A stretch of DNA of 64,000 nt from IMG/VR virus record IMGVR_UViG_2861736478_000001, positions 1 through 64,000 of that record, one strand, 5' to 3'. This DNA is from a virus (taxonomy: Duplodnaviria; Caudoviricetes). Positions within the stretch are counted from its first letter, which is position 1. Each line of letters opens with the position of its first letter. Below, piece after piece: positions 1 to 64,000 of the stretch. The notes beneath the pieces are model-generated. The model was not told the DNA's origin and ran no database searches. It worked only from the letters and a program-made list of their open reading frames with translations. The position numbers and the translations under genes are program-made.

Positions 1-264
1 ATGACTGAAGTGCCCACCTTCAACCCCGACCGGTCCATCCCTGTCGTCCTCACTGAGGGCCTGGTGCTGGACATCCTGTACGGCCTAGAGCAGGCCGCCG
101 CCGAGTATCACGAGGTGGGATTCTGCGCCGACTGCAACCGCACGGTCAGGGAATCCGGGATCTCTGACCTGCCCTGCGAAAACCATGCCATCGACTTCGC
201 GAAGGCAGACAGATGGCTGGACGCCATCGCCGCGCTGAAGAAGCTGACTGGGATCACCGTATGA
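1..264 (+). CDS. Hypothetical phage protein (CxxC motif), possibly 5'-truncated
   Basis: ORF track; stop overlaps next ATG (ATGA at 261-264). Confidence 0.6.
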   Translation: MTEVPTFNPDRSIPVVLTEGLVLDILYGLEQAAAEYHEVGFCADCNRTVRESGISDLPCENHAIDFAKADRWLDAIAALKKLTGITV

Positions 265-485
265 CCGCCGTCGTCTGGTCGAACCTCATCCGGCCGCTGG
301 AGTCCAACTGGCCGTGCGCGGCCCCCGGCTGCGCCGACCCCGCCGAGGTGGCCATCACCGCCGACGGCTGGCGCTATGGCCTGTGCTGGGCCGATGCGGA
401 GCGGTACCCCAGCTTCGACCCCGAGCTCCTCGACAACCGGACCGCCGCGGCGTCTTCCGAGACGCCCCCGCTTCCCACGCCTTGA
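261..485 (+). CDS. Small Cys-containing hypothetical protein
   Basis: ATG 261 coupled to upstream stop; CxxxxC...C pattern. Confidence 0.55.
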   Translation: MTAVVWSNLIRPLESNWPCAAPGCADPAEVAITADGWRYGLCWADAERYPSFDPELLDNRTAAASSETPPLPTP

Positions 486-530
486 CCGAATGCGGGCGGC
501 TCGACAGCCACGGGCCGCCCGCGCAAACCC

Positions 531-548
531 GCAAGCGAAACCGCTATC
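531..548. promoter_or_regulatory. GCAAGC-N6-GCTTGC family operator-like site
   Basis: GCAAGC GAAACC GCTATC, 20 nt upstream of ATG 568. Confidence 0.6.
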
Positions 549-567
549 GATAGGACCTCACCCGAAC

Positions 568-1212
568 ATGGCACCAAGAACCAAGGCCCGGCGTCAGCGC
601 CGACGCGTCACCGACGACATGAAGAACAAGGCTGCCGAGAAGAAGGCGGTGGCCAACGCTCTGCTGGAAAGCTACGCAGAGCTGCTTATCGCTGACCCGG
701 GCGAGCTGGACCTGTTCTGCGCGATGGCGGCCAGCATCGGCGTCAAGAACGACCCCGCCGACGAGAGTGCCGAAGGCTACTCGGCGAAGAACGTGATGCT
801 GCTCGCCGCGCAGCGCAGGCCCATCTCCCACTGCGGCAGCTTCAGCTACTGGCTCGCCCAGGGCCGCTGCGTCAAGAGCGGCGAGAAAGGCATGGTCACC
901 TTCCGCCGCGCAGGCCGCAAGAACGAAGACAGCGAGGAGGACAAGAAGGCCCGCGAGAAGGGCGAGATCACGATCCCGCCCAAGGTGCGCTGGTTCGTCA
1001 AGGGCGGCACGTTCGACGTGCGCCAGACCCGCCCGATCGAGACCTGCCTGTTCTGCGGCACTACCCCGGCCAGCGCCGACGACACCACCACTGAGTGCCC
1101 CGCCACATGCGAAGTGTTCGCGCTGCGCTCCGGCCCTGTGGTCGACCCCGGCGCCGCGCTGACGCTCGCCGAGGAGATCGTCGCGGCGGGGGAAGACGAG
1201 GCCGACCTGTGA
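568..1212 (+). CDS. ArdC-like N-terminal ssDNA-binding domain protein
   Basis: YSAKNVMLLAAQ...GSFSYWLAQGRCVKSGEKG matches the ArdC/DUF1738 YS..N..L..Q...F..W...GR.V.KGEKG signature. Confidence 0.75.
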   Translation: MAPRTKARRQRRRVTDDMKNKAAEKKAVANALLESYAELLIADPGELDLFCAMAASIGVKNDPADESAEGYSAKNVMLLAAQRRPISHCGSFSYWLAQGRCVKSGEKGMVTFRRAGRKNEDSEEDKKAREKGEITIPPKVRWFVKGGTFDVRQTRPIETCLFCGTTPASADDTTTECPATCEVFALRSGPVVDPGAALTLAEEIVAAGEDEADL

Positions 1213-2825
1213 TCACGATCAGGCACACCCACGTCGACGGCACGCTGGTCGAGGGCACGAGGAAGGGCGACGGAGCCTGGGAGATCCTCAAGCCGATCGG
1301 GTTCCACTACTTCCCGTCCATCCGCGCCATCGGCATCCGGCACTCCCGCGACCGGGTCGCCGACCGCTGGAAGATCAACCGAGGCGCGGAGAAGCTGCGC
1401 GAGGCCGGATTCGAGGTGGCAGTCGAGATCGACGACGAGCACCGCGACCGGGCGACGGTGCTCGCCGATCAGGCCGACCGGCTGGAGGACCGTCGCCACG
1501 CGTTGGAGAACAAAGCAGAGCGTCACGCTGGCCGGGCCGCCTCCGCGTACGGCAGGGCCCACGAGATCGCGGACGGCATCCCGATGGGCCAGCCGATCCT
1601 CATCGGGCACCACTCCGAGCGGCGAGCCCGTAAGGATCGGGAGAAGATCGACCGGGCAATGCAGACCGGGGCGCAGGAGAGCGACCTCGCGCACGAGACG
1701 GCACGCCGTGCGAACGCAGTCGGCTCAGCTGCCGCCCACTCCGCCAGGCCCAGGGTGACCGCCCGCCGCATCAAGAAGGCGGAGACCGAACTGCGCGGCA
1801 TCCAGCGGAGCCTGGACGGATACGAGCGGGTGTTCCGGGATTACAAGGGCGATCCGTACTACATCGAGACCCACCAGCCCGTCACCGGCCAGCAGCGCGA
1901 GCAGCTGCTCGCCCGCAAGGCACAGCTGGAGGACCAGCTCGCCTACGACAAGCAGCAGGTCGCCGCCGCCGTCGAGGAAGGCGTGCTCGTCGAGTACGGC
2001 AAGCACAATGTGCACGTCGGCGACCGGGTCTGGGCGTGGGGCTACAACGGGCTGGCCATGAGGGTCAACACGGTGACCGTGCGGCTGGACTTCCGCGACC
2101 ACTGGCAGCCGAAGGTGCCGTTCACCGACGTGCTGAAGGTGGAGTGTCCGCACGCCGACGATGGGCCGGTCGTCGCAGCCACCAGCAGCCGGCCAGTGGC
2201 GAAGCGGGAGAAGGTGGCGGTCGCCCCGATCGTGGACCAGGAGGCGATGGCCGCCCTCAAGTCGAAGGTCGCCGCGGTGAACACCACGGCGTCGGCGCAC
2301 TTGGATGTGTTCGTCACCCCTCCGGAACTCGCCGTCCGGCTTGCGGCCCAGGCCGGAGTTCGGGCAGGGGTCACGGTGCTGGAACCTTCGGCGGGTACGG
2401 GCAACATCGCGCGAGCGGCTGCGGCGTGCGGCGGGCTGGTGGACTGCGTGGAGTTCCACCCGGGCATGGCGGGACAGCTCGCCGACGCCGGTCTTGCTCG
2501 GGCGGTCCTGGCCGCGGACTTCCTCACCGTCGACCCCGGACTTGAAGAGCTCCGCCCGGATGGCTACGACGCCGTGATCATGAACCCGCCGTTCCGATCC
2601 GGTAAGGACATCGCGCACGTCAACCACGCGCTCAGGTTCGTCAAGCCGGGCGGGACCTTGGTCGCCGTCATGAGCGCGGGAGTGGCGCATGGTACGAGAA
2701 CCGCTGCCGTCGCCTTCCGCGGCATGGTAGAGGCCCGCGCCGGTCGGATCGAGCAGCTGCCGGCGGAGACGTTCAAGGCGTCGGGGACTCTGGTCAGAGC
2801 TCTCCTCGTCGTCATCCCCGGCTGA
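1209..2825 (+). CDS. DUF3560 domain + N6-adenine methyltransferase fusion
   Basis: GQPILIGHHSERRARKD (DUF3560 hallmark); motif I VLEPSAGTG; motif IV IMNPPF; GTG 1209 overlaps upstream TGA. Confidence 0.85.
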   Translation: MITIRHTHVDGTLVEGTRKGDGAWEILKPIGFHYFPSIRAIGIRHSRDRVADRWKINRGAEKLREAGFEVAVEIDDEHRDRATVLADQADRLEDRRHALENKAERHAGRAASAYGRAHEIADGIPMGQPILIGHHSERRARKDREKIDRAMQTGAQESDLAHETARRANAVGSAAAHSARPRVTARRIKKAETELRGIQRSLDGYERVFRDYKGDPYYIETHQPVTGQQREQLLARKAQLEDQLAYDKQQVAAAVEEGVLVEYGKHNVHVGDRVWAWGYNGLAMRVNTVTVRLDFRDHWQPKVPFTDVLKVECPHADDGPVVAATSSRPVAKREKVAVAPIVDQEAMAALKSKVAAVNTTASAHLDVFVTPPELAVRLAAQAGVRAGVTVLEPSAGTGNIARAAAACGGLVDCVEFHPGMAGQLADAGLARAVLAADFLTVDPGLEELRPDGYDAVIMNPPFRSGKDIAHVNHALRFVKPGGTLVAVMSAGVAHGTRTAAVAFRGMVEARAGRIEQLPAETFKASGTLVRALLVVIPG

Positions 2826-2832
2826 GGCGAAC

Positions 2833-3615
2833 GTGCACCCGATCGCGAAGCTCGCCGCACGGCTCGCCGCCTGGGAAGATCTGGCGCGGCGCGGTACGAC
2901 GGAGCACGAACGTGCCGCCGCCGACGAGCGGGCCGAGGCGCTGCGCCGCAGGTTGCGGCAGGAACGCGCGCAAGAGTGGTACGAGTGGCGCAGTCTCGCC
3001 ATCCCGGAGACCGGCGGGTACGGCAAGGCCCGCTACCTGGCGATGGTGTCGATCGTGAAGGCGTACGGCTGCATCTTGCCGACGTACGGCCCGGGAGACT
3101 CGCCGCGCGATCGGTGGGGCGGCTACCTGCTGCGTTTCGGCGGACTCGGCGGCCTGGCCGAGCAGGTCGCGCTGAGGCTGCCTGACCTGCTCGCGGAGAT
3201 CGACGAGGCGTCGAAGGCCGCAGTAAAGATCTACAACGTCCACCTCCGGGCGTTGCCGGACACCGAGCACGACCCGAAGTGGTCGCCGTCGCTGCGTCGC
3301 CGCTTCCGCGCCGACTACATCGCCACCTACGGCAGCGTCCTCGCCCACAAGATCATCCTTCATGGGGGGAGTCCTGAGCTGCCGTTTTCTGACAGCCCCG
3401 ATGGCTTCTCCAGGGCCCTCGCCGACGCCGCACAGGCTGACGTGAGGCGGTTGGAGCTCGGCGGAGGGATCGATGCGCCCATGGCGCGGCTGTCCCGTCG
3501 CCGGGTTCACGTCCTGGAGTTGTCGCGCCGGATGGACCGGCCGACTAGGCCGCCAGCGGAAACGCTGGCGGTAAGAATGTCCGCACTACAAAGGGAAACA
3601 GGAGATCGATCATGA
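2833..3615 (+). CDS. Hypothetical protein (N-terminus loosely DUF2786-like)
   Basis: 260-aa ORF, GC-rich codon usage, coupled to HU gene. Confidence 0.65.
   Translation: MHPIAKLAARLAAWEDLARRGTTEHERAAADERAEALRRRLRQERAQEWYEWRSLAIPETGGYGKARYLAMVSIVKAYGCILPTYGPGDSPRDRWGGYLLRFGGLGGLAEQVALRLPDLLAEIDEASKAAVKIYNVHLRALPDTEHDPKWSPSLRRRFRADYIATYGSVLAHKIILHGGSPELPFSDSPDGFSRALADAAQADVRRLELGGGIDAPMARLSRRRVHVLELSRRMDRPTRPPAETLAVRMSALQRETGDRS
3552..3569. promoter_or_regulatory. Operator-like palindrome (GCAAGC-N6 family variant)
   Basis: CCGCCAGC GGAAAC GCTGGCGG perfect 8-bp arms, ~43 nt upstream of HU start. Confidence 0.6.
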
Positions 3616-3911
3616 ACAAGCGTGAGTTGGTCGAGGCCGTGGCCGCGGAAGCCGGACTGACCAAGAGCTCTGCGGCCGAGGCGGTCAACGCCGTGCTGGA
3701 TGTGATCACCAACACCGTGGCCACTGGCGAGAAGGTGAGCATCACCGGGTTCGGCTCGTTCGAGCAGGTCCACAAGCCTGCCCGCGCCGCTCGCAACCCC
3801 TCTACCGGGGCCGAGGTCGAGGTCGCGGAGAGCTGGGCGCCCAAGTTCCGGCCCGGTTCGGACTTCAAGGAACTGGTGAACATTAACGGCCGCCGGGCCG
3901 CCGACAGCTAG
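3612..3911 (+). CDS. hup: HU-family histone-like DNA-binding protein
   Basis: MNKRELVEAVA...GEKVSITGFGSFEQVHKPARAARNPSTG...PKFRPGSDFKE. Confidence 0.95.
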   Translation: MNKRELVEAVAAEAGLTKSSAAEAVNAVLDVITNTVATGEKVSITGFGSFEQVHKPARAARNPSTGAEVEVAESWAPKFRPGSDFKELVNINGRRAADS

Positions 3912-3918
3912 CACCGCT

Positions 3919-3956
3919 CGGGTGCGAGCGTAGGGCACGCTCGCACCCGCTCTTTT
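3919..3956 (+). terminator. Intrinsic terminator after hup
   Basis: 13-bp stem CGGGTGCGAGCGT/ACGCTCGCACCCG, 5-nt loop, followed by CTCTTTT. Confidence 0.8.
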
Positions 3957-4026
3957 GCGCGCCAACAACAACGGCTCCGCTGCGTCGCCGCTCAGCTGGT
4001 TACGAGGGTCGCGCGGTGACAGCAGA

Positions 4027-4479
4027 TCACCATCGAGCGCCGAGCTCGAACCAGGTCACGCCTGACGGGGGATGCCAGGAGAAGGCATGGAGTGTGTAGT
4101 TGTCTGCGGGCATGCCATTGCACACCCAGGACTGAGCCGGAGCCTCAAGCTGGAAGTCGATTTCGCAGACCACTTGGTATCCCCACCTTCGTCGAAGTTG
4201 CCAGTGAGCTGGCCCATTCCCGTCCGCGTCGATGTCGATGGCGATGGTTCCTCCGGGAAAGTCCGGAAATTGCATCATGCATCCCGTCCTGTATTGCCCA
4301 GGTGCAGCCTGGCAGCGTTGAGTTGGGTTGGCCGCTGTTGCGGCATTCGGCTTCTGCCGGAGAGAAGCCGCTTGTGGGGTGTTAGCCGATACAGATGTCG
4401 CTGAACTGGGAACCGGCGTTCCGGAGATGGCCAGGCATGCGGCTGCGCCTAACGTGATGCCGATCTTCTTGACGTTCAA
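4027..4479 (-). CDS. Secreted protein (moron), small Cys-containing beta domain
   Basis: TTG start with GGAGA RBS; signal peptide MNVKKIGITLGAAACLAISG; 4 Cys; lower GC than flanks. Confidence 0.75.
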   Translation of the reverse strand: MNVKKIGITLGAAACLAISGTPVPSSATSVSANTPQAASLRQKPNAATAANPTQRCQAAPGQYRTGCMMQFPDFPGGTIAIDIDADGNGPAHWQLRRRWGYQVVCEIDFQLEAPAQSWVCNGMPADNYTLHAFSWHPPSGVTWFELGARW

Positions 4480-4944
4480 GTCTCCGCCCCTTCTATGGAT
4501 AAGTGCGGTAAGGCCTGGTAGGCGAGGTGCTTATGGCCTTATCTGTACACCACGAAGGTTGATCGGAGTCAGAGCGCGAGAGCCAATCAATCAACTCCAA
4601 CCAATTCTGGTCGCCAAGACAATGGAGGATGTCGATGCGAATGCCCCGCATGGGAGTGGAGAGGCCAATGTTGAGAGTGTGCAGTCTCTACCGAAGCACT
4701 GCTGATCGTGCTGCGGGTGGAGGTGCCCTTTATCTTGAGGATTGACCAGGCGATCAGGCCGAGCTCAAGGAATAGGGTGATGAGGCCAGGATTGCCTTAT
4801 CGAAGAAGACGCAAAGACCATGGCGCTGCAGGCGTTTGGAACGCTGCCATGTCTCTTCGATGAAGAATTTTCACATTCTATTGAAGACCCCAGAGCCTCT
4901 ATCGGGCTGCGACAAGCCTTTACCTCAATCTCCGAAGCCGGGAC

Positions 4945-5502
4945 TTAGATGTGATGCGGAATCCTCATGCGCATGAAATAGGCGTTCAGGGCCGTCTCGA
5001 CCATGTCCTGGGGGCCCATCACCATGTTCTCGCAGGCGTAGGTCAGCCTCGCGTCCGTCAGAGGCAGCACACGGACGCCGATGGGGACCAGGTCGAGGTG
5101 TGCGGTGCCGTGGGTGCGTTTGCGCGGGGTGCGCTCCCGCGGTTCCCTCTCGCCCTTTGGCAGGGGCAGGTCCTTGGGGACGCCGAGGGCGTCGAAGTAG
5201 AGGTTGAGGGCGTCCTCGATGACCTTCTGAGGGCCGCCGCCCGTGACGGCGCAGGCTGCGCTGAGGCGGGAGTTGACGGCTGGCTCGATCCGCACGGCGA
5301 GACGGACACGTTCGGTGGGCTGCTTGATACGACGGGGCGTCGTCTCCATCTCACGGCTTCGGCCGGTCCGCGCTGGCGCTTTCGCTTGTTCGGCTCCCGG
5401 GGTGCTGTGATCGTCGCCGGGCTCGACGAACAGGGCTCGCGGAGCTGCTTCGTCGGGCTGTTCTTGCGGCTTTGCCCTTGCCATGAGGGTGGCCTTCTCC
5501 AT
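4945..5502 (-). CDS. Tandem ribbon-helix-helix DNA-binding protein
   Basis: Two similar units RVRLAVRIEPAVNSRLSAACAVTGGGPQKVIEDALNLYF and LVPIGVRVLPLTDARLTYACENMVMGPQDMVETALNAYF after a disordered N-terminus. Confidence 0.7.
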   Translation of the reverse strand: MEKATLMARAKPQEQPDEAAPRALFVEPGDDHSTPGAEQAKAPARTGRSREMETTPRRIKQPTERVRLAVRIEPAVNSRLSAACAVTGGGPQKVIEDALNLYFDALGVPKDLPLPKGEREPRERTPRKRTHGTAHLDLVPIGVRVLPLTDARLTYACENMVMGPQDMVETALNAYFMRMRIPHHI

Positions 5503-5574
5503 CCGGCTCAGGAGTCGTCTCCCCTAAGTGATCCCACGTTTCCGGTTTTTGCGCAAACCGCAACGCCGAATTCA

Positions 5575-5592
5575 GCATGCGAAAGCGCTTGC
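5575..5592. promoter_or_regulatory. GCAAGC-N6-GCTTGC family site
   Basis: GCATGC GAAAGC GCTTGC upstream of the RHH gene. Confidence 0.6.
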
Positions 5593-5797
5593 ACGATGGA
5601 TCGGGAAAGGGGTCTGTATGCGTCTGTGAGAGTCCGTGACGGTCCCTGACTCCCTGTCGGGTCCCATCCCCTTCGGATTGCGTCTGTCGCTGTCTCTGGA
5701 GCTCTCAGAGTGTTCTCGTGTGAGTTGCAAAAACGCATGGAAATTGAGAGACTTTGAGTGATCGCTAAGCGTAAACCGGCAGGTCAGAACGGTGAAC

Positions 5798-5815
5798 GCA
5801 AGCGAAAACGCTGGC
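5798..5815. promoter_or_regulatory. GCAAGC-N6-GCTTGC family site
   Basis: GCAAGC GAAAAC GCTGGC upstream of the DUF2786 gene. Confidence 0.65.
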
Positions 5816-5866
5816 GACTAGCCATCGCCAGCCCTCACCCGAACCAAGCCTGCGAACGGAGTCCAC

Positions 5867-6605
5867 GTGACAGACGTGCCCGACAAGATGCTCAAGCGCA
5901 TCCAGGGCCTTCTCGCCAAGGCCCAGGCCACCAACTTCGAGGCCGAAGCCGACACCTACATGGCGGCGGCCCTGAAGCTCATGGCCAAGTACGGCGTCGA
6001 GATGGCCCATCTCGCCGACAGCGGCCAAGTCGCCGACGAAGTCACCACCTTCGAGGTCCTCATCGGAACCTCCTACGGCGTCGACCGGCGTGCCCTGCTC
6101 GTCAACATCGCCCGCGCCAAGCGGTGCCGACCCGTCTACAGGCAGATGCCTAACGGCTACCTGGTGACGATCGTCGGCCACGCCTCCGACCTGGAGCAGG
6201 TCAAATTGCTCAACGCCTCCCTCCAGCTCCAGATGGGCAAGGGCGCACGCACCGCTCGCGACAGCAGCGGCAAGAGCTCCACTGGGTTCAGGAAGGGCTG
6301 GATGCTCGGCTTCTATACCCGTGTCTACGAACGCATGATGGACGCCGAACGCGCCGCGACGAGCGAACCGCGCCCCGCCGACACCGCGTCGGCCACGGGC
6401 CGCTCGACAGAACTGGTCCTGGCCAGCCGCGAACAGGCGGTCCAGGCGTCCTTCGAGAAGCGATACCCGAAACTCGGCAAGGCGCCGAAACGGACGCTGA
6501 CCAACGCCTCCGGCTACAGCGCCGGGCGCGCGGCCGGCGACCCAGGCCGACATCGGCGGCAGTAACCGCGTATCCGCCACCGCGGCGCAGGGCTCGCTTC
6601 GGTGA
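5867..6605 (+). CDS. DUF2786 domain protein with an apparent +1 frameshift near its 3' end (~6542)
   Basis: KRIQGLLAKAQATNFEAEADTYMAAALKLMAKYG; removing one C at 6541-6543 gives GDQADIGGSNRV...LR* with TGA at 6603-6605 overlapping next GTG 6602. Confidence 0.8.
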
Positions 6606-6934
6606 AGCGCCACGCCCTGCCGCTGGACGAGCACAACCCTGTGGTCTTCCTGGTCCGCACCGACACCCGGATCGAGCTGATGACGCTCGCCGCCTACACC
6701 GCCTACTCCCGCGAGCAGCTGGCCGTTCCGGTCTGGGAGAGCGAGCGGCCGATCGCACGCATGTTCCGCCACGGCTCCGACCCGATCGGCCCCTTCGAGC
6801 CGGTCTGGTGGAACCTCTGCGACAGCTACGGAGCCCTCTACGCCTTCCTCGTCACCAATCACGGCGTACACATCCGGTTCGGCAGCACGCCGTACCAGAT
6901 CACCCTGCGCGAAGCGCCCGCTCCCACCCCCTGA
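6602..6934 (+). CDS. Hypothetical phage protein
   Basis: ORF track, coupled start, typical codon usage. Confidence 0.6.
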   Translation: MKRHALPLDEHNPVVFLVRTDTRIELMTLAAYTAYSREQLAVPVWESERPIARMFRHGSDPIGPFEPVWWNLCDSYGALYAFLVTNHGVHIRFGSTPYQITLREAPAPTP

Positions 6935-6991
6935 TCTTCCGCTGGCTCCGCCGCAAGGCGGAGCCAGCACCCCTGCAACGGAGGCCCACTC

Positions 6992-7180
6992 ATGTATCTG
7001 CCAACTGTCGACGACATCGCAACCGAGATCCACGACGGCCTGCTCCAGGCGCTCATCGCCACCGACGACTCAGAGAAGCTGCCCACACCCGATGAGCTCG
7101 TCTACAACGGCGGCGACATTGTGACCGTCGTCTACCCCACCCGCCGCTTCACGATCACCGTCAGCCAGGAGGACGCGTGA
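6992..7180 (+). CDS. Hypothetical protein
   Basis: GGAGG RBS; coupled to next gene. Confidence 0.65.
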   Translation: MYLPTVDDIATEIHDGLLQALIATDDSEKLPTPDELVYNGGDIVTVVYPTRRFTITVSQEDA

Positions 7181-7392
7181 TGGAGCTCGCCGACTTCGTG
7201 CCCGGCGACCGGGTCGAGTTCATCGCTACGACCGACCCCTACTCGCGGCTCCAGCCGGGCGATCGTGGAAACGTCATCCGCGTGGACCCGATGGGCGGCG
7301 TCGCCGTCCGCTGGGACTCCGGCGCCGTACTCGGCATGCTGCCCGACCAGGGCGACGAGATTAGGCGCATCGGGGGACGCGCCGATGTATGA
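7177..7392 (+). CDS. DUF4314 domain protein
   Basis: PGDRVEFIATTDPYSRLQPGDRGNVIRVDPMGGVAVRWDSGAVLGMLPDQGDEI. Confidence 0.85.
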   Translation: MMELADFVPGDRVEFIATTDPYSRLQPGDRGNVIRVDPMGGVAVRWDSGAVLGMLPDQGDEIRRIGGRADV

Positions 7393-7936
7393 CGCCGACC
7401 AGCTCAGCGCCATCCTGACCGGGCACGGCCTGACCGCCGTACCCGACGGGACCGGCGTGTTCATCGCTGTCGCCGCGGACACCGAGATCTGGCTCTGGGC
7501 CACAGCGAACGGATGGGAGCTCGGCTACGCCACCAGCTCGCCCACCTCCCCGGACGGCGCACACATGCTCGTCGCCAGCGACGTGCCGGACGCGATGGTC
7601 GTCGCCTTCGCCCTGGCGCTCATCGCCGAGCTGGAGAACCGCATCGGCCCCGAGGTCACCTTTGACCTGCGCAACGAGGCCGGTGGACTCGCCGCGCTCA
7701 AGTGGCTGACGCTCCACATCGACAAGCCCATCACCGTAGCGCTCGCCTTCACCAACGGCACGCCCTTCTACACCTGGGACCTCACTGAGGCCCACGCCGC
7801 CTACGTCACGATCAGCCGCCACCAAGACGGCTTCGTCCTCAAGGTGAAGCCCTGGAATGAGCCGAGCCTGTCCCTGACCGGCACCATCGTGTGCTGCTCC
7901 TACCTGAACCAGAAGGAGGGGCAACCGGATGCGTGA
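7385..7936 (+). CDS. Hypothetical protein
   Basis: ORF track, overlaps with neighbours. Confidence 0.6.
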   Translation: MYDADQLSAILTGHGLTAVPDGTGVFIAVAADTEIWLWATANGWELGYATSSPTSPDGAHMLVASDVPDAMVVAFALALIAELENRIGPEVTFDLRNEAGGLAALKWLTLHIDKPITVALAFTNGTPFYTWDLTEAHAAYVTISRHQDGFVLKVKPWNEPSLSLTGTIVCCSYLNQKEGQPDA

Positions 7937-8243
7937 GCCGTATGGCTGGGCCATCGCCGTCGACCACTGCGGCGGCGAGTACGCCGGGCGCTTCTTCCTC
8001 CGCGGATCTGGGAGCCGCGCCGCACGAGCCCGGGTGCGCGCCGCGCTCCGGACCGGCCAGGGCACCCCGTTCCGGATCTACGACGGCGACGGGCGGCTCG
8101 ACTACGAGGGAACCCTCGTGGTCCCGCCGGGAGAGGAGGGCGGAGCGCTCTGGTTCGCGCCGAAAGACTGGGCCGCCGCCGACACCGGATCGGCCGAGAT
8201 CCGCTACCTCAACCCCGACACCGGAGCGTGGGAACCGCTGTGA
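7929..8243 (+). CDS. Conserved phage hypothetical protein (F.IYD.DG.L.YEG family)
   Basis: PFRIYDGDGRLDYEG...EIRYLNPDTGAWEPL; AGGAGG RBS. Confidence 0.65.
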   Translation: MREPYGWAIAVDHCGGEYAGRFFLRGSGSRAARARVRAALRTGQGTPFRIYDGDGRLDYEGTLVVPPGEEGGALWFAPKDWAAADTGSAEIRYLNPDTGAWEPL

Positions 8244-8467
8244 CGGCGCACCCGGCCGGATGCCCGTGCGATTCCTGCGCGGGCATCCACTGGCCGCCCC
8301 CTGACGAGATTCGCGTCGACTGGGCCCAGCTCCAGGCCGACGCCGACCTGCTCGGCGACCTGGCTGCCGAGTTCGGCCACAACAGCCACGCCCCCAAGAT
8401 CCGCGGCGACCACACGGTGGTCTGCTGCGGGACCACCCTGCCACTCACGATCAACGGAGCATCATGA
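8240..8467 (+). CDS. Small Cys-rich hypothetical protein
   Basis: GTGA overlap with upstream stop, ATGA overlap downstream. Confidence 0.55.
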   Translation: MTAHPAGCPCDSCAGIHWPPPDEIRVDWAQLQADADLLGDLAAEFGHNSHAPKIRGDHTVVCCGTTLPLTINGAS

Positions 8468-8697
8468 GTACCCTCGCCGAACTGGTCGCGGCCACCGGCC
8501 TCCCCGCCTCGCACCCCATCAGACAGCTGCCCAGCGTGACCTGGCACATCGCGAACCCACTGGACAGGGTGGGCATACGCACGCTGGGCGATCTCGCCGA
8601 TCACTGCGACGACGAGATGCTCCGCTACACCGGGTTCGGGCCGGGCCGCCTGACCAAGCTCAAGGAAGCGCTCGCAACCCTCGGCGGCGGTGCGTGA
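8464..8697 (+). CDS. Stand-alone RNA polymerase alpha-CTD-like (helix-hairpin-helix) protein
   Basis: NPLDRVGIRTLGDLADHCDDEMLRYTGFGPGRLTKLKEAL resembles alpha-CTD N.L.R.GI.T.GDL....E.E.L...NFG...L.EI...L. Confidence 0.65.
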   Translation: MSTLAELVAATGLPASHPIRQLPSVTWHIANPLDRVGIRTLGDLADHCDDEMLRYTGFGPGRLTKLKEALATLGGGA

Positions 8698-9110
8698 TGC
8701 CTCGTCTCGTCGTCAAAGTGGAGCCGTTCTCCAACCGCTGGCACGTCGCGATCTGCCGGACCGGCGTCTGCATCTTCGTGTCGCCGCGGCAGGTCGTGAA
8801 GGTCGCAGCCGAAGAGGCCGCTGCGCACCACCGTCAATGGCACCGGGCCAACCCCGGCAAGGAATGGACGCGACTGCCGGAACCGGTCATGGAGTGGAAC
8901 AACGACAAACCGCACCGATGCCCTGCCTGCCATACCATCGCCGTCGATCTCGACGGTCACCCGCAGGCCGGGTGGATCTATACGTGCTGTGCCTGCAAGA
9001 CCCGGTTCGCCGACGATCCCGGCGACTCGCTGCTGCGCGAGGCAGGAAGCTGCTGCACCGAGCATCCGGCCGGCCGGCCGTCCATGCCTGACCTGAGAGG
9101 CACTTCATGA
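8694..9110 (+). CDS. Zn-ribbon hypothetical protein
   Basis: CPAC...CCAC; coupled. Confidence 0.6.
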   Translation: MMPRLVVKVEPFSNRWHVAICRTGVCIFVSPRQVVKVAAEEAAAHHRQWHRANPGKEWTRLPEPVMEWNNDKPHRCPACHTIAVDLDGHPQAGWIYTCCACKTRFADDPGDSLLREAGSCCTEHPAGRPSMPDLRGTS

Positions 9111-9751
9111 CCAAGCTCGTCTTCTTCGACGTGAAAACCACCTCCCTCGATGATCGGGCTGGCCACCTGTGGGAGATCGGCCTCATCCTCCGTGAACCTG
9201 GCCAAGACGACACCGAATTCTGGTGGCAGATCAAGCCGGATATGTCGGGCGCAGACCCTGTCTCGCTCAACGTGAGCGGCTACTACCAACGGTGCCGGGT
9301 TAGCCGAGGCGAGGTGGGCCACGCGGCCGAGCTCGCTCCTGCGCGTATCGAGTCGAAGAGCGACCTCTGCCCGAGCCTGAACCCAGGCGAGGTGCTCGAC
9401 TGGGTCTCAGCCCCAACGGTGGCCACCCAGCTTGCTTTTCATCTCGCAGGGGCCACCGTTGTCGGCAGCAACCCGAGCTCCGACCACCGATTCGGCCGCA
9501 AGTTTCTCGACCAATACGGGCACTGCTGGACCGCGAACTCCCATCTGATCGACATCCGCTCTGTCGCTCTCGGCTACCTGCAAGCACGCAGCGGCGACCC
9601 CTCGACGATCACACCAGGTGTCGAGTGGAAGCCGCGGGAGCTATATGACGCCTTCGTGGATCTCCATCGGTACGACGCCCACACCGCGCTCGACGACGCG
9701 CGGATGGCCCGCGACACCTTCGACGCCATCACCAGTCCCAAGGCGCCCTGA
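9107..9751 (+). CDS. DEDDh 3'-5' exonuclease (DnaQ-like), ExoI Glu apparently replaced by Lys
   Basis: FFDVKTT (expected DxETT), WEIGLI, GSNPSSD, HTALDDA. Confidence 0.8.
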   Translation: MTKLVFFDVKTTSLDDRAGHLWEIGLILREPGQDDTEFWWQIKPDMSGADPVSLNVSGYYQRCRVSRGEVGHAAELAPARIESKSDLCPSLNPGEVLDWVSAPTVATQLAFHLAGATVVGSNPSSDHRFGRKFLDQYGHCWTANSHLIDIRSVALGYLQARSGDPSTITPGVEWKPRELYDAFVDLHRYDAHTALDDARMARDTFDAITSPKAP

Positions 9752-10488
9752 TGGGGACCCACACGATGACGGCGGACGCGGATCGAGTCACCGTCGCGCT
9801 GCTGCGCGCCGACCAGCGGAAGGACCTGTTCGACGGTGCGCCGCCTCCAGACGTCAGTCACGTCCTGGTGCTGGCCGCGCCGTACAACTGCGACGAGTTC
9901 GTGGTAGGCGGCAACCACGTCCAGATCGCCGATCTGATACGACGCATTGTCGGCGCCGCTCGAACCGCGCTGGAAGGGAGCGGCGCCCGGGTCATGCCAA
10001 ACCTCAGTCTCCCCGTCGAGGTGATCGCCGCTGTCCTGGCAACGGCAGGGGAGGGGATGGACGCGGTCCGTGCGATGCTGCTGGCTGACCAGATCGACAT
10101 GGCCCTGCTCCGCGCTGACCTGGACATCGTCAAGCGCGACCAACCGCCAGAGCAGGCACCGGCGCTCCCGCCAATCCAGTGGAGTGAGACGGTTCGCCCT
10201 GCGGACCTGCTAGCCGGTAGGACGATCTTCCGGGAGGTGGAGCACCTCGTCGGTCTTCGGCATGTGGCGGCAGTGCCGTGCTGCGGTCGACTGGTGGAGC
10301 TCGAAGCCGATGTTGAGGAACTAGCCGCGATCATGTGCCCGTACTGCGGGGTGCAGTACGACGCCGAACTGGTCGAGGAACCCGACAGCGGCGGCTGGGA
10401 TGACACTCGCTCGTTCGTCGCGAGCTTCACTGTGGCACGAGCGGGCTTCCGGCTCGTCAAGCGCCGCGCGAGGAAGGACCGATCATGA
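9751..10488 (+). CDS. Hypothetical protein with C-terminal Zn ribbon
   Basis: PCCG...CPYCG; coupled. Confidence 0.6.
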   Translation: MGTHTMTADADRVTVALLRADQRKDLFDGAPPPDVSHVLVLAAPYNCDEFVVGGNHVQIADLIRRIVGAARTALEGSGARVMPNLSLPVEVIAAVLATAGEGMDAVRAMLLADQIDMALLRADLDIVKRDQPPEQAPALPPIQWSETVRPADLLAGRTIFREVEHLVGLRHVAAVPCCGRLVELEADVEELAAIMCPYCGVQYDAELVEEPDSGGWDDTRSFVASFTVARAGFRLVKRRARKDRS

Positions 10489-10709
10489 GCGAGGCGAGCC
10501 TGCCGATTCTGTGCGAACACTGTGATGAGGCCATCCCGGTCACGCACGTGGTGAGGGTGGACTACAGGGTGGGCGAACACATCATGCTCGGCTGCCTGTC
10601 GATGGCCATGGAGTACCTCCGTAGACCGCTGCCGGGACAGCAGGTCTACGTATGGGCGCTGGACCTGCCAGTTGCCCTGGCCGTCGAGAGCGACGGGCCT
10701 CAGGCGTGA
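10485..10709 (+). CDS. Small hypothetical protein (CxxC)
   Basis: ATGA overlap; CEHC. Confidence 0.6.
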   Translation: MSEASLPILCEHCDEAIPVTHVVRVDYRVGEHIMLGCLSMAMEYLRRPLPGQQVYVWALDLPVALAVESDGPQA

Positions 10710-11023
10710 CGGCACAACCGCAAGCCGAAACGCTGGCTGGCCCAAGCTGGGCCCAGTACAACGACTGGGTCAGGCCGTGGTACCCCGAGGGCTCCGTCGG
10801 TCACGCCTACGCCGACTGCCACTGGATCGCCGAAGGCTTGTCGCTGGTCGAAGGGAGCGGCTGGCTGAATCTCCGCGCTGCCTCCTCGCCCGGAGGCTTC
10901 TCCTCGTGCGAGGAGTGTGTGCGGCGCTATGACCCGTCCATGGCCGCGGAGTTGTTCGGCGAGCCAGACGAGCCGGAGCCGAAGAAGCCCCGGAAGAGGA
11001 GGAAGGAGATGTCGACATCATGA
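10706..11023 (+). CDS. Hypothetical protein (H...C...CEEC)
   Basis: GTGA overlap; AGGAG RBS for following dnaN lies in its 3' end. Confidence 0.6.
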   Translation: MTAQPQAETLAGPSWAQYNDWVRPWYPEGSVGHAYADCHWIAEGLSLVEGSGWLNLRAASSPGGFSSCEECVRRYDPSMAAELFGEPDEPEPKKPRKRRKEMSTS

Positions 11024-12129
11024 AGGTGACGCTCGACCTGGTGCTCCTGCGGGACGCTGTCGCCTGGACCGGCCGGGCCGTCTCATCCCGGCCTGTCTCG
11101 CCAGTCCTGTCGGGCATGCTGCTGGAGGCGGAGGGCGACAAGCTGCGGCTGTCGGCCTACGACTATGACGTGTCCGCGCAGTGCGACATCGGCGCGCAGG
11201 TGGCGGAGCCGGGGCGGGCCTTGTTGCCCGCGCGGTTGCTCGTCGAGGTGTGCAAGAGCTTGCCGAGCAAGCCGGTGGAGTTGTCGCTGTCCGGGGCGGA
11301 GCTGGTCGTGCGCTGCGGCACGGCCGAGTTCGGGCTCCTGACCATGCCGGTCGAGGACTATCCGAAGCTGCCCGCGCCGCCGCGTCCGAGCGCGGTCATC
11401 GACGGCGCGTTGCTCCAGCAGGTGTCCGGCCAGGTCACCTCAGCGGCGTCGAGGGACACCACCATCCCGATGTTGTGCGTCGTCCGCTTCGACATCGAGG
11501 GTGAAAACGCGTGGGCTGCCGCCACCGACCGCTACCGGATCGCGAGCCGCACCTTCGCGTGGACCGCGATTCCACCACAGGCCAAGAAGGCGATTCGTCC
11601 GGCGTTCATGATGGTGCCGGCCGCGGAGCTGGAGGGCACCGTGAAGGGGTACGGCGCGGGCCAGGTGGAGATCGGCTGGAACGACAAGCTGGTGTCGATC
11701 GCCGGGGGCGGGCGCCTGACCACGATCCGGCTGATGGGGGAGGACTACATCGACTACCGCGCCCGGCTCAACCTGGACTACTCGACGTGGGTTCAGGTCG
11801 ATGTTGCCCCGCTCATCGCGGCGGTGAAGCGCATCGGGCTGGTGGCGGAGAAGAGTACGGCCGTGCGTCTGTCGTTCAGCGACGGCCAGGTGCTCGTTGA
11901 AGCCGGTGGCGGCGGCCTTGGCCGAGCGGCGGAGACGGTCGAGGCGGAGGTGTCGGGGCCGCCGGTCACGGTGGGGTTCCTGCCGACTTTCTTGCTGGAC
12001 GGGCTCACCGGCGTGGACACGCCAAGGGCGCGTCTCGGTATGAACGGATCGGCCAAGCCCGTTATGGTGACCGAGGATTCCGAGCAGCCGGTCTACCGCT
12101 ATCTCGTCATGGCGCTGCGGCTGGGGTGA
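11020..12129 (+). CDS. dnaN: DNA polymerase III beta sliding clamp homologue
   Basis: 369 aa; PVLSGMLLEA...LSAYDYDVS...EPGRALLPARLL...AATDRYR...GF.P.FLLDGL...YRYLVMALRL. Confidence 0.95.
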   Translation: MKVTLDLVLLRDAVAWTGRAVSSRPVSPVLSGMLLEAEGDKLRLSAYDYDVSAQCDIGAQVAEPGRALLPARLLVEVCKSLPSKPVELSLSGAELVVRCGTAEFGLLTMPVEDYPKLPAPPRPSAVIDGALLQQVSGQVTSAASRDTTIPMLCVVRFDIEGENAWAAATDRYRIASRTFAWTAIPPQAKKAIRPAFMMVPAAELEGTVKGYGAGQVEIGWNDKLVSIAGGGRLTTIRLMGEDYIDYRARLNLDYSTWVQVDVAPLIAAVKRIGLVAEKSTAVRLSFSDGQVLVEAGGGGLGRAAETVEAEVSGPPVTVGFLPTFLLDGLTGVDTPRARLGMNGSAKPVMVTEDSEQPVYRYLVMALRLG

Positions 12130-12146
12130 CCAGCCACAATGGCGGG

Positions 12147-12180
12147 GTCTTATCGCAAGCTGTTTCGCTTGCGATAAGAC
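12147..12180. repeat. Perfect 14-bp inverted repeat with 6-bp spacer containing the GCAAGC-N6-GCTTGC core
   Basis: GTCTTATCGCAAGC-TGTTTC-GCTTGCGATAAGAC, intergenic. Confidence 0.9.
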
Positions 12181-12187
12181 CTCGCCC

Positions 12188-12889
12188 ATGACTGGAGGGA
12201 GCCCCTTGACCCAAACCACCCTGTGCGTAGCGCCCACCTGCGGCGGAGACGGCGATCCTCGCCAGGCCGCAGATGGGCTGCTGATCTGCTTGCCGTGCTC
12301 GAACCGGCTGCGCCGTGATCTCGGCGCGGCGCCCGCGCTGCACCGTTGGCTCGGCGAGCACGTGATGCCTGGAACGAGCGGCGGGGACAGAGTTTCCGGC
12401 GGGCGCGTCGAAGCGCCTGTGCCAGCCCGCCTTGATGTGCTGTGCATGATCAATGATGGAGCTGTGGCCTATCGCGGCGATGACGACGATCAGGTGGGTC
12501 CGCCGTCGATACCCAGCACGCTGAAGAACTGGACGTGGCTCATCTGTGAGCATCGCGGCCTGGTCTACCCGGCCACTGCCGGCGTTGCGGAGCTGGCGGC
12601 TTTCCTCGCTCGTCACGTCGAGTGGGCCGCGAGCAGAGAGTGGATCGTCGACTTCATGGAGGAGATCGGTGCCCTGCGCAGGGCCGCCCACGGACTGGCT
12701 CCGTGGACAGTGCATGTGCAGGAGCTGGTCGGCCCGTGTCCTGGGTGTGATCTTCGCGCGCTGATCCGCACGGCCGGGGAGGAGTGGATCGAGTGTGACG
12801 CCACGGTGGGCGGATGCGGGGGCTTGTGGAGTCTGGCGTACTACAACGACCACGTCAGCGAGATTCTCAAGGGAAAGGCAATATCATGA
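12188..12889 (+). CDS. Conserved actinophage Zn-finger protein
   Basis: CVAPTC...CLPC...GPCPGC...ECDATVGGCG; LARHVEWAA motif. Confidence 0.7.
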   Translation: MTGGSPLTQTTLCVAPTCGGDGDPRQAADGLLICLPCSNRLRRDLGAAPALHRWLGEHVMPGTSGGDRVSGGRVEAPVPARLDVLCMINDGAVAYRGDDDDQVGPPSIPSTLKNWTWLICEHRGLVYPATAGVAELAAFLARHVEWAASREWIVDFMEEIGALRRAAHGLAPWTVHVQELVGPCPGCDLRALIRTAGEEWIECDATVGGCGGLWSLAYYNDHVSEILKGKAIS

Positions 12890-13296
12890 CGATCATGATA
12901 GAGGTCTCTCCGCGGGAAGCCCTGGCCGTACGCCTCCGTGAGGGCAAGAGCGTGCCGGAGGCCGCGGCTGAGCTGGACGTTCCGATTGCCACCGCCTACC
13001 GCTGGGAAGCCGAAGACCGGCGGGCCAGAGAACAGAACTTGCCGACGGTGGCCGAACAGCAGCAGGAAGCGGCCGACAAGCTGTCGGCGGCGATCGGGGC
13101 CTTCTACCAGGCTCGGGCCAGCATGGAGGAGGCCATCATCGCGGCCTGCCAGCCGCCCCGCGTGGAGCCGTCGACGAGTCGGCCGCTGGTGAAGCGGCAG
13201 GACATCGTAGACATGACGAAGGCGGCCGACCCGGCTGCGGTAGGTCTGACGATCTACGAGATTCGGCAGATTGTGGACGGCGGCATCAGTCGTTAG
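12886..13296 (+). CDS. HTH DNA-binding protein
   Basis: GKSVPEAAAELDVPIATAYRW. Confidence 0.75.
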   Translation: MTIMIEVSPREALAVRLREGKSVPEAAAELDVPIATAYRWEAEDRRAREQNLPTVAEQQQEAADKLSAAIGAFYQARASMEEAIIAACQPPRVEPSTSRPLVKRQDIVDMTKAADPAAVGLTIYEIRQIVDGGISR

Positions 13297-13335
13297 ATTC
13301 GAGCTTGCGGGCGTTGAATGTCATCACATCCGCAC

Positions 13336-13362
13336 CGGCCCCCGGCGATTCGCCGGGGGCCG
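13336..13362. terminator. Bidirectional terminator-like hairpin between convergent genes
   Basis: CGGCCCCCGGCG-ATT-CGCCGGGGGCCG. Confidence 0.75.
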
Positions 13363-13365
13363 TAT

Positions 13366-13551
13366 TCATCTGCGCGGTATGGCACGGAAGTCTTCTGCTG
13401 CCATCTCCTGCGCGTGGAGTATGCCCAGTTCGTATGCCTGCCTGCGGCTGGCCTCATTCCGGCGATGCCGCCAGGTGACCACGCCGGCCAAGATCCATCC
13501 GCCTGCCGCCACGGCAGCGAGGACGGCGTCGGCGTAGTCCAGGAACGGCAT
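13366..13551 (-). CDS. Small single-pass membrane protein (AYELG.LH.Q motif)
   Basis: TM AVLAAVAAGGWILAGVVTW + basic RHRR; GGAGG RBS; motif shared with 18737-19021. Confidence 0.7.
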   Translation of the reverse strand: MPFLDYADAVLAAVAAGGWILAGVVTWRHRRNEASRRQAYELGILHAQEMAAEDFRAIPRR

Positions 13552-13585
13552 AGGGGGCCTCCAAGTGCGCGGCTAGTCCACACAT

Positions 13586-13601
13586 TAGAGCATATGTTCG
13601 C
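13586..13601. promoter_or_regulatory. Possible LexA SOS box
   Basis: TAGAGC-ATAT-GTTCGC versus actinobacterial TCGAAC-N4-GTTCGA (3 mismatches); overlaps a TAATGT -10-like hexamer on the minus strand. Confidence 0.35.
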
Positions 13602-13716
13602 ATTATGGGGTAGATGCGACAGGGTATCTGAGCTGGGAGAAGTCCGCCCGCGAAGGTGTGCGACATGCACGATGCCCGATTCCTCCGGCGATCAACCCTT
13701 GAACGGATACCGTCGA

Positions 13717-14349
13717 TCACAGAGAGTCAAGACGCGCCTCTGTCAAGGGTTGCCACGCCCAAGTCGTCTCAGGTCCGTCTTGGGCCACGAGGCTGAGGCT
13801 GCGGATGGTCACATCTCGGTCGGGAAGCCGCTTGCCGAGCGCGTTGATGATGGGTGCGGCCGGGCCGTCGGCGCTGCTGTAGGCGACAGTGACATGGGGC
13901 GTCCAAAGGTCGTGAGCGAGCCGTCCTTCCTGCCCGGTGACCGTTCGGGTAGCCGTCTTGGCCGCTTCCAGCAGCGGCGTGAGCCGTTCGGCCGGCTGTG
14001 CTTCCAAGGCGACCGCCTCAGGGTGGTACAGCACGCGACCCAACGTCACCGAAATGGGGCCGACGTCGGCCAGCTGGTGCCCGGCGGCCTGAGCCATTTC
14101 GGCTGCCTGTGTGCTGGTGGTCTCGTGAGAGTAGCCAGCGATCAGCACCGTCAGATGGATATGGCTGAGTGGTACCAGGTCAAGCCCAGAAAGCCCGCCG
14201 AGGCGAGCTTGGGCTTCCTCCACGATGGCCACCGCCTCCGGTTCTTCGCCCAGCAACACGTGCCAGTAGAGCAAACCCTGGCCGGGCGGCAGCATCAGGG
14301 GCCGGCGAAGCTCCCAACGGTTGGCCATCTGCTCAGGTAAGGGGCTCAC
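13717..14349 (-). CDS. 2H phosphoesterase / 2'-5' RNA ligase family protein
   Basis: Two HxT motifs (HIHLTV, PHVTVAYS); GTG 14349 overlaps upstream TGA. Confidence 0.85.
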   Translation of the reverse strand: MSPLPEQMANRWELRRPLMLPPGQGLLYWHVLLGEEPEAVAIVEEAQARLGGLSGLDLVPLSHIHLTVLIAGYSHETTSTQAAEMAQAAGHQLADVGPISVTLGRVLYHPEAVALEAQPAERLTPLLEAAKTATRTVTGQEGRLAHDLWTPHVTVAYSSADGPAAPIINALGKRLPDRDVTIRSLSLVAQDGPETTWAWQPLTEARLDSL

Positions 14350-15596
14350 GCGTCCTCCGCCGCTGGAAGAAGAGCGCGAGCCGAGGTGAACGCGCTGATC
14401 TGCTCGCGCAACGTGGACACCGTATCGGAGCCGCGAAACTGAGGCGCTTGCAGGCGCGAGTCCATGCGGACCAGATAGCTGGTGATCGTGGCCAACCGAT
14501 GTTCGGGCGGCAAGAGCAGGGCAGGAGCGATGTGCTCGGCCGCCGCTTCGACGTCGTTCATCATCACGTAAGCGATCCCGGCGCCGAACCGCACCTGAGC
14601 CCACGAGGCGACAACCCGTGGAGCTCCATCGGCCCATGCGCTCTCCGCCGCGTCCGCCGCGGTCAAGGCCGCTCTCGCCTCCCTGGCCTGCAAAGCCACG
14701 GATAGGGCGTACAGCGACCGGCGCGGAGCGGGACACGACCAGGGCGTCACTCCGGAGTCGTCACTGACTACCTGCGCAGCGTCGTCCGCACGAAGGAGCG
14801 CCGCCTGCGCGCGCACGAAGTCCCCCAGCAGGCTCGCCGCGTTCGCCTCCTGGCACGCCAGGAGAACGCGCAGCGGAGTGGCCGGACTGCAATCGAACCC
14901 GCGACGAGCCGCATCGGCCGAGATCGCATATCGGTGGCGCCAGCGCTCCGTCTTTGCTTGGGCGCTGAGCGCCGCGGCCGGGCTCGCGTCGGCTTCCTCA
15001 GCACACAGCCGCGCAGCTTCTCCGTAGACCGCGGCCGATTCGTCGTCGTAGAGGTCGCCCATGAGGATGCAAGCATGCGCGAGAAGGTCGGCGTCGATGC
15101 GGAACAACTCGCGGGTCTGCCGTAGCCGCTGTTTGCCACCGCGCAGAAGAGCGTGAATCTGGCGGTGGTAGCGGAGCACGCTGGCGAGCATCTGGGCGGG
15201 CGGTATCTGCGTGTGCCTCTCCCCGAGGTGGTAGCGGGTCTCATCGAGCATGGCGATGGTGGAGTCACCCACGTTGGTCCGCTCGACCCACGAGGCGTGC
15301 TCGATGAGATCATCTACCGCGGGTGCCGCGGATCGGGTCGGACCCTGGAACAGGGTGACCTCGTCGATGCCGAACACGCGGCAGTACAGGAGCGGATACG
15401 GGTCTTTGGGCCTGTTCGTTCCGGCCTCGTGAGACTTGATCCGCCGAACCACGGAATCGAACTCAGATAGCACAACGGAACAACTACGCGCCGCCTTGTA
15501 CAGCTCCGCAGCCAGCTGTTTCTGCGACCAGCCCGCTGTGCGCCTTTCGTCGCGGATGGTCTCGGCCCAGGCCGGGAGTTCGCCCGCATCGCTCAT
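14346..15596 (-). CDS. XRE-family HTH regulator with helical/TPR-like C-terminus
   Basis: IRDERRTAGWSQKQLAAEL...IKSHEAG...PYPLLYCRVFG, then Ala-rich helical repeats. Confidence 0.85.
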   Translation of the reverse strand: MSDAGELPAWAETIRDERRTAGWSQKQLAAELYKAARSCSVVLSEFDSVVRRIKSHEAGTNRPKDPYPLLYCRVFGIDEVTLFQGPTRSAAPAVDDLIEHASWVERTNVGDSTIAMLDETRYHLGERHTQIPPAQMLASVLRYHRQIHALLRGGKQRLRQTRELFRIDADLLAHACILMGDLYDDESAAVYGEAARLCAEEADASPAAALSAQAKTERWRHRYAISADAARRGFDCSPATPLRVLLACQEANAASLLGDFVRAQAALLRADDAAQVVSDDSGVTPWSCPAPRRSLYALSVALQAREARAALTAADAAESAWADGAPRVVASWAQVRFGAGIAYVMMNDVEAAAEHIAPALLLPPEHRLATITSYLVRMDSRLQAPQFRGSDTVSTLREQISAFTSARALLPAAEDA

Positions 15597-15696
15597 GCCG
15601 CAGCACCTCGTCAGCAAGGAGGGGACACGCTCGTGTCCCTCAGTGTCCCCCATCGGCATCTGTTCGCGCATCGTTACTCACCGTTGTGATAGACGC

Positions 15697-16101
15697 ATGA
15701 GCGAGATCTCTAACGACACTGGTTTTGACCCGAGAATGATGCTGACCTGCCGGGAAGCGATGGACTACACCCTCGCTGAGCAGGTTCAGCGCTGGCGCGG
15801 GTTGCTTGGCATGCACGGGGAGCGGGACGCGAGATTCCGCCTGGCCGAGGTGGCGTGGGTGTCGGCGATGAACCAGACCACCCACGCCTACGCGATGGCA
15901 TCGGCGACCAGGGCGCTGCTCCAAGGTGCGTCAATCCCTGCGATCGTGGCCGCGCTCGGGGTTGCCGACGTTGAGGCGTTCCGGCGGATGTGGCAACCGT
16001 GGGCCCAAGCTCAACCTCTGCTGTTCATACAGGGACACGGGGCGGTGTCTCCCCAGGACTGCGCGCGGGTCGGCCGACTACTCGCCAAGGCGCAGTTATG
16101 A
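15697..16101 (+). CDS. Hypothetical protein divergent from XRE regulator
   Basis: ORF track; start uncertain (15697 or 15736). Confidence 0.6.
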   Translation: MSEISNDTGFDPRMMLTCREAMDYTLAEQVQRWRGLLGMHGERDARFRLAEVAWVSAMNQTTHAYAMASATRALLQGASIPAIVAALGVADVEAFRRMWQPWAQAQPLLFIQGHGAVSPQDCARVGRLLAKAQL

Positions 16102-16272
16102 CCACCGCACACCTAGATCTCCCCGACCTGTTGCTGCCGGTGCCGCAGTTGGCGGGTCGGGGCTTCAACACCCGGAACTTCCCGAATCCGTGGGGGCCGG
16201 GCTGCGAGCGGGCGCGGCGGCGAGCTGCCCCAGGCGAGAGGCCGGCGCCGCGCCCACCGAAAGCGACTTGCC

Positions 16273-16476
16273 ATGACCAGATGGGAACCGCATGTCCCGC
16301 GGACGCCGACAACGCGAGTGCTCGAAACCTCCTCCGGAGGCACCTACGAGTTCTGCCACGAAGGCGGCCAGTACCTCGTCCTGCGCTGGAACGACACCCG
16401 CTACGAGGAGACCGGCAGAGGGTCGCATGCGAGGGCACGGGACGTATGGAAATCACTCACCGGTGCGAGGAGATGA
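16273..16476 (+). CDS. Small conserved actinomycete mobile-element protein
   Basis: MTRWEPHVPRT...YEFCHEGGQYLVLR...YEETGRG...ARDVW. Confidence 0.65.
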   Translation: MTRWEPHVPRTPTTRVLETSSGGTYEFCHEGGQYLVLRWNDTRYEETGRGSHARARDVWKSLTGARR

Positions 16477-16696
16477 GCCCGTAAGGTTCGACGGCTATAC
16501 CAGTGATATCCGTTCTGTGGTCACTGTGCGTGTCGCTGGCGGCAACGCGCACTGGGCTGAATAATGTGCTCAACGCCAGTTAGCCCAACCTTCACGACAT
16601 GGGCGCAGTCTTTTGTCCGTTACGCTCCCTCGCGGGAGATTGTCCGGCCATGCCCTTAATGACTGATAGATGGCTTTCGTCACGTTCGCATGAAGA

Positions 16697-16713
16697 TGTG
16701 CAAGAATTGCACA
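16697..16713. promoter_or_regulatory. Operator-like palindrome upstream of XRE-DUF5753 gene
   Basis: TGTGCAA-GAA-TTGCACA. Confidence 0.55.
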
Positions 16714-16729
16714 ACCCCCTCTCGCCAGC

Positions 16730-17596
16730 ATGGACAATCCCAAGATGCAGCGCATCAGCCCTCCACTGCGCCAGCGCCACCTCGCTCAGATCCTTCGCGA
16801 CCTGAGGTCCGATCGAGACCAGACGTTGAGCGACGCGATCACCCAGCTCCGACAGCTCGGACGGGCATGGAGCCGCACCAAGCTTTCCAGAGTCGAGACA
16901 GGGGAGAGCCTGCCAACTCCCGGTGACCTGGCCGATCTGCTGGACGTGTACGAGGTGAACTCCGACACGCGGGCGACATGCGAGGAGCTTGCCCGCCAAG
17001 CCCGCCTGAAGCCCTGGTGGAAGGAGTACGCAGCCGTAGTAGGGGAGTACGTTGCGCTTGAGACCGAAGCCACGATTGAACGCTCCTGGCAACCTCTGCT
17101 GGTTCCGGGTCTGCTCCAGACGGCGGACTACGCGCGGGAGATCTTCACTGCGGGCCAGCACGGCTCTTCGCCTCGCCTAGTAGAGCTCCAGCTCAAGGCA
17201 CGTCTCGCCAGGCAGCGTGAACTTCTCGGCTGTGATCTTCCAGTCGAATTGCATGGGGTTATCGGTGAGCAGGCATTGCGCCGCAGGATCGGCACCCGAG
17301 ACACCATGTTCGAGCAGCTCGAGAGGCTGGTCGTCATGGCCTCCTGGCCCAACGTGGTCATCCAAGTGCTTGAGGATTCAGTGGGTGCTCACCCGGGGCT
17401 GAGCGGCCCCTTCGTTCTGCTGTCCTTGCCTGGTGGGGCGAACTACGTGTACTTCGAGACGCCGCCGGATGAACGGGTGGCCGATAAGATCGACACCGTC
17501 CGTGAGTACGAGCGCTGCTTCGAGCGTCTCGCGGCCTTGGCGTTGACTCCCGAGCAGTCCGCCGTCTTCGTCTCGGAGATCCTCAAGGAGCTGTAG
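16730..17596 (+). CDS. XRE-HTH + DUF5753 regulator (WhiJ-like)
   Basis: KLSRVETGE...PWWKEY...YVALETEA...LVPGLLQTADYAR...RLARQ...IQVL...GPFVLL...VYFE. Confidence 0.92.
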   Translation: MDNPKMQRISPPLRQRHLAQILRDLRSDRDQTLSDAITQLRQLGRAWSRTKLSRVETGESLPTPGDLADLLDVYEVNSDTRATCEELARQARLKPWWKEYAAVVGEYVALETEATIERSWQPLLVPGLLQTADYAREIFTAGQHGSSPRLVELQLKARLARQRELLGCDLPVELHGVIGEQALRRRIGTRDTMFEQLERLVVMASWPNVVIQVLEDSVGAHPGLSGPFVLLSLPGGANYVYFETPPDERVADKIDTVREYERCFERLAALALTPEQSAVFVSEILKEL

Positions 17597-17827
17597 TTGC
17601 TGTCCCAGGAGTGGCAGAAGAGTTCGTGGTCGGACACCGCTGACGGCTGCGTCATGGTGCGACGTAACGGTGACCGTGTCGAGGTGGGGGATACGAAGCC
17701 GGAAGGGGCGGGGCTGGTGTTGTCCTTCACTCCGTTGGAGTGGTTGTGCTTCCGCGAGGGCTTCGTGGCCGGCCAGTTCGACCTGGAGGAGTGGCACGAG
17801 ACGGGAGGCGTGAGCGCTTCCGGCTAG
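17597..17827 (+). CDS. DUF397 domain protein
   Basis: WQKSSWS...CVMV...VEVGDTK...L.FTPLEW..F..G. Confidence 0.9.
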   Translation: MLSQEWQKSSWSDTADGCVMVRRNGDRVEVGDTKPEGAGLVLSFTPLEWLCFREGFVAGQFDLEEWHETGGVSASG

Positions 17828-18087
17828 CTGGAACGTTGCATTCCCTGGGCCTCGGCGCGAGCGTCGTTTCGGCCCTGTCGGTACGCCTCTGAGAGTGTCT
17901 GGGGTTCCGGCAGGCCGTATGGCAGGGCGAGGAGTCCCAGGAGTGCTCCCACCAGGATCAACGCTACGAACGCGGCGGTGAGAGCGGGGTGTTCGGCGGT
18001 GTCTGGCGTTGTGACGCTGATGAGCATGGCGGTGGCCGCTCCGCACAACGCGGTTACAGCGCCCGTGACTTGGATGGCTCGCCTCAT
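17824..18087 (-). CDS. Small two-TM membrane protein (AYRQG motif)
   Basis: Two hydrophobic segments; C-terminal LSEAYRQGRND. Confidence 0.65.
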   Translation of the reverse strand: MRRAIQVTGAVTALCGAATAMLISVTTPDTAEHPALTAAFVALILVGALLGLLALPYGLPEPQTLSEAYRQGRNDARAEAQGMQRSS

Positions 18088-18420
18088 TGGGGCCCCCTGA
18101 AATAGTTCGAAACCTTTCCCGTTTTGGGTGAAGATCACACTATGACACCGGCCGGGATTCCCGCACCATGCCCTCCATTAGCGACGATAGGTGATCGTTA
18201 TCTTTTCTTGCTGATCTAGAGGTTACGATCCGCAGTGGGCTTACGGGGCAAGGCTCTCGCGAGTGGCGGGTTATGGCCGTGGCCAAAACAGGCCGAACGA
18301 ATCCATGGACACACACGGCGAGAGCGGTTTTTCTTGACGCTCACGCAGAAAGTTGACTCTTGCACTGCCGCATGTCAGTTGCAGGTGCACAGAGCGAGGA
18401 AGAGAAGGGAACGGTCCACG

Positions 18421-18699
18421 ATGGACTCCAATCTCAGGACGAAGATCGGCTTGTACCTTGCGGCTGGGGCGGCAGTCGTCGCGATCATCCTGGCGGGCGC
18501 GCTCCCAGGCGCCGCCGACAGCGACCCCGGCGCGCCGCTGAGTTCGACCACGGCAGAGCCGATCCCGAGCCCTGAGTCTGAATCCGCCAGCGCTTCATCT
18601 GACGATTTGCAGGGCCCGGCCTCGACAAGCAGCCCGACGTCGACGCCGCGTTCGACATCCCCGGTGGCCGAGCGGAACGCGCACGGAAGCGGCTGGTAG
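18421..18699 (+). CDS. Small secreted Ser/Thr/Pro-rich peptide precursor ending in HGSGW
   Basis: Signal peptide MDSNLRTKIGLYLAAGAAVVAIILAGALPGAA; low-complexity linker; AAGGGA RBS. Confidence 0.7.
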   Translation: MDSNLRTKIGLYLAAGAAVVAIILAGALPGAADSDPGAPLSSTTAEPIPSPESESASASSDDLQGPASTSSPTSTPRSTSPVAERNAHGSGW

Positions 18700-18736
18700 A
18701 GCTGATACAGGCGCCTTCGCGCTCCGGAAGCAGCGC

Positions 18737-19021
18737 ATGCTGACACGACAGAACAGGCGCATGCGCGCATGCATGGTCGCCGCAACCGCTGGTTGGGGCC
18801 TAAGTTCGCTCGCCGGCGCGCTCGTGGTGCTCGGCCCGGCCGGGCCGAGCACCCACGCCTTCAGCCTGCTCACAATGTGGCTTCTCGCCGTGCCGATCCC
18901 GGCCTCCGTATGCGCTGCACAACAGCGCCACCGAAAAGCCCGAGCAGCCACAGCTCGGCTCGCCTACGAACTCGGCCTTCTCCACGAACAGGACCTCGCC
19001 CCCACGATGCCCCTCCGGTGA
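18737..19021 (+). CDS. Small two-TM membrane protein (AYELG.LH.Q motif)
   Basis: Two hydrophobic stretches, basic RHRK, AYELGLLHEQD. Confidence 0.65.
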   Translation: MLTRQNRRMRACMVAATAGWGLSSLAGALVVLGPAGPSTHAFSLLTMWLLAVPIPASVCAAQQRHRKARAATARLAYELGLLHEQDLAPTMPLR

Positions 19022-19056
19022 AACGACGCAACGCATAAGCCGACTAGGAGAAACAG

Positions 19057-20040
19057 GTGTACAAGGCGCTCGGGCTCGACCACGAGGAGAGCCACGTCTA
19101 CCAGTTCGTTCTGGCCAACAGCCCCATACCCCGCGGCGAGGTCATCGAGAGGTTCGGTGGCCCAGCGGAGAGGCTGTTAGGGAACCTGGCGGAACGCCAT
19201 CTCACCATGGGCGATGAGCTGATCAGCGCGTGCAACCCGGCGCTGGCCTTGAGCGGTGGTGTGCTCCGCATCCAGAAGGAGTACACCACCGCGAAGTCCG
19301 CACTGGATGACCTGGTCAGCCGCTTCAACGAGAACCCGAACAACTGGGAGTCGGCGGACAACCCGGTTGAGGTCATCCGCGATCCCGCGATCATCACGAA
19401 AACGTTCTCGGAGATCCGGGACACTGCGGTGCGGGAACTGAGGGCCATGTACACCTACCCCTACCAGTTCGTCACACCCTTGGTTGACGACGTCGTGGAG
19501 CACACCACGACGTGCCGAATCCTGGTCGAGCCGAGCGTCTTCTCTGACCCCGCCGCCCGCCGGGACATCACCAAGTCGCACAACAGCGGGTGCGAGGTGC
19601 GAGTCGCGCCGGACGACGATCTCCCAACGAAGATGCTGGTGAAGGACCGAGAGCTGGCGATCATGCCGCGCGACCGAGAGACCGGCGCTGTCCTGGTGAT
19701 CCAGCCCGGCCTGATGATGTCGTTAGTCCTGGCGGCCTTCGACGCCCGGTGGGCGCAAGGCGTACCGGCCCGCGCGTTCGTCCGGCGCACTGGCGCCGAA
19801 TCAGGCACGCGAGTGCGCCGACCCAAGGCCGTTCTGTTCGACGAGGACGGATTGCAGATCCTCAGCATGCTGGCTGACGGGGCGACGGACTCGATGATCG
19901 TCAAAGCGACCGGGGTGTCACAGCGCAACCTGACCCGCCGGATCGGCCAGTTCCTGGATTTCTGCGGCGCGAGGAGCCGATTCCAGCTGGGATTCATCGC
20001 GGCGACCAGCGAGTGGATGCCGAAGCGCCAGGCGTCGTAG
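19057..20040 (+). CDS. TrmB-wHTH / PLD-fold sensor / LuxR-HTH transcriptional regulator
   Basis: ALGLDHEESHVYQFVL; LPTKMLVKDRELAIMP; ILSMLADGATDSMI...SQRNLTRRI...GARSRFQLG; AGGAG RBS. Confidence 0.85.
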   Translation: MYKALGLDHEESHVYQFVLANSPIPRGEVIERFGGPAERLLGNLAERHLTMGDELISACNPALALSGGVLRIQKEYTTAKSALDDLVSRFNENPNNWESADNPVEVIRDPAIITKTFSEIRDTAVRELRAMYTYPYQFVTPLVDDVVEHTTTCRILVEPSVFSDPAARRDITKSHNSGCEVRVAPDDDLPTKMLVKDRELAIMPRDRETGAVLVIQPGLMMSLVLAAFDARWAQGVPARAFVRRTGAESGTRVRRPKAVLFDEDGLQILSMLADGATDSMIVKATGVSQRNLTRRIGQFLDFCGARSRFQLGFIAATSEWMPKRQAS

Positions 20041-20049
20041 CCCGGCTCC

Positions 20050-20067
20050 GCAAGCAGGTCCGCTAGC
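20050..20067. promoter_or_regulatory. GCAAGC-N6-GCTTGC family site between convergent LuxR and repressor genes
   Basis: GCAAGC AGGTCC GCTAGC. Confidence 0.5.
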
Positions 20068-20581
20068 GAGCTCTGAATCGGAGCGTCGCGGCGTGCATAT
20101 CCATGAGGGCATCGATCTGGCCGAACAGCACGTCGCGCATCTCCTGGCGGTCCTGCTCCGTCGCGCCGGGCACATTGTCGATCTCTGCCAGCTGGCGGAG
20201 GAGCTTCTGCTTGGTCCCCGCGGGAATGTCGTCCAAGCTGACCTTGGAGGCCGCCAGCTCGGTCTTGGCGCGCGCGTCGATCTCCTTGCGGAGCAGTTCC
20301 GCAGCGTCGGTGCGTCCAGTCGCCGCGATTTGCTCGGGGGTGGCGTAGAGGACGAGCCCGATGAGAACGAGCTCCCAGTCCTCCGCGATCTTCCGGCCGG
20401 CTTCGATGTTGCGCCACGTTCCGTCGCTGAAGCCGTACCCATCGGGGGCGATCTCCGTCAGCCGCTTCATCGCGGTCGACAGGCTCATCTTGCGGCTTAG
20501 CGCAGCAGGTCGTTCCCGTAGCTGGCGTATGAGGCTGGCTTCGGGTGGCAGAGCTGGTGAGGCGCTCTTGTTGGTGGCCAC
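20063..20581 (-). CDS. CI-like immunity repressor (XRE HTH)
   Basis: PPEASLIRQLRE...FSDGTWRNIEAG...ATPEQIAATGRTDAAELL; divergent from early lytic operon. Confidence 0.8.
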   Translation of the reverse strand: MATNKSASPALPPEASLIRQLRERPAALSRKMSLSTAMKRLTEIAPDGYGFSDGTWRNIEAGRKIAEDWELVLIGLVLYATPEQIAATGRTDAAELLRKEIDARAKTELAASKVSLDDIPAGTKQKLLRQLAEIDNVPGATEQDRQEMRDVLFGQIDALMDMHAATLRFRAR

Positions 20582-20699
20582 AGCCCGGCTCCTTCGTGAT
20601 TTCCGTGATCCTGCGGTTTTTGCGCTTGCTGCGCCAACCGTACCAGGGAGTACGCGGAATGCCAGTACCTACAGACACTTCTCAGCATCACGATGACGT

Positions 20700-20760
20700 G
20701 CGCGATTTTCGCGAATTTCTCGAAAATCCTTGACTTTCTCGAATGATCGACTAGCGTCTG
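20700..20760 (+). promoter_or_regulatory. Lytic promoter with overlapping repeated operators
   Basis: TTGACT(20730)-N16-TAGCGT; repeats TTTCGCGAA, TTTCTCGAA, TTTCTCGAA. Confidence 0.65.
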
Positions 20761-20795
20761 ATTGTGCTAGTAGATCATCACCAACCAAGGTCGCG

Positions 20796-21173
20796 ATGGG
20801 GGACATGAACCCCGTGAACGACCTCATCGAAAGCGTGCAAGACCTGGTCAACGGCATTCTCGACGCAGCGGCTCCCCCCAGGAAGAAGCTCTTCACCGTC
20901 CAAGAAGCCGCACTAGCGATGCGCGTGAGCCCATCCACCGTCCTCGGGCTCATCCGAGACAAGAGCCTGGCCAACATCTCGATCCACAAGAAGAGCTTCC
21001 GCATCCCGCGCCAAGCCCTCCGAGACCACCTGTTCCACCGATACGTCGCCTCCGAACTCGCGGCGGCCACGCAAGAACTCGCACTCGTGCAGCTGGAGCT
21101 CAAGCGCCGCAAGGCCGAGCTCGACCGCGTCACCAAACGCCTCGCCCAAGCCAGCGACGCGCCCGCCCCATAG
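20796..21173 (+). CDS. Cro/excisionase-like HTH_17 protein with C-terminal coiled coil
   Basis: LFTVQEAALAMRVSPSTVLGLIRDKSL...FRIPRQAL. Confidence 0.8.
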   Translation: MGDMNPVNDLIESVQDLVNGILDAAAPPRKKLFTVQEAALAMRVSPSTVLGLIRDKSLANISIHKKSFRIPRQALRDHLFHRYVASELAAATQELALVQLELKRRKAELDRVTKRLAQASDAPAP

Positions 21174-21195
21174 CCCCCACCCGAAAGGAATCGTC

Positions 21196-21522
21196 GTGCC
21201 TCGACTCACCCCCTCTACGCTGAGCCTCCGTACCCGCCGCAGCACATGGACCGTCGTCCACGCCCAGCAGCTGGACGTGGTCATCCGGCGCACGCCGGAC
21301 AACCGCAACCCCCGCTTCTACGCCTACCGCCACATCGCTGGGCTCACGTGGATGCAGATCCCCGGCCACTTCTACCGGCTCGACCAGGCCCGCGTCGCTC
21401 TCGCAAGCGAATCCGCCAGCATCACCGTCTGGGAGTTGCTGACGCCTCTGCTCGACCTCGCGGCCAAGACCCAGCCGCTCAGCACCGAGCCCCTTCCCAT
21501 CGCGGCCGGTGGTGACCGATGA
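21196..21522 (+). CDS. Hypothetical protein
   Basis: GAAAGGA RBS; coupled. Confidence 0.65.
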   Translation: MPRLTPSTLSLRTRRSTWTVVHAQQLDVVIRRTPDNRNPRFYAYRHIAGLTWMQIPGHFYRLDQARVALASESASITVWELLTPLLDLAAKTQPLSTEPLPIAAGGDR

Positions 21523-21776
21523 GCGCCCCCCTCGACGCCGAGACGCACGCCATCCGCCGCATCGTCGGGCAGTACGGCAAGCCCACCGCGATCCTCGCCC
21601 TCTACGCCCACCAGCACGAGACGTGCGCTGCCTATGGCCCGCTGCGCGCCGCGCTGGTTGAGAGCCTCCCCGAAGAGCTCGACCCCCGAGAGGCATCCGA
21701 CCTGGCCGACGAGCTGATCGACCAGGTCCGCCGCCACATCCTGATCGCCGAGTACGCCCCGGAGCCCACCGCGTGA
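21519..21776 (+). CDS. Hypothetical protein
   Basis: ATGA/GTGA overlaps. Confidence 0.6.
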   Translation: MSAPLDAETHAIRRIVGQYGKPTAILALYAHQHETCAAYGPLRAALVESLPEELDPREASDLADELIDQVRRHILIAEYAPEPTA

Positions 21777-21970
21777 CCAGCACCACCCTGAACCCCCCGG
21801 GCGAGCAACCGCCCAACGAAGACGAACTCGACGCCTTCATCGGCGCTCTCCGCGAAGAGCAGCCCGCCGAGCAGCGGCGTCACCCGTACCTCCACGCGCC
21901 GTCGTGGCGCGGCGGGCCGGCCTTGGGCACCTACGGCGAGTGGGAGTACGAGCGCGAGCGTGGTCTGTGA
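21773..21970 (+). CDS. Hypothetical protein
   Basis: GTGA overlaps on both sides. Confidence 0.55.
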   Translation: MTSTTLNPPGEQPPNEDELDAFIGALREEQPAEQRRHPYLHAPSWRGGPALGTYGEWEYERERGL

Positions 21971-22869
21971 CGGTCCTGACCGCTCACCAGATCCCGGACG
22001 TTCAGCCCGGCTCCACGGAGTGGCTTCGCTACATGTCCGCTTCCAAGGCCGCCGCTGTGCTCGGCCTGTCGCCATGGGAGTCGCCGTTCTCCCTGTGGTG
22101 CCTCATGGCCGGGCTGGTCGAACCGGAACCCCAGACCAAGGAGCAGGCCCGCGGCCACTACCTCGAGCCCGCGGTCGCGAACTGGCTTGCCGACCGGCAC
22201 CCGGAGTACCGGATGCTGCCCGGCGGCACCTGGGTCAGCAACGATCGGCCCTGGCAGCTCACCTCGCCGGACCGGCTTTTCTACGCCGGGGACGAGCTGG
22301 CCGAGCTGATCGAGTGCAAGACCGACGCCGACGGCCGCGAATGGGGCAAGCCCGGCACCAACGAGATCCCGCTGTACTACCTCGTCCAGGTGTTGTTCCA
22401 GATGGACACCATCGGCGCCCGCCGGACCCGCGTCGGCCTGCTCACCGGCAGGCTCGAATTCCGCGAGTACGTGGTGGACTACGACGAGCACTACGCCGCC
22501 GTGATCCGCGAGCGGTGCGAGTCGTTCATGGCCTCCCTCCTGCTGGGAGACATGCCCGACCTCGACGACCGTAAGGCCACGTACGAGTCGCTGCGTCGCC
22601 AGCACCCCCTGATCGACCGGGCTGGCAAGTACTTCATGGAGCCCGGCCTGGCCATCGAGGTGATCGACGCGCTCCAGGAGCTCGAATCCGCAGAAGCAGC
22701 AGTGCTGACGGCCAAAGGGAAACTGCTGGTCGCCATGGGCACCGCCCGCCGGGCCTACTTCAACGGCGACCTGGTCGCTATCCGCATGGCCAAGGGCGCC
22801 GAAGGTGTGCCCTTCCTCAAGTTTGAGAAGGCCCTGCCCGACATTTCCGACCTCGTAGGAGCATTTTGA
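21967..22869 (+). CDS. YqaJ / lambda-exonuclease-like viral recombinase
   Basis: EWLRYMSASKAAAVLGLSPWES...GHYLEP...SPDR...IECKT...YYLVQVLFQM. Confidence 0.93.
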   Translation: MTVLTAHQIPDVQPGSTEWLRYMSASKAAAVLGLSPWESPFSLWCLMAGLVEPEPQTKEQARGHYLEPAVANWLADRHPEYRMLPGGTWVSNDRPWQLTSPDRLFYAGDELAELIECKTDADGREWGKPGTNEIPLYYLVQVLFQMDTIGARRTRVGLLTGRLEFREYVVDYDEHYAAVIRERCESFMASLLLGDMPDLDDRKATYESLRRQHPLIDRAGKYFMEPGLAIEVIDALQELESAEAAVLTAKGKLLVAMGTARRAYFNGDLVAIRMAKGAEGVPFLKFEKALPDISDLVGAF

Positions 22870-24275
22870 TGACCACTGAAACGCTGCCCGCCGTGATTCG
22901 CCGCGAGGACACCCTCGTCGAGCGGCAGGAGTACGCCAAGGCCCTGGCTGTGTCGGACCTCCTGCCCGCCCAGTACCGGAACAAGCCGGGCAATGTGCTG
23001 TACGCGGTCGAGTTTGGCCGCTCTCTTGGCATCTCCCCGATGGCCGCCATCCTTGGCGTGCACATCATCGAAGGCCGGGCCTGTGCCTCCTCCGGGCTCA
23101 TCTCCGCGCTCGTGCGGGACGCCGGCCACAGGCTGCGCATCTGGGTCGAACGTAACCCCCAGAACGGGGCGCTGGTGAAAGCGGTCGCCACGATCGTCCG
23201 TGGTGACGACCCCGACTTCGAGTTCCGCGCCGAATGGACGTGGGACCGCGCCGTCGCTGCCGGGGTCACGGGCAAGAAGGTGTGGCAGAACTATCGGGAA
23301 GGGATGCTGAAGGCTCGCGCGATCACTGAAGTGGCCCGCGAAGCCTGCGAGGAGGCCCTGCGCGGCGTCGGCTACACCCCCGAAGAGCTCGGCGCAGAGG
23401 TCAACGAAGACGGCTCCATCGTCATCACCGACGCCAGGACGCCGCAGGGCCAGTCCCTCGGTGACGCGCTCGGCGTCAACCCCGGCCACGGTGACGACTC
23501 CCAGGACACCGACAAGGCCAGCAAGAAGCAGCGCAACGAGATCGGCGCGGCGATGGTCGCCCAGGGATACACCAAGGAGACCGCGCCCGGCTTCCTGTCG
23601 AAGGTCGCGCAACGGCCGGTGCAGAAGTCCGAGGAGCTGACGGGGGCAGAGGCCGCCCAGGTCATGCACGCCCTCAACATGGCGGCCAAGGCCCAGACCG
23701 CGCCAGAGGCCCAGCCCGAATCCGAGCCCCAGGCCGCAGCGGATGACGACATCCACGAGGGCGAGCTGGTCGACGACGAGGAGCCGCACGAGGCCGAGCC
23801 AGTCGTGATGATCAGCAAGGGCCAGCAGGCCGAGATGCACGCCCTGCTCAAGGACTGCGAGATCACCTCCGCCACCGGGGCGGGCTCGAAGGCCATCAAC
23901 GACGAGAAGCGGTTCACCTACCTCTCCCACTTCCTCAACCGCCCAATCACCTCCAGCAGCGAACTCACATACGAGGAAGCACAGGGCGTGGTCGCCGCGC
24001 TGCGGCAGCTGCGAGCCGAGATCGAGGCGGAGCGGAACCTTCAGCTCTCCCAGATCGGCGGCCTGTTCCAGGGCCTCGGCGTCGAATCCAAGGAGGACCG
24101 GCTCCGCGACACCTCCGCCCTCCTCGGCCGCACCATCACCAAGCCGGACGAGCTCTCCTCGGCCGACCTCGCCACGCTCCTCCAGGGCCTGAACGCGGCC
24201 GGAGGCGTCATCGATGCCTGGACCGCACTCATCGCCCAGGTGGAGGCCGCCCGCGGTGAGGACGGTCAGCACTGA
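22866..24275 (+). CDS. RecT-like single-strand annealing protein with long C-terminal extension
   Basis: LLPAQYRNKPGNVL...HIIEGR...W.NY..GMLKARAITEVAR...YTPEELG; adjacent to YqaJ. Confidence 0.85.
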   Translation: MMTTETLPAVIRREDTLVERQEYAKALAVSDLLPAQYRNKPGNVLYAVEFGRSLGISPMAAILGVHIIEGRACASSGLISALVRDAGHRLRIWVERNPQNGALVKAVATIVRGDDPDFEFRAEWTWDRAVAAGVTGKKVWQNYREGMLKARAITEVAREACEEALRGVGYTPEELGAEVNEDGSIVITDARTPQGQSLGDALGVNPGHGDDSQDTDKASKKQRNEIGAAMVAQGYTKETAPGFLSKVAQRPVQKSEELTGAEAAQVMHALNMAAKAQTAPEAQPESEPQAAADDDIHEGELVDDEEPHEAEPVVMISKGQQAEMHALLKDCEITSATGAGSKAINDEKRFTYLSHFLNRPITSSSELTYEEAQGVVAALRQLRAEIEAERNLQLSQIGGLFQGLGVESKEDRLRDTSALLGRTITKPDELSSADLATLLQGLNAAGGVIDAWTALIAQVEAARGEDGQH

Positions 24276-24520
24276 TGGCCCGCGCGAGGGCTCCTCAGCA
24301 CGGCAAGGCCGGAACCTACAACGGCGGTTGCCGCTGCGTGTCGTGCACTGCGGCGGTGGCCGAGCGGCTGCGCATGACCCGGGCCAACCTCCGAGCGAGG
24401 GCGATCTCCCATCCGGAGCTGGTGCCGCACGGCACCTCCGGCGCTTACCACAACTGGGGGTGCCGTTGCGATACCTGCAAGTCCGCCCAGAAGGCCCGCA
24501 CTCGCCGCAAGACCACGTGA
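24275..24520 (+). CDS. Small protein with two HG..Y...GCRC..C Zn-binding repeats
   Basis: HGKAGTYNGGCRCVSC and HGTSGAYHNWGCRCDTC. Confidence 0.75.
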   Translation: MARARAPQHGKAGTYNGGCRCVSCTAAVAERLRMTRANLRARAISHPELVPHGTSGAYHNWGCRCDTCKSAQKARTRRKTT

Positions 24521-24539
24521 TCTGGAACGGAGACCCATC

Positions 24540-24989
24540 ATGATCAGACAGGTGTTCGTCGCGGACACGCCGTTCAGTCCCGAGCAGATCTACCACCAGG
24601 TCAGCCTGACGGAGCTCACCCTCGTTGTGGGCCAGCTCCGTGTCCCGGCCTCGGGAGGCGACTTGAGCGCCCTCGTCGACGCCGAGCGGATCGCCGACAA
24701 GCTGGGGCGCGTGGTTGCCGCCTACCACCGTGACCTGAAGATCCGGATCGGCCAGCTCCAGCGCGCGGACGAGCAGCGAGCGACCGCCCCCGCGCTGTGC
24801 GCCTGCGGCCAGCCGGCCGAGCCCGGCATCACGCACCAGACGGACGCGCCCTGCTACCGCGACGAGTCCCGCACCGCCGCCACACTCGAGCCGGAGAGCG
24901 CCCTGGGCGACATCGACCCGCACCTAGCCAAGGTGGTGGATCGCGTGTTCGCGACCCCCACCCACGAAGCCACTCAACCCGCAAGCTAA
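24540..24989 (+). CDS. Hypothetical protein
   Basis: GGAGA RBS; ORF track. Confidence 0.6.
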   Translation: MIRQVFVADTPFSPEQIYHQVSLTELTLVVGQLRVPASGGDLSALVDAERIADKLGRVVAAYHRDLKIRIGQLQRADEQRATAPALCACGQPAEPGITHQTDAPCYRDESRTAATLEPESALGDIDPHLAKVVDRVFATPTHEATQPAS

Positions 24990-24998
24990 ACCGCTTGC
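24981..24998. promoter_or_regulatory. Perfect GCAAGC-N6-GCTTGC site
   Basis: GCAAGC TAAACC GCTTGC upstream of ATG 25031. Confidence 0.75.
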
Positions 24999-25030
24999 GA
25001 AAGTCACCTCACCCGAAGAAGGAGTCCGCC

Positions 25031-25315
25031 ATGGGACCCACGAAGGCGCAGATCGTGCTCAACGGCGACGGCAGCGCCGACTACAGCGTCATCGACTACG
25101 ACGAGGAGACCGGGCCGTACTGGTACGTCTTCATCGACGACACCCCGGTCGCACCGGACAGGCCACTGCCGCTCACCCACGCGCTCCGCGAGTTCGAGAG
25201 ATGCGCCCGGCAAGCCATCGAGGAGGACGACGGCGAGAGCGTCGAGCTGCGCCCGTGCACCCCCGATGACCTCGAATGGGCGGGCGTCACCGGTGCCGCT
25301 AACGGGGGTGAGTGA
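25031..25315 (+). CDS. Acidic hypothetical protein
   Basis: AAGGAG RBS; ATG 25031. Confidence 0.65.
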   Translation: MGPTKAQIVLNGDGSADYSVIDYDEETGPYWYVFIDDTPVAPDRPLPLTHALREFERCARQAIEEDDGESVELRPCTPDDLEWAGVTGAANGGE

Positions 25316-25518
25316 CCATGTTCCTCGCCATTCTGCTTGCGGCGGCGTACTGGCTGATCAACTCCTGGCTGATCATGCTGGTGGTCGCCTACCTTCACCA
25401 CCAGTGGTGGGCCGTCATCCCCGAGATGACCTATGGCAACGCCGTCGTCACCTCCCTCCTGCTGCACGCGATCGCCGTCCCGGCGGTCGCCACCATCTCC
25501 AAGGGTCGGCGGCGATGA
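25312..25518 (+). CDS. Small two-TM membrane protein
   Basis: Hydrophobic segments; coupled. Confidence 0.65.
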   Translation: MTMFLAILLAAAYWLINSWLIMLVVAYLHHQWWAVIPEMTYGNAVVTSLLLHAIAVPAVATISKGRRR

Positions 25519-25898
25519 GCCGATACACCATTGCCAACGAGCCTGGTGCTTCCGCAGGTCGCACGACCGAGGTCGGTTGGGACGCGCCGCTGTCCACCTA
25601 CTTCCTGTCGGCGTTCGAGCCCGGAGACGGTGCGGACGGCGACGACACCGAAGTGTTCTGGTACGGCTGCACCCCGGCGGAGGTGCCGACCGTCGAGGCG
25701 CTCGACGTGCTGCTCGCCAAGCACAACCTCGTCGTCACCGCGCCGATCGCCTACGCCCTCGTCCAGGACCGCGAGCGTGAAGGCCACCGATTCTCCACCC
25801 GGCCGGCGGCAGCGCTCATCGCAGACCTGGTCCGCCCCATCGTCGACGACGCCCAGCAGGCGCGCATCGATGCCGAGCTCGCCCGGCGGCCCTCGTGA
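25515..25898 (+). CDS. Conserved hypothetical (VGWD.PL.TYF family)
   Basis: EVGWDAPLSTYFL...FWYG. Confidence 0.65.
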   Translation: MSRYTIANEPGASAGRTTEVGWDAPLSTYFLSAFEPGDGADGDDTEVFWYGCTPAEVPTVEALDVLLAKHNLVVTAPIAYALVQDREREGHRFSTRPAAALIADLVRPIVDDAQQARIDAELARRPS

Positions 25899-26146
25899 GG
25901 GCCCTCATCGTTCTGACCCTCGTCGCCATCATCGCCATCGCCTACGTCGCCGTCGTGTGGATCCAGTCCCGCGTCAAGGGCGCCCGCGAAAGCCAACGCG
26001 AACTCGCCCGGCACCGCCAGCTCGTCGCCGAACTCCACCAGCTGGCCATCGACCAACTCGGCGTCGACCCCACCGCCCAGCTCCTCGAACTGAAGATCCG
26101 CAAATTCCACACCGCCCCCTCAACCCGCAAGGAAGCTCGTTCATGA
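25895..26146 (+). CDS. Small membrane-anchored coiled-coil protein
   Basis: N-terminal TM; coupled to SPFH gene. Confidence 0.65.
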   Translation: MRALIVLTLVAIIAIAYVAVVWIQSRVKGARESQRELARHRQLVAELHQLAIDQLGVDPTAQLLELKIRKFHTAPSTRKEARS

Positions 26147-27009
26147 CCCGCAAGTACATCCCCGCCGCCATCCTCGCCCTGGCAGCCCTGACCGCCTGCT
26201 CGGTCACCACCGAGACCAACGAGCAGGCCATCGACTACGACTACGACATGTTCTCCGGCACCACGAAGAAGGAATCATGTGTCGCGCCGGGCCAGCGCTC
26301 CATGCTCGACATCAACGACTACGGCGTGGTCCTACCCGCCGACCTGCGCACGTTCGAGTTCGCCGGGTCGGCCGATCCGAAGAACCCGAACGCGGTCGTC
26401 GTCAAGGAGGGGGCAGAAACCGGCCCGATCACGGTCTCCGCTGCCGGGAACATCACCATGCTGGTCAGCGGTGTCGCCTCGTTCAACCTCACCACCGACT
26501 GCGCCACCCTCGACGAGTTCTGGCGCAACATCGGCCGCAAGTACGCCGCCGACACCCCTGACGGCTGGCGGCGCATGCTGAGCGTCGTCGTTCAGCAGCC
26601 GCTAGACCGTGCGATGGATGCCGCGGCCAAGGCGTACACGTGGGAGCAGCTCTCCGGCGACAACACCGTCAAGCAGAACTGGGAGAAGGCAGTCGCCGAT
26701 TCGCTGCCGGGCTTCATCCAGGAGCAGACCGGCAAGCAGTACTTCACCAACTTCAAGCTGACGCTCCAGATGCCGATGGCTCCGCCAAGCCTCCAGGACG
26801 CGAAGACGGCCAAGGAAGTCGCCAACCAGCGCAACGAGGCGCAGAAGGCTGAGAACACCCGCGCGCTCACCGAGTTGGACCAGATCAAGGCGCTCAAGGA
26901 TGTGCTGGGCATCGAGGGCGCGGTCCTGTGGCGGGCTGTCGAGAAGGGCCAGCTCCAGGTGTACGTGACTGGCGACGGCAAGGTCAACGTCACTCCTGGC
27001 AAGCCGTAG
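26143..27009 (+). CDS. SPFH/Band-7-like lipoprotein
   Basis: Lipobox LTAC; PADLRTFEF; V.G...F.L; C-terminal coiled coil. Confidence 0.7.
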   Translation: MTRKYIPAAILALAALTACSVTTETNEQAIDYDYDMFSGTTKKESCVAPGQRSMLDINDYGVVLPADLRTFEFAGSADPKNPNAVVVKEGAETGPITVSAAGNITMLVSGVASFNLTTDCATLDEFWRNIGRKYAADTPDGWRRMLSVVVQQPLDRAMDAAAKAYTWEQLSGDNTVKQNWEKAVADSLPGFIQEQTGKQYFTNFKLTLQMPMAPPSLQDAKTAKEVANQRNEAQKAENTRALTELDQIKALKDVLGIEGAVLWRAVEKGQLQVYVTGDGKVNVTPGKP

Positions 27010-27093
27010 TCCGCGCTGCACCCCACTTCGCTGCTCGGCCGCGGCGGATCACACCGCGGCGGCCGGCGGCGTCCTCCACCGTCCCACGCTCGC

Positions 27094-27903
27094 ATGAAAG
27101 CGATCAACAAAGTGACTCTCCAACTGTCCGACCTGTACGGGCCGCGCCTGCGCGCGCTCGATTCGGCCACGAAGTATCCCGCGATCCCGACCTACCACAC
27201 ACTCGACAAGTCGCGGCGCAAGTCGCCGCTGCTCGACGAGGACCCCATCTCGTTCCGCGGCACCGTCTGGGGCTACGAGAAGGTGGACGGCACTAACGGG
27301 CGAATCGTTCTGCTGCCAGAGAACTCCGGCTGGCTGATCGGCTCACGCGATGAGCTGCTGACCGCCGTCGGTGACCTGGTGGTGCGCGACGCACTCGGCA
27401 TCGTCGCGACGCTGAGCCGCATCGCCGAGCGGCTAACCAATCCCCGCCGGGACATGGTCGTCACCGCGTATCTGGAGGTTTACGGCCAGCAGGGCGAGGC
27501 CGCCGCGCAGTACGGCAACCGAAGCGTATCCAGCGCACGGCTGTTCGACGTGTCCCTCGTGCCCGTCTCAATCCTCGATCGTGACGTCGAGGCTGTGGCC
27601 CGCTGGCGGGACCACGGCGGGCAGGAATGGCTGGACGAGGGGCAGCTGGACGGCTTCGCCGAGGACCAGAGCGTGCAGCGGGCTCCGGAGCTGTTCGCCC
27701 TAGCATCCCACATGCTGCCGACCACGGTCGCCGACATGCGCGTGTTCATGGAGCGCTACGCCACCACGGCGGCGCAACTGAATGGAGCGCCTGGACGCAG
27801 CGAGGGTCTGGTGCTGTCCAGCACAGACCGGCGGACCAAGGCGAAGGTCCGTTTCGCCGACTATGACCGGACGCTGGCGCTTCGCGCTGATGCCGCCAAG
27901 TAG
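27094..27903 (+). CDS. RNA ligase (Rnl2-like nucleotidyltransferase)
   Basis: KYPAIPTYH; motif I EKVDGTN; GSR; EVYG; LFDV; EGLVL; KAK. Confidence 0.85.
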   Translation: MKAINKVTLQLSDLYGPRLRALDSATKYPAIPTYHTLDKSRRKSPLLDEDPISFRGTVWGYEKVDGTNGRIVLLPENSGWLIGSRDELLTAVGDLVVRDALGIVATLSRIAERLTNPRRDMVVTAYLEVYGQQGEAAAQYGNRSVSSARLFDVSLVPVSILDRDVEAVARWRDHGGQEWLDEGQLDGFAEDQSVQRAPELFALASHMLPTTVADMRVFMERYATTAAQLNGAPGRSEGLVLSSTDRRTKAKVRFADYDRTLALRADAAK

Positions 27904-28071
27904 GTGAAGCCCGTGCTCGCCGCGCTGTGGACCGCTGATCCGTACTTGGTGGTCATGCTCGCCGGGCTTGGCCTGATCCTCACGATCCTCGCCGCCGCAG
28001 CGCTGTGGCTCGACGTCGAGTCACAGCGCCCGCACACCGATATCGAAACCCAGGGGGACGAGTCTTCGTGA
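27904..28071 (+). CDS. 55-aa membrane protein (below ORF-track cutoff)
   Basis: GTG right after ligase stop; VKPVLAALWTADPYLVVMLAGLGLILTILAAAALWL; TGA overlaps GTG 28068. Confidence 0.55.
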   Translation: MKPVLAALWTADPYLVVMLAGLGLILTILAAAALWLDVESQRPHTDIETQGDESS

Positions 28072-28316
28072 TCAAGGACATTCTCGCCGTCATCGGCGGC
28101 TTCGTAGTCGCAGCGTGGGTGCTCTTCATCGCCGGAGCATGGCTCGACCACCGCCGTGCTCAACACCGCCGCCGCAAAGCGGACCGTCTGGCCGCGAAGG
28201 CCCAGGCCCGAGCCATCGAGTCGAGCCCAGACGGCGTGGATGACCGCGTCTGGGACCTGTACATCCGCGAGCAGGGCTTGACCAGCATCAAGGCCCCGAA
28301 GGAGTGGCGTCGGTGA
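28068..28316 (+). CDS. Small membrane protein
   Basis: TM ILAVIGGFVVAAWVLFIAGAWL; coupled. Confidence 0.6.
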   Translation: MIKDILAVIGGFVVAAWVLFIAGAWLDHRRAQHRRRKADRLAAKAQARAIESSPDGVDDRVWDLYIREQGLTSIKAPKEWRR

Positions 28317-29152
28317 TCAACGACTCCCAGCCGCTGGAACTCACACCGGACAGTCTGTTTCCTGCGGGCGGCAGAGAGGAGGACGCCGAGCGCGCTCTGC
28401 TTCTGTGCGAAGCACTCGCCCCTGGGACCGGCCAGATGATGATGGCCGTGATTGACGGCGAACCGCCCAGTAAGAGCCGCCCGCGGTTCACACGAAACGG
28501 GAAGCCATACCGAACCAAGGAAGACGTCGATGCCGAAGCGCGCACGGCGCAGCATCTTCGACGCATTTTCGACCAGCCGTGGACCGGAAATATCGCACTG
28601 GGCTGCATCTTCTTCCGGCCCAACAAGCAGCGCATCGACGTGGACAACATGATCAAGCACGTGTGCGATGCGGCCAACGGCATCGCCTGGAACGACGATT
28701 CCCAAGTCACAGCGGTGTACGGAGTGGCCGAACTCGACCAGCAGAGCCCTCGAACCGTTCTCATCTTCGCCCAGCATCGCTCGACCCTCACTCGAGGAAC
28801 CGACAACGTTCGCCCTTGCGAGTACTGCGGTACGCCCTTCGAGCTTGTCGGGCGCACGACGAAGAGGTTCTGCACCGCAGCGTGTTCGTACAAGGCCAGA
28901 GGCTATGACCTGTCCGAGCCGATCTTGTGCAAGCAGTGCGGGCAGCTATTCCGCCGGACGACGAAAGCTCAGATTCTGTGCTCACGCGAGTGCCGGGCGG
29001 ATAGTGTTCGCGGCCGAAACCGCAGCAGAGGCGGACCACCGAGCAACTGCGCGACATGCGGCAAGCCCTTGTCTCACAGGCGCGGTGGTCGGTGTCGAGA
29101 TTGCTGGCGCGCCAATCCAGCCAATATGGGAGCGGGGGAGTCTCGTGGTTGA
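28313..29152 (+). CDS. rusA: RusA-family Holliday junction resolvase fused to Cys-rich Zn-finger repeats
   Basis: GEPPSKSRPRF; DVDNMIKHVCDAANGIAWNDDSQV; CEYC..FC..AC, CKQC..LC..EC, CATC..CRDC. Confidence 0.85.
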   Translation: MINDSQPLELTPDSLFPAGGREEDAERALLLCEALAPGTGQMMMAVIDGEPPSKSRPRFTRNGKPYRTKEDVDAEARTAQHLRRIFDQPWTGNIALGCIFFRPNKQRIDVDNMIKHVCDAANGIAWNDDSQVTAVYGVAELDQQSPRTVLIFAQHRSTLTRGTDNVRPCEYCGTPFELVGRTTKRFCTAACSYKARGYDLSEPILCKQCGQLFRRTTKAQILCSRECRADSVRGRNRSRGGPPSNCATCGKPLSHRRGGRCRDCWRANPANMGAGESRG

Positions 29153-29236
29153 ACGCCCCCACGGCTACGCCAAGTCCACGCAGTACATCCGGCTTCAAAG
29201 CGAGAAGCGGCACGCCAACCGGCAGGGTGTGACTGC

Positions 29237-29662
29237 TTGATCCGGACCCTCCTAGGCGACGTCCCCGACTTCCACGCCCGCGCGGCCTGCGGCGGCAAGG
29301 CCACCGTCATGTCATCCAGGGACGACAGCGGCATCGCCCAGGCTAAGGCGATCTGCGCCCGCTGCCCGGTGCTCAACGACTGCCGGGCATGGGCTGGCGA
29401 GCTCAGAGAGGAGAAGGACCCCGAGATGGTGCTCGGCGGCCTCACTTGGCTGGAGCGCCGTCAAGGCGTGCCGTCCGGCGAGCGCAGGTGCAACACCTGC
29501 CAGCAGGTCAAGTCGTTCACCGAGTTCGGGCGCAGAAGCAAAGGCAAAGGCGGCAGGCAGTCGATCTGCCTGGATTGCAGCAGGCAGCAGTCCAAGGCCG
29601 CATACGACCGGCGCGTCCAGCAGAAACGCGACGCCCACAAGAACAGCCAGGCCACGTCATGA
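29237..29662 (+). CDS. whiB: WhiB-family regulator with C-terminal Zn finger
   Basis: AAC...AKAICARCPVLNDC...VLGGLT..ER; CNTC..K....F...ICLDC. Confidence 0.8.
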   Translation: MIRTLLGDVPDFHARAACGGKATVMSSRDDSGIAQAKAICARCPVLNDCRAWAGELREEKDPEMVLGGLTWLERRQGVPSGERRCNTCQQVKSFTEFGRRSKGKGGRQSICLDCSRQQSKAAYDRRVQQKRDAHKNSQATS

Positions 29663-29780
29663 CCTTCAAGCCTCCCCACGAGGAGGGCGCCCCGGTCGTC
29701 GTGGATGGCGAGGTCGTCGGCTACCAATACGCCTTGTTCGACATATGCCACCACGAGCCAATTGAGGAAGGGCCAAATCG

Positions 29781-30134
29781 ATGATCCCCACCGGTCGTGA
29801 GCTTTCCCTCTGCGGGCTGTGCCGCGAACCCATCCTGTGGACCGTCACCGAAGCGGGCAATCGTCTCGCCGTCGATCCCAACCCAGCCGCCACAGGGAAC
29901 ACCGCGTGCTACCGGACCGGGCCGCGCGCGTGGAAGTCCAGAGCCCTGCACGGGGTCGAGGCGTTGCCCCGACAGCCCTGGGAGGACGTGTTCATGCCGC
30001 ACGTCGCCACCTGCGCCCGCGCCAACCCCGTCCAGACCGAACTGCCCGCTGTCCTTCCGCCCAACGTGGTCCGGCTCGACCTAGCCCGCCAGCGCCGCGC
30101 CCTGAAAGGAGCCCGCCGAAATGCGACACGGTGA
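29781..30134 (+). CDS. Conserved actinophage hypothetical protein
   Basis: CGLCREPILW..T..G..LAVD..P...GN...MPHVATC. Confidence 0.7.
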   Translation: MIPTGRELSLCGLCREPILWTVTEAGNRLAVDPNPAATGNTACYRTGPRAWKSRALHGVEALPRQPWEDVFMPHVATCARANPVQTELPAVLPPNVVRLDLARQRRALKGARRNATR

Positions 30135-30930
30135 GTACGCCACCTACACCGTCCAGAAATGCCGCTGCACGGAATGCAAAGCAGCATCCGCCGCCTACGC
30201 ACGCGAACGACACCGGCTCCTGGCGTACGGCAGGTGGAAGCCGTTCGCCGACACCGAAGCCGTCCGGGCCCATGTGCTGAACCTGCGCCGGTACATCTCC
30301 TATGACGCCATCGCCCTCCTGGCGCAAGTCCCTGCACGCAGCATCGACCTGCTGGTGTACGGCGAGGCTGGCTCGCCGGGGTCAGCCCGGATGAGGACGG
30401 AGACCGCAACGCGGCTGCTCGCGGTCTCCATCGACCTTGACCAGATGCCCGACGAGATGCGGATCAGCGTGGCCGGCAGTCGCCGCCGCCTCCAGGCGCT
30501 CATGCTGCGCGGCTGGGCCATGCCGCTGGTGTCCGAACGGTGCGAGGTACCCCGTTGGCAGCTCGACAAGGTGCTCAACGTTGCGCTGATCCTGCGGGTC
30601 TTCCAGGCTCGCGCGATCCGCGACGTGACCGCCCAACTGTTTGACCAGGACCCGCCACTCACCACCCGCAGTGAACGGCATACCGCTGCCATCGTCCGCA
30701 ACCGCGCGCGACGCAACGGCTGGGTGCCCTTGGCGGCCTGGGACGACATCGACGACCCCGACGTAGAACCCGACCTCGGCACCACTGTTCCACGGGCCCA
30801 GGCCATCACTGAGGACGCAGCGTTCCTCGCCGAGCAGGGCCTAACCCCCAACCAGGTGGCCGAGCGCCTCCAGATTTCCCGCGGCTATCTACAGAAGGCC
30901 AGAGCCCGCGCCGCAGCCACCAGCGCCTGA
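30121..30930 (+). CDS. Conserved actinophage DNA-binding protein
   Basis: HGEYATY..QKCRCTEC; RRRLQALMLRGW; PLAAWDDIDDP; C-terminal HTH (NQVAERLQIS). Confidence 0.75.
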   Translation: MRHGEYATYTVQKCRCTECKAASAAYARERHRLLAYGRWKPFADTEAVRAHVLNLRRYISYDAIALLAQVPARSIDLLVYGEAGSPGSARMRTETATRLLAVSIDLDQMPDEMRISVAGSRRRLQALMLRGWAMPLVSERCEVPRWQLDKVLNVALILRVFQARAIRDVTAQLFDQDPPLTTRSERHTAAIVRNRARRNGWVPLAAWDDIDDPDVEPDLGTTVPRAQAITEDAAFLAEQGLTPNQVAERLQISRGYLQKARARAAATSA

Positions 30931-30950
30931 CGTCCACCGATCGGAGACCC

Positions 30951-31307
30951 GTGAAAGCACTCAAGGAAGCGCCCTACGACCGGCGCGGCAACCTCATGCA
31001 CTACCCGCAGGACGACTACCGGCGGGTCGAGACCGGCGAGTATGCCGTGGTGCCGCCGGACTGGAGGCCCATCACCGAGTTCACCGCGACCCTCACTATG
31101 ACAGGTCGCCGCCGTGGCCGGTCGGCCGCCTATTTCATGTGGACCGACCAGGACGGACACGAGTGGCCGATGTTCCTGGCCGACCTCGACCACCTGATCA
31201 GCTCGGCCACGATCAAGAATGGCGTCGCCACCGGCACCTGGACAGTCGGTAAGCGCGGCGCCAACTTCGGCATCCGCTATGTGTCGCAGGGCGAGGGCAG
31301 CGCGTGA
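30951..31307 (+). CDS. Conserved phage hypothetical protein
   Basis: RGRSAAYF.W..K.GANFGI motif. Confidence 0.65.
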   Translation: MKALKEAPYDRRGNLMHYPQDDYRRVETGEYAVVPPDWRPITEFTATLTMTGRRRGRSAAYFMWTDQDGHEWPMFLADLDHLISSATIKNGVATGTWTVGKRGANFGIRYVSQGEGSA

Positions 31308-31822
31308 ATCGCCGTCCCAGCTACGCCGACCGGCAGCTCAACGCGAAGCCCCGCGGCGCGCACAACAAATGCGTGGACAGCGAAGACCACGCGTGGAAGC
31401 CGCTGTCGTTCGTGTTCGAGTGCCAGCTGCTCGACGCGCATGGCCGGGTCCGGATCCGCCAGCCGAACACGACGGCCGCCCGGGTGTACTGCATCTGCCT
31501 GGGCTGCCGGTCGTGGACGTACGTCGAGACGGACTGGGTCGGCTACTACCTCGGTGGGCCCGAGCACGTCGATCCGACGCTCGACAACCCCGACGAGGTG
31601 TTCGCGGACGACGTAGCCCAGCCGGAGCAGCCGCTATGCGAGTGGTTCGTGTGGGTCGGCCAGCCGTACAACGCGTGCGACCGGTGCGGCGAACCGGCCT
31701 GGGAGCACCGCGGCCAAGAGACCCACATGAACGGCGGCCCGCCCGAGGCCGATGAGTCAGTCCGTCGCCTCTGGGCGCCAGGCATGGCAGACCACATCCG
31801 AAAGAAATGGGAGAGCACCTGA
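31304..31822 (+). CDS. Cys-rich hypothetical protein
   Basis: Coupled on both sides. Confidence 0.55.
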   Translation: MNRRPSYADRQLNAKPRGAHNKCVDSEDHAWKPLSFVFECQLLDAHGRVRIRQPNTTAARVYCICLGCRSWTYVETDWVGYYLGGPEHVDPTLDNPDEVFADDVAQPEQPLCEWFVWVGQPYNACDRCGEPAWEHRGQETHMNGGPPEADESVRRLWAPGMADHIRKKWEST

Positions 31823-32412
31823 TGCGCATTTACTACGGCACCGAGTTTCTCGACACGGGAACCACGATCGAGCTGATCTCGATAGGAATCGTCGTCGACG
31901 ACGGCCGCGAGTACTACGCCGTCAACTTCGATGCGCCGTGGCAGAAGGTCGCGCAGCACGACTGGCTGATGGAGAACGTCGTCCCGCATCTTCCGCTGGT
32001 CGACGGGATCCGGAGGGGCCCGTTCGGTGGGCAGCCGCAGTTTCAGATCGACCCGACGAACGTGGCCGTGAAGCCGCAGTGGGTGATCGCCAACGAGGTG
32101 CGCGAGTTCATCTTGTCGACGCTGGAGCCGGAGCTGTGGGCCTACTACGCGGCGTACGACCACGTCGTTCTCGCGCAGCTGTGGGGGCCGATGGTGAATC
32201 TGCCGACTGGTGTCCCGATGTTCACGTGTGACCTGAAGCAGGAGCATGTCCGGTTGGGCCGACCGCCGTTGCCGTCCCGGGATGGGGATGAGCACCACGC
32301 TCTGGCCGACGCCCGCCATAACCGGACGATGGGCACGCTGCTGGAGGGCATCGCTCGGCCGGTCGAGCTACTCGAACTCGTCGAGTTTGACCCCGAGGAG
32401 GCTGACGCGTGA
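31822..32412 (+). CDS. Rv2179c-like 3'-5' exoribonuclease (DEDD), first Asp apparently replaced by Gly
   Basis: MRIYYGTEF (expected YDTEF), IELISIGIV..DGREYYAV, WAYYAAYDHV, HHALADA. Confidence 0.85.
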   Translation: MRIYYGTEFLDTGTTIELISIGIVVDDGREYYAVNFDAPWQKVAQHDWLMENVVPHLPLVDGIRRGPFGGQPQFQIDPTNVAVKPQWVIANEVREFILSTLEPELWAYYAAYDHVVLAQLWGPMVNLPTGVPMFTCDLKQEHVRLGRPPLPSRDGDEHHALADARHNRTMGTLLEGIARPVELLELVEFDPEEADA

Positions 32413-32633
32413 AGACCTGGAAGCGCTGGCAGGTCATGGCAGAGATGAGGCTCGGGGGCCGTTTCACTGAGCCGAGCGTTGACCGGTATCTGCGGCCTCG
32501 CCGGTTCTGGACGCGGGCCGGTGCCGAGCGTGACGCGCGACGCCGTCGCGCCCAGGCGGAGCTGGAGCGGAAGCCGCACGTCGCCTACACCGTGGTGGAG
32601 GCGCCCTCAGGGAGCGGGGACAACAAGCGATGA
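32409..32633 (+). CDS. Basic hypothetical protein
   Basis: Coupled. Confidence 0.55.
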   Translation: MKTWKRWQVMAEMRLGGRFTEPSVDRYLRPRRFWTRAGAERDARRRRAQAELERKPHVAYTVVEAPSGSGDNKR

Positions 32634-32893
32634 TCACGCGATGGATTCTGGCGTTCGACCGGCTCGGCATGGTCAATGTGCTGCTGGCCGGTCTCGCCTT
32701 CGCCGCTCTTGCGGACGGCCTGATGGACGTTGTGCAGCTGGACGTCGGTGACGTGGTGAACAAGCTGATGGTCGCCGCGCTGGCGTTCTCGCTGCTCGGG
32801 ACACGTCTCGATCGGGATGCGGCGCTCGCTGCGCGCGAGAAGGGTCCCGCGTTGGAGGACGGCCGCGGCCAGCACGGCGAGGTGGCCCGGTGA
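32630..32893 (+). CDS. Small two-TM membrane protein
   Basis: Hydrophobic segments; coupled. Confidence 0.6.
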   Translation: MITRWILAFDRLGMVNVLLAGLAFAALADGLMDVVQLDVGDVVNKLMVAALAFSLLGTRLDRDAALAAREKGPALEDGRGQHGEVAR

Positions 32894-33294
32894 GCGACGA
32901 GCGGAAAGCCCCGGCGGCGGCACGGTTCCGGGTGCTCGTCACGGGGTCGCGGACGTGGCGTCAAGGTGACCTCATTGATCGCGCGTTGTCGGCGTTGCGG
33001 GTTGAGCACGGGTCGCTCGTCGTCGTGCACGGCGCTTGCCCAAGCGGCGCGGACGGCTACGCGTCGGCCTGGGTGATGCGGATGGCAGCGATCGGGCGGG
33101 ACGTTGTCGAGGAGTACTACCCGGCGAACTGGGCGAAGTTCGGCGACGCGGCGGGCCCGATCCGCAACCGGGCGATGGTCGATCTGGGCGCGGACCTCGT
33201 GCTCGCGTTCATCCGCGACGGGTCGCCGGGGGCGACTCAGTGCGCGCGCTACGCCGAGAGCAGGGGCTTGCTGGTGCGGCGGGTGCTTGCGTGA
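32890..33294 (+). CDS. SLOG-family (YspA/DUF2493-like) protein
   Basis: VLVTGSRTW; VVHGACPSGAD; AAGPIRNRAM; SPGA..C. Confidence 0.85.
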   Translation: MSDERKAPAAARFRVLVTGSRTWRQGDLIDRALSALRVEHGSLVVVHGACPSGADGYASAWVMRMAAIGRDVVEEYYPANWAKFGDAAGPIRNRAMVDLGADLVLAFIRDGSPGATQCARYAESRGLLVRRVLA

Positions 33295-33363
33295 CGGTAT
33301 GCATGATCAGTAAAGAGAGACCTTCCCTCAAGGCCCTCGGCACGTTGAGGGGGAGGGGAGCGG

Positions 33364-33783
33364 GTGAGCGCTCGACTGATGGGCGAGGTCGCCGGCTGGC
33401 TCGGTACGGCTGCCGCCGAAGGGCTGACCGCGGCCGAGCGGCTGGTGCTGCTGATCGTCGCCGAGCGGGCGAACGAGCACAGCAGGCGCATGTGGACGCA
33501 CCGTGGCGACCGGCGCGACGACGGGACGCGGATCACGCTGACCGAGCTGATCGCGGACCGGGCCGGGCTGACGCCGCGCGGCCTGAACGACGCGTTGCAG
33601 CGGCTCGCCCGGCGGGGCCTGGAGGTGCGGGTGCAGATCGCGACGGACACGCGTGGCCGACCGGTGTTCGCGCGGAAGGGTCACGCGGTCGACTACGAGC
33701 TTCCGTTCCTGCCCGCGTCAGTCGAGCTACCCCCGCGACCTGTGGATAGCGGGTCGTCAGGACCCCCGGAACGCGACCGGTAG
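33364..33783 (+). CDS. Putative replication initiator (wHTH)
   Basis: LTAAERLVLLIVAERAN...LIADRAGLT...ALQRLARRGL; ends in first iteron. Confidence 0.7.
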   Translation: MSARLMGEVAGWLGTAAAEGLTAAERLVLLIVAERANEHSRRMWTHRGDRRDDGTRITLTELIADRAGLTPRGLNDALQRLARRGLEVRVQIATDTRGRPVFARKGHAVDYELPFLPASVELPPRPVDSGSSGPPERDR

Positions 33784-33912
33784 GTCACGCCACAGCGTGA
33801 CCTAAGGGCCCGATAGGTCACGCCACAACGTGACCAAAGACGCTCTTAGGTCACGCCACAGCGTGACCCCATCCCTATAAGACCTATCCCTCTAACACCT
33901 TCTATCCCTAAC
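33781..33912. repeat. Iteron array and AT-richer repeats: probable phage replication origin
   Basis: TAGGTCACGCCACA(G/A)CGTGACC at 33781, 33814, 33847 (33-bp period), then three ATCCCT repeats. Confidence 0.75.
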
Positions 33913-33980
33913 GCGGGCCGGGGTCTCACAACCTGAGGTGGAAGGGGACAAGATCACACCCGGCGATATGTGGACAACCC

Positions 33981-33998
33981 GCAAGCAGAATCGCCAGC
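33981..33998. promoter_or_regulatory. GCAAGC-N6 family site next to origin
   Basis: CAACCC-GCAAGC AGAATC GCCAGC, same 5' context as 24981 site; upstream of ATG 34010. Confidence 0.5.
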
Positions 33999-34009
33999 AA
34001 GGAACGCCC

Positions 34010-34297
34010 ATGACCGACCCCGAGAGCCTCGACCGTCAAACCCGGGTCGCCGTCGCCGCACTCGCCCACCGCATCCGCGAACGCGACCACCAAGACGACC
34101 CCACCGACGCCGACATCTTCGCCCTCGAATACCTGCACGCACTCCGCGGCCAAGGCTGGCGACCCACCAACGCCCGCCGGCCAGAACCCTGGACCACCGA
34201 CCACCGGCCACCCGGCACCGAAACCGCACGCCGCGGCGCCGAACTCGCCCGCGACCTCCTCCGCCGACCCACCAACGACCACCAGGAGCAGGAATGA
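34010..34297 (+). CDS. Hypothetical protein
   Basis: AAGGA RBS; coupled. Confidence 0.6.
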   Translation: MTDPESLDRQTRVAVAALAHRIRERDHQDDPTDADIFALEYLHALRGQGWRPTNARRPEPWTTDHRPPGTETARRGAELARDLLRRPTNDHQEQE

Positions 34298-34689
34298 CCA
34301 CACCCACCCGCACCGACTGGCGCGGCAACCCCTACACGACCGGCACCACCGTGCTCTACGCGCGCAGAATCAGCACCAGCTGCGAAATCGCCGAAGGCGT
34401 CGTCATCGACATCTACGACGCCGTCCGCGATGCCCGCACGAACCGGTGGGCCCGCGCCGACCCCGACAACCCCAACCACCAGACGATCACCGGCCGCGAC
34501 CGCGAAACCCGCGTCATCGTCCAACCCACCGGACGCGAGAGCAAGAACTGGCGGCTGAACACCCGCCAAGCCCGTAACGAGAACTGGATCGGCGTCTATG
34601 ACGAGCACGGCTCCCCGATCTTCGAGCCGGTCGAGCATGGGCCCGTCGCCCTCACCGCTCTGGCGAACATCACCGTGATCACCCCGTGA
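34294..34689 (+). CDS. Hypothetical protein
   Basis: AGGAG RBS; ATGA overlap. Confidence 0.65.
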   Translation: MTTPTRTDWRGNPYTTGTTVLYARRISTSCEIAEGVVIDIYDAVRDARTNRWARADPDNPNHQTITGRDRETRVIVQPTGRESKNWRLNTRQARNENWIGVYDEHGSPIFEPVEHGPVALTALANITVITP

Positions 34690-34956
34690 GCCGCATCACC
34701 GTGCCCAGCGTCGCCATCGCCCGGCGCTGACCAGCACAAACAAACACGCCCCCAGCTTCACACCTCGTCGCTGCTGGGGTTGACCTTCTACGAATCATTC
34801 GCGCAATGCGCGCAAAGCTTGACACGAGACGCACGCTAGACGGTCCCAGAATCGACGCTGGGACACAAACAAGGGTCGGTTGGTATCTCTGGATACCCCC
34901 GACCCTTTCGTATGCTCAGGGACGACTACAGTGCTTTGACCCTGGTCGGACCAAGA

Positions 34957-35175
34957 TCAAGACGTCCCCTGAATCCGCTGAATCCGCCGACGAGTCGTCT
35001 CCGACCACTCCCCATACGCAGCCAACGCCACATCCCGCGCCTGAATCCCCAACTCCCCACGGCACTGAAGCACCAACTCCCGCTGCCGGCGCTCAAACCT
35101 CGCCAGCTCGGCCGACACATGCTTCAACTCCGCCAGCGCCACCCGCTGCTCATCAGACAACTCCCGCTCAGCCAC
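34957..35175 (-). CDS. Small coiled-coil/HTH-like protein
   Basis: ERELSDEQRVALAELK...RDVALAAYG..SETTRRRIQRI; divergent from collagen operon. Confidence 0.5.
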   Translation of the reverse strand: MAERELSDEQRVALAELKHVSAELARFERRQRELVLQCRGELGIQARDVALAAYGEWSETTRRRIQRIQGTS

Positions 35176-35393
35176 CCCGCAAGCGTAGACACAAAATGTC
35201 CCACGCGGAAGAGGCGTCAACCAGGGGTGCCACCCCAAGCCCCGCACCAAGAGTCAACCTACATTGACGCACGGCGACGGAAAAGCCTGCCAGACAAGGG
35301 AATGCCGCCCTACAAAGTCAGCTAGCCGCCCAGGTTCGTTGTGATCAATTCGTTCCTTATTTGAGATCACTTCGTGCTTCATTGCCTGTGTAG

Positions 35394-35418
35394 ATCACGA
35401 CACAATTTGTGTCGTGAT
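35394..35418. promoter_or_regulatory. Perfect 12-bp inverted repeat over the start of the collagen-like gene
   Basis: ATCACGACACAA-T-TTGTGTCGTGAT. Confidence 0.7.
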
Positions 35419-36163
35419 GACATTCACCAACGCCCGGCGGGCACTCGCGGCACTGGCCGCGACACTCGCACTCACGGGCACACCACTCGCCGCTCTCGCA
35501 GCGGCACAGGATGACCCGCCCGGCGGCACGCCGGGACCGGAGGTCACCGTGACCACCACGGTCACGGTGTTCGTTCCGGTCACGGGTCCGCCCGGACCCA
35601 AGGGCGACACCGGCCCCCAGGGCCCGGCGGGATCTCCCGGACCCCAGGGTCCGGCGGGTTCCCCTGGTCCGGTCGGCGCGTCCGGCAGGCCCGGCGAACC
35701 CGGCAAGGCGGGGGCGGACGGCAAGCCCGGTGCCCAAGGGCCAAAGGGCGACACCGGCCCGTCCGGCAAGCCCGGCGCGGACGGGAAGCCCGGACCTACC
35801 GGTCCGCCCGGAAGCACCGGCCCGCAAGGGCAGGCGGGGCCGCGCGGCATCGCCGGTCCGAAGGGTGACCCCGGACTCACAGGTCCGCCCGGTTCGCCCG
35901 GACCATTCAGCGTTGCTGGAAAGCCGCAAGCGGAACCGCAAGTGGCTTCCACTAGCAGGGACAAACCCCTCGCGGGTGCCGGACTCGCCAGCGCTGACAA
36001 GGGCATCCCGCCCACGGTCGGCCTGACGGTCGGTGCCGTCCTGCTGGCTCTCGCAATCGGAGTCGGACTCACGATCCGAACCCGCAAGCGGAAGCGCAAG
36101 CCGGTAAGCGCCTCCAAGCCCGCCACGTCCACGGACACGGGCGACGAGACGCAAGTCCTGTAA
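35414..36163 (+). CDS. Surface collagen-like protein (signal peptide, 36 Gly-X-Y triplets, C-terminal TM + basic tail)
   Basis: [16 protein letters not shown]; [12 protein letters not shown]...GPPGSPGPF; [28 protein letters not shown]. Confidence 0.9.
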
Positions 36164-36223
36164 CAACCCCCGGCGCTCCCGTACAGGGCGGGAGTGCCAC
36201 CTCAGCCCGAAAGGCGAGAGATC

Positions 36224-36670
36224 ATGACCAGCTTCACCCCAAGCGAGATCCTTACCGGCATCGGCGACGCGCTTGCCGCGTTCGACAAGCTCAACCGCTT
36301 CACCCGGTACGTTCCCCTGGTTCCCGCTGTCTGGGCCTACTACTTCACCATTGGCGAGCTCACGGGCGACGCGATGCCCGTTGACGGGCTGGTCAAGGCG
36401 GGCGACGACGACGACGCCGCGCACGTCTTCACCGACGCCAAGGGCGGCAAGTGGATCAAGCGCTCTGCGCGCGGTCTGGCCAAGCTGGGCGGAGACGCCG
36501 CCTACCTCACGGCCATGCCCCCGGCGCAGTTCCGCGCCGTGATCGACAAGATCCGCGCCGACGCTGCGGAAGCCGAAAGCCAGCGCATCAGGGACGAGCT
36601 GGAGGCCGCCAAGGCGGAGCTGGCCGCGCTCAAGAGCGCCAAGCCCGCCGCCAAGCCCGCCGCGAAGTAG
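36224..36670 (+). CDS. Hypothetical protein with C-terminal coiled coil and PAAK tail
   Basis: ORF track; strong GC3 bias. Confidence 0.65.
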   Translation: MTSFTPSEILTGIGDALAAFDKLNRFTRYVPLVPAVWAYYFTIGELTGDAMPVDGLVKAGDDDDAAHVFTDAKGGKWIKRSARGLAKLGGDAAYLTAMPPAQFRAVIDKIRADAAEAESQRIRDELEAAKAELAALKSAKPAAKPAAK

Positions 36671-36754
36671 CACAACCGGCGCGCGGTTCGGGGACCGCGC
36701 GCCACCCCTCACGACCTAGCCAGTCAGCCAACCTCACCCGAACGGAGCAACACC

Positions 36755-37288
36755 ATGCGAATCCTGGTCAACGTCAAGACGCCACTACTCCGCAAGGCGG
36801 AGCGTTACGGCATCTCAGTTCACCGCGTCATGCACGACGCGTTGGCCGCCGCCGTGGCCAAGGCGGAAGCCGTCGCGCCCGTCAAGGTGTCCGACCGCAT
36901 CGCCGTCGCGAACCTATGCGTTGCGACGGCAGCGGAAGACTGGGCAGACATCCTGCACATGGCGGGAGTGGTCGCGCCGGTCCTCACCATGGAAGAGCGG
37001 AACGGCGTGCGTCACGTGGTCGCCGACGACGGTTGGCTTGTGCAGGTCTGCACGTGGCTGACCAAGAAGCCCGCAGAGGTGCGTATCGTCACGAACACGG
37101 CTGTCACCATCTGGCGTGAGCTGGCCGACGCGACTGGCCTTGCCGCCAAGTCCTACTCTCGCCGCACGCCGAAGCACCTGGAGAGCGCTTACGCCGACGC
37201 CGTTGCCACGCTGGCTGACGACATGGCCAAGACCAAGGCAGCTCTCGCGACGCACGTTGGCGACGTCGCGCCGCGCCGCCGCGCGTAG
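36755..37288 (+). CDS. Hypothetical protein
   Basis: GGAG RBS preceded by CTCACCCGAA. Confidence 0.65.
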   Translation: MRILVNVKTPLLRKAERYGISVHRVMHDALAAAVAKAEAVAPVKVSDRIAVANLCVATAAEDWADILHMAGVVAPVLTMEERNGVRHVVADDGWLVQVCTWLTKKPAEVRIVTNTAVTIWRELADATGLAAKSYSRRTPKHLESAYADAVATLADDMAKTKAALATHVGDVAPRRRA

Positions 37289-37293
37289 TCCGC

Positions 37294-37335
37294 GCGAAGC
37301 CGCCGCAGGCGATCACCGCTTGCGGCGGCTTTCGC
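37294..37335 (+). terminator. Terminator hairpin
   Basis: GCGAAGCCGCCGCAGGCG-ATCAC-CGCTTGCGGCGGCTTTCGC. Confidence 0.7.
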
Positions 37336-37410
37336 ATGTCTGGGGGTACCCCCCAGGAGCCGGCCGCTGGTCGCGCTGCTGTTGGCGTCGCACCTCGCCG
37401 GGGTTGCCGC

Positions 37411-37659
37411 ATGATGGTTGGTGTGTGGGTGGATCTTGATGGTGCTGCGTTGCGTGTTGGTGTGTCTCGTTCGACGGTGAATCGGTGGGTGGCGTCGGGT
37501 GCGCTTGGGTGTTGGGTGGTTGATGGGGTGTCGGGGGTGCCTCGGTTGCGTCGTCCGGGGGAGGGGGGTGGGGTAGTCAGCGTGTCGGAGTTGCTGAGGG
37601 TTGAGCGGGAACGGAGGAGGGCGCGGGGGCGGCCGGGGGCGCGACTTGATCGCCGATGA
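37411..37659 (+). CDS. Small HTH protein (MerR/HTH_17-like)
   Basis: VDLDGAALRVGVSRSTVNRWVASG. Confidence 0.55.
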   Translation: MMVGVWVDLDGAALRVGVSRSTVNRWVASGALGCWVVDGVSGVPRLRRPGEGGGVVSVSELLRVERERRRARGRPGARLDRR

Positions 37660-38236
37660 GGTTGGAGGCGATGTTGAGGGGGATGGCCAGAAGTAGTCCG
37701 ACCAGGAAGAACGCCCATTCGCGGAGGCGTTGGCGTTTCCTGTCGGATTTGGTGTCGCCGAGGATGAGGGCTTGGACGGCTTCGGCTTCCTCGCGGTCCA
37801 TGTTGATCAGCGTGCGTTGGCGCTCGGCTTCTTCGGTGAGTTTCTGATGTGCTGCTTGTTGGGTGGCGATCTCCTGGCGTAGCTCATCGGCTAGGACGCC
37901 GGCTTCGGCGAAGGCGGTGTTGGCTTGGCTGAAGGCGTCGTTTACGGCGTTGATGCGCTGCTGTAGCCGCTCGCTTGGATCTACTTCTATCTTCGGTCTG
38001 GGGAGCCTGGCTCGTCTGGTGACATAGAGGAGTCCCGCCGTGGTGAGCGTTCCGACGGCGCCGGCGGCAATTGCAACCCAAGGTGGGATTGTGGTGAGGA
38101 TGTCGTCGCCGATGAGTTGGACGGCGACGCCGACCGAGGCGGCAACGAGGCTGGCAATGGCAGCGAGCGTGCCCGCTGTTTGGTGTGAAGGCGCAGGCGG
38201 TTCGGGCCTGGGTGGGGGGGTGTTCTGGTCGGACAT
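37577..38236 (-). CDS. Membrane protein: 2 TM - coiled coil - 1 TM
   Basis: TM segments at both ends; ERLQQRINAVNDAF...AERQRTLI coiled coil; GGAG RBS. Confidence 0.75.
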   Translation of the reverse strand: MSDQNTPPPRPEPPAPSHQTAGTLAAIASLVAASVGVAVQLIGDDILTTIPPWVAIAAGAVGTLTTAGLLYVTRRARLPRPKIEVDPSERLQQRINAVNDAFSQANTAFAEAGVLADELRQEIATQQAAHQKLTEEAERQRTLINMDREEAEAVQALILGDTKSDRKRQRLREWAFFLVGLLLAIPLNIASNLIGDQVAPPAAPAPSSVPAQPSATPTR

Positions 38237-38429
38237 GCTCCATTGGCTACCTGGCGGCCGGGTGTGTGCGCAATGAAGTGATGAAATTGAGAGCTCTGAG
38301 CAACGCTCGACCCATGTTCGCAATTTTCGCGAAATGCTAGTAAGTCACGATAGGGTTCCCTTATCATGGGTTAGAAACCTTGATCATCTCGCTAGCCACG
38401 GGATGTTCCCTCACCCGAAAGAGGCAACA

Positions 38430-38657
38430 ATGAGCAACACGCACCAGCGCCTGAACGTCACGGAACTCCGTCCGGGGATGCGAATCCTAGACCGCGACAT
38501 CATCGCCACGTCGATCCGGCACTGTCCCTGCGCCCTGCCCGATCCCGACCTTGTCACCGAGGTCCGCTCGGCACGCAAGTACGCGCGCATCGCCTTCGGC
38601 AACTGCGCGCTCGTGAAGGTCCCCCTCGACCGGTTCGTCTCGGTCACGTCCGCCTAA
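38430..38657 (+). CDS. Small hypothetical protein
   Basis: GAGG RBS preceded by CTCACCCGAA. Confidence 0.6.
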   Translation: MSNTHQRLNVTELRPGMRILDRDIIATSIRHCPCALPDPDLVTEVRSARKYARIAFGNCALVKVPLDRFVSVTSA

Positions 38658-38735
38658 CCCCGTCAGCCCCGTCGGGTCGCGGGCACTAGCCATGCCCGCG
38701 ACTCATCTCCCACCTCTCACCCGAATCTGGAGCCA

Positions 38736-39110
38736 TTGATGAGCGACGCTCGCTTCCTGCCGTTCAACTCGCTGTACGTTCGTCCGAACCCGGACCACGT
38801 GGGCGTGCTGGAGATCCTCGACATAACCCTCTACCCGGACACCCTCTGGGGCTTCCACTTCTACGGCCCGGCCTCCCCGGGCAACTTCTACGACGACGGT
38901 CCGGTGTACGAGACGCTCGTCGAGGCGGACCACGTGTGGCAGGGCGACATGGAGCTAGGCACGGAAGACGACCTCCGAGCGTTTGCCGCGATCCTGCACG
39001 AGAGCCTCACCGGGGGAGGCGACGAGTTCTACGGGAGCGGCTGGACTCGTCTCCACTACCGGCCGCTCCCGAGCGCCGGCGTCGAACTGGCCGCCCAGGG
39101 CACGGCGTGA
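38736..39110 (+). CDS. Acidic hypothetical protein
   Basis: GGAG RBS preceded by CTCACCCGAA. Confidence 0.6.
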   Translation: MMSDARFLPFNSLYVRPNPDHVGVLEILDITLYPDTLWGFHFYGPASPGNFYDDGPVYETLVEADHVWQGDMELGTEDDLRAFAAILHESLTGGGDEFYGSGWTRLHYRPLPSAGVELAAQGTA

Positions 39111-39286
39111 GGGGAACCCGGCTCGACCTCACGCCTGTGAAGGACCGAAGCGCCGCTGAGCAGAAGTCGTTCGTCCGGGCTGGCGCGCACCTGCTGGTGA
39201 TGAAGCTGATGGGCGGCACGACCCTGACCGAGGACGAGATCGTCGCCGAGATCGTCCGCGCAGCCCGTTCCGGGCTCCCCTCCTGA
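39107..39286 (+). CDS. Small hypothetical protein
   Basis: GTGA overlap. Confidence 0.45.
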   Translation: MRGTRLDLTPVKDRSAAEQKSFVRAGAHLLVMKLMGGTTLTEDEIVAEIVRAARSGLPS

Positions 39287-39344
39287 CCAGCCCCTCCGAC
39301 CGGCGCCCAGCACGGGCGCCGGTCTCCCCCCGAAACGAGATCAC

Positions 39345-39860
39345 ATGAACGAGATACAGCCTCAGCGCGGCACCCTCGTGCCCACGCCCGAGGAGTGGCA
39401 GCCGGGCGACGTCGTGCTCGACAACCAGGGCAGTCTGTTCGCCCGAGCGTCGGCGCACGATGAGGCGAAAGGGTGGCCCTGGGGCTACACCTCGACTGCC
39501 GCCAGGGGATTCGACGGCGAAGCGTATGTGCCCGAGGGGTCTGTGGAAGAGGGTTATCCGACCCGTCCGCTCCGGCTCCTGGTCCGCGATGGCCGCACCG
39601 TTGCCAGCCCGGACACGAAGGCTCAGCCGTACCGAGCGTTCGACGGCGTTACCACGACCGACCTGATCCTGCTCGACCAGCTGCTGCGCGCCGACGAGAC
39701 CGGTTTGACCAAAGCGGCCGGACTGGCCGGGCGTATCCGGGAGGAACTGGCCCGCCGTCCCGCCCATGACAAGGAGGCCGCGCTGCGAGAAGTGTCCGAC
39801 ATGGCGGTCAGGTTCATCGGGACCGGCGTGTGGCCGCTGATGAACGAAAGCGGGGAATGA
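39345..39860 (+). CDS. Hypothetical protein
   Basis: ORF track. Confidence 0.55.
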   Translation: MNEIQPQRGTLVPTPEEWQPGDVVLDNQGSLFARASAHDEAKGWPWGYTSTAARGFDGEAYVPEGSVEEGYPTRPLRLLVRDGRTVASPDTKAQPYRAFDGVTTTDLILLDQLLRADETGLTKAAGLAGRIREELARRPAHDKEAALREVSDMAVRFIGTGVWPLMNESGE

Positions 39861-39935
39861 GACCGATGAGCGAGTGGCACCCCTGGTACGGCATGGATGA
39901 GGCTTCGGCGCGAGGCGGTCATTAGTGGATCTCCA

Positions 39936-40931
39936 ATGACCGCAGAGCTTGCGCCGCTGCGAGACGGTGCCCTACTCCTTGACGACGAGGTGGCGGAGCG
40001 GTTGGCCGCGCTCGACCAGGCGGCCGTCGCCTACTTGGACACGACGACGAAGCCGAACACCAGGCGCGCTTACGGCGACGACTGGCGGACGTGGACCAGG
40101 TTCTGCGCCGAGCTGCGCATCCCGGCCGGCGCGGCGACGCTGGGCACGCTGGTCGGGTTCGTCAACTGGTTGTACTCGGCCGGGAACGCGCCCTCCACGG
40201 TAGACCGGCGGCTGGCGGGCGTGTCGGTGACGTTCCGGGACGCGGGCAGGCCGATCGACAAGCCGGTCATGCAGGCCGCCCGGAAGGCGATGGCTGCGGA
40301 GGCGGACAACCTAGCCCGTGCCAACGAGCGACGTGGCCGGGGGAAGGCCCCCGCAGTCACGGTCGCGCAGCTGCGGCTGATGTGCCGGGCCTGCCCAAGC
40401 GACACGCTCGCCGGGATCCGCGACCGGGCGCTGCTCCTGATCGGGTTCGCCATCGCGGCACGACGGTCCGAGCTGGCCTCGCTGCACGTGTCCGACGTCG
40501 TCGAGGTCGAGGAGGGCCTGATCGTCACGGTCCGGTTCGGTAAGCGCGGCGCCCGCGAGGTGGCCGTGCCGTACGGGTCGAATCCGCTGACGTGCCCGGT
40601 CCGGGCGTGGCGGGCGTGGCTGGCCGCGTCCGGGCTCGTGGAGGGCCCGGCGTTCCGGTGGATCGACCGGCACGACAAGCTCCGGGATCGGGAACTGTCC
40701 GGTCAGGCTGTCGGGGACGTGGTGACCCGCGTTGCTGGACGGGCCGGGCTGGCAGGCCGGACGGCGCATGGCCTGCGCTCGGGCCTGGCGACAGAGGCCC
40801 GTCGCGCCGGGCATGACTCGGTGTCGATCGCTGCACAGGGTGGTTGGTCACCCACGTCAAGGGACCTATTCGGCTACATGCAGATCGTAGATCGCTGGGC
40901 TGACAACGCCGCAGCGGGACTCGGCCTGTGA
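39936..40931 (+). CDS. Cre/XerD-like tyrosine recombinase (resolvase type)
   Basis: NTRRAYGDDW; RDRALLLIGFAIAARRSEL (R); RFGK (K); AHGLRSG (HxxR); QGGW; FGYM (Y). Confidence 0.92.
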   Translation: MTAELAPLRDGALLLDDEVAERLAALDQAAVAYLDTTTKPNTRRAYGDDWRTWTRFCAELRIPAGAATLGTLVGFVNWLYSAGNAPSTVDRRLAGVSVTFRDAGRPIDKPVMQAARKAMAAEADNLARANERRGRGKAPAVTVAQLRLMCRACPSDTLAGIRDRALLLIGFAIAARRSELASLHVSDVVEVEEGLIVTVRFGKRGAREVAVPYGSNPLTCPVRAWRAWLAASGLVEGPAFRWIDRHDKLRDRELSGQAVGDVVTRVAGRAGLAGRTAHGLRSGLATEARRAGHDSVSIAAQGGWSPTSRDLFGYMQIVDRWADNAAAGLGL

Positions 40932-40935
40932 CCAT

Positions 40936-40969
40936 GGCTGAGTAGGGCTTGTTCAGGCCCTACTCAGCC
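40936..40969. terminator. Bidirectional terminator hairpin
   Basis: GGCTGAGTAGGGC...GCCCTACTCAGCC between convergent genes. Confidence 0.75.
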
Positions 40970-42027
40970 GCCCGGTCGGGCGCCTTCGGCTCGATCTTGA
41001 GCCTCTTGCGTGCCCACTCCACCAGGGGGTGAAGAGCCAAGCCGCTGGTCATCACAACAAGGATCGCAGCACCCAGTCCAGTGTCCCAGATGGTCTCCAG
41101 GCCGCCCCAGAGCATAAGACCGGAGATCAGGAACCACGTGCGCTTCTGAGATCGGAGCAGCCACATCAGCAGGCACCTGGCAGGGTGGGCGAGGCGTCGC
41201 CCAACCCACGCCGAGCGGGATTCCAGCCCTGCCCACAGGAGCCCGGCCGAGTAGCGGAGCAACTGCGTACGTGATCCGCCTGTCGCGATCTCCAGAAGAT
41301 CCCGCCGCCATATCTCGTCAGCTTCGGGCTCGGCTGCAAGGTACGACGCGATGTGCGAGATGCGACCGGCGGCAGTCCGGCGCAGCGGGATTTCCGTGTC
41401 TTCAGCCTGCAGTTCCGTGTAGCGACGCGCCACTCTTATGGCACATCCAATCGGATCCGTATTCAGATGCCGACGTGTCACCGAGCCTTCCTGCCATCGG
41501 TAGAAACCATGGCTGGAGCGCACTACCAAGCCGATCCCGACCGAGAGGGTAGGGTCATCGTCCACTTTGTATGTGCTGGTGACGCCGAGGCTATGCAGGT
41601 CCGCGCGGAGCTTCTTCATCGCTTGTTTGTCGATGGCGCTCTTGAAGCGGTCCTCGGCTAGCGACCGCGGTTCGTCGATCAATAGGTAGGCAAGGGGTTC
41701 CCACCGAACTGTGGCTCGGCGTTCAAGAACGAGCACGTAACCGTGCATCCAAGGCGTGGGTCCACGATGGGTTTGGTCGGAGGCACGGCGAATGCGCATC
41801 CCAAAGAGGGGGCTGGACTCCGAGACGAGGCCCTGTTCGCCTACGACAAAGGATTCTCCGCCCCGCCCATCGAACCCACGCGCCACCGCAAACTCGATCA
41901 CCTTGCGCGCCAGATCACCGAGTTCCTGCTGAACTCCAGGACTGATCCGTGCCTGGTCCTCTGCTTCGGCAGTTGTCCAGATAGAGAACGTGTAGGCATA
42001 GCCGCCAGCAATCAAGCGCTTGCTCAC
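40960..42027 (-). CDS. Multi-domain protein with C-terminal membrane segments, coupled to PadR-like regulator
   Basis: ATGA overlap with PadR gene; central LSV..GLVV......RW...DP...A.RVARRY.EL domain; C-terminal TMs; lower GC. Confidence 0.7.
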   Translation of the reverse strand: MSKRLIAGGYAYTFSIWTTAEAEDQARISPGVQQELGDLARKVIEFAVARGFDGRGGESFVVGEQGLVSESSPLFGMRIRRASDQTHRGPTPWMHGYVLVLERRATVRWEPLAYLLIDEPRSLAEDRFKSAIDKQAMKKLRADLHSLGVTSTYKVDDDPTLSVGIGLVVRSSHGFYRWQEGSVTRRHLNTDPIGCAIRVARRYTELQAEDTEIPLRRTAAGRISHIASYLAAEPEADEIWRRDLLEIATGGSRTQLLRYSAGLLWAGLESRSAWVGRRLAHPARCLLMWLLRSQKRTWFLISGLMLWGGLETIWDTGLGAAILVVMTSGLALHPLVEWARKRLKIEPKAPDRAAE

Positions 42028-42338
42028 AAGGCCTCAATCCATCGAAGTATTGGGCGAGGACGCTGGCGATTCGCCAATGCCGCAGTAGCTTGGCTCTCGC
42101 CCTCCGCGGTCAGCTCAACAAGGCGTCGGCGAGGACCGGTCGTTTCGGTTTCATCCCAGTGAGAGCGGACCCAGCCGATGCTCTCTAGCCGTCGCAAGAT
42201 CGGGTAGACGGTGCCGGAACCGTGGCCGGTGGCTTGGATGACCTCAAGCCCGTACGTGGGCGTGCTCTCCGCTGCTGCTTCAAGCAGAACGCCGAGCACG
42301 TCGCGGGTTGGTGTAGTGAGGCGAATCGGGACAGGCAT
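42024..42338 (-). CDS. PadR-family winged-helix regulator
   Basis: YGLEVIQATGHGSGTVYPILRRLESIGWV...GPRRRLVELTAEG. Confidence 0.9.
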   Translation of the reverse strand: MPVPIRLTTPTRDVLGVLLEAAAESTPTYGLEVIQATGHGSGTVYPILRRLESIGWVRSHWDETETTGPRRRLVELTAEGESQATAALANRQRPRPILRWIEAL

Positions 42339-42354
42339 TCACCCTCCGAGAATC

Positions 42355-42385
42355 GTTCTCGACCTATGTCGAGTACGACTCTACA
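42355..42385. promoter_or_regulatory. Autoregulatory operator-like palindrome upstream of PadR gene
   Basis: GTTCTCGAC-CTAT-GTCGAGTAC plus adjacent ACTCTAC half-site. Confidence 0.6.
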
Positions 42386-42417
42386 GGCTTCTCGGCAAGG
42401 ATGCGGGGCCCTCGTTC

Positions 42418-43707
42418 CTACTTGAACTCCTCGACTTCTTCGGCCAGCGCCGCCCTACGCTCCCCAGACAACGGGGCATGCGCATCGCTGAACTCGACGC
42501 TTGTGGGCAGATCGCAGGAGTTAAGACCAGCCAGGAGCGCCCTGGGCTCCGTGACCAAGTGCGAGTTTCTCCGGACGTAGAGCATTTCTCGCGGCGTCAG
42601 ATCTCGAACCACTAGCATGTCGTGAGCCTTCAGAAGGAGCATTGCTCCTACCTGTATTGTTACGACAGCATGCGGAGCAGCAGCCTCCATGAGTTTCGCA
42701 ACTGCGGCTGCCTTGGCGTCATCCACCTTGGCCTGTTCAAGATCTACCGCACGGAGTTGAATGGCGCGTTGCATCTCGGCGGCCAGGTCCTGTCCAAGGT
42801 CACAGTCGCGGATCTCCTTGGTGCGACGCCAGAGGCCCTTGAACAGCTTCGTGATCGAACCACGGAACGGTCCCTTGCAGGTACGTATGTCGTACCCATA
42901 GGCGTTGAGAACCTCTTCCAATGCCTCCTCGATGGGTGCCAGGGAAGCGTCATCGGCTTCACCTCCGACATACACCAGGATCCTGGGCTCCTGAACGAAA
43001 TCGCGGTTGAGGAGGGCCGCCATGTTTTCCTCGATCATCGACTGGGCGGCTGTCTCGGCGGTAACCGATGTCGAAGTGGAATGCGACGAATACTCCCCTT
43101 TCGGGGAGAACGTTGCTGCCCAGGCTCGGAGCGTGTCGGAGAACTCGCGCTCGGCGAGAGCAGCGTCGCGTGCCTTGCGGAAGCGGTCGCGGGCGGAGCG
43201 AAAACCACGCCACGTGTCCGTCTGAACCCTATTTGGGGCTTTCTTGATAGCAGTCGCCCACTGTTGTGAGAGTTCGTCGAAGGCGTCGGAGGTGGTGCTC
43301 CAATCGGTGGACGATGCCAACTCCTGGGCCTTGGCTACGATGCGGTCCAGCTCACGGGCGGCCCGCTCTTGCTCCCTTTCGTACGCTTGGCGAGACATGA
43401 CCTGTTCCGACAGCCTGTCGAGGTGACCTATTAGCCTGGTCAGATCGCCGATGCCCTCGGCGGCGGCTACTGCTTGGCGTAGCGCTGCAATGCGAGCGGG
43501 AGCATCGATGAGGTCCAGACCATGACCTCGAATTGCGTACCCAAGCAGCTGCACTTGCCTTGCCAGTTCGTCGTATCTGCGCCGTGAAGCCAGCTCATCT
43601 TTCGGCTCGTCGGCCCGCCGCGCCTGGAGGGCGCGTTCTCCCTCAGCGGTACGCGCGTTGACGGTGCTGTCGTCGTCTACCCAGCCCCGCCGATCGTTGC
43701 TCACCAT
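42418..43707 (-). CDS. DUF349-like repeat fused to an uncharacterised C-terminal domain
   Basis: AQELASSTDWSTTSDAFDELSQQW...TWRGFRSARDRF (DUF349 repeat); C-terminal GPFRGS...QRAIQLR..D.EQA.VD...IQVGAMLLLK...VVRDLT; lower GC. Confidence 0.65.
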   Translation of the reverse strand: MVSNDRRGWVDDDSTVNARTAEGERALQARRADEPKDELASRRRYDELARQVQLLGYAIRGHGLDLIDAPARIAALRQAVAAAEGIGDLTRLIGHLDRLSEQVMSRQAYEREQERAARELDRIVAKAQELASSTDWSTTSDAFDELSQQWATAIKKAPNRVQTDTWRGFRSARDRFRKARDAALAEREFSDTLRAWAATFSPKGEYSSHSTSTSVTAETAAQSMIEENMAALLNRDFVQEPRILVYVGGEADDASLAPIEEALEEVLNAYGYDIRTCKGPFRGSITKLFKGLWRRTKEIRDCDLGQDLAAEMQRAIQLRAVDLEQAKVDDAKAAAVAKLMEAAAPHAVVTIQVGAMLLLKAHDMLVVRDLTPREMLYVRRNSHLVTEPRALLAGLNSCDLPTSVEFSDAHAPLSGERRAALAEEVEEFK

Positions 43708-43981
43708 GTCCTCCCGCGGTTGTGATCAATCTTCTGGGACCAGGCATCGTGCCTCGAGTTGTTGGCTCTTCCCCGATTTCTGACGGCACGATTAGAGTCT
43801 GGTCGCCCAACAGTGGCGTCATTTCAGTCAACGCTAGAGGTGGGATCGCCGTTCTCGCCGCGGAATCCGACAGTTCGGCAGGGTTCACGCGCAATCGCGA
43901 TTGCGGCGACTTGACAAGCGTGCGTAGGGTAACGCCCATCGTGAGACGACTGTCTCCACGGCCATGATCTAACCCTTGAAC

Positions 43982-44011
43982 GGGCCCCGGACCTGCACAG
44001 GTTCGGGGCCC
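43982..44011 (+). terminator. Strong hairpin in leader of late region
   Basis: GGGCCCCGGACCTG-CA-CAGGTTCGGGGCCC. Confidence 0.6.
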
Positions 44012-44136
44012 TCACCATGGACGCGGGCATGTCCTGCACAGTGGTCCTGAGCCGGTCGCGCTGCTCATTTGGGGGAGTGAAGCGCGCGACCGGCCCGGGA
44101 ACCCAACATCGCCCCTCTGCACGAACGAGGTGGACC

Positions 44137-44775
44137 TTGACGGCATCCCGCTACATCGAGCACATGGCGCTCGCCTCTATCCCGCGCGCCCCTCGCAACC
44201 CCAAGGACCACGACCTCGAGGGAATCCGCGCCGCGATCGAGCAGTTCGGCCTCCTCATCGCGGGCGAACTCGACGACCGGACCGGCCGCCTGGTCGTCGG
44301 CCACGGCCGGCTCGAAGTCCTTGAGACGATGAAGGCGGAACGCGCGGGCGCGCCCTCCGGGGTGCAACTGGCCGACGATGGCGAGTGGATGGTCCCGATC
44401 CTGCGCGGCTGGGAGTCCCGGTCCGACGCCGACGCCGAGGCATACCTGATCGCCAACAACCACCTGTCCGAGAAGGGCGGCTGGCATGAGCAGGGCCTTG
44501 CGGACATGCTCGCCTCAATTGCGGCGATCGACGCGCAGCTACTGGCCGCGACGGGCTACAACACCGACGACTTGGCCGACCTCGAAGAGGCGCTGAACGC
44601 TGACCGGCCCACATTCGACGAGGACGATGAGCCGCTCCCCGAGCCGGGCGACGCCGACGAGGAAGACCGCCCGACCGTATGGGGCGTGGTCGTCACCTGC
44701 GAAAACGAAGATCAGCAGGTCGAGCTGCTCCAGCGCATGGTCAAGCAGGGATACAAGGTCCGCGCCCTCATGTGA
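44137..44775 (+). CDS. ParB/Srx-like N-terminal domain protein
   Basis: PRNPKDHD...I.QFG...LVVGHGRL...YLIANN.L.E.GGW; TTG 44137 with GAGGTG RBS. Confidence 0.85.
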   Translation: MTASRYIEHMALASIPRAPRNPKDHDLEGIRAAIEQFGLLIAGELDDRTGRLVVGHGRLEVLETMKAERAGAPSGVQLADDGEWMVPILRGWESRSDADAEAYLIANNHLSEKGGWHEQGLADMLASIAAIDAQLLAATGYNTDDLADLEEALNADRPTFDEDDEPLPEPGDADEEDRPTVWGVVVTCENEDQQVELLQRMVKQGYKVRALM

Positions 44776-44969
44776 CCTTCTCCCGGACCCGCATCTTCCG
44801 CAGCAGCTCGCCCGGCTGATCGCAGTCGATGGTCGGGCAGCGCTCCGGCCAGTCCCAGCCGATCGGGCCGAAGTAGTGGCCGCGGGGGCACCGGCCGTGC
44901 AGCTCGAACGGCGCGAATGGGTTCGCTACGGCTTGTTCCATCCCTCATCCCCTCGAAAGGCGGTGCGCG

Positions 44970-46055
44970 GTGCGCGCTGACATCACCCTGTCGTCCCCGG
45001 TCCAGCCGTCGGCCCGAGTCCTCCAGCTACAAGGCATGTTCGACGTCGCCATCGAGGAGAAACTGGCCAACTCCTGGGCGATCGAGCTCCCCATCGAGCA
45101 GAAGCCGTGGAACGTCGGACTGATCGTAGGGCCATCCGGCGCGGGCAAGTCTACGATCGCCCGGCACCTATGGCCGGACAAGATCATGGGCGCCCAGACC
45201 TGGACCGACCAGGCCCTCGTGGACGACTTCCCGCAGGGGATGGGCATCAAGGACATCGTCGCGCTTCTCGGTGCGGTTGGCCTGTCCAGCCCGCCGGCGT
45301 GGCTCCGGCCGTACGGCACGCTCTCCAACGGGGAAGCCTTTCGAGCGTCGATCGCCCGCGCGCTGGCCGACACTGACGGCCTGGTCGTCGTCGACGAGTT
45401 CACGAGCGTCGTGGACCGGCAGGTCGCCAAGGTCGCCAGCCACGCCGTGGCGAAGGCCGTGCGACGTGGGAAGCGTCAGCTCGTGGCCGTGACCTGCCAT
45501 TACGACGTGCTCGACTGGTTGCAGCCCGACTGGATGCTCGACGTCGCCACCAGCACCTTCGAGTGGAGGTCGGTTCAACCCCGGCCCGCGCTCCAGCTCG
45601 ACGTCCGCGAGGTCGATCGGTCGGCCTGGGAAGTCTTTCGCCGTCATCACTATCTGACCGGCACCCTGCATAAGGCCGCAAGATGCTTCGGCGGATTTAT
45701 CGCCGGAGAATTGGTGGCGTTTACTTCGTACCGACATTTCCCGCACCCGAAGACACGCAATATCAAAATGGCTCATCGGACTGTGGTGTTGCCGGATTAT
45801 CAGGGGCTGTCGATTGGCGGCGCTTTGACGGAATGGATGGGGCAACATCTGTACGAGCGCGGCTATCGCCTGCGCGCGGTGCTGTCGCATCCGGCGCTGA
45901 TCGCCTACCGCTCCCGGTCGCCGCGCTGGAGGCTGGTCGGGCAGGACAAGAGCCTGCGCACCACCAGCAAGGAGAAGCACCTGCACGCGCACTCCCTCAA
46001 CCCGCGGCGGCTGGGCACCGTGTCGTTCGAGTACGCCCCGATCAGCCCCCGGTGA
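44970..46055 (+). CDS. ABC-type ATPase - GNAT acetyltransferase fusion
   Basis: Walker A GPSGAGKST, LSNGE, Walker B VVVDEF, VTCH; GNAT F..HHYL...HRTVVLPDYQGLSIG...HPAL. Confidence 0.88.
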   Translation: MRADITLSSPVQPSARVLQLQGMFDVAIEEKLANSWAIELPIEQKPWNVGLIVGPSGAGKSTIARHLWPDKIMGAQTWTDQALVDDFPQGMGIKDIVALLGAVGLSSPPAWLRPYGTLSNGEAFRASIARALADTDGLVVVDEFTSVVDRQVAKVASHAVAKAVRRGKRQLVAVTCHYDVLDWLQPDWMLDVATSTFEWRSVQPRPALQLDVREVDRSAWEVFRRHHYLTGTLHKAARCFGGFIAGELVAFTSYRHFPHPKTRNIKMAHRTVVLPDYQGLSIGGALTEWMGQHLYERGYRLRAVLSHPALIAYRSRSPRWRLVGQDKSLRTTSKEKHLHAHSLNPRRLGTVSFEYAPISPR

Positions 46056-46506
46056 CCGCGAGGTCCCGCACCTTCGACCAGCCCGTCAGTCCGGGCGCGT
46101 CCACGTCGGTGAAGCCGCGCCGCCAGTCGAGCGGCGGCGCGAACAGCCCGAGCTTGCCGCTGACCTCGACGAACCGGGTCGCGGGCTGGGCGCCGGACAG
46201 GACCCAGTTCCACTGGTAGGGATTGGCCCACGCCGAGTCGTGCTCGCGCACGATGTCGTTGAGCTCGACCGACCCCAGAATCACGCCGAACTGGAGCAGC
46301 TCCTCCGGGAGCGTCACCCCGAGTTCGGCCACCCGAGCCCAGCCGCGGGAGTCTTCCTTCTGGCCGGCATGGATGAGCAGCTCACCGCGGTAGCGGGTGT
46401 CCCATGAGCGGTTCTCGACGTCCTTCAGGCCGGCGACGATCAGCGCCGCCCAGGGCTGCTTAATGGTAATCGCTTTAATCATTCGCATTATCGCAGGATA
46501 GCTCAC
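46042..46506 (-). CDS. ASCH-domain protein
   Basis: AITIKQPWAALIVAGLKDVENRSW.T.YRG.LLIHA...G.LGLF. Confidence 0.9.
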   Translation of the reverse strand: MSYPAIMRMIKAITIKQPWAALIVAGLKDVENRSWDTRYRGELLIHAGQKEDSRGWARVAELGVTLPEELLQFGVILGSVELNDIVREHDSAWANPYQWNWVLSGAQPATRFVEVSGKLGLFAPPLDWRRGFTDVDAPGLTGWSKVRDLAVTGG

Positions 46507-46560
46507 CGGTAAGCGAATTAGACGCAGACCAACCTTGACATTTTTAGGGGGTGCTGCTCA

Positions 46561-47058
46561 ATGAGTGTTCCCCTTGCAAAGCGAGTTGAGGTCGCTGAGC
46601 GGCGAGCGAAAATCGTTCAGATGCGTCTGGCTGGAATGAGCCATGACGCCATCGCACGGCAGCTCGGCATCAAGGGCGGTGCCCGCGCAGTGTCCAAGGA
46701 CATGACGCGCGCGCTGGCCTCCGCGGCGAAGGCGCAGCAGGAGTCGTCGGAGCAGCTGCTCGACATCGAGATCAAGCGGCTGGACCGGCTGATGCAGGCC
46801 CTCTGGCCGAAGGCCCTCGACGGCGACGTCAAGGCCGTCGAGGCGTGCGAGAAGCTCATCACCCGCCGCAGCTACCTGCTCGGCCTGGACCAGATGAACC
46901 GCAACGGCGCCCAGGACGGCGACGTCCTGTCTCTGCTCGGGTCGCTGTTCGACTCGCTGCGCGGCCGTCACACCCCGGACGAGGTCGTCGAGGCCCACGT
47001 GGTCGGCGAGATCGAGTCCGGTGACGAGGATGACCTGGACGACGAGGACGACGGGTGA
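46561..47058 (+). CDS. terS: Terminase small subunit (HTH)
   Basis: RLAGMSHDAIARQLGI; RLDRL..ALWPKA..GD; directly upstream of TerL. Confidence 0.8.
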   Translation: MSVPLAKRVEVAERRAKIVQMRLAGMSHDAIARQLGIKGGARAVSKDMTRALASAAKAQQESSEQLLDIEIKRLDRLMQALWPKALDGDVKAVEACEKLITRRSYLLGLDQMNRNGAQDGDVLSLLGSLFDSLRGRHTPDEVVEAHVVGEIESGDEDDLDDEDDG

Positions 47059-48341
47059 GTCTGGGTCTGGTCCGGCTGTCGCCCAAGCAGGAGCAGTCCA
47101 TCGCGGAGTCCACCGCGCGCATCAACATCTGGACGGGCGCGGTCAGGTCGGGCAAGACCATCGCATCGCTACTCAGGTGGCTGATGTACGTCTCCCGTGC
47201 GCCGCGCGGAGGCAGTTTGGTGATCGTCGGCAAGACGAGCGACACGATCAGCCGGAACGTCTTCGAGCCGTTGATGGACCCTGCGCTGACCGGGCCGGTG
47301 GCGCGCAGAGTGTTCTACAACCGGGGCGCGCCGACCGCGAACATCTTGGGCCGCCGGATCGAGATCATCAGCGCGAACGATGTCAGGGCCGAGTCCCGCC
47401 TGCGAGGCATGACCTGTGCGGGCGCGTACGTGGACGAGGCCACCTTGATCCCGGAAGCTTTCTGGGACCAGCTCCTCGCCCGCTGCTCGGTACCCGGCTC
47501 CAAGATCTTTTGCACGACCAACCCCGACGCTCCGAACCATTGGCTTCGCAAGCGTTTTCTCCTGCGGAGTCACGAGCTGGACCTGCGGTGGTGGCAGTTC
47601 CAACTCGACGACAACCACAGCTTGGACCCCGTCTACGTCACCAACCTCAAGGCCGAGTACACCGGGCTCTGGTACCGCCGGTACGTGCTCGGCGAGTGGT
47701 GCATGGCCGAGGGCGCGATCTATGACATGTGGGATCCGGATCGGCACATCGTCGACCACATCCCGCTCATGGAGCGCTGGCTGTCGGTGGGCGTCGACTA
47801 CGGCACGGTCAATCCTTTCGCGGCGCTGCTCATCGGTGTCTCGACCCCGGACAAGGTGGGCCAGCGGCGCCTCTACCTGGCCTCCGAACTGCGGTGGGAC
47901 TCCCGCGTCGAACGCCAGCAGCTGACCGACGCCGAGTACTCATCCCGGCTTCAGGAATGGCTCGACGGCATGCCGGACTCCTACGGTCCCGGAACCCGAG
48001 GAGTGCGGCCGGAGTGGCTGATCGTCGACCCGTCCGCCGCCTCCTTCATCACGCAGCTGCACCGTGACGGGCTCCTGCCGATGATGGGCGACAACTCCGT
48101 CCTGGACGGTATCCGCACGGTCAGCAACCTCATCGCCGCCGACCACCTGCGGGTGCACCGCTCCTGCGCAGGTTTCCTCGGCGAAGTCGGCTCCTACAGC
48201 TGGGACGAGAAGAAGGCCGAACGCGGCGACGACGCACCCATCAAGCTCGACGACCACTCCTTGGACGCCGCCCGGTACGGCTTGCACACCACGCAGGCAG
48301 CATGGGCGCAGCTGCTGGAGCCCGTCCCCAACTACAAGTAG
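47055..48341 (+). CDS. terL: Terminase large subunit (PBSX-like)
   Basis: GAVRSGKT; YVDEA; TTNPDAPNHW; GVDYGTVNP; DPSAASF; DDHSLDAARY. Confidence 0.97.
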   Translation: MSLGLVRLSPKQEQSIAESTARINIWTGAVRSGKTIASLLRWLMYVSRAPRGGSLVIVGKTSDTISRNVFEPLMDPALTGPVARRVFYNRGAPTANILGRRIEIISANDVRAESRLRGMTCAGAYVDEATLIPEAFWDQLLARCSVPGSKIFCTTNPDAPNHWLRKRFLLRSHELDLRWWQFQLDDNHSLDPVYVTNLKAEYTGLWYRRYVLGEWCMAEGAIYDMWDPDRHIVDHIPLMERWLSVGVDYGTVNPFAALLIGVSTPDKVGQRRLYLASELRWDSRVERQQLTDAEYSSRLQEWLDGMPDSYGPGTRGVRPEWLIVDPSAASFITQLHRDGLLPMMGDNSVLDGIRTVSNLIAADHLRVHRSCAGFLGEVGSYSWDEKKAERGDDAPIKLDDHSLDAARYGLHTTQAAWAQLLEPVPNYK

Positions 48342-48497
48342 ACGCCCGCCCAGAGTCTCGCGGCCCTGGGCGGGATTGCTCCGCCGGACCCTTCCCAGTC
48401 CGCGCGTCGAGCCGCCGGGTGCCTGGCCGCGTGCTGTTGAGGGGCAGCGCGCGACCAGGCATCCACCATCACCGCACACATCAAGGAGAGGGCCCGC

Positions 48498-48968
48498 GTG
48501 GCTGACTTCACCTTCAATATCGCCAAGGGCCGCGTGGTCGAGTTCTACCGGCAGATCAAAGCGAACACTCCCAGCGGATCGGCACTAGTCATGGTGGTCA
48601 TCGCCGCCGCCGCCATCGAGGCAGACGGCCTGATGAACAATCGCACCACCCTCGCCGACGTGCTGTCGGCCTCCACTGAGGCGTCCAACGCCGGATACGA
48701 GCGAAAGTCGCTGCTGGCCGCGGACTTGGCTGAGGTCACAGTTGACAACGCCAATGACCGGGTTGACCTCGACATCCCCGACCAGACGTACATCAACGTC
48801 CAGGCAGCCGGCGGCGCCTGGGGCAAGATCCTCATCTGCCACAGGCCGGGCTCGGTCGTCCCCGATTCCCAGATCATCCCGCTGACTGCGCACGACTTCC
48901 CCATGAACCCGGACGGCGCCAACATCGTGGTGCAGACCGACGCCATCGGCTTCTACCGCGCCACCTGA
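48498..48968 (+). CDS. Probable virion structural protein
   Basis: FNIAKGRV...GYERK.L...VDNANDRVDLD..D.T...HDF...PDG.NI; AAGGAG RBS. Confidence 0.65.
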   Translation: MADFTFNIAKGRVVEFYRQIKANTPSGSALVMVVIAAAAIEADGLMNNRTTLADVLSASTEASNAGYERKSLLAADLAEVTVDNANDRVDLDIPDQTYINVQAAGGAWGKILICHRPGSVVPDSQIIPLTAHDFPMNPDGANIVVQTDAIGFYRAT

Positions 48969-48975
48969 CGGCGTC

Positions 48976-50946
48976 ATGGTCTTCGTCACTGAGAACTTTG
49001 AGGACGACACCCTCGACCTCGCCATCACCGGCACGTGGACCAGGACAAACGCCACAGCGGGGACCGGCTCTTGGTCGATGCGCAGTGCGCCCATCGACCA
49101 CAACCAGATGACCGAGATGGTCGTCCAGGTCCCGGCTGGCGCCACGCACCTATCGTTCAAGATCCGCTTGTCGACTGAGGGCGGCGCCTACGACCCGTTC
49201 GAGCTCTACGGAATCGATGCGGTCGGTTCATACGTCCTGCTCGATGAGGCGTGGGGCGTGCTCGACTGGTACACGTGGCTCACTGCCGTTCCCGTCGACT
49301 CGTACACCGCAGTCGCCTTCCGCTACTCGAGGGACAGCAGCGACGGCGGGGGCGAAAACGCCGTCTTCGTCGACGACATTGTCTTCTTCACCGCCGCGCC
49401 TTCACCACCTGCGGCCGTGGCCAACAACTTCAATCACGGCGTAGCAGGCCAACCCCTCACCCCGGACAGCTCCGGCGGCGAGAACGGCCTCCCCTTCTCT
49501 GTATCCGGAAACGTCCACTACACCGACGAGGCTCCCCGCCTGCCCGGCGGGCTTGCGGCGGTCAACCCCGGCCCCGACCTCTCGGCGACCTTCTCCTGGG
49601 CTGACCCGCCTGGGATGAGCAGCAGCAACGCGTTCTACGTGCGGGCCTACTGGTACCGCGCTGAAGACGTCGACACAAGCTCGTCCGTGTTCACCCTGTA
49701 CGGCCCGACCATCTGGTTCCTCGACCTCTGGGCCAGCGGCGGCAGCCTGTACCTGGATGTCCGTGCCTCACGCTTGACGGTGGGCGAGGCTCCTGCCGGG
49801 CAGTGGATCCGCATCGAACTGGCACTCCTGCTCGACTCCCCGGGTGTCGGCCACGCCGAAGCCTGGGTCTACTACCAGCACGACGCCACAGTTCCCGACG
49901 TGCATGTCACCAGCGGGACTATCACCTTCGAGGACCCGCGTCCCAACCAATACTCCTTCTACGTCAAGCGCGACAGCTTGGGCAAACACTGGCTCCTCGA
50001 CGACATCGCCGTTGGGTCGGTCAAACTGGGCCCGGTCGGGCCGCCCGCCACCGAAGCCATCGCCGCGGTGGTCGCGTCGGACACGTCGCAACCCCTTCCT
50101 CGGCTCGCGAAGGGCGACATCGGGTCCGCCAGCGGCGCCGAGGTCGCGCAGTCGTTGCACGGCGCTAGGCAGCGTCTGCTGCCAGCCTCGACCGATGCTG
50201 CCGCAGCGCGGATGCTGCACGGAAGCAAGGGCTGGCGGCTCGCCGCCGCTAGGAACCTGGACCACGCCCGCCCGTTGCACGCAACGAAGATCTTCACACT
50301 GGGCACGGTCGTCGAGGTCAATGAAGGACGGCGCCTGTTCGCTGACATCAGCCTCGGGCTGGCCCACGATCAATCCCGAGCCTTGCCGCTCGTCCCCAGA
50401 CGGGTGAAGACGCTCCATCCCGCCGTGCATGCCGATGCTGCTCAACCGCTCCCACTGGGACGCGGACGCGCCCCCGGCCAAACGGTGACCAACGACATCG
50501 CCACAAGGTTGCGCTGGACCAAGACCCAGACCGTCGGGTTCGTGCTCGACCGGAGCCTGCCGGGCGTCTTTTCGCCCTTCCTTCCGCCACTCGCGGTTGA
50601 CCTACCTCACCGTCTGTGGGGCGTGAGCGCGCCTGAGCTGCTGAGAGGAGTCGTTGTGGACCCCATCTCGTCACTATCGCTGGAGTACGTGCGCGTCTTC
50701 GTCAAGCACGCTCGCGGAACCGAACCCGTGGAGATCGCCTTCACCACACCCGGCGTCGAGCCAGGGCCTGCGGACTGGAAGACCGCCAGTTGGGCCGAGA
50801 CGAAGAATAGAGGTGCGATCGCACACATCCTCGTCGGCCCGAACGGCACCGTGACGCTGGCGGACGGCACCTACCAGGTATGGGTGCGCACTGTCCGGCA
50901 GGACGAGCGGCCCGTGCTTCCCAGCGGTCTCATCCCCATCATTTGA
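48976..50946 (+). CDS. Probable virion fibre/adhesin: two beta-sandwich carbohydrate-binding-like domains, ~17-aa repeats, C-terminal adaptor domain
   Basis: FRYSRDSS.GGGENAVFVDDI; LamG-like W.RIEL...LLDDIAVG; A....A.PL repeats; W.TA.W...LVGP.G...L.DG.YQVWV. Confidence 0.65.
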   Translation: MVFVTENFEDDTLDLAITGTWTRTNATAGTGSWSMRSAPIDHNQMTEMVVQVPAGATHLSFKIRLSTEGGAYDPFELYGIDAVGSYVLLDEAWGVLDWYTWLTAVPVDSYTAVAFRYSRDSSDGGGENAVFVDDIVFFTAAPSPPAAVANNFNHGVAGQPLTPDSSGGENGLPFSVSGNVHYTDEAPRLPGGLAAVNPGPDLSATFSWADPPGMSSSNAFYVRAYWYRAEDVDTSSSVFTLYGPTIWFLDLWASGGSLYLDVRASRLTVGEAPAGQWIRIELALLLDSPGVGHAEAWVYYQHDATVPDVHVTSGTITFEDPRPNQYSFYVKRDSLGKHWLLDDIAVGSVKLGPVGPPATEAIAAVVASDTSQPLPRLAKGDIGSASGAEVAQSLHGARQRLLPASTDAAAARMLHGSKGWRLAAARNLDHARPLHATKIFTLGTVVEVNEGRRLFADISLGLAHDQSRALPLVPRRVKTLHPAVHADAAQPLPLGRGRAPGQTVTNDIATRLRWTKTQTVGFVLDRSLPGVFSPFLPPLAVDLPHRLWGVSAPELLRGVVVDPISSLSLEYVRVFVKHARGTEPVEIAFTTPGVEPGPADWKTASWAETKNRGAIAHILVGPNGTVTLADGTYQVWVRTVRQDERPVLPSGLIPII

Positions 50947-50959
50947 CTGGAGTCCACTC

Positions 50960-51220
50960 ATGTACGCGACGCCGAGCATTGGCCGCATCGTCCACTACGT
51001 TTCCTACGGCACGCCGGGGGGTGAGTACACCTCCCAGTGCCGGGCCGCACAGATCACGGAGGTCGCGCCCGACGGGAACACCGTGGGCCTGGCCGTCATA
51101 AGCCCCACGGGCCTGTTCTTCCACTCCCTCGCGCAAGGCGGCTGCGAGCACCACGAGACGTACGGCGTGAACCCGCCCGCCCGCCGCGGCGGCACCTGGC
51201 ACTGGCCTGAGCAGGTCTGA
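50960..51220 (+). CDS. Conserved small phage protein
   Basis: PSIGRIVHYVSYGTPGGEY...RAAQITEV...GGTWHWPE. Confidence 0.8.
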   Translation: MYATPSIGRIVHYVSYGTPGGEYTSQCRAAQITEVAPDGNTVGLAVISPTGLFFHSLAQGGCEHHETYGVNPPARRGGTWHWPEQV

Positions 51221-51279
51221 CCCGCAGCCTGATCCCCTTTCCCATCTCGTAGCACGAGCTCTACCGGCTCGCCATTCCC

Positions 51280-51297
51280 GCAAGCGGTTCAGCTTGC
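51280..51297. promoter_or_regulatory. Perfect GCAAGC-N6-GCTTGC site upstream of portal
   Basis: GCAAGC GGTTCA GCTTGC. Confidence 0.75.
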
Positions 51298-51307
51298 AAG
51301 AAGGGAG

Positions 51308-52875
51308 GTGGCGGTGCCGCTTCCCGACCGTGATATGGAATGGCCCCCGCCCCACACACGGCAAGAGAACAAGCTCTACGCCCAGTGGGGGGCCTGGTAC
51401 TCAGGCGACCCCGACCGGCTGTCACAGGTGTACGGCGCGGGCGTGACACCGGGCCTCGGCCTGGATCTGAAGGGCTGGGACCGGCCGCTCCAATACGCCG
51501 GCGGCGTCGTCGGTCGCGTGGCCCGCTGGTTCTGGGGCTCGCCGATTCCGGCTGGCCAGTCGCGCAGCACGAAGCTGCACGTGCCGATCGCCGCCGACAT
51601 CAGCGCGACCAGCGCCGACCTGCTGTTCTCCGAGCCGCCCACTCTCCGCGTCCCGGGCAAGAAGGGCCAGTCGCGCCTAGACCGGATCCTCGCTGACGGC
51701 GGCGTCTACAGCATGCTGCTGGAGTCCGCCGAGATCGGCTCCGCGTACGGCGGCGTCTACCTGCGCGTCGGCTGGAACAGCGAGATCGCCGACTACCCCA
51801 TCCTCGACCTGGTCCCCGCCGATGCGGCGGTGCCGGAGTTCGCCAACAACAGGCTCCGCGCGGTGACCTTCTGGAAGGTCGTTCATGAGGAGGAGAAGGC
51901 GGTCTGGCGGCACTTGGAACGCCACGAGACCGGCCGGATCTACCACGGGCTGTACCGCGGTGACCGTGAGCGGCTCGGCATGCAGGTGCCTCTGGAGGAT
52001 CACCCCGAGACCGCCGGATTCGCGGAGATCGTAGACGCCGAGGGCGGCCTGGACACCGGCTACGACAAGGCTTGCTCACCTACTACGTGCCGAACATCAA
52101 GCCTCACCGGCTGCTGCGCGGCACTTCGCTCGGCCGCAGCGACTACAGCGGCGTCGAGCCGCTCATGGACGCGCTGGACGAGACCTACACGTCCTGGATG
52201 CGGGACCTGCGGCTCGGAAAGGGCCGGATCATCGTGCCGGAGGTCTACCTGGCCAACACCGGTCGCGGCCGGGGGTCGACGTGGGATCCGGACCGCGAGG
52301 TGTACTCCGGCCTGGGCATGATGCCGCCCGCCAATGGCGGGCCCAGCATGATCACGATCTCCCAGTTCGACATTCGCGTCGCCGAGCACAAGGAGACCGC
52401 TCGCACCCTGCTGGCGCAGATTCTGCGCGGCGCGGGCTACTCGGTGCAATCCTTCGGCGAGGCGGGCGACGGCCAGGCGGCCACAGCGACGGAGATCCAC
52501 TCCCGTGAGCGCAAGTCGTTCGTCACCCGTGGCAAGAAGCTGAACTACTGGACGCCCGCCCTGGCGTGGCTCGCCGAGGCTCTCCTGTCGATCGACCTGG
52601 CCGTGTTCGGCACGAAGGTCGTCGCGGAGAAGGCCACCATCGAGTGGCCAGACGGGGTCATGCCCGATCCGGAGAGCCTGAGCCGGACGCTGGACATGCT
52701 CAACCGGGCCCAGTCCGCCAGCCTCGACACCCGTGTCCGGATGCTCCACCCCGACTGGGACGACACCCAGGTCAAGGCCGAGGTGCGGCGCCTGCGCGAC
52801 GAACTCGGGCTGAACCTGCCGGACCCGGCCGAGCTGGACGAGACGTACGTCCCGGGCGATGGCGACGACGACTAG
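51308..52875 (+). pseudogene. Portal protein (SPP1 gp6-like) interrupted by a 1-bp deletion at ~52070
   Basis: N-part WGAWYSGDPDRL...LHVPIAADI in 51308 frame; C-part LTYYVPN...GRSDY...LDETYTSWMRD in 52072 frame; junction TAC GAC AAG GC TTG CTC. Confidence 0.85.
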
Positions 52876-55387
52876 CGGACCCACGCCCGAGCAGGCCATC
52901 GAGCAGGCTTTGGAACAGGCCAAGCTCGTGGCCCGCATGTATGCGGAGGCCGAGCAGCTGCTCGCCGAGAAGATCGCCAAGCGCGCGACAGGCGGTGACG
53001 ACGAGCAGGACGCTGGCCGGTGGCAAGAAGGCCGGTTCGCCGAGATCGGGCAGCTCCGCAAGGAAGCCCAGCAGATCATCAAGCGGCTCGAATCGGTAGC
53101 CAAGAAGGCTGCCGAGAAGGCAGTGCTCCAGTCCTGGGCCGATGGCATGGACTCCGCCGTGGTGGCCGCGTTGTCGCAGGTGCACGACGACAAGGTCCGC
53201 AAGCGCCTGGACCAGGTGCTGCGGGATGCCCGGAAACTGGGGGCGAAGAAGCTGATCAACCCTGGCCAGGGCGTTAACGAGCTCGCCCGCCAGACCGTGG
53301 AGAAGCTGTCTGCCGTCCACCTGTCGGCGCTGCGCGTGGTCGACGACATCTACCGCAAGGTGGTCGCCGACACCGCTGGCCAGGTTCTGACCGGTGCCCG
53401 CACCCGGAAGGAGGCCGCTCGGGACGCGCTGAAGCGCCTGACCCCGGTGGCGCCGTTTCGGGACAAGTCGGGCCGCCAGTGGCGGATGTCCACCTACGTG
53501 GAGATGGCCATGCGCACCGCCACGGCGCGCGCGGCCGTCGACGGCCATCTCGCGGTCATGCAGGACGCGGGCATCGACCTGGTCATCGTCTCGACGACGC
53601 CGTGGAACTGCGAGAAGTGCGACCCCTGGGAGGGGAAGGTCCTCACGCAGTCCGGTGCGGCCGGAAAGATCTCGGTGGAGCACGCCCTCGAGGACGGTGT
53701 GCAGGTCGAGGTCGAGGTGGCCGCGACGGTGAGCGGGGCCCGCATCGCGGGGCTCTTCCACCCGCAGTGCCGTCACAGCTTGTCGGCGTACCTGCCGGGT
53801 GTGACGACGGTTCCGGCGAAGCCGACCGCTCCGCCGACCAAGCCCAAGCCGAAGCCGTCAGCGGGCAAGCCCAAGCCGACGCCGAAGAAGCCTGACAAGC
53901 CGCAGCTCGCCGCTCAAGAACAGCCGCGCCCGAACGCCGAAGCCACCGTGCGCCGAGAGGTCGACGAGCAGGCCCAGCGTGAGCAACTGGTCGCGGAGGA
54001 GAGAGCACGCCGAGAGGTCGAGGAGCAGGAGAACGCCACTGGGGTTGAAGCCGGCGACTTCAGCAAACTGCGCCAGGTCGGGCAACAGGGCGGATCGAAC
54101 CCCGGCGGGATGTTCGAGGACGAGAACGGCAACCGCTGGTACGTCAAGACCCAGCAGTCCGAGACGCACGCCGCCAACGAAGTCGCCTCAGCCCGCCTGT
54201 ACCGGGCGGCCGGGATCCGAACTCCCGACGTTCGCCGGGGGAGTGGCGCACCGGGCCTTCCGGACGGGCCGCAGACGGCAAGCCGAGTCGTGGAAGGCAA
54301 GCAGGTCACGGCCAAGGAGCTTCGCGGGCCTGCCCGTGAAGGATTCGGCGCCGACGCCTGGCTGGCCAACTGGGACACCGCGGGCCTGACGTTCGACAAC
54401 ATGCTCTTGTCGCCAGACGGGTCCGTGACCCGGATCGACACGGGCGGCTCGATGCTGTTCCGTGCTCAGGGCGGCCCGAAGGGCGACAAGTTCGGCAACA
54501 CCGTCCCCGAGTGGCGGACCCTGCGCCATCGCAAGCAGGCCCCGCAGGCCGAAAAGCTGTTCGGAGGGCTCACGCCGGTCGAGCAGGAAAAGGCGCTCGA
54601 ACGAATTGAGCAGGTCACACCCGCTGAGATCCGCCGGATCATCTCCGAGTCGGGGCTCGACAAGGACGTAGCCGATCGGCTCATCGCCCGTCGTGCGGAC
54701 CTCATGCGGCGCCTCAAGAAGGTACGGGAGCTTGCTCAACGGCAGCGCGCCTACGATAAGAAGCGCGCCACGGCAGCGACAGGTCGGGACGCACTGGACG
54801 CCGCGCCTACACGGCTGACCGTGTACTCCTACGGAAATCCGTCCAAGCTGGTTCCTCAACCTGCCGGGTGGACTGACGAGCAGGTCAGGCGCAGCACGTT
54901 TGCACTTGGCGGCTATCGGGGCTCCGACTACAAGGACATCAACAAGCGGCTGCGAGAGAACGATCCGGACCACAGCCAGATCAGAGACATCGACAAGGTC
55001 ATGCCCCTGTCGGAGCTCAAGAAGACTGTGCTGTCGTACCGGGGCATCCGCGACACCAAGGCATTCGGGTCTGCCTGGGATGACGTCGATGTCGCCGGGC
55101 TGGAGTGGATCGATCTGTCCTACGCCAGCACCACCGTGGATCTACGCATCGCTGAGCGATTCGCAGCGGGCGGGGATCCGCCCGTCATCATGCGAATCGT
55201 CACCCCGCCGGGGGTTTCGGCGATCCGCTTGTCCGACCTCGCACCCCCCGACCGCGCTCCGGACCCTGGTACAAAGGAGGAAGCGGAGCTCATGCACCAG
55301 CGGGACATCAAGTACCGGGTGGTGACCGATCATGGATTCGACGAACGTGGAATCCGCCAACTGGACGTGGAGGTGTCCCCCCGATGA
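52859..55387 (+). CDS. Minor capsid protein fused to PI3K/HipA-like kinase domain and ADP-ribosyltransferase domain
   Basis: W.MSTYVEMAMRT...CEKCDPWEG...GLFHPQCRHS; GSNPGG...WYVK..NEV...DAWLANWD...DN...RIDTG; YRG...YASTT...EAE. Confidence 0.88.
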   Translation: MATTTSGPTPEQAIEQALEQAKLVARMYAEAEQLLAEKIAKRATGGDDEQDAGRWQEGRFAEIGQLRKEAQQIIKRLESVAKKAAEKAVLQSWADGMDSAVVAALSQVHDDKVRKRLDQVLRDARKLGAKKLINPGQGVNELARQTVEKLSAVHLSALRVVDDIYRKVVADTAGQVLTGARTRKEAARDALKRLTPVAPFRDKSGRQWRMSTYVEMAMRTATARAAVDGHLAVMQDAGIDLVIVSTTPWNCEKCDPWEGKVLTQSGAAGKISVEHALEDGVQVEVEVAATVSGARIAGLFHPQCRHSLSAYLPGVTTVPAKPTAPPTKPKPKPSAGKPKPTPKKPDKPQLAAQEQPRPNAEATVRREVDEQAQREQLVAEERARREVEEQENATGVEAGDFSKLRQVGQQGGSNPGGMFEDENGNRWYVKTQQSETHAANEVASARLYRAAGIRTPDVRRGSGAPGLPDGPQTASRVVEGKQVTAKELRGPAREGFGADAWLANWDTAGLTFDNMLLSPDGSVTRIDTGGSMLFRAQGGPKGDKFGNTVPEWRTLRHRKQAPQAEKLFGGLTPVEQEKALERIEQVTPAEIRRIISESGLDKDVADRLIARRADLMRRLKKVRELAQRQRAYDKKRATAATGRDALDAAPTRLTVYSYGNPSKLVPQPAGWTDEQVRRSTFALGGYRGSDYKDINKRLRENDPDHSQIRDIDKVMPLSELKKTVLSYRGIRDTKAFGSAWDDVDVAGLEWIDLSYASTTVDLRIAERFAAGGDPPVIMRIVTPPGVSAIRLSDLAPPDRAPDPGTKEEAELMHQRDIKYRVVTDHGFDERGIRQLDVEVSPR

Positions 55388-55530
55388 GCACTCCGGACCA
55401 GGAGCCCAGGTCGATCGAGGACCGGTGGGCTGATGCCGAGAAGCCTGGCACGCTGATCGTGACAAGCGAGCCCGAGAAGACCATCGAGAACTGGATGGAC
55501 GACGAACCTTCTGCCGACAACGAGAAGTAG
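55384..55530 (+). CDS. 48-aa acidic protein coupled to the toxin-fusion gene (candidate immunity)
   Basis: ATGA overlap; GGAGG RBS; MSTPDQEPRSIEDRWADAEKPGTLIVTSEPEKTIENWMDDEPSADNEK. Confidence 0.55.
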   Translation: MSTPDQEPRSIEDRWADAEKPGTLIVTSEPEKTIENWMDDEPSADNEK

Positions 55531-55541
55531 AGTCCATCCCT

Positions 55542-55568
55542 GAAAGGCCCGCCCTGTGCGGGCCTTTC
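55542..55568 (+). terminator. Hairpin after toxin/immunity pair
   Basis: GAAAGGCCCGC-CCTGT-GCGGGCCTTTC. Confidence 0.65.
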
Positions 55569-55678
55569 GCATGTCCGCCGCCGGACGATCTGGCGGCCTC
55601 CTGCTCGCGCAGCACGCTGGACGGCGGCGAGCAGTCTCCCCCGATGCCGGACAGCCCGTAGGCCGGGCGCGGCTTCCC

Positions 55679-55696
55679 GCAAGCGGTTCCGCTTGC
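55679..55696. promoter_or_regulatory. Perfect GCAAGC-N6-GCTTGC site upstream of scaffold gene
   Basis: CCGCAAGC GGTTCC GCTTGCGG. Confidence 0.75.
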
Positions 55697-55774
55697 GGTA
55701 TTTCAGGCTGCCCGTTGGCCGGGCGGCGTGCGCAGCCCGTTGGCCGGGCGGCACTGACTGAACAAGGAGCACAG

Positions 55775-56494
55775 TTGGACCCCGACGAGAACGACAAGCC
55801 GCAGGACCCTCCCGCCCCGGAACCGGCGCCCGAGCCGACGCCCGAGCCCGCTCCCGCGCCGGACGACAAGGCCAAGCCCGACGCCCGCAAGATCGACGAC
55901 CTGCCCGCATGGGCCCAGGCGGAGCTGCGCCGCGCCCGCATGGAAGCGGTCAACGCCCGCAAGGCCGCCGAGGAGCAGAAGACCGAGCAGGGGCCGTCCC
56001 CCGAAGACCTGGTCGCTCAGGCGCAGAAGGACCTCGCCCAGCAGATCGGCAAGGCGCTCGGCCTCGTAGCCGAGGAGGAGAAGTCTCTCGACCCGCAGCA
56101 GGTGATCGAGAAGCTGACTGCCGAGAAGGACAGCACGGCCAAGGAACGGGACGCGGAGAAGGACCGGCATCGTCGCGCCTTGATCGAGCTGGCTGTGCAC
56201 CGGGCGAGCACACGGCTCGGCGCCGACCCTGACGCGCTGCTCGACTCGCGCTCGTTCCTGCGCAACGTGCGCGACATGGACCCGGACGGCGAGGGGTTCA
56301 GCGCCACGCTGACCGGGGCCATTCAGAAGGCCGTCGAGGACAACCCCAAGTTCAAGGCGGCCGGAACGTCCGGTCCGCCCGCCAAGAGCGGCGGCGAATT
56401 CACCGGCGGTCCCGGCGCGCGGGCCAGCGATCCCGAGCAGATGACCACCGACGACTTCCGCGCGTTCCGGCGCAACAAGAAGTCCTCTGACTAA
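55775..56494 (+). CDS. Capsid scaffolding protein
   Basis: TTG with AAGGAG RBS; PE/PA-rich N-terminus, DDLPAWAQAE, coiled coil, ALLDSRSF; precedes capsid. Confidence 0.85.
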   Translation: MDPDENDKPQDPPAPEPAPEPTPEPAPAPDDKAKPDARKIDDLPAWAQAELRRARMEAVNARKAAEEQKTEQGPSPEDLVAQAQKDLAQQIGKALGLVAEEEKSLDPQQVIEKLTAEKDSTAKERDAEKDRHRRALIELAVHRASTRLGADPDALLDSRSFLRNVRDMDPDGEGFSATLTGAIQKAVEDNPKFKAAGTSGPPAKSGGEFTGGPGARASDPEQMTTDDFRAFRRNKKSSD

Positions 56495-56497
56495 GCC

Positions 56498-56515
56498 GCA
56501 AGCGGTTCCGCTCGC
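56498..56515. promoter_or_regulatory. GCAAGC-N6 family site between scaffold and capsid genes
   Basis: AAGCCGCAAGC GGTTCC GCTCGCGGCTT. Confidence 0.65.
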
Positions 56516-56544
56516 GGCTTTCTTGATTTCTAGGAGGGGCATTC

Positions 56545-57480
56545 GTGCCTAACAACTTTCTGACGCCGAACGTGATCGCGCGAGCGGCGCTTGCCACCCT
56601 GTACGAGACCTGCGTCATGGCCCAGCTGGTCCACAGGGACTACGACGAGGACTTCGCGTCCAAGGTCGGCGACACCGTGAACGTGAGGAAGCCCGCGGTC
56701 TTCGAGGCCAAGGAGTTCTCCCGCGCGAACGGCATCGAGATCCAGAACGCCCAGGAAACGGGCATCCCGGTCACCCTGAACCACTTCGCAGACGTGTCCT
56801 TTGCCGTGACCGCCGAGGACCTGACCCTGCGGATCGAGGACTTCGGCGTCCAGCTGCTCAACCCGGCGATGGAGGCCATCAGCCAGAAGATCGACCGAGA
56901 CATCCTCGCCCTCCGCAACGACATCGTCCAGGAGGTCGGACGGACCGGCCAGCATGCCGCGAACCCGCCCGGTGCCAACGTCTTCGTCTACGACAACCCG
57001 CGCACCGCGATCGACGCTCGGCGTGTCCTGAACCAGCGCAACGTGCCGGCCGCTGACCGACACCTGGTCGTCGGCCCGGAGATCGAGGCCAAGTGGCTGG
57101 GTGACGAGCTGTTCCACCGCGCTGACGCCCGCGGCGACACGGACGGTCTCCGTGAGGCGTCGCTGGGTCGCAGGGTCTTCGGCTTCGACCCGTACCAGAC
57201 CCAGAACATCAAGGTTCCCGACCAGGTGACCGGCGCGTCCACGACCGAGGTCGGCGTCGCCTTCCACCGGACGGCTTTCGCGCTGGTCACCCGCCCGCTG
57301 GTGCTGCCGCAGGGCGCGGCCAATGCCGCAGTTGCCTCCTACAAGGGGTTCGGTCTGCGCGTGGTCATGGACTACGACATCGATCTCAAGCAGGACGTGG
57401 TCAGCATCGACTGCCTCTACGGCACGAAGACCATCGACCCCAACCGTGCGGTGCTCATCAAGGGCCCCAACGTCGCGTAG
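56545..57480 (+). CDS. Major capsid protein (P22 coat-like family)
   Basis: NNFLTP.VIAR.AL..L...V.RDYD.DF..KVGDTVNVRKP; AFH..AFALVTRPL; DCLYG. Confidence 0.92.
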   Translation: MPNNFLTPNVIARAALATLYETCVMAQLVHRDYDEDFASKVGDTVNVRKPAVFEAKEFSRANGIEIQNAQETGIPVTLNHFADVSFAVTAEDLTLRIEDFGVQLLNPAMEAISQKIDRDILALRNDIVQEVGRTGQHAANPPGANVFVYDNPRTAIDARRVLNQRNVPAADRHLVVGPEIEAKWLGDELFHRADARGDTDGLREASLGRRVFGFDPYQTQNIKVPDQVTGASTTEVGVAFHRTAFALVTRPLVLPQGAANAAVASYKGFGLRVVMDYDIDLKQDVVSIDCLYGTKTIDPNRAVLIKGPNVA

Positions 57481-57549
57481 TCAGCGCCCCCACGCGCACC
57501 TGTGCCTGCCCACCCGGCGGGCTTTTCGCATTTCTAAGGAGAAAACGCG

Positions 57550-57894
57550 ATGTCGTACAAGGCTCGGCTCACCGAGCGGGTCCTGACCCTGAAGACCCCT
57601 GCGGCTGGCACCCACGTCCTGTGGCGAGCGCCGGTCGCCTGCAAGGTGAAGGCGGTCCGCGCCTACCGGGTGGGCGGCACCGGAGCGACCGTCAACGCCA
57701 CGAAGAACGGCGGCAACCTGCTCGCTGCGCCCCTGTCGGCCGCCCCTGCGGCGACCTGGGTCTCGGCCAGCCCCACCGCGGCCGTGGGCAAGCTCGCCGC
57801 AGGCGACACGCTCGCTGCGGTGATCGTGACGGCGGACGGCAACCCGACCGACCTCACCATCCAGATCGACGTCGAGCTGGACGCCAACGGCTGA
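57550..57894 (+). CDS. Probable head decoration/structural protein
   Basis: Position after MCP; AAGGAG RBS; beta-rich. Confidence 0.6.
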   Translation: MSYKARLTERVLTLKTPAAGTHVLWRAPVACKVKAVRAYRVGGTGATVNATKNGGNLLAAPLSAAPAATWVSASPTAAVGKLAAGDTLAAVIVTADGNPTDLTIQIDVELDANG

Positions 57895-58190
57895 TGTTCG
57901 TCTACCGCAACTCCAGCACCGGCCAGGTGGTCGAGCTTCCCGAGCGGGATGTACGGCTCGACCACCTGGACGTGTGGCTACTGATCGCTGAACCCGCCCC
58001 CGAGGACCTCCCCGAGCAGGTCATCGAGCCTGCTCCGGAGCCCCGGCCCGAGCGGCCGTCCGAGAACGACACCAAGGCGGCCTGGGTCGCCTACGCGGTC
58101 GCCCGCGGCATGGCCGAGGGCGACGCCAAGTCCCTGTCCAAGGCCGCGCTCGTCGAGGAGTTCGGCCGCGACGACGAGGAGGATGACTGA
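57894..58190 (+). CDS. Small head-associated protein
   Basis: RPSEND.KAAWVAYAV...K..LVE motif; coupled. Confidence 0.6.
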   Translation: MFVYRNSSTGQVVELPERDVRLDHLDVWLLIAEPAPEDLPEQVIEPAPEPRPERPSENDTKAAWVAYAVARGMAEGDAKSLSKAALVEEFGRDDEEDD

Positions 58191-58537
58191 TGGCTCGCGC
58201 TGAGGCCACCATCACACCGCTGCCCCGCGCAGGTCTCGCGGTCGCCACGGCGCCGGCCAACCCGGCGGTCGTCGACGGCCTCATGGTCACCTGGTCGGAC
58301 AAGCGGATGATCCGCATCAAGAACACCGACGCCGCACCGAAGACCGTCACCCTGGTCATCCCCGGCGCGATCGACGGCCAGGAGATCCCTGACCGCGACT
58401 ACATCATCCCGGCCAGCACCGGGGACGTCCTGATCCCGCCGCTTCCCGCCGTCTACCGGCACCCCGACGGCAAGGTGTGGATCAACTTCTCCGCCATCAC
58501 CGGCGTCTCCGTCGCCGTCTACGAGCTCCCGGCCTGA
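58190..58537 (+). CDS. Small virion protein
   Basis: I.IKNTDAAPKTVT...PDR...IPA...IPP...Y...G.V; coupled. Confidence 0.65.
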   Translation: MARAEATITPLPRAGLAVATAPANPAVVDGLMVTWSDKRMIRIKNTDAAPKTVTLVIPGAIDGQEIPDRDYIIPASTGDVLIPPLPAVYRHPDGKVWINFSAITGVSVAVYELPA

Positions 58538-58540
58538 GCC

Positions 58541-58936
58541 GTGCTGGTGTACGCGACCGCGCAGGACTACGCGGACTACACCGGCCAGGACGCTCCGGAC
58601 GGGATCGAGCAGGCCCTCGCACGGGCGTCGGAACGCATCGACGAGCTGCTGATGGGCGCGGTCTACGCGGTCGACGCCAGCGAGATGCCCACGGATGTGA
58701 AGGTCCGGCAAGCGGTACGGCAGGCGACCTGCGCGCAAGCCGCCTGGTCGATCGCGGTCGGTGACCCGTACGGCGTGGCCAGCGCGTTCAAGTCCGTCTC
58801 GATCGGCTCGGTCAAGCTCGACCGAGCCAGCGGGGGAGCGGGCGACGGGCCGCCCCGGTACGCACAGGACGCGCTGTCGATCCTGCGCACTGCGGGCCTG
58901 CTGCCGGGCATCGTCATCGACGGCCCGCGCTGGTAG
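58541..58936 (+). CDS. Head-to-tail adaptor
   Basis: YATAQDY...LARASERIDELL...V..ATCAQ...SVSIGSV. Confidence 0.85.
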   Translation: MLVYATAQDYADYTGQDAPDGIEQALARASERIDELLMGAVYAVDASEMPTDVKVRQAVRQATCAQAAWSIAVGDPYGVASAFKSVSIGSVKLDRASGGAGDGPPRYAQDALSILRTAGLLPGIVIDGPRW

Positions 58937-58952
58937 AAGGGCGGGTGCTCAC

Positions 58953-59267
58953 GTGACGACCCTGCCTGGCTGGCTGCTGCGCCACACCGCTGTGATCAAG
59001 CCGTTCGAGGGCGACTCGGCTTACGGCCCCGTCTACGGCCCGCCCGTCACCGTGAAATGCCTGGCCGACGACGAACGCCGCATGGTCCGAGACGACAAGG
59101 GCCTCGAAGTCGTCTCAGAGATCACCATCTACATGCTGCCGGGCACCCGGTGCCCTTCCGGGTCCCAGGTCACGGTCAACGGCAGGACGACCACCGTCCT
59201 TGCCTCCTACACCCGTGACGGCGGCGGGCTCCCCACTCCGGATCACGTGGAGGTGGTGTGCCAATGA
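58953..59267 (+). CDS. Head-closure (stopper) protein
   Basis: LLRHTAVI.PFEG.SAYGP.YG...PDHVEV. Confidence 0.8.
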   Translation: MTTLPGWLLRHTAVIKPFEGDSAYGPVYGPPVTVKCLADDERRMVRDDKGLEVVSEITIYMLPGTRCPSGSQVTVNGRTTTVLASYTRDGGGLPTPDHVEVVCQ

Positions 59268-59617
59268 GCCGTGCCGAGTTCAACGCGGACGTCACCCCCC
59301 TGGAGCTGACTACCAAGGTCAACCGGGCCGCCGCACGCGGCCTCCGTCTGGGCGCCGAGCACGTGCTCCAGGTGTCGCGGACGCAGGTCCCGATCGACGA
59401 GGCCACGCTGGAGAGGTCCGGCGCGGCCACCGTTGATGAGTCGCAGCTGACGGCCGCGGTCTCCTATGAGACGCCTTACGCGGTGGTCCAGCACGAGGAC
59501 CTGGACCTCAAGCACGCATCAGGCCGCAAGGCCAAGTACCTGGAGGACCCTGCGCGGGACGAGGCCGACACGGTCCGGGCCCTGGTCGCGGCGCAGATCC
59601 GGCGGGCGCTGTCGTGA
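59264..59617 (+). CDS. HK97 gp10-like neck/minor capsid protein
   Basis: VPIDEATLERSG...YETPYAV.QHE...AKYLE. Confidence 0.8.
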   Translation: MSRAEFNADVTPLELTTKVNRAAARGLRLGAEHVLQVSRTQVPIDEATLERSGAATVDESQLTAAVSYETPYAVVQHEDLDLKHASGRKAKYLEDPARDEADTVRALVAAQIRRALS

Positions 59618-60060
59618 GTTTCACCCGAGACCTTCTCTCCGGGCTGGCCGTCCTGCTGGCCGACGCCGGAGCGGGCGACTGGAACCCGTCCGGCATCTAC
59701 AGCGACGAGCAGACCGCCATCACCATCGGCGGACTGCCCGCCAGCCCGGACATGGCTATCACGCTCACCGTGTACGGCACAGGCCGCGCCGGCGACGACC
59801 TGACCCAGTCCGACACGAACACCCAGATCCAGGTCCGCATCCGCGGCAAGGCAGATCCCCGCGTGGTCGACGACCTGGCCGACCTCGTGTTCGACGCACT
59901 GCACGGGCTGTCCAACCACACCTTGGACACTGGCGTGCACGTCCTGCTCGCGCAACGCCGCATCGTCGCGCCGATCGACCGGGACGCCAACGGGCGCTGG
60001 GGCCGAGCGGACTCCTACGAGCTGCTCGTCGACCGCCCGTCACCCCACCGCACCGAGTAA
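59614..60060 (+). CDS. Tail terminator protein
   Basis: LPASPD.AI.L..Y...QVRIRG..DP...D.NGR. Confidence 0.75.
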   Translation: MSFTRDLLSGLAVLLADAGAGDWNPSGIYSDEQTAITIGGLPASPDMAITLTVYGTGRAGDDLTQSDTNTQIQVRIRGKADPRVVDDLADLVFDALHGLSNHTLDTGVHVLLAQRRIVAPIDRDANGRWGRADSYELLVDRPSPHRTE

Positions 60061-60074
60061 CCCACACGAAAACC

Positions 60075-60092
60075 GCAAGCGAAAACGCATGC
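60075..60092. promoter_or_regulatory. GCAAGC-N6 family site upstream of major tail gene
   Basis: CCGCAAGC GAAAAC GCATGCGG. Confidence 0.65.
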
Positions 60093-60123
60093 GGGATCTC
60101 CGCATGCCTGAAGGAGCAAGCAC

Positions 60124-60594
60124 ATGGCGCTTCGCAGCCTCCTCGCCAAGGACTGGACGCTGGAGGTCAACACGTCCAGCACCGCCGTACCGGCTTGGAC
60201 CACGGTCAAGGGCCTGACCAAGCTCGAATTCACCCTCGACAGCGAGACCGAGGACGACAGCGACTTCGACAGCAACGGCTGGGCGTCCGAGGTCGTCACC
60301 CAGCGCAAGTGGGCGCTGGAGATCGAGGGGCGCCGCAAGCGCGACACCGGTTCGGCCTCCTTCGTGCCCGACCCCGGTCAGGAGTTCCTGCGCAAGGCCG
60401 GTCTCGTGGTCGGCATCAACGCCAACGTCGAAGTGCGTTGGTACCGCAAGGACGGCTCGCCGGACGCCTTCCAGGGCACTGCCGCCGTGCAGTACAAGGG
60501 GGCGGGCGGCGAGGTCACCGATCTGGAGCCGTTCGAGTGCGAGCTGACCGGCCAGGGCGAGCCCATCGAGATTGACAACCCGGCGGCGGCCTGA
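60124..60594 (+). CDS. Major tail protein
   Basis: LAKDWTLEVNT...D.SDFDS.GW...DPGQE.LR...L.GQG; AAGGAG RBS. Confidence 0.88.
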   Translation: MALRSLLAKDWTLEVNTSSTAVPAWTTVKGLTKLEFTLDSETEDDSDFDSNGWASEVVTQRKWALEIEGRRKRDTGSASFVPDPGQEFLRKAGLVVGINANVEVRWYRKDGSPDAFQGTAAVQYKGAGGEVTDLEPFECELTGQGEPIEIDNPAAA

Positions 60595-60599
60595 CCCCG

Positions 60600-60992
60600 A
60601 TGGCGAAGTTCACAGACCTCAACGAGTTCTTCAACGACGGCCTGGCGCTCCCGGTTGGCGGCAAGGTCTACCACGTGCCGCCCGCCTCCGCCGAGGTCGG
60701 CCTGTTCTGCCAGAAGCTGATGGCGGCCGGGATCAGCGCCGCCAACGGTCAGGAGATCGACGCCGCCGACCTCGACGACGACGGAGAGAAGGACCTGTAC
60801 AGGCGGGTCCTCGGCGACGTCTACGACGAGCTCATCGCCGATGGGGTGTCCTGGGCGAAGATCAAGCACTGCGGCGTCACGGCGTTCCTGTGGATCGCGA
60901 CCGACGAGGACACCGCGGCCAAGCACTGGCGGGCCGACCCGGAAGCGGAGGCCCCGAAGGCGAAGGCTCGGGCGGGCCGGTCGACCCGCTGA
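60600..60992 (+). CDS. Tail assembly chaperone
   Basis: Position between tail and tape measure; F.DL.EF...L.LPV.GK.Y..PP. Confidence 0.8.
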   Translation: MAKFTDLNEFFNDGLALPVGGKVYHVPPASAEVGLFCQKLMAAGISAANGQEIDAADLDDDGEKDLYRRVLGDVYDELIADGVSWAKIKHCGVTAFLWIATDEDTAAKHWRADPEAEAPKAKARAGRSTR

Positions 60993-61033
60993 CGGGGCTG
61001 CGCGAATGGTATGACGCAGACGACGGCCTGGCC

Positions 61034-61249
61034 GTGGACGGCACCGCCGTCTCCTGGGCCGACCTGCTGCAACGCTGGGCTCTCGTCGAGGCCGACCTCC
61101 ACTCCGAGTACGGCGTCGACGTCGACCAGCCCGGCCTTCTTCTCACCCGCACGTGGCGCTGGCTACGCGTGCGCATCCTGGGCCTGCTGTCCGCCGACAC
61201 GCGGACCGCCCGCTCTCTCACCCCCGAAGACCGTCACCACCGGAGGTGA
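61034..61249 (+). CDS. Tail assembly chaperone second segment (-1 frame extension or separate gene)
   Basis: W.DLL..W.LVEADLHSEYGVD...TWRWLRVRILGLLS; frame is -1 relative to 60600 ORF; start uncertain. Confidence 0.7.
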   Translation: MDGTAVSWADLLQRWALVEADLHSEYGVDVDQPGLLLTRTWRWLRVRILGLLSADTRTARSLTPEDRHHRR

Positions 61250-61252
61250 GCT

Positions 61253-63214
61253 GTGGCGTTGAACGTGGGCGAGCTGTACGCGACGCTCGAACTGAAGGAC
61301 CGCCTGACCGGTCCGCTGGGAAAGGCCACAGCAGGGATCAAGGTCAAGGCGACCGGCATCCACGCGGCGATGGTCATGGTCGGGATGGCCGCCGCGCGGA
61401 TGGCCGCCGCGGTCGCATCCGGCGCGTCGAGGGCCGGAGCCGCCTTCGTCTCGTCAGGCGCGAAGATGGCGGCGGCTGGCGCGAAGAGCGCCGGGCTGCT
61501 GGCGGGCGTCGGCGTGGCAGGCGTCGCTGTTGGTGGCGTTCTCGCTGGCGTTTTCGCTGGCATCACTGCCGGGATCGCGAAGATCGGCATCCAGGCGGCG
61601 ATGTCCGCGCCCGCGGTGAAGGCCGCCTTCGCGGACCTGAAGACGTCCGTGCAGGCCGATCTGGCGGACGCGGCGTCGGTGTTCCAGGGGCCGCTGATCG
61701 CCGCTGCTGGCCAGCTCAAGGGCATGTTCTCCAGCCAGATCGCGCCAGCGCTGGGGGACATGTTCAAGACGCTCGCGCCCTTGATCGGCCAGTTCACGAC
61801 CGGGCTGGGCGCCTTTCTCAAGCCCATGCTGCCCGCGATCCAGGGCGTGGTGGCAGCGGTCACGCCGATGCTGTCGGCCCTGGCCGGGTCCATGGGGATC
61901 TTCGGGTCGCAACTCGCTGGCTTTCTTGCTCCCATCTCGCAAGCGTTTTCGCAATCGAGTGGACTGCTGGCCACGCTGGTCACCGGTGTTGGTGGTCTGC
62001 TTCAGTCACTAGCGCCTTTGCTTGCGGCTCTTGTGGGGCTCGCTGCCCAGGTCGCAGGCCCGCTCATGAGCGGGCTGGCCACCGTCGGCCAGACCCTGTC
62101 CGCGCAGCTTGGGCCGGTCCTCATCCAGCTCGGCCCGCTGATCGGACAGCTGATCACGCAGTTCGCGCAGATCGCGGCAGCCGTGATCCCGCTGCTGCCG
62201 CCCTTTCTACAGCTGGCGGCCACGCTGGCGTCGGCGCTGATGCCGGTTCTGACCCAGATCGTCGGGGCGCTCGCCTCGGCTCTTCAGCCGATCCTCGTGG
62301 CGCTCCAGCCCGTGCTGGCTGCTCTGGCAGAGGTCTTCGGGGCCGTCATCACGGCCCTGCTGCCGATCTTGCCGCCGATCTCTCAGCTGATCACCGCGCT
62401 TCTCCCGGTCGTGGTCACGCTGGTCAAGGCGCTCACACCGATTCTGACCATGCTCGCCACGGTGTTCTCCAAGATCGTTGGAGCGATCACGCCGTTCATC
62501 GCACCACTGGTCCAGATCACGACCGCACTCCTACCGCCGCTGATCTCGCTGGTCCAGGCGGTCGTCAAGCTCTTTCAGGGAGACTTCAAGGGCGCGCTGA
62601 AGGTCGTTCAAGATGCCTTCTCGAACGCGGGCAAAGTCATCAAGGACGCCTTCCTCAAGATCATCGACATGGGGAAGAACCTGCTGAGCGGCCTGTGGGA
62701 GGGCATCAGCACCAAGGTCCAGTGGTTCCTGAACAAGATCGGCCAGTTCTTCGGCAACCTCCTGCCCGACTGGGTCAAGGACATCCTCGGCATCCACTCC
62801 CCGAGCCGCGTGTTCGCCGCCATCGGCTCGTTCACGATGCTTGGTTTCGCAGACGGGGTCACCGCCGAGCGGCCTGCCGTCCTTCGCGCCGCAGACCAGG
62901 CGACAAGGGGATTCGGAGCTGCCTTCCGCGCCGGGCTCAAACGCGAGGCCAGCGGCTTGGGCGACGCCATCAACGGCGCGACCCCGGGCAAGGTGGGCAT
63001 CATCCCGCCCGGAGTGAAATCAGCGCTCCGCGCGGGGGGCCGCCGGGCAGGGAAGATCCCCGCAGAGGCAACGCGCCGCGCGGTCTCCCCGAGCGGGAGC
63101 ACCGTCCCCGGGAGCGTGACGGTGAACGTCACCAACATCCACCCCCAGGCGGAACCCACCAGCCGCACAGTGAACCGAGGCTTGCAGTACGCCGCCACGC
63201 TCGGCCTCACCTGA
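61253..63214 (+). CDS. Tape measure protein 1 (653 aa)
   Basis: MALNVGELYATL; Ala/Leu/Pro-rich amphipathic repeats; LGIHSPSRVF hallmark; GGAGG RBS. Confidence 0.9.
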   Translation: MALNVGELYATLELKDRLTGPLGKATAGIKVKATGIHAAMVMVGMAAARMAAAVASGASRAGAAFVSSGAKMAAAGAKSAGLLAGVGVAGVAVGGVLAGVFAGITAGIAKIGIQAAMSAPAVKAAFADLKTSVQADLADAASVFQGPLIAAAGQLKGMFSSQIAPALGDMFKTLAPLIGQFTTGLGAFLKPMLPAIQGVVAAVTPMLSALAGSMGIFGSQLAGFLAPISQAFSQSSGLLATLVTGVGGLLQSLAPLLAALVGLAAQVAGPLMSGLATVGQTLSAQLGPVLIQLGPLIGQLITQFAQIAAAVIPLLPPFLQLAATLASALMPVLTQIVGALASALQPILVALQPVLAALAEVFGAVITALLPILPPISQLITALLPVVVTLVKALTPILTMLATVFSKIVGAITPFIAPLVQITTALLPPLISLVQAVVKLFQGDFKGALKVVQDAFSNAGKVIKDAFLKIIDMGKNLLSGLWEGISTKVQWFLNKIGQFFGNLLPDWVKDILGIHSPSRVFAAIGSFTMLGFADGVTAERPAVLRAADQATRGFGAAFRAGLKREASGLGDAINGATPGKVGIIPPGVKSALRAGGRRAGKIPAEATRRAVSPSGSTVPGSVTVNVTNIHPQAEPTSRTVNRGLQYAATLGLT

Positions 63215-63247
63215 TCCCACCACGCCAGCCCGGACGGGAGGTGCGAG

Positions 63248-64000
63248 ATGGCGATCAACGTCGGCGAGCTGTTCATCCTGCTCGACCTGCGCGACACCAT
63301 GTCCGCCAAGCTCCAGCGGGCGTTCGTCCGAAGCCGCACGTCGGCCACGGACTTCGGGACCCGCCTCAGCAGAGTGACCGGCGGCGCGGTCCAGTCGCTC
63401 ACCTCCACCGCCGTGGCGGCCACCGCCACGGCGGTCAAGTTCGCTGTCCTGGCCGCCGCCGCGGCTTCGACCGCCGGCCACCTCCAGGCCCTCGGCGTCG
63501 CTCTGGCCCCGGCGGGCGGCATCATCGCCGCGCTCCCGGGGGTGGCCGCCCTTGGCGCCGCAGGGCTGGCCACGCTCGCACTGGCCTTCCGGGGTGTCGG
63601 TGACGCCGCGACCGCAGCTCTGGGCGACGACGCGGAGGCGTTCCAGGAGTCGCTCGCGGGCCTGTCGCGTGAAGCTCAGGGCGCAGCGCGGGAACTGCGG
63701 CAGCTCAAGCCCGTCGTCGACGGCCTGCGCCTTTCGGTGCAAGACGCCTTCTTCGCCCCGCTCGCGGGACAAATCGCAGCCGTTGCTGACGCACTTTCCG
63801 CAAGCGTTTCCGCTGGCATGTCAGCCGTTGCGGCGCAGTTCGGCCTCGCCGGTCTGGCGGTCGCGGACTTCCTTCGCACCGCGGAGACCGCGTCTGCTGT
63901 GGAGGCCGTGTTCGGGTCGCTGGCCGATGCCATCGCCGCGCTCACCCCCGCGATCCAGCCCGTCGCCGCAGGTCTGCGAGACCTTGTCGTAGTCGGCGCG
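63248..64000 (+). CDS. Tape measure protein 2 (partial, runs off the window; absent from ORF track)
   Basis: GGGAGGTG RBS; open frame MAINVGELFILLDLRD...AALPGVAALG..GLATL.LAF.GVGDA...SVQDAFFAPL to the window end. Confidence 0.85.
   Translation, partial: MAINVGELFILLDLRDTMSAKLQRAFVRSRTSATDFGTRLSRVTGGAVQSLTSTAVAATATAVKFAVLAAAAASTAGHLQALGVALAPAGGIIAALPGVAALGAAGLATLALAFRGVGDAATAALGDDAEAFQESLAGLSREAQGAARELRQLKPVVDGLRLSVQDAFFAPLAGQIAAVADALSASVSAGMSAVAAQFGLAGLAVADFLRTAETASAVEAVFGSLADAIAALTPAIQPVAAGLRDLVVVGA

Follow-up and report, generated by a model that had tools for sequence, protein, structure and literature searches.

Why does a phage genome carry one and the same inverted repeat in front of early and virion genes, and what reads it? 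In the window (the whole 64,000-nt stretch analysed here), the exact palindrome GCAAGC-N6-GCTTGC occurs at 12155, 24981, 51280 and 55679, the four copies that a first-pass annotation had listed. Dinucleotide shuffles gave a mean of 0.01 exact copies per window, in agreement with the earlier estimate of about 0.01 chance matches per 64 kb, and none of them contained four. With two mismatches or fewer, 21 sites were observed against 5.0 expected, and 0 of 100 shuffles had 21. The previously reported near-matches at 531, 3552, 5575, 5798, 10720, 20050, 21403, 33981, 47548, 56498, 60075 and 63800 are present in this search, and those at 35926 and 61939 were recovered by a weight-matrix scan. The sites and the gene of the candidate binder are as follows.

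531..548, plus strand: site about 20 nt 5′ of the likely ATG of the ArdC-like gene
3552..3569, no strand assigned: perfect variant palindrome GCCAGCG-GAAA-CGCTGGC, 42 nt 5′ of the HU gene; fold energy −22 kcal/mol
4945..5502, minus strand: candidate binder gene, whose 185-aa product is predicted to have a disordered N-terminus followed by two ribbon-helix-helix (RHH) units in tandem
5575..5592, minus strand: site, presumed autoregulatory operator, 72 nt upstream of the minus-strand RHH gene and in the same orientation
5798..5815, plus strand: site 51 nt 5′ of the divergent DUF2786/DUF7168 gene
10720..10737, plus strand: intergenic site, 10 nt past a stop codon, upstream of the DnaN-like gene
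12155..12172, no strand assigned: exact copy within a palindrome with 16-bp arms, 15 nt 5′ of the gene at 12188
20050..20067, plus strand: site where the LuxR-type and CI-like genes converge, between their 3′ ends
21403..21420, plus strand: in-gene site, matched by both the search with two mismatches or fewer and the matrix
24981..24998, no strand assigned: exact copy overlapping a stop codon, about 28 nt 5′ of the next ATG
33981..33998, plus strand: site 12 nt 5′ of an ATG
35926..35943, plus strand: site in a non-coding gap, from the matrix scan
36084..36101, plus strand: site in the same gap as 35926, 92 nt 5′ of the gene at 36194
47548..47565, plus strand: in-gene site in the terminase large subunit gene, kept in G201
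51280..51297, plus strand: exact copy, 10 nt 5′ of a portal-region gene
55679..55696, no strand assigned: exact copy upstream of the scaffold gene
56498..56515, plus strand: site 3 nt past the scaffold stop and 29 nt 5′ of the capsid start
60075..60092, plus strand: site centred 40 nt 5′ of the major tail (tail tube) gene
61939..61956, plus strand: in-gene site in tape measure gene 1, kept in G201
63800..63817, plus strand: site within tape measure gene 2, with the same sequence in G201

Form and distribution of the motif

The host is a Nonomuraea-like actinobacterium with an 11.5-Mb genome, and the prophage, about 99 kb long (contig C10, 198.9–298 kb), extends beyond both window ends; the site array continues for about 3 kb to the left and about 30 kb to the right. 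Across the whole 11.47-Mb genome the exact palindrome occurs five times, always within C10 215961–297242, against three matches for a reversed control pattern. The best weight-matrix hits genome-wide (about 37 strand-hits, about 28 sites) all fall inside C10:200863–297242, the prophage holds all 27–30 good matches, and the scan found no site of prophage-range score in the other 11.4 Mb. In 200 genomes from the same family, the motif did not cluster anywhere. Comparison with the host chromosome and with shuffled sequence, proposed earlier as a check, found the motif absent from both.

Refinement gives CC-GCAAGCG-RWWN-CGCTKGC-GG, an inverted repeat of 18–22 bp with a near-invariant 5′ arm and a degenerate 3′ arm. 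The 6-bp spacer, which had been described as constrained, shows position biases over 22 sites: position 7 is G in 15 and position 12 is C in 20 of them, position 8 is R, and positions 9–10 are A/T. On these biases, the repeat is better written as 7+4+7. The genome-wide palindrome of the first-pass annotation thus stands as a phage-wide array, but its motif is asymmetric and oriented, and the array overruns the window.

Nine related prophages carry 13–36 copies each of their own variant of the motif (GCAAGCA, GCTAGC, GATAGCG, AATTGCG or AAAAGCG), and the motif differs even among prophages of a single genus. Conservation in relatives, another check suggested at the outset, therefore takes the form of a kept motif with lineage-specific variants. 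Four more loci, found through RHH homologs alone, have a palindrome with an AGC-N6-GCT core in the RHH/DUF2786 intergenic region; its recurrence is clear in the 20-kb locus L096 and weak in L094.

Placement, polarity and the choice between DNA and RNA

By our own gene calls, 13 of 27 sites are strictly intergenic, compared with 23% non-coding sequence (p=0.004), and six further sites lie at gene ends or before likely true starts, so that about two thirds occupy short intergenic gaps or gene ends. Sites had been claimed before the ArdC-like, HU, RHH, DUF2786, portal, scaffold, capsid and tail-tube genes, and they are found there. Several of these positions recur. The position equivalent to 5575 carries a site in 8/9 related elements; the site at 5798, before the first gene of an early operon (DUF2786/DUF7168), is syntenic in G201, G208 and G203; the scaffold–capsid position (56498) is occupied in 6/9 elements; and a site is centred 39–41 nt 5′ of the tail-tube ATG in 8/9.

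On the coding strand the better arm is the 5′ one, facing upstream with respect to transcription, in ratios of 21:3 in the prophage studied here (G000), 22:3 in G201 and 21:8 in G208. Of the three exceptions in G201 one, and of the eight in G208 two, lie upstream of the minus-strand RHH gene, and at 5575 the intact arm is likewise on the RHH-gene side. The 9-mer ACCCGCAAG occurs nine times on the plus strand and not on the minus strand. In 22 syntenic site pairs between G000 and G201 the 5′ arm has no changes over 132 positions, with flanks about 15% diverged, which indicates on comparative grounds that the strong arm is under selection.

These features could in principle be read in RNA or in DNA. 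In an RNA reading, the repeats would act mainly in the transcript, as intergenic stem-loops serving as attenuating terminators, RNase processing sites or 5′/3′ stabilisers, with gene conversion or an RNA-binding factor of defined sequence specificity keeping the stems uniform. Conservation is indeed sense-strand specific. At the scaffold–capsid and tail-tube junctions the stems are lengthened to 9–11 bp by flanking bases, which covary from phage to phage (GCC/GGC, GCT/AGC) and show G·T on the sense strand in G210, G205 and L020–L022; the capsid and tail-tube junction stems are followed by T-rich tails, and the sites there keep a fixed distance of 36–41 nt to the ATG. The site at 56498, with its extended stem and T-rich tail, is thus also a stem-loop, and in G207 the tail-tube position holds a hairpin of unrelated sequence; these junction stems and the G207 hairpin suggest that structure matters at some sites. 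However, arm mismatches are mostly non-wobble (G·T does not exceed A·C: 8 vs 10, 5 vs 9 and 6 vs 15), arm pairs 3 and 4 are Watson–Crick in only 37% and 57% of the G000 sites, and the high-scoring sites at −46, 531 and 21403 fold at only −2.7 to −7 kcal/mol. The sites were not picked up by a terminator scan, an Rfam search gave no match, and in-gene copies are conserved too. Moreover, the RNA model has no role for the site upstream of the RHH gene or for the variant-specific residues of the RHH protein. The lack of a G·U bias and the many strong sites that do not fold point to a DNA operator and not a general RNA hairpin, and action mainly in the transcript is unlikely. We rejected a general RNA hairpin, intrinsic terminator or REP-like element on the non-wobble mismatches, the unfoldable strong sites and the invariant 5′ arm; stem behaviour of that kind is confined to the capsid and tail-tube junctions. 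Also unlikely is a DNA-level reading of the sites as activator or promoter elements, with a promoter just downstream of each being switched on by the RHH protein or by a sigma-like factor of the phage. It would suit the fixed spacing of 36–41 nt from site centre to start codon at highly expressed genes, the five early-region sites that are followed by a common leader CCTCACCCGAA and an RBS, and the several operon heads that carry sites. Against it, no sigma-70-like −35/−10 was found near the sites, the gap of 10–30 nt between site and RBS barely fits a −10 element plus leader, and many sites lie 3–25 nt past a stop codon in tight operons, or in genes, where a promoter is improbable. The sites are, very probably, bound by a protein as DNA. 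As a separate observation, a simple roadblock would not need to stand at a fixed 36–41 nt from the start codon.

A tandem RHH protein as the candidate binder

If the sites are protein-bound DNA, comparative data argue that the binder is probably the RHH protein encoded at 4945–5502. AlphaFold2 (AF2) predicts a disordered 55-aa N-terminus followed by two strand-helix-helix units (E66–72/H74–87/H91–106 and E139–145/H147–160/H164–178; domain pLDDT >90). The best Foldseek matches of this model are chains E/F/G of the F-plasmid relaxosome, presumably TraY, followed by DndE and VirC2; the relaxosome chains score a probability of 1.0 with E-values of only 5e-3 and a sequence identity of 10–13%. Sequence searches returned weak matches to Pfam RHH_10 (E=0.004, 17.8 bits against a cut-off of 27) and, in a PDB profile search, to SvtR (0.0067) and the PutA RHH domain (0.23); a PHROG search with the protein gave 0 matches. 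From its structure model, the protein is predicted to be a single-chain tandem RHH, a pseudo-dimer like F TraY. The first-pass annotation had postulated one phage-encoded dimeric binder; the candidate is phage-encoded, but it is likely to be a single-chain tandem RHH and not a classical homodimer.

An RHH ortholog is present in 9/9 relatives, and residues of strand 1, which putatively face the DNA, vary with the motif: A-R-E/D with GCAAGCG, I-H-Y with GATAGCG, M-Y-Y with AATTGCG and S-Y-Y with AAAAGCG, a correlation across few and phylogenetically related elements. The strand-1 residues differ between the G203 and L097 proteins despite a common GCTAGC-type site. The early region of G210 is mostly far nearer to that of G204 than to that of G205, whereas its RHH protein is nearer to that of G205, with which it has its motif in common, than to that of G204 (75% vs 66%). 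Whole-protein RHH distance correlates with motif distance at a Spearman coefficient of 0.83, against 0.68–0.81 for structural proteins, and so is only a slightly better predictor. The RHH protein had headed the earlier list of candidates, and it is the one picked out by the ortholog in all relatives, the upstream site and the strand residues.

A different phage regulator could bind the sites (the CI-like protein of 20063–20581, the HTH proteins at 20730, 12814 and 30121, or the LuxR-type protein), with the RHH gene as a regulated target. The CI-like and 30121 genes also occur in all relatives, the CI gene has a site adjoining its 3′ end, and the 30121 ortholog has one at its 3′ end in six relatives. 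Yet CI, one of the candidates put forward previously, tracks the motif badly: the CI proteins of G204 and G210 are 86% identical with different motifs, those of G205 and G210 only 63% identical with a common motif, the recognition helix is nearly invariant over three motif types, and neither the matrix scan nor the relatives' sites place a site in the cI–cro intergenic region. The Cro-like and LuxR proteins, also proposed, were missing from several motif-bearing relatives; protein queries recovered no HTH_17 protein from G202, G204, G205 or G210, and among the relatives they located the LuxR-type protein only in G202. Correlation with motif distance is weakest for the 30121 protein (0.55). We regard this set of regulators as improbable binders. 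A host global regulator was rejected, since the chromosome has no sites in the prophage score range and the motif varies between prophages of one genus. The sites might instead be dispersed centromeres or nucleoid-organising sites for an RHH centromere-binding protein, serving partition of an extrachromosomal prophage form; omega of pSM19035 and the scattered sopC sites of N15 are parallels. Several relatives are indeed separate contigs of 85–108 kb (one labelled a plasmid, two circularly permuted), and in L094 parA and parB directly follow the RHH gene. The L094 cassette, however, has its own HTH ParB, G202 and G204 have no ParA downstream of the RHH gene, and the G000 element is integrated, adjoining a large serine recombinase gene, with no AAA_31 ParA on contig C10. 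Polarity with respect to transcription would also be unexpected for centromeres. The partition role suggested by the first-pass annotation is accordingly most improbable.

Collectively, the sequence data slightly favour the reading that the repeats are operators of one phage protein, most likely the tandem RHH, for prophage-wide silencing. Each RHH molecule would act as a pseudo-dimer reading one arm, with GCAAGCG as the strong arm, and a second molecule, about one helical turn further on, would sit on the inverted, weaker arm. Expressed in the lysogen, the protein would occupy the site upstream of its own gene and about 28 sites across the ~99-kb prophage. Most of these lie in short gaps between co-directional genes, where the strong arm would meet oncoming RNA polymerase. 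Silencing could then combine promoter occlusion at operon heads with a polar roadblock within operons, as at mycobacteriophage stoperators. Repression is preferred over activation solely because of gene orientation and site placement; given a protein-bound site and the RHH binder, silencing is, by analogy, the likely function. The earlier reading of the whole genome as a silencing regulon agrees with the element specificity, the conservation in relatives and the stoperator-like polarity. The RHH protein would work alongside a CI/Cro-type switch of the classical kind, and related prophages could differ in the immunity specificity that the RHH protein sets.

A broader and rather doubtful proposal is that an undescribed tandem-RHH family is the polar genome-wide silencer and immunity determinant of ~100-kb Streptosporangiaceae prophages and phage-plasmids, with dual-use operators that also form mRNA stem-loops at the capsid and tail-tube junctions and set major virion gene expression. 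If so, one element would couple lysogenic DNA silencing with lytic RNA dosage control. Phage-wide operator arrays are among the few cases in which a regulator, all its sites and their co-evolution can be read from genomes. The present one offers a natural series, in which at least six variants of the site go with diverged tandem-RHH proteins while the prophages are otherwise alike; it could yield an RHH recognition code and could be used to ask whether a pseudo-dimeric RHH stops RNA polymerase in a polar way, like the unrelated L5-type repressors. The case may also account for heteroimmunity between prophages in Nonomuraea and Streptosporangium, two genera exploited for their natural products, and could be a source of orthogonal repressor/operator pairs for use in high-GC actinobacteria.

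Comparison with known phage-wide operators and RHH proteins

Cluster A mycobacteriophages (L5 with gp71, Bxb1, TipsytheTRex) and Streptomyces phage R4 and its relatives have 20–35 copies of a short site, the stoperator, most of them in short spaces between genes and aligned with the direction of transcription; the motifs differ between phages together with the repressor, which is believed to work as a single-chain, asymmetric unit (PMC9283540, PMC6550527, PMC10276819). The array described here is similar in having at least 20 copies phage-wide (27–30 in a 99-kb prophage) and none in the host, in being mostly intergenic and oriented, in its variant motifs across relatives and in its predicted single-chain binder. 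It differs in that the site is an inverted repeat of 18–22 bp with one strong and one weak arm instead of 13 bp and asymmetric, in that the candidate binder is a tandem RHH whereas gp71 has an HTH and a C-terminal stirrup domain, and in that G000 also has a separate CI/Cro-type switch, unlike the L5/R4 stoperator phages. No homology to gp71 was seen. The G000 system is an analogue of the gp71-type stoperator regulon, not a member of it, and reveals no new kind of system.

Phage phiC31 offers another comparison, in that its repressor c reportedly binds conserved inverted repeats (CIRs). The CIR is an inverted-repeat operator of about 17 bp that autoregulates the repressor gene and recurs, highly conserved, in intergenic regions genome-wide; the repressor belongs to the HTH proteins and is produced as several isoforms. 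Both are actinophage inverted repeats, here presumed to act as autoregulatory operators, with intergenic copies throughout the genome, but sequence, protein family and phage lineage differ. In Cluster K mycobacteriophages, a short motif (SAS) precedes the RBS or start of many genes, and a subset (ESAS) has an imperfect inverted repeat upstream. The start-associated motif CCTCACCCGAA (11 copies on the plus strand, 0 on the minus strand) resembles it in lying directly before the RBS or start, in some cases with an inverted repeat upstream; the sequences are unrelated, however, and the inverted repeat here is far more widespread, occurring also at late genes and within genes.

As to the protein, F TraY is a monomer with the fold of an RHH dimer, two strand-helix-helix units in one polypeptide (PMC12117103). 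The candidate here is predicted to be a single-chain tandem RHH like TraY, VirC2 and DndE; unlike TraY, it has a disordered 55-aa N-terminus and is proposed to be a genome-wide phage regulator. TraY itself serves the relaxosome as an accessory factor, acting at oriT and at the traY promoter, and its monomers bind neighbouring direct and inverted subsites. What would be new here is the protein solution, most likely a tandem RHH, to the known stoperator kind of phage-wide silencing.

Distribution and polarity of the inverted repeat

The window corresponds to G000:C10:203807-267806, where G000 is the 11.47-Mb genome (70% G+C) of a Nonomuraea-like actinobacterium and C10 its contig carrying the prophage. 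The four exact copies of GCAAGC-N6-GCTTGC claimed in the first-pass annotation are present, against a mean of 0.01 in dinucleotide-preserving shuffles, and all near-matches reported there were recovered. With up to two mismatches, the window holds 21 matches vs 5.0 expected, a number that none of the shuffles reached. Extending the count to the host chromosome, as had been proposed, gave five exact copies in the 11.47-Mb genome, all at C10:215961-297242; a reversed control pattern occurred three times. Using a weight matrix built from the sites plus their flanks, the top ~37 strand-hits (~28 sites) all fall within C10:200863-297242, and no match of comparable score was found in the remaining 11.4 Mb. 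Hence the array placed at 531-63817 does occupy that interval but is not confined to it, as it continues beyond both window ends.

Features of the prophage (window coordinates; negative values lie left of the window)
12155, 24981, 51280, 55679: exact copies of the repeat
-2943, -2685, -1899, -46: further sites, left of the window
64534, 71810, 74587, 93436: further sites, right of the window
-4935 to -2911: large serine recombinase gene, preceded by a host AcrB-type gene (left end)
4945-5502 (-): gene of a predicted single-chain tandem ribbon-helix-helix (RHH) protein
92936-93901: last phage-like gene with a site, followed by a purB-like gene (right end)

Bounded by the AcrB-type/serine recombinase end and the purB-like end, the prophage is about 99 kb long. 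Pfam matches back the identities of genes beside the sites: ArdC-N, DUF3560 plus methyltransferase, RHH, DUF2786/DUF7168, DnaN, HU, a YqaJ-type recombinase domain, terminase, SPP1-type portal, and tail tube. When the terminase-region protein (48976-50946) was compared with 50,697 phage records, a 20% partial match to Streptomyces phages was the only one, and thus there is no annotated close relative among sequenced phages. In the portal region, two frames overlap (51308-52321 and 52072-52875, the second carrying the SPP1_portal match) with an offset of 764-765 nt that is also found in the related prophage G201; the alternatives are a single gene with a frame change and two separate genes. The stretch at 3950-4945, which separates the HU and RHH genes, is a low-GC, non-conserved insert; because G201 lacks it, it looks like a moron. 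Its ORF (4027-4479, minus strand) specifies a small protein that apparently has a signal peptide.

The consensus, (A)ACC-GCAAGCG-RWWN-CGCTKGC-G(G), consists of 7-bp arms that flank a 4-bp, mostly A/T centre. When the sites are read on the coding strand of almost all genes, 21 of 22 seed sites have GCAAGC as their 5′ arm; variation is seen in the 3′ arm (GCTTGC, GCTGGC, GCCAGC, GCTATC, GCAATC, and others). The 9-mers ACCCGCAAG and CCGCAAGCG occur 9 vs 0 and 13 vs 2 times on the plus vs minus strand, respectively. The better arm lies upstream rather than downstream in 21:3 sites in G000 (p=3e-4), 22:3 in G201, and 21:8 in G208, another related prophage. Several exceptions (one of three in G201, two of eight in G208) are located upstream of the minus-strand RHH gene. 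Likewise, site 5575 in G000 presents its intact arm to the RHH gene, and site 5798, 220 bp away, to the divergent plus-strand gene. Since orientation switches with gene strand, site polarity tracks transcription and not the direction of replication or packaging. Based on a conservative gene call, 13 of 27 sites are strictly intergenic vs 23% of the element being non-coding (p=0.004); another six fall within the final 15-46 nt of a gene or ahead of a likely true start.

A second, strand-specific sequence, CCTCACCCGAA (11 copies on the plus strand vs 0 on the minus strand of the prophage), is located at early genes, 0-22 nt ahead of their RBS or start codon, with copies at 556, 5833, 21175, 25007, 36732, 38409, and 38715, and, left of the window, at -1853 and -1504. 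Five copies come after an RHH-type palindrome. Its enrichment is limited to the G000/G201/G207 lineage, and it is reminiscent of the start-associated sequences known from Cluster K mycobacteriophages. At four early genes a CTAGCCA box (~5818, ~36710, ~38385, ~38680) precedes it by 10-22 nt, perhaps as a component of a phage-specific promoter or leader.

Motif variants in related prophages and the candidate binder

A capsid search identified 38 related loci in Nonomuraea, Streptosporangium, Planomonospora, Streptomyces, and other genera, several of them on 85-108 kb contigs. The expectation that related prophages conserve the motif was borne out in a particular form: each of nine elements examined has its own repeated variant.

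Table. Repeated variants in nine related prophage elements
G201: arm GCAAGCG; 33 sites
G208: arm GCAAGCA; 36 sites
G203: GCTAGC-N6-GCTAGC; 35 sites
G202 / G206c38: GATAGCGG..CCGCWATC; 19 / 9 sites
G204: AATTGCGG; 13 sites
G205 / G210: AAAAGCGG..CCGCAATC; 19 / 18 sites
G207: arm GCAAGCG; 5 sites

An AGC-N6-GCT core is common to nearly all variants, and changes are confined to the outer arm positions. Among 200 genomes of the family, the exact G000 motif forms no other cluster and is present at most three times per genome, which is the control level; the relatives carry variants in its place. Lineage-specific variants are also the pattern of Cluster A mycobacteriophage stoperators (phage-wide repressor sites), where the motif varies between subclusters along with the repressor (PMC6550527). 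G207 has an RHH ortholog with the strand residues of G000, yet just five sites, which suggests a decaying regulon or site replacement. Lifestyles are mixed: G000, G201, and G203 have a serine recombinase, G204 (L061-L066) and G205 (L067-L071) are ~100-kb contigs circularly permuted relative to G000, and one relative is labelled a plasmid. Integrating and extrachromosomal members are likewise mixed in Cluster A mycobacteriophages.

The binder is expected wherever the motif family occurs. In searches with the protein queries used, the HTH_17 (Cro-like) protein gave no match in motif-bearing G202, G204, G205, and G210, and the LuxR-type protein matched among the relatives only in G202; both were rejected. 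The CI-like repressor is encoded in all elements, but was rejected as binder for its discordance with motif type: it is 86% identical in G204/G210 despite different motifs and 63% in G205/G210 despite a shared motif, and its presumed recognition helix is nearly invariant across three motif types. No site is present in the cI-cro intergenic region.

On comparative sequence grounds, the RHH protein is the candidate that fits on every count. Orthologs are found in all nine elements, and in eight of these a site lies upstream of the RHH gene, usually at a distance of about 60-160 bp from the start (nearer 380 bp in G202). In most elements this site is oriented with the RHH gene, and a second one faces the divergent DUF2786 gene. 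The AF2 model shows a disordered N-terminus followed by two strand-helix-helix units (domain pLDDT above 90), with profile matches to SvtR over the first RHH unit and to the PutA RHH domain over the second. In Foldseek, the top-ranking structures are F-plasmid relaxosome chains E, F, and G, which we take to be TraY from chain length and number; DndE and VirC2 come next. TraY is a monomer with a complete RHH-dimer fold (PMC12117103). The strand-1 residues expected to face DNA vary with motif type: A-R-E/D (G000, G201, G207), I-H-Y (G202, G206c38), M-Y-Y (G204), and S-Y-Y (G205, G210). This comparison rests on few, related elements, and G203 and the protein of locus L097 share a GCTAGC-type site yet differ in strand residues. 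In the early region G210 is mostly 80-99% identical to G204 vs 43-70% to G205; its RHH protein is the exception, with 75% to G205 (same motif) vs 66% to G204. Whole-protein vs motif distance is confounded by phylogeny and weakly discriminating.

The RHH family is small, with 105 cluster representatives among 1.8 billion proteins, of which about 25-30 are full-length tandem forms; a full HMMER scan gave the 105, a word-indexed search only five close relatives, and PHROG no match. At four loci reached via RHH homologs alone, the RHH gene is divergent from a DUF2786 gene with an AGC-N6-GCT-core palindrome between them [arms GGAAGC, GCAAGC (with GCCAGC-type copies elsewhere in the locus), and GCTAGC]. 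Its recurrence is clear in the 20-kb L096 (21 vs 5.5 expected) and weak in L094 (4 vs 1.1). Distant family members (L094-L097 intergenic regions) have also kept a GCGCAAC-type box (TTGCGCAA in G000, ~5535-5560) that precedes the RHH start codon by 35-60 nt; it may serve as another operator or belong to the RHH promoter.

Double-stranded DNA or transcript as the target, and other readings

Only 37% and 57% of G000 sites have Watson-Crick pairs at arm positions 3 and 4, respectively. Unpaired positions are mainly true mismatches, with G.T vs A.C at 8 vs 10 in G000, 5 vs 9 in G201, and 6 vs 15 in G208. Several sites with top matrix scores (-46, 531, 21403) fold weakly (-2.7 to -7 kcal/mol). In 22 syntenic G000/G201 site pairs, none of 132 5′-arm positions has changed (manual count), whereas the 3′ arm, spacer, and flanks do vary, flank divergence being about 15%. 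That the sequence of one arm is kept, and not the pairing, points to a protein reading double-stranded DNA. An Rfam scan of the window gave no match. Given the lack of wobble bias, the weak folding, and the empty Rfam scan, the RNA hairpin was rejected as a general explanation, and as the main function it is unlikely. Two late positions are of a different kind. At the junction of the scaffold and capsid genes, and ahead of the tail-tube gene, stems gain length from flanking bases that covary among phages and are followed by T-rich tails. The distance from site centre to start codon is 36-38 nt at the junction (six of nine elements) and 39-41 nt at the tail-tube gene (eight of nine), and G207 has at the latter position an unrelated hairpin with 8-bp arms, CCACGAGC-N6-GCTCGTGG. 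These two sites probably also act as stem-loops in the transcript; fixed spacing together with stem-loop character suggests a second, mRNA-level use.

That the sites act as activator or promoter elements is rather unlikely; a sigma-70 scan around the early sites found no promoters. A canonical terminator scan around the same sites did not detect them. Binding by a regulator other than the RHH protein is quite improbable in view of the comparisons of CI-like, Cro-like, and LuxR-type proteins, and a host regulator is excluded because chromosomal sites are absent. A role as partition or nucleoid sites is very improbable: parA-parB lies directly downstream of the RHH gene in one relative (L094:10001-12713), but no ParA was found in the G000 prophage or, in G202 and G204, in the region after the RHH gene.

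In addition, a hairpin at 5810-5832 (GCTGGCG-N9-CGCCAGC), conserved in G201, shares the 3′ arm of site 5798. This arm could pair with its own 5′ arm or downstream, an attenuator-like layout.

Proposed mechanism and comparison with known systems

In the model that we favor, one pseudo-dimeric RHH molecule would read the strong arm, and a second would fill the weaker inverted arm, one helical turn off. Bound ahead of its own gene, the RHH protein would be autoregulatory; at the heads of operons and in the short spaces within co-directional operons, where the strong arm points toward the polymerase, its binding would silence the prophage. The RHH gene shares the minus strand with the CI-like gene and runs opposite to the lytic genes, an arrangement that fits expression in the lysogen.

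Reversal of L5-type stoperators abolishes their block (PMC9283540), and R4-type systems in Streptomyces phages work by stoperator logic (PMC10276819). The proposed silencing would share the logic of both. Such a phage-wide array is not surprising in principle. If the candidate binder is correct, the system offers a natural specificity series for RHH-DNA recognition and would show polar silencing of a whole genome achieved a second time, by an unrelated protein. Functionally, the closest systems are the Cluster A and R4 stoperators and the conserved inverted repeats of phiC31. The present array is not a member of these: its candidate binder has another fold, its sites are partial palindromes with polarity, and a CI/Cro-type switch is present separately. 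In structure the closest protein is F TraY, whose job differs.

Follow-up and report, generated by a model that had tools for sequence, protein, structure and literature searches.

A stretch of phage DNA in which genes for a small exported protein, a membrane protein and a DNA-binding regulator lie next to a repressor-like gene raises the question of whether the phage uses a secreted peptide to influence its lysis-lysogeny choice. We addressed this question in a temperate phage of a Nonomuraea-like actinomycete, using as the window the 64,000 nucleotides at positions 1 to 64,000 of IMG/VR record IMGVR_UViG_2861736478_000001. A sequence-only reading of this DNA had proposed that an exported, Trp-terminated peptide is matured outside the cell, re-imported and sensed by a TrmB-LuxR-type receptor, in a manner mechanistically distinct from the arbitrium system of Bacillus phages. 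The observation on which that proposal was based is confirmed: the three genes are real and are located at 18421-18699 (+, 92 aa), 18737-19021 (+, 94 aa) and 19057-20040 (+, 327 aa), convergent on a 172-aa gene at 20063-20581 (-) with a gap of 22 bp. The interpretation was only partly supported, as described below.

We first examined the 92-aa product. It has a basic n-region, a hydrophobic core and a GAA|D cleavage-type site (signal peptide, 18421-18516), followed by an S/T/P-rich linker and a C-terminal HGSGW (18682-18696) immediately before the stop codon. The GC3 value of the gene is 0.81, like that of neighbouring genes, and the start is supported by conservation of MDSNLRTK and of the GAAGGGAA ribosome-binding site. 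The 94-aa product is a two-helix membrane protein (2TM) with two hydrophobic segments and basic N- and C-termini, which suggest an N-in/C-in topology by charge. An alignment of 17 homologues showed a conserved Trp in each helix, an outer loop of only about 7-12 residues, and a cytoplasmic tail, at residues of about 55-94, with the pattern R..A..AYELG..H. The 2TM protein is an orphan, for which only 3 near-identical hits and no Pfam or Atlas family were found. Its topology would fit a class II holin; however, the gene lies in the immunity region between the peptide and regulator genes, and not beside an endolysin in a lysis cassette. Searches of PADLOC, Pfam, PHROG and NCBIfam gave nothing for the peptide, the 2TM protein or the 172-aa protein.

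The 327-aa regulator had no Pfam, NCBIfam or PHROG hit on its own, and its sequence is also below the Pfam thresholds for TrmB and GerE. A profile built from 92 family members, however, matched TrmBL2 (5box) over positions 4-247 at E 6e-21 and the LuxR/GerE-type HTH domains of DevR, NarL and GerE over positions 255-323 at E 1e-11 to 5e-8. Pfam TrmB was found on 80 of the 92 members and Pfam GerE on 72 of the 92. A first structure prediction from a 6-sequence alignment was poor (pLDDT 49) and was discarded in favour of an AF2 model from the 92-sequence alignment (pLDDT 88), which matched TrmBL2/TrmB and, for its middle domain, PLD-fold proteins such as Nuc and Zucchini. The regulator is thus assigned, by family profile and by predicted fold, a TrmB-type wHTH (residues 1-60), a long helix (61-92), a PLD-like domain (about 104-234) and a LuxR-type HTH (257-317). 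The catalytic HxKxxxxD motif of phospholipase D enzymes is degenerate, reading P-T-K-M-L-V-K-D with the His replaced by Pro; P190, K192 and D197 are conserved.

The sequence-only reading had called the 172-aa product a CI-like repressor. This label was not confirmed, since it rests on the position of the gene, divergent from the rightward early operon, and on a language-model lead to Cro/C1 HTH clusters in an Atlas feature search (score 0.93), whereas no Pfam, NCBIfam or PDB-profile hit was obtained; we therefore refer to it as a probable HTH, repressor-like protein. The first gene of the rightward operon (20730-21173, +) encodes an HTH_17/excisionase-family DNA-binding protein (Pfam HTH_17, E 1.5e-6; TIGR01764, E 2.9e-6) and is followed by a YqaJ exonuclease gene and a RecT-like gene. 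In the divergent promoter region, at 20707-20743 (+), there are three TTTC(N)CGAA repeats (TTTCNCGAA); these are 3 clustered matches out of 5 in the window, against 0.83 expected.

We next asked whether homologous regulators have conserved peptide neighbours, whether the C-terminus is conserved and whether the ORF might be a truncated larger gene, points that had been set beforehand as ways to refute the proposal. In about 24 related prophages of Streptosporangiaceae, with regulators down to about 30% identity, a signal-peptide ORF sits beside the regulator, and the ORF is not a truncated larger gene. An n-h-c layout was judged heuristically to be present in the precursors examined, with AxA|D/E in 17 precursors and signal-type N-termini in the further ones. 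The length of the precursor varies from 63 to 151 aa, with in-frame indels even between phages whose regulators are 82-94% identical, and the linker cannot be aligned; across 22 precursors only the last 5-8 residues align. The C-terminus is always [H/D/S]-x-[G/S/A]-G-[W/M]-stop. Position 2 varies between close relatives (V/M/T/F in the H-x-G-G-M clade), while positions 1, 3, 4 and 5 hold. One doubtful locus, L117, in which the ORF ends AIGW on the divergent strand and no repressor homologue is present, was left out.

The peptide-linked regulators form one clade (SH-aLRT 93). The peptide ORF with its C-terminal motif is present in all of about 24 members of this clade and is absent next to 50 + 79 other family members, against a loose background of 1 ORF in 681 kb. 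The statement in the sequence-only reading that actinomycete TrmB-LuxR genes often neighbour tiny secreted ORFs with (D/G)SxW motifs is only partly right: the association is confined to one phage-borne clade, 24 of 75 sampled in the order and 0 of 79 in a wider sample, although a D-x-G-G-W variant does exist. The motif is not a general sorting tag, as in the host genome only 4 of 3,918 loosely predicted signal-peptide ORFs end in it, and of these only the module's is a small PT-rich protein. A second, 34%-identical copy in the host genome proved to be a chromosomal paralogue beside an S8 peptidase, with no peptide. A tblastn search of the regulator against 50,697 deposited phage records gave no match, and scans of IMG/VR gave only two further viral contigs (L009 and L177), and none for two other clade members. 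A culture-collection strain, Nonomuraea longicatena JCM 11136, carries a copy whose regulator is 94% identical.

Several members and features of the module had been missed by the sequence-only reading. The 2TM gene is an obligate member. A second 2TM gene, 2TM', lies divergently upstream of the peptide gene at 17824-18087 (-) and encodes 87 aa from the conserved Met (the ORF extends to 18138); its homologues occupy the same position in six of the loci compared (L001, L003, L005, L090, L092 and L094), and the Y and G of its cytoplasmic tail motif, A-Y-x-x-G, are invariant. A paralogous 61-aa single-TM protein at 13366-13551 (-) has the same tail motif (RRQAYELGILHAQE). The 172-aa protein is itself module-specific: a homologue lies next to the regulator in 16 of 16 further clade loci tested for which a locus was available, and in none of the non-peptide loci. 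Linkage survives rearrangement, since in locus L149 the 2TM gene lies downstream of the regulator, and in locus L160 the repressor homologue lies upstream on the same strand.

The last of these features is a conserved cis element upstream of the peptide gene, at 18263-18311 (+), consisting of a degenerate dyad (18264-18279), a third half-site (18290-18294) and a -35-like TGGACA (18306-18311). The region is conserved at the DNA level across clades. A dyad TG[GAT]CA-N6-TG[CT]CA, plus a gap of 26-27 nt, plus T[AGT]GAC[AG] occurs in 13 of 23 loci, against 0.065 in shuffles. The element is unique in the window, although the window's own dyad is degenerate, with 3 of 5 half-site matches. The central base of the dyad changes in step with the regulator clade, and the same dyad occurs twice beside an unrelated chromosomal paralogue (L098). 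We considered whether the region is an RNA element; however, no Rfam match was found and the RNAalifold covariation term was unfavourable (+1.92), and we read the region as a putative promoter/operator, with the dyad at an activator-type position.

What, then, does the module do? The analysis itself establishes that the precursor has the features of a Sec substrate cut by signal peptidase I, that only its extreme C-terminus, [H/D]-x-G-G-[W/M] at the free carboxyl end, is under constraint, and that it is always linked to a 2TM protein, to a TrmB/PLD-like/LuxR regulator and to a repressor-like HTH protein. The window is phage DNA, and the module sits at the divergent early-promoter region. The explanation we favour, tentatively and at less than even confidence, is that this is a conserved lysogeny-region module of one lineage of Streptosporangiaceae temperate phages that uses an exported, gene-encoded peptide as an extracellular cue. 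The remainder of this view is inference. The C-terminal tail (5 to about 12 residues) would be the active part and would accumulate outside the cell, to be read either after re-import, by the PLD-like domain of the regulator in the style of arbitrium, or at the membrane by the 2TM protein, whose conserved cytoplasmic AYxLG tail would hold or release the regulator. The regulator would then act on the dyad in front of the peptide promoter (positive feedback) and, directly or through convergent transcription into the repressor-like gene 22 bp away, would bias lysis against lysogeny. Maturation, re-import, binding to the PLD-like domain and any effect on lysogeny all belong to the inferred part, and several observations speak against the view. 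The middle domain resembles TrmBL2, which lacks the sugar-binding C-terminal subdomain of TrmB, so that a ligand pocket is not established, and a search for residues specific to the peptide-linked clade gave only a handful of scattered positions and no pocket signature. The precursors are long for pro-peptides, and several carry a conserved Thr-rich beta-type segment (T-V-x-N-P-D-G-S-K-T-I-T-K-T), which suggests that the whole protein may matter. Five phages share an identical HGSGW although their regulators have diverged to 60% identity, so private channels are not evident. Moreover, all carriers are related phages, and co-occurrence and clade-wise co-variation of peptide, operator and regulator are therefore confounded by shared descent.

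Among the alternatives, the one that survives best, although we consider it unlikely, is a lysogenic-conversion or superinfection-exclusion cassette, in which the exported protein and the small membrane proteins act on the host envelope, for example by masking a receptor or blocking DNA entry of other phages, and the TrmB/LuxR protein merely controls their expression or is a second immunity regulator, with no signal read back. The genes lie next to the repressor-like gene, where prophages commonly keep lysogen-expressed membrane proteins, three small membrane proteins with a shared tail motif lie in this regulatory island, and PT-rich linkers of variable length could span the wall. However, a PADLOC search gave no hit to known defence families, an exclusion protein would not be expected to conserve only a terminal pentapeptide while the rest drifts freely in length and sequence, and the cassette points in the same direction as the early lytic operon, not as the repressor.

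Somewhat less likely is a cis-acting envelope sensor, in which the exported tail, with its free hydrophobic C-terminus, would be a ligand for a host extracytoplasmic protein such as a PDZ-type protease, or for the 2TM protein of the same cell, and the 2TM protein would act as a membrane anchor or anti-regulator of the TrmB/LuxR protein; the module would then report secretion, protease activity or wall state of the host and not cell-to-cell communication. The motif is always at the very C-terminus, which suggests that the free carboxylate is recognised, W and M interchange at the last position as expected for a hydrophobic anchor residue, and the 2TM protein with its conserved cytoplasmic tail is an obligate member. 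Against this, the outer loop of the 2TM protein is very short, no protease gene is linked, and the tail motif also occurs in paralogues away from the regulator, so its partner may be a host protein. Synteny without coupling, in which independent accessory genes and a regulator that works alone are neighbours only through descent from one phage lineage, is the least likely, because although all carriers share the flanking gene order (DUF5753/DUF397 on one side, and HTH_17, YqaJ and RecT on the other), linkage holds down to about 30% regulator identity while the flanks vary, it survives two independent rearrangements, and strong purifying selection acts on just five terminal residues.

We compared the module with the closest known systems. 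Like arbitrium (AimP-AimR-AimX) of Bacillus SPbeta-like phages and the wider RRNPP peptide systems (PMC13220667, PMC10075063), it is phage-borne and has a small gene for a signal peptide, a variable pro-region and a conserved short C-terminal peptide, next to a gene for a predicted cytoplasmic DNA-binding regulator in the lysis-lysogeny region. It differs in that the candidate receptor is TrmB wHTH + PLD-like + LuxR HTH and not HTH + TPR, the precursors are 63-151 aa against about 40-60 aa, two small membrane proteins are obligate members, and no aimX-like gene was identified. In the arbitrium/RRNPP systems a mature peptide of 5-10 residues is released from the C-terminus, imported by Opp and bound by the receptor, steps that for the present module are only inferred. 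An HTH-TPR protein encoded at 14346-15671, the only one nearby, was considered as an AimR-like receptor but was rejected because it is absent from the other module-bearing phages. With the archaeal TrmB/TrmBL2 regulators the module's regulator shares the N-terminal wHTH, the long helix and the PLD-like N-terminal subdomain of the effector-binding domain, but the sugar-binding C-terminal subdomain of TrmB is replaced by a LuxR-type HTH, and the protein is bacterial and phage-borne. With NarL, DevR and GerE it shares the C-terminal four-helix HTH, but it has no receiver or autoinducer-binding domain. Membrane sequestration of transcription factors, as by anti-sigma factors such as RseA together with the DegS PDZ domain that reads C-terminal peptides, is similar in pairing a small membrane protein carrying a conserved cytoplasmic tail with a cytoplasmic regulator, and in an extracytoplasmic motif that needs a free hydrophobic C-terminus; this is an analogy only, supported neither by homology nor by a linked protease.

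No description of this module was found in the literature searched. Gene-encoded peptide signalling, and peptide communication between phages, are documented for Bacillota, whereas Actinomycetota are described as using small molecules (PMC10075063). The module is a credible candidate, on sequence evidence alone, for peptide signalling built from parts unlike any known phage communication system. In its boldest form, which is possible but unlikely on present evidence, a Sec-exported precursor would release a C-terminal peptide ending [H/D]-x-G-G-[W/M] that is taken up and bound by the PLD-like domain of the regulator, with position 2 setting specificity, and so sets the lysis-lysogeny choice at the population level, in a system of Actinomycetota non-homologous to arbitrium. 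A peptide-based switch in actinophages, built from a TrmB/PLD-like/LuxR regulator and small membrane proteins instead of a TPR receptor, would show that viral communication had arisen independently with different parts, and the large, uncharacterised actinobacterial TrmB-LuxR family would gain its first ligand class.

The window is high-GC phage DNA inside an 11.5-Mb genome of the Nonomuraea type. It holds a large terminase (47055-48341), a tyrosine recombinase (39897-40931), a YqaJ exonuclease with a RecT-like neighbour (21904-24275), a DnaN clamp (11020-12129), a WhiJ-like DUF5753/DUF397 pair (16730-17827), and, at 52859-55387 on the + strand, a phage minor capsid protein 2 fused to a C-terminal ADP-ribosyltransferase exoenzyme-type domain (Pfam E 3e-10). 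Elsewhere in the window, a gene for an XRE HTH with an NsdA-like TPR regulator (14346-15671, - strand) overlaps a 2H phosphoesterase gene (13717-14736, - strand); this pair is not conserved in the other module-bearing phages, and ARAGORN also calls a tRNA-Asp at 14568-14643 (- strand) inside the same stretch. The genes of interest lie at the divergent early-promoter region, where three + strand genes end 22 bp from the stop of a 172-aa gene on the - strand, which is in turn divergent from an HTH_17/excisionase-family gene heading the rightward operon. A repeat, TTTC(N)CGAA, present three times, marks this divergent promoter at 20707-20743. The gap between the convergent stops of the regulator and the 172-aa gene (20040-20063) shrinks to 2-4 bp, or the genes overlap, in the related loci L004, L092 and L094. 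No terminator-like hairpin was found, so read-through would be antisense to the repressor-like gene.

We first examined the products of the three + strand genes. The 92-aa product starts MDSNLRTK, has a hydrophobic core and a GAA|D site followed by an S/T/P-rich stretch, and ends HGSGW; its GC3 is 0.81, which fits the coding pattern of its neighbours, and a GAAGGGAA ribosome-binding site precedes the ATG. The 94-aa product (18737-19021, + strand) has two hydrophobic helices (2TM) between a basic N-terminus and a basic C-terminal tail, and by charge it is N-in/C-in. The 327-aa protein by itself matches nothing in Pfam, NCBIfam or PHROGs, but it belongs to a large family (2,526 representatives at E <= 1e-3), and of 92 members scanned, 80 match Pfam TrmB and 72 match GerE. 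A profile of the family matches TrmBL2 over positions 4-247 (E 6e-21) and LuxR-type HTH domains over positions 255-323 (about E 1e-11). With the deep alignment the AF2 model reaches pLDDT 88, and a Foldseek search with it returned TrmBL2 and TrmB, and, for the middle domain, PLD-fold proteins (Nuc, Zucchini, FAM83, PLD3). The histidine of the HKD motif is replaced, giving PxKxxxxD, so no enzymatic activity is expected. The observation made in the sequence-only reading, an exported precursor, a 2TM protein and a regulator with TrmB-type and LuxR HTH domains, is therefore correct in its anatomy. Only its description of the 172-aa protein as CI-like is weakly based, given that this protein has no family or PDB hit, and an Atlas feature search gave a lead of 0.93 to Cro/C1 HTH clusters.

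We next asked whether homologous regulators have conserved peptide neighbours and whether the C-terminus of the precursor is conserved, the two conditions on which the proposal had been staked; both were fulfilled. Near relatives of the regulator are few and lie in syntenic prophages of Nonomuraea and Streptosporangium, more distant ones (32-36% identity) lie in the same phage context, and a profile search of 401 genomes of the order gave further loci. In every member of this set, a signal-peptide ORF precedes the regulator. The precursors run from 63 to 151 aa, their linkers cannot be aligned, and they differ by in-frame indels even between phages whose regulators are 82-94% identical. The C-terminal ends fall into groups: HGSGW in five phages, including one with a regulator only 60% identical; HTGGW, HMGGW, HSGGW and HLGGW in W-ending relatives; HAGGM, HVGGM, HTGGM, HMGGM, HFGGM and HFAGM in an M-ending clade; DTGGW, DSGGW and DAGGW in a D-type clade; and STGGM in loci L160 and L149. 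In the alignment of the last 30 residues, only the last 5-8 columns are conserved, with a weaker P-x(4-5)-N/Q-x pattern just before them. All 17 precursors laid out together show an n-region, an h-region and AxA followed by Asp, Glu or Gln. The longer precursors, those of L090, L092, L107, L111, L118, L121, L123, L124, L160 and L177, contain a conserved Thr-rich segment (about T-x-T-V-x-N-P-D-G-S-K-T-I-T-K-T) between the linker and the tail, which the window's precursor lacks.

The association proved to be specific to one group of regulators. On a maximum-likelihood tree of 75 regulators from the order, 23 peptide-linked ones plus that of L149, which has the motif but a disrupted N-terminus, form one group (SH-aLRT 93), and the 50 regulators without a peptide form the other. 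Among 40 further, lower-scoring family members only one carried the peptide, and among 79 distant chromosomal members from other actinomycetes none did; the loose background was one ORF in 681 kb. A sample of 400 genomes of the class gave two hits at E <= 1e-55 in other families, both of which are chromosomal and neither of which has a peptide. In the host genome only 4 of 3,918 loosely predicted signal-peptide ORFs end in the motif, and the module's is the only small PT-rich one, so the motif is not a general sorting tag. One chromosomal subfamily of TrmB-LuxR regulators, represented by L103 (contig C23 of the host), L120 and L174, sits directly beside a large secreted S8 (subtilisin-like) peptidase gene in several genera, which is a possible link between the family and extracellular proteolysis or peptides.

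The module has more members than the sequence-only reading recognized. The gene for the about 95-aa 2TM protein lies between the peptide and regulator genes in nearly all loci, and its conserved features are a Trp in each helix and a cytoplasmic R..A..(A)Y-x-L-G..H tail. In L115 (contig C65 of genome G357) the 2TM reading frame appears truncated or frameshifted compared with the near-identical L116, which may be an assembly error or a pseudogene. A second 2TM gene (2TM'; 17824-18087, - strand) lies divergently upstream in all loci with enough flank. Its product shares the Y-x-x-G tail, as does a 61-aa single-TM protein encoded at 13366-13551 (- strand), so that three small membrane proteins of this phage carry a cytoplasmic (A)Y-x-x-G motif just after the last helix. 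A profile of the 172-aa protein found a homologue next to the regulator in 16 of 16 further clade loci and in none of the peptide-less loci. In L149 the 2TM gene lies downstream of the regulator, and in L160 the 172-aa homologue lies upstream on the same strand; linkage therefore survives rearrangement.

The non-coding stretch between the divergent 2TM' gene and the peptide gene (18085-18420) is conserved at the DNA level across clades, about as well as the coding genes, and the homologous stretch was found in L004, L090, L092, L094, L107-L124 and L177. Its core is a dyad, TG[GAT]CA-N6-TG[CT]CA, followed by a fixed 26-27-nt spacer containing a third half-site and then by T[AGT]GAC[AG], and -35-like and -10-like blocks lie at fixed spacing. 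The core arrangement is present in 13 of 23 loci, against 0.065 expected from shuffles. The central base of the dyad changes with the regulator clade (TGGCA/TGCCA, TGACA/TGTCA, TGTCA/TGCCA). The window's own copy (18264-18279) is degenerate, but it sits at the homologous place and is unique in the window. The exact dyad TGGCA-N6-TGCCA occurs once in each long locus of its clade, always at this place. It also occurs twice (positions 1148-1163 and 2980-2995) beside a chromosomal TrmB-LuxR paralogue (27% identity) in L098, a locus of the host genome (C5:458426-462385), where about 0.004 would be expected in 4 kb, hinting that the dyad is the binding-site type of the family. The region is probably the module's promoter/operator, and an interpretation of it as an RNA element found no support. 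We infer, from sequence alone, that the dyad is the regulator's site; because it lies upstream of a -35-like hexamer, it would act as an activator site, giving feedback on the peptide operon.

Full-text searches for arbitrium or peptide signalling in actinophages, and for TrmB-LuxR regulators with signal peptides, found no description of such a module, and signalling in Actinomycetota is stated to be typically by small molecules, with peptide systems belonging to Bacillota (PMC10075063). What the analysis itself establishes is the gene content, the conserved C-terminal end and the linkage of the genes, whereas export, activity of the tail, its read-out and recognition of the dyad are inferred. 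The data fit a module that exports a protein whose free C-terminal tail is the functional part and couples it to a transcription factor at the phage's switch. Two routes of read-out could be envisaged. In the first, the peptide would be re-imported and bound by the PLD-like domain, as the sequence-only reading proposed, but this leaves the obligate 2TM proteins unexplained. In the second, it would be detected at the membrane through the 2TM protein, whose conserved cytoplasmic tail could hold or release the regulator, but this has to work with an outer loop of only 7-12 residues. The proposed interpretation is partly supported, and a simple analogy with arbitrium is weakened by the long precursors, some with the Thr-rich, beta-type segment, by the identical HGSGW in phages whose regulators differ by 40%, and by the absence of a demonstrated ligand pocket. 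Furthermore, all carriers are kin, so the clade-wise matching of peptide, operator and regulator cannot be separated from shared descent. Extracellular peptide signalling of some form is the reading we favour, although tentatively and at less than even likelihood, and direct import and binding, one form of it, is by itself unlikely. Of the alternatives, an envelope or exclusion cassette survives best but is itself unlikely, and a cis-acting envelope sensor is slightly less probable. Mere synteny is improbable. The module fails the defining receptor feature of RRNPP/arbitrium systems, and it is not a member of that family, though it may work like one.
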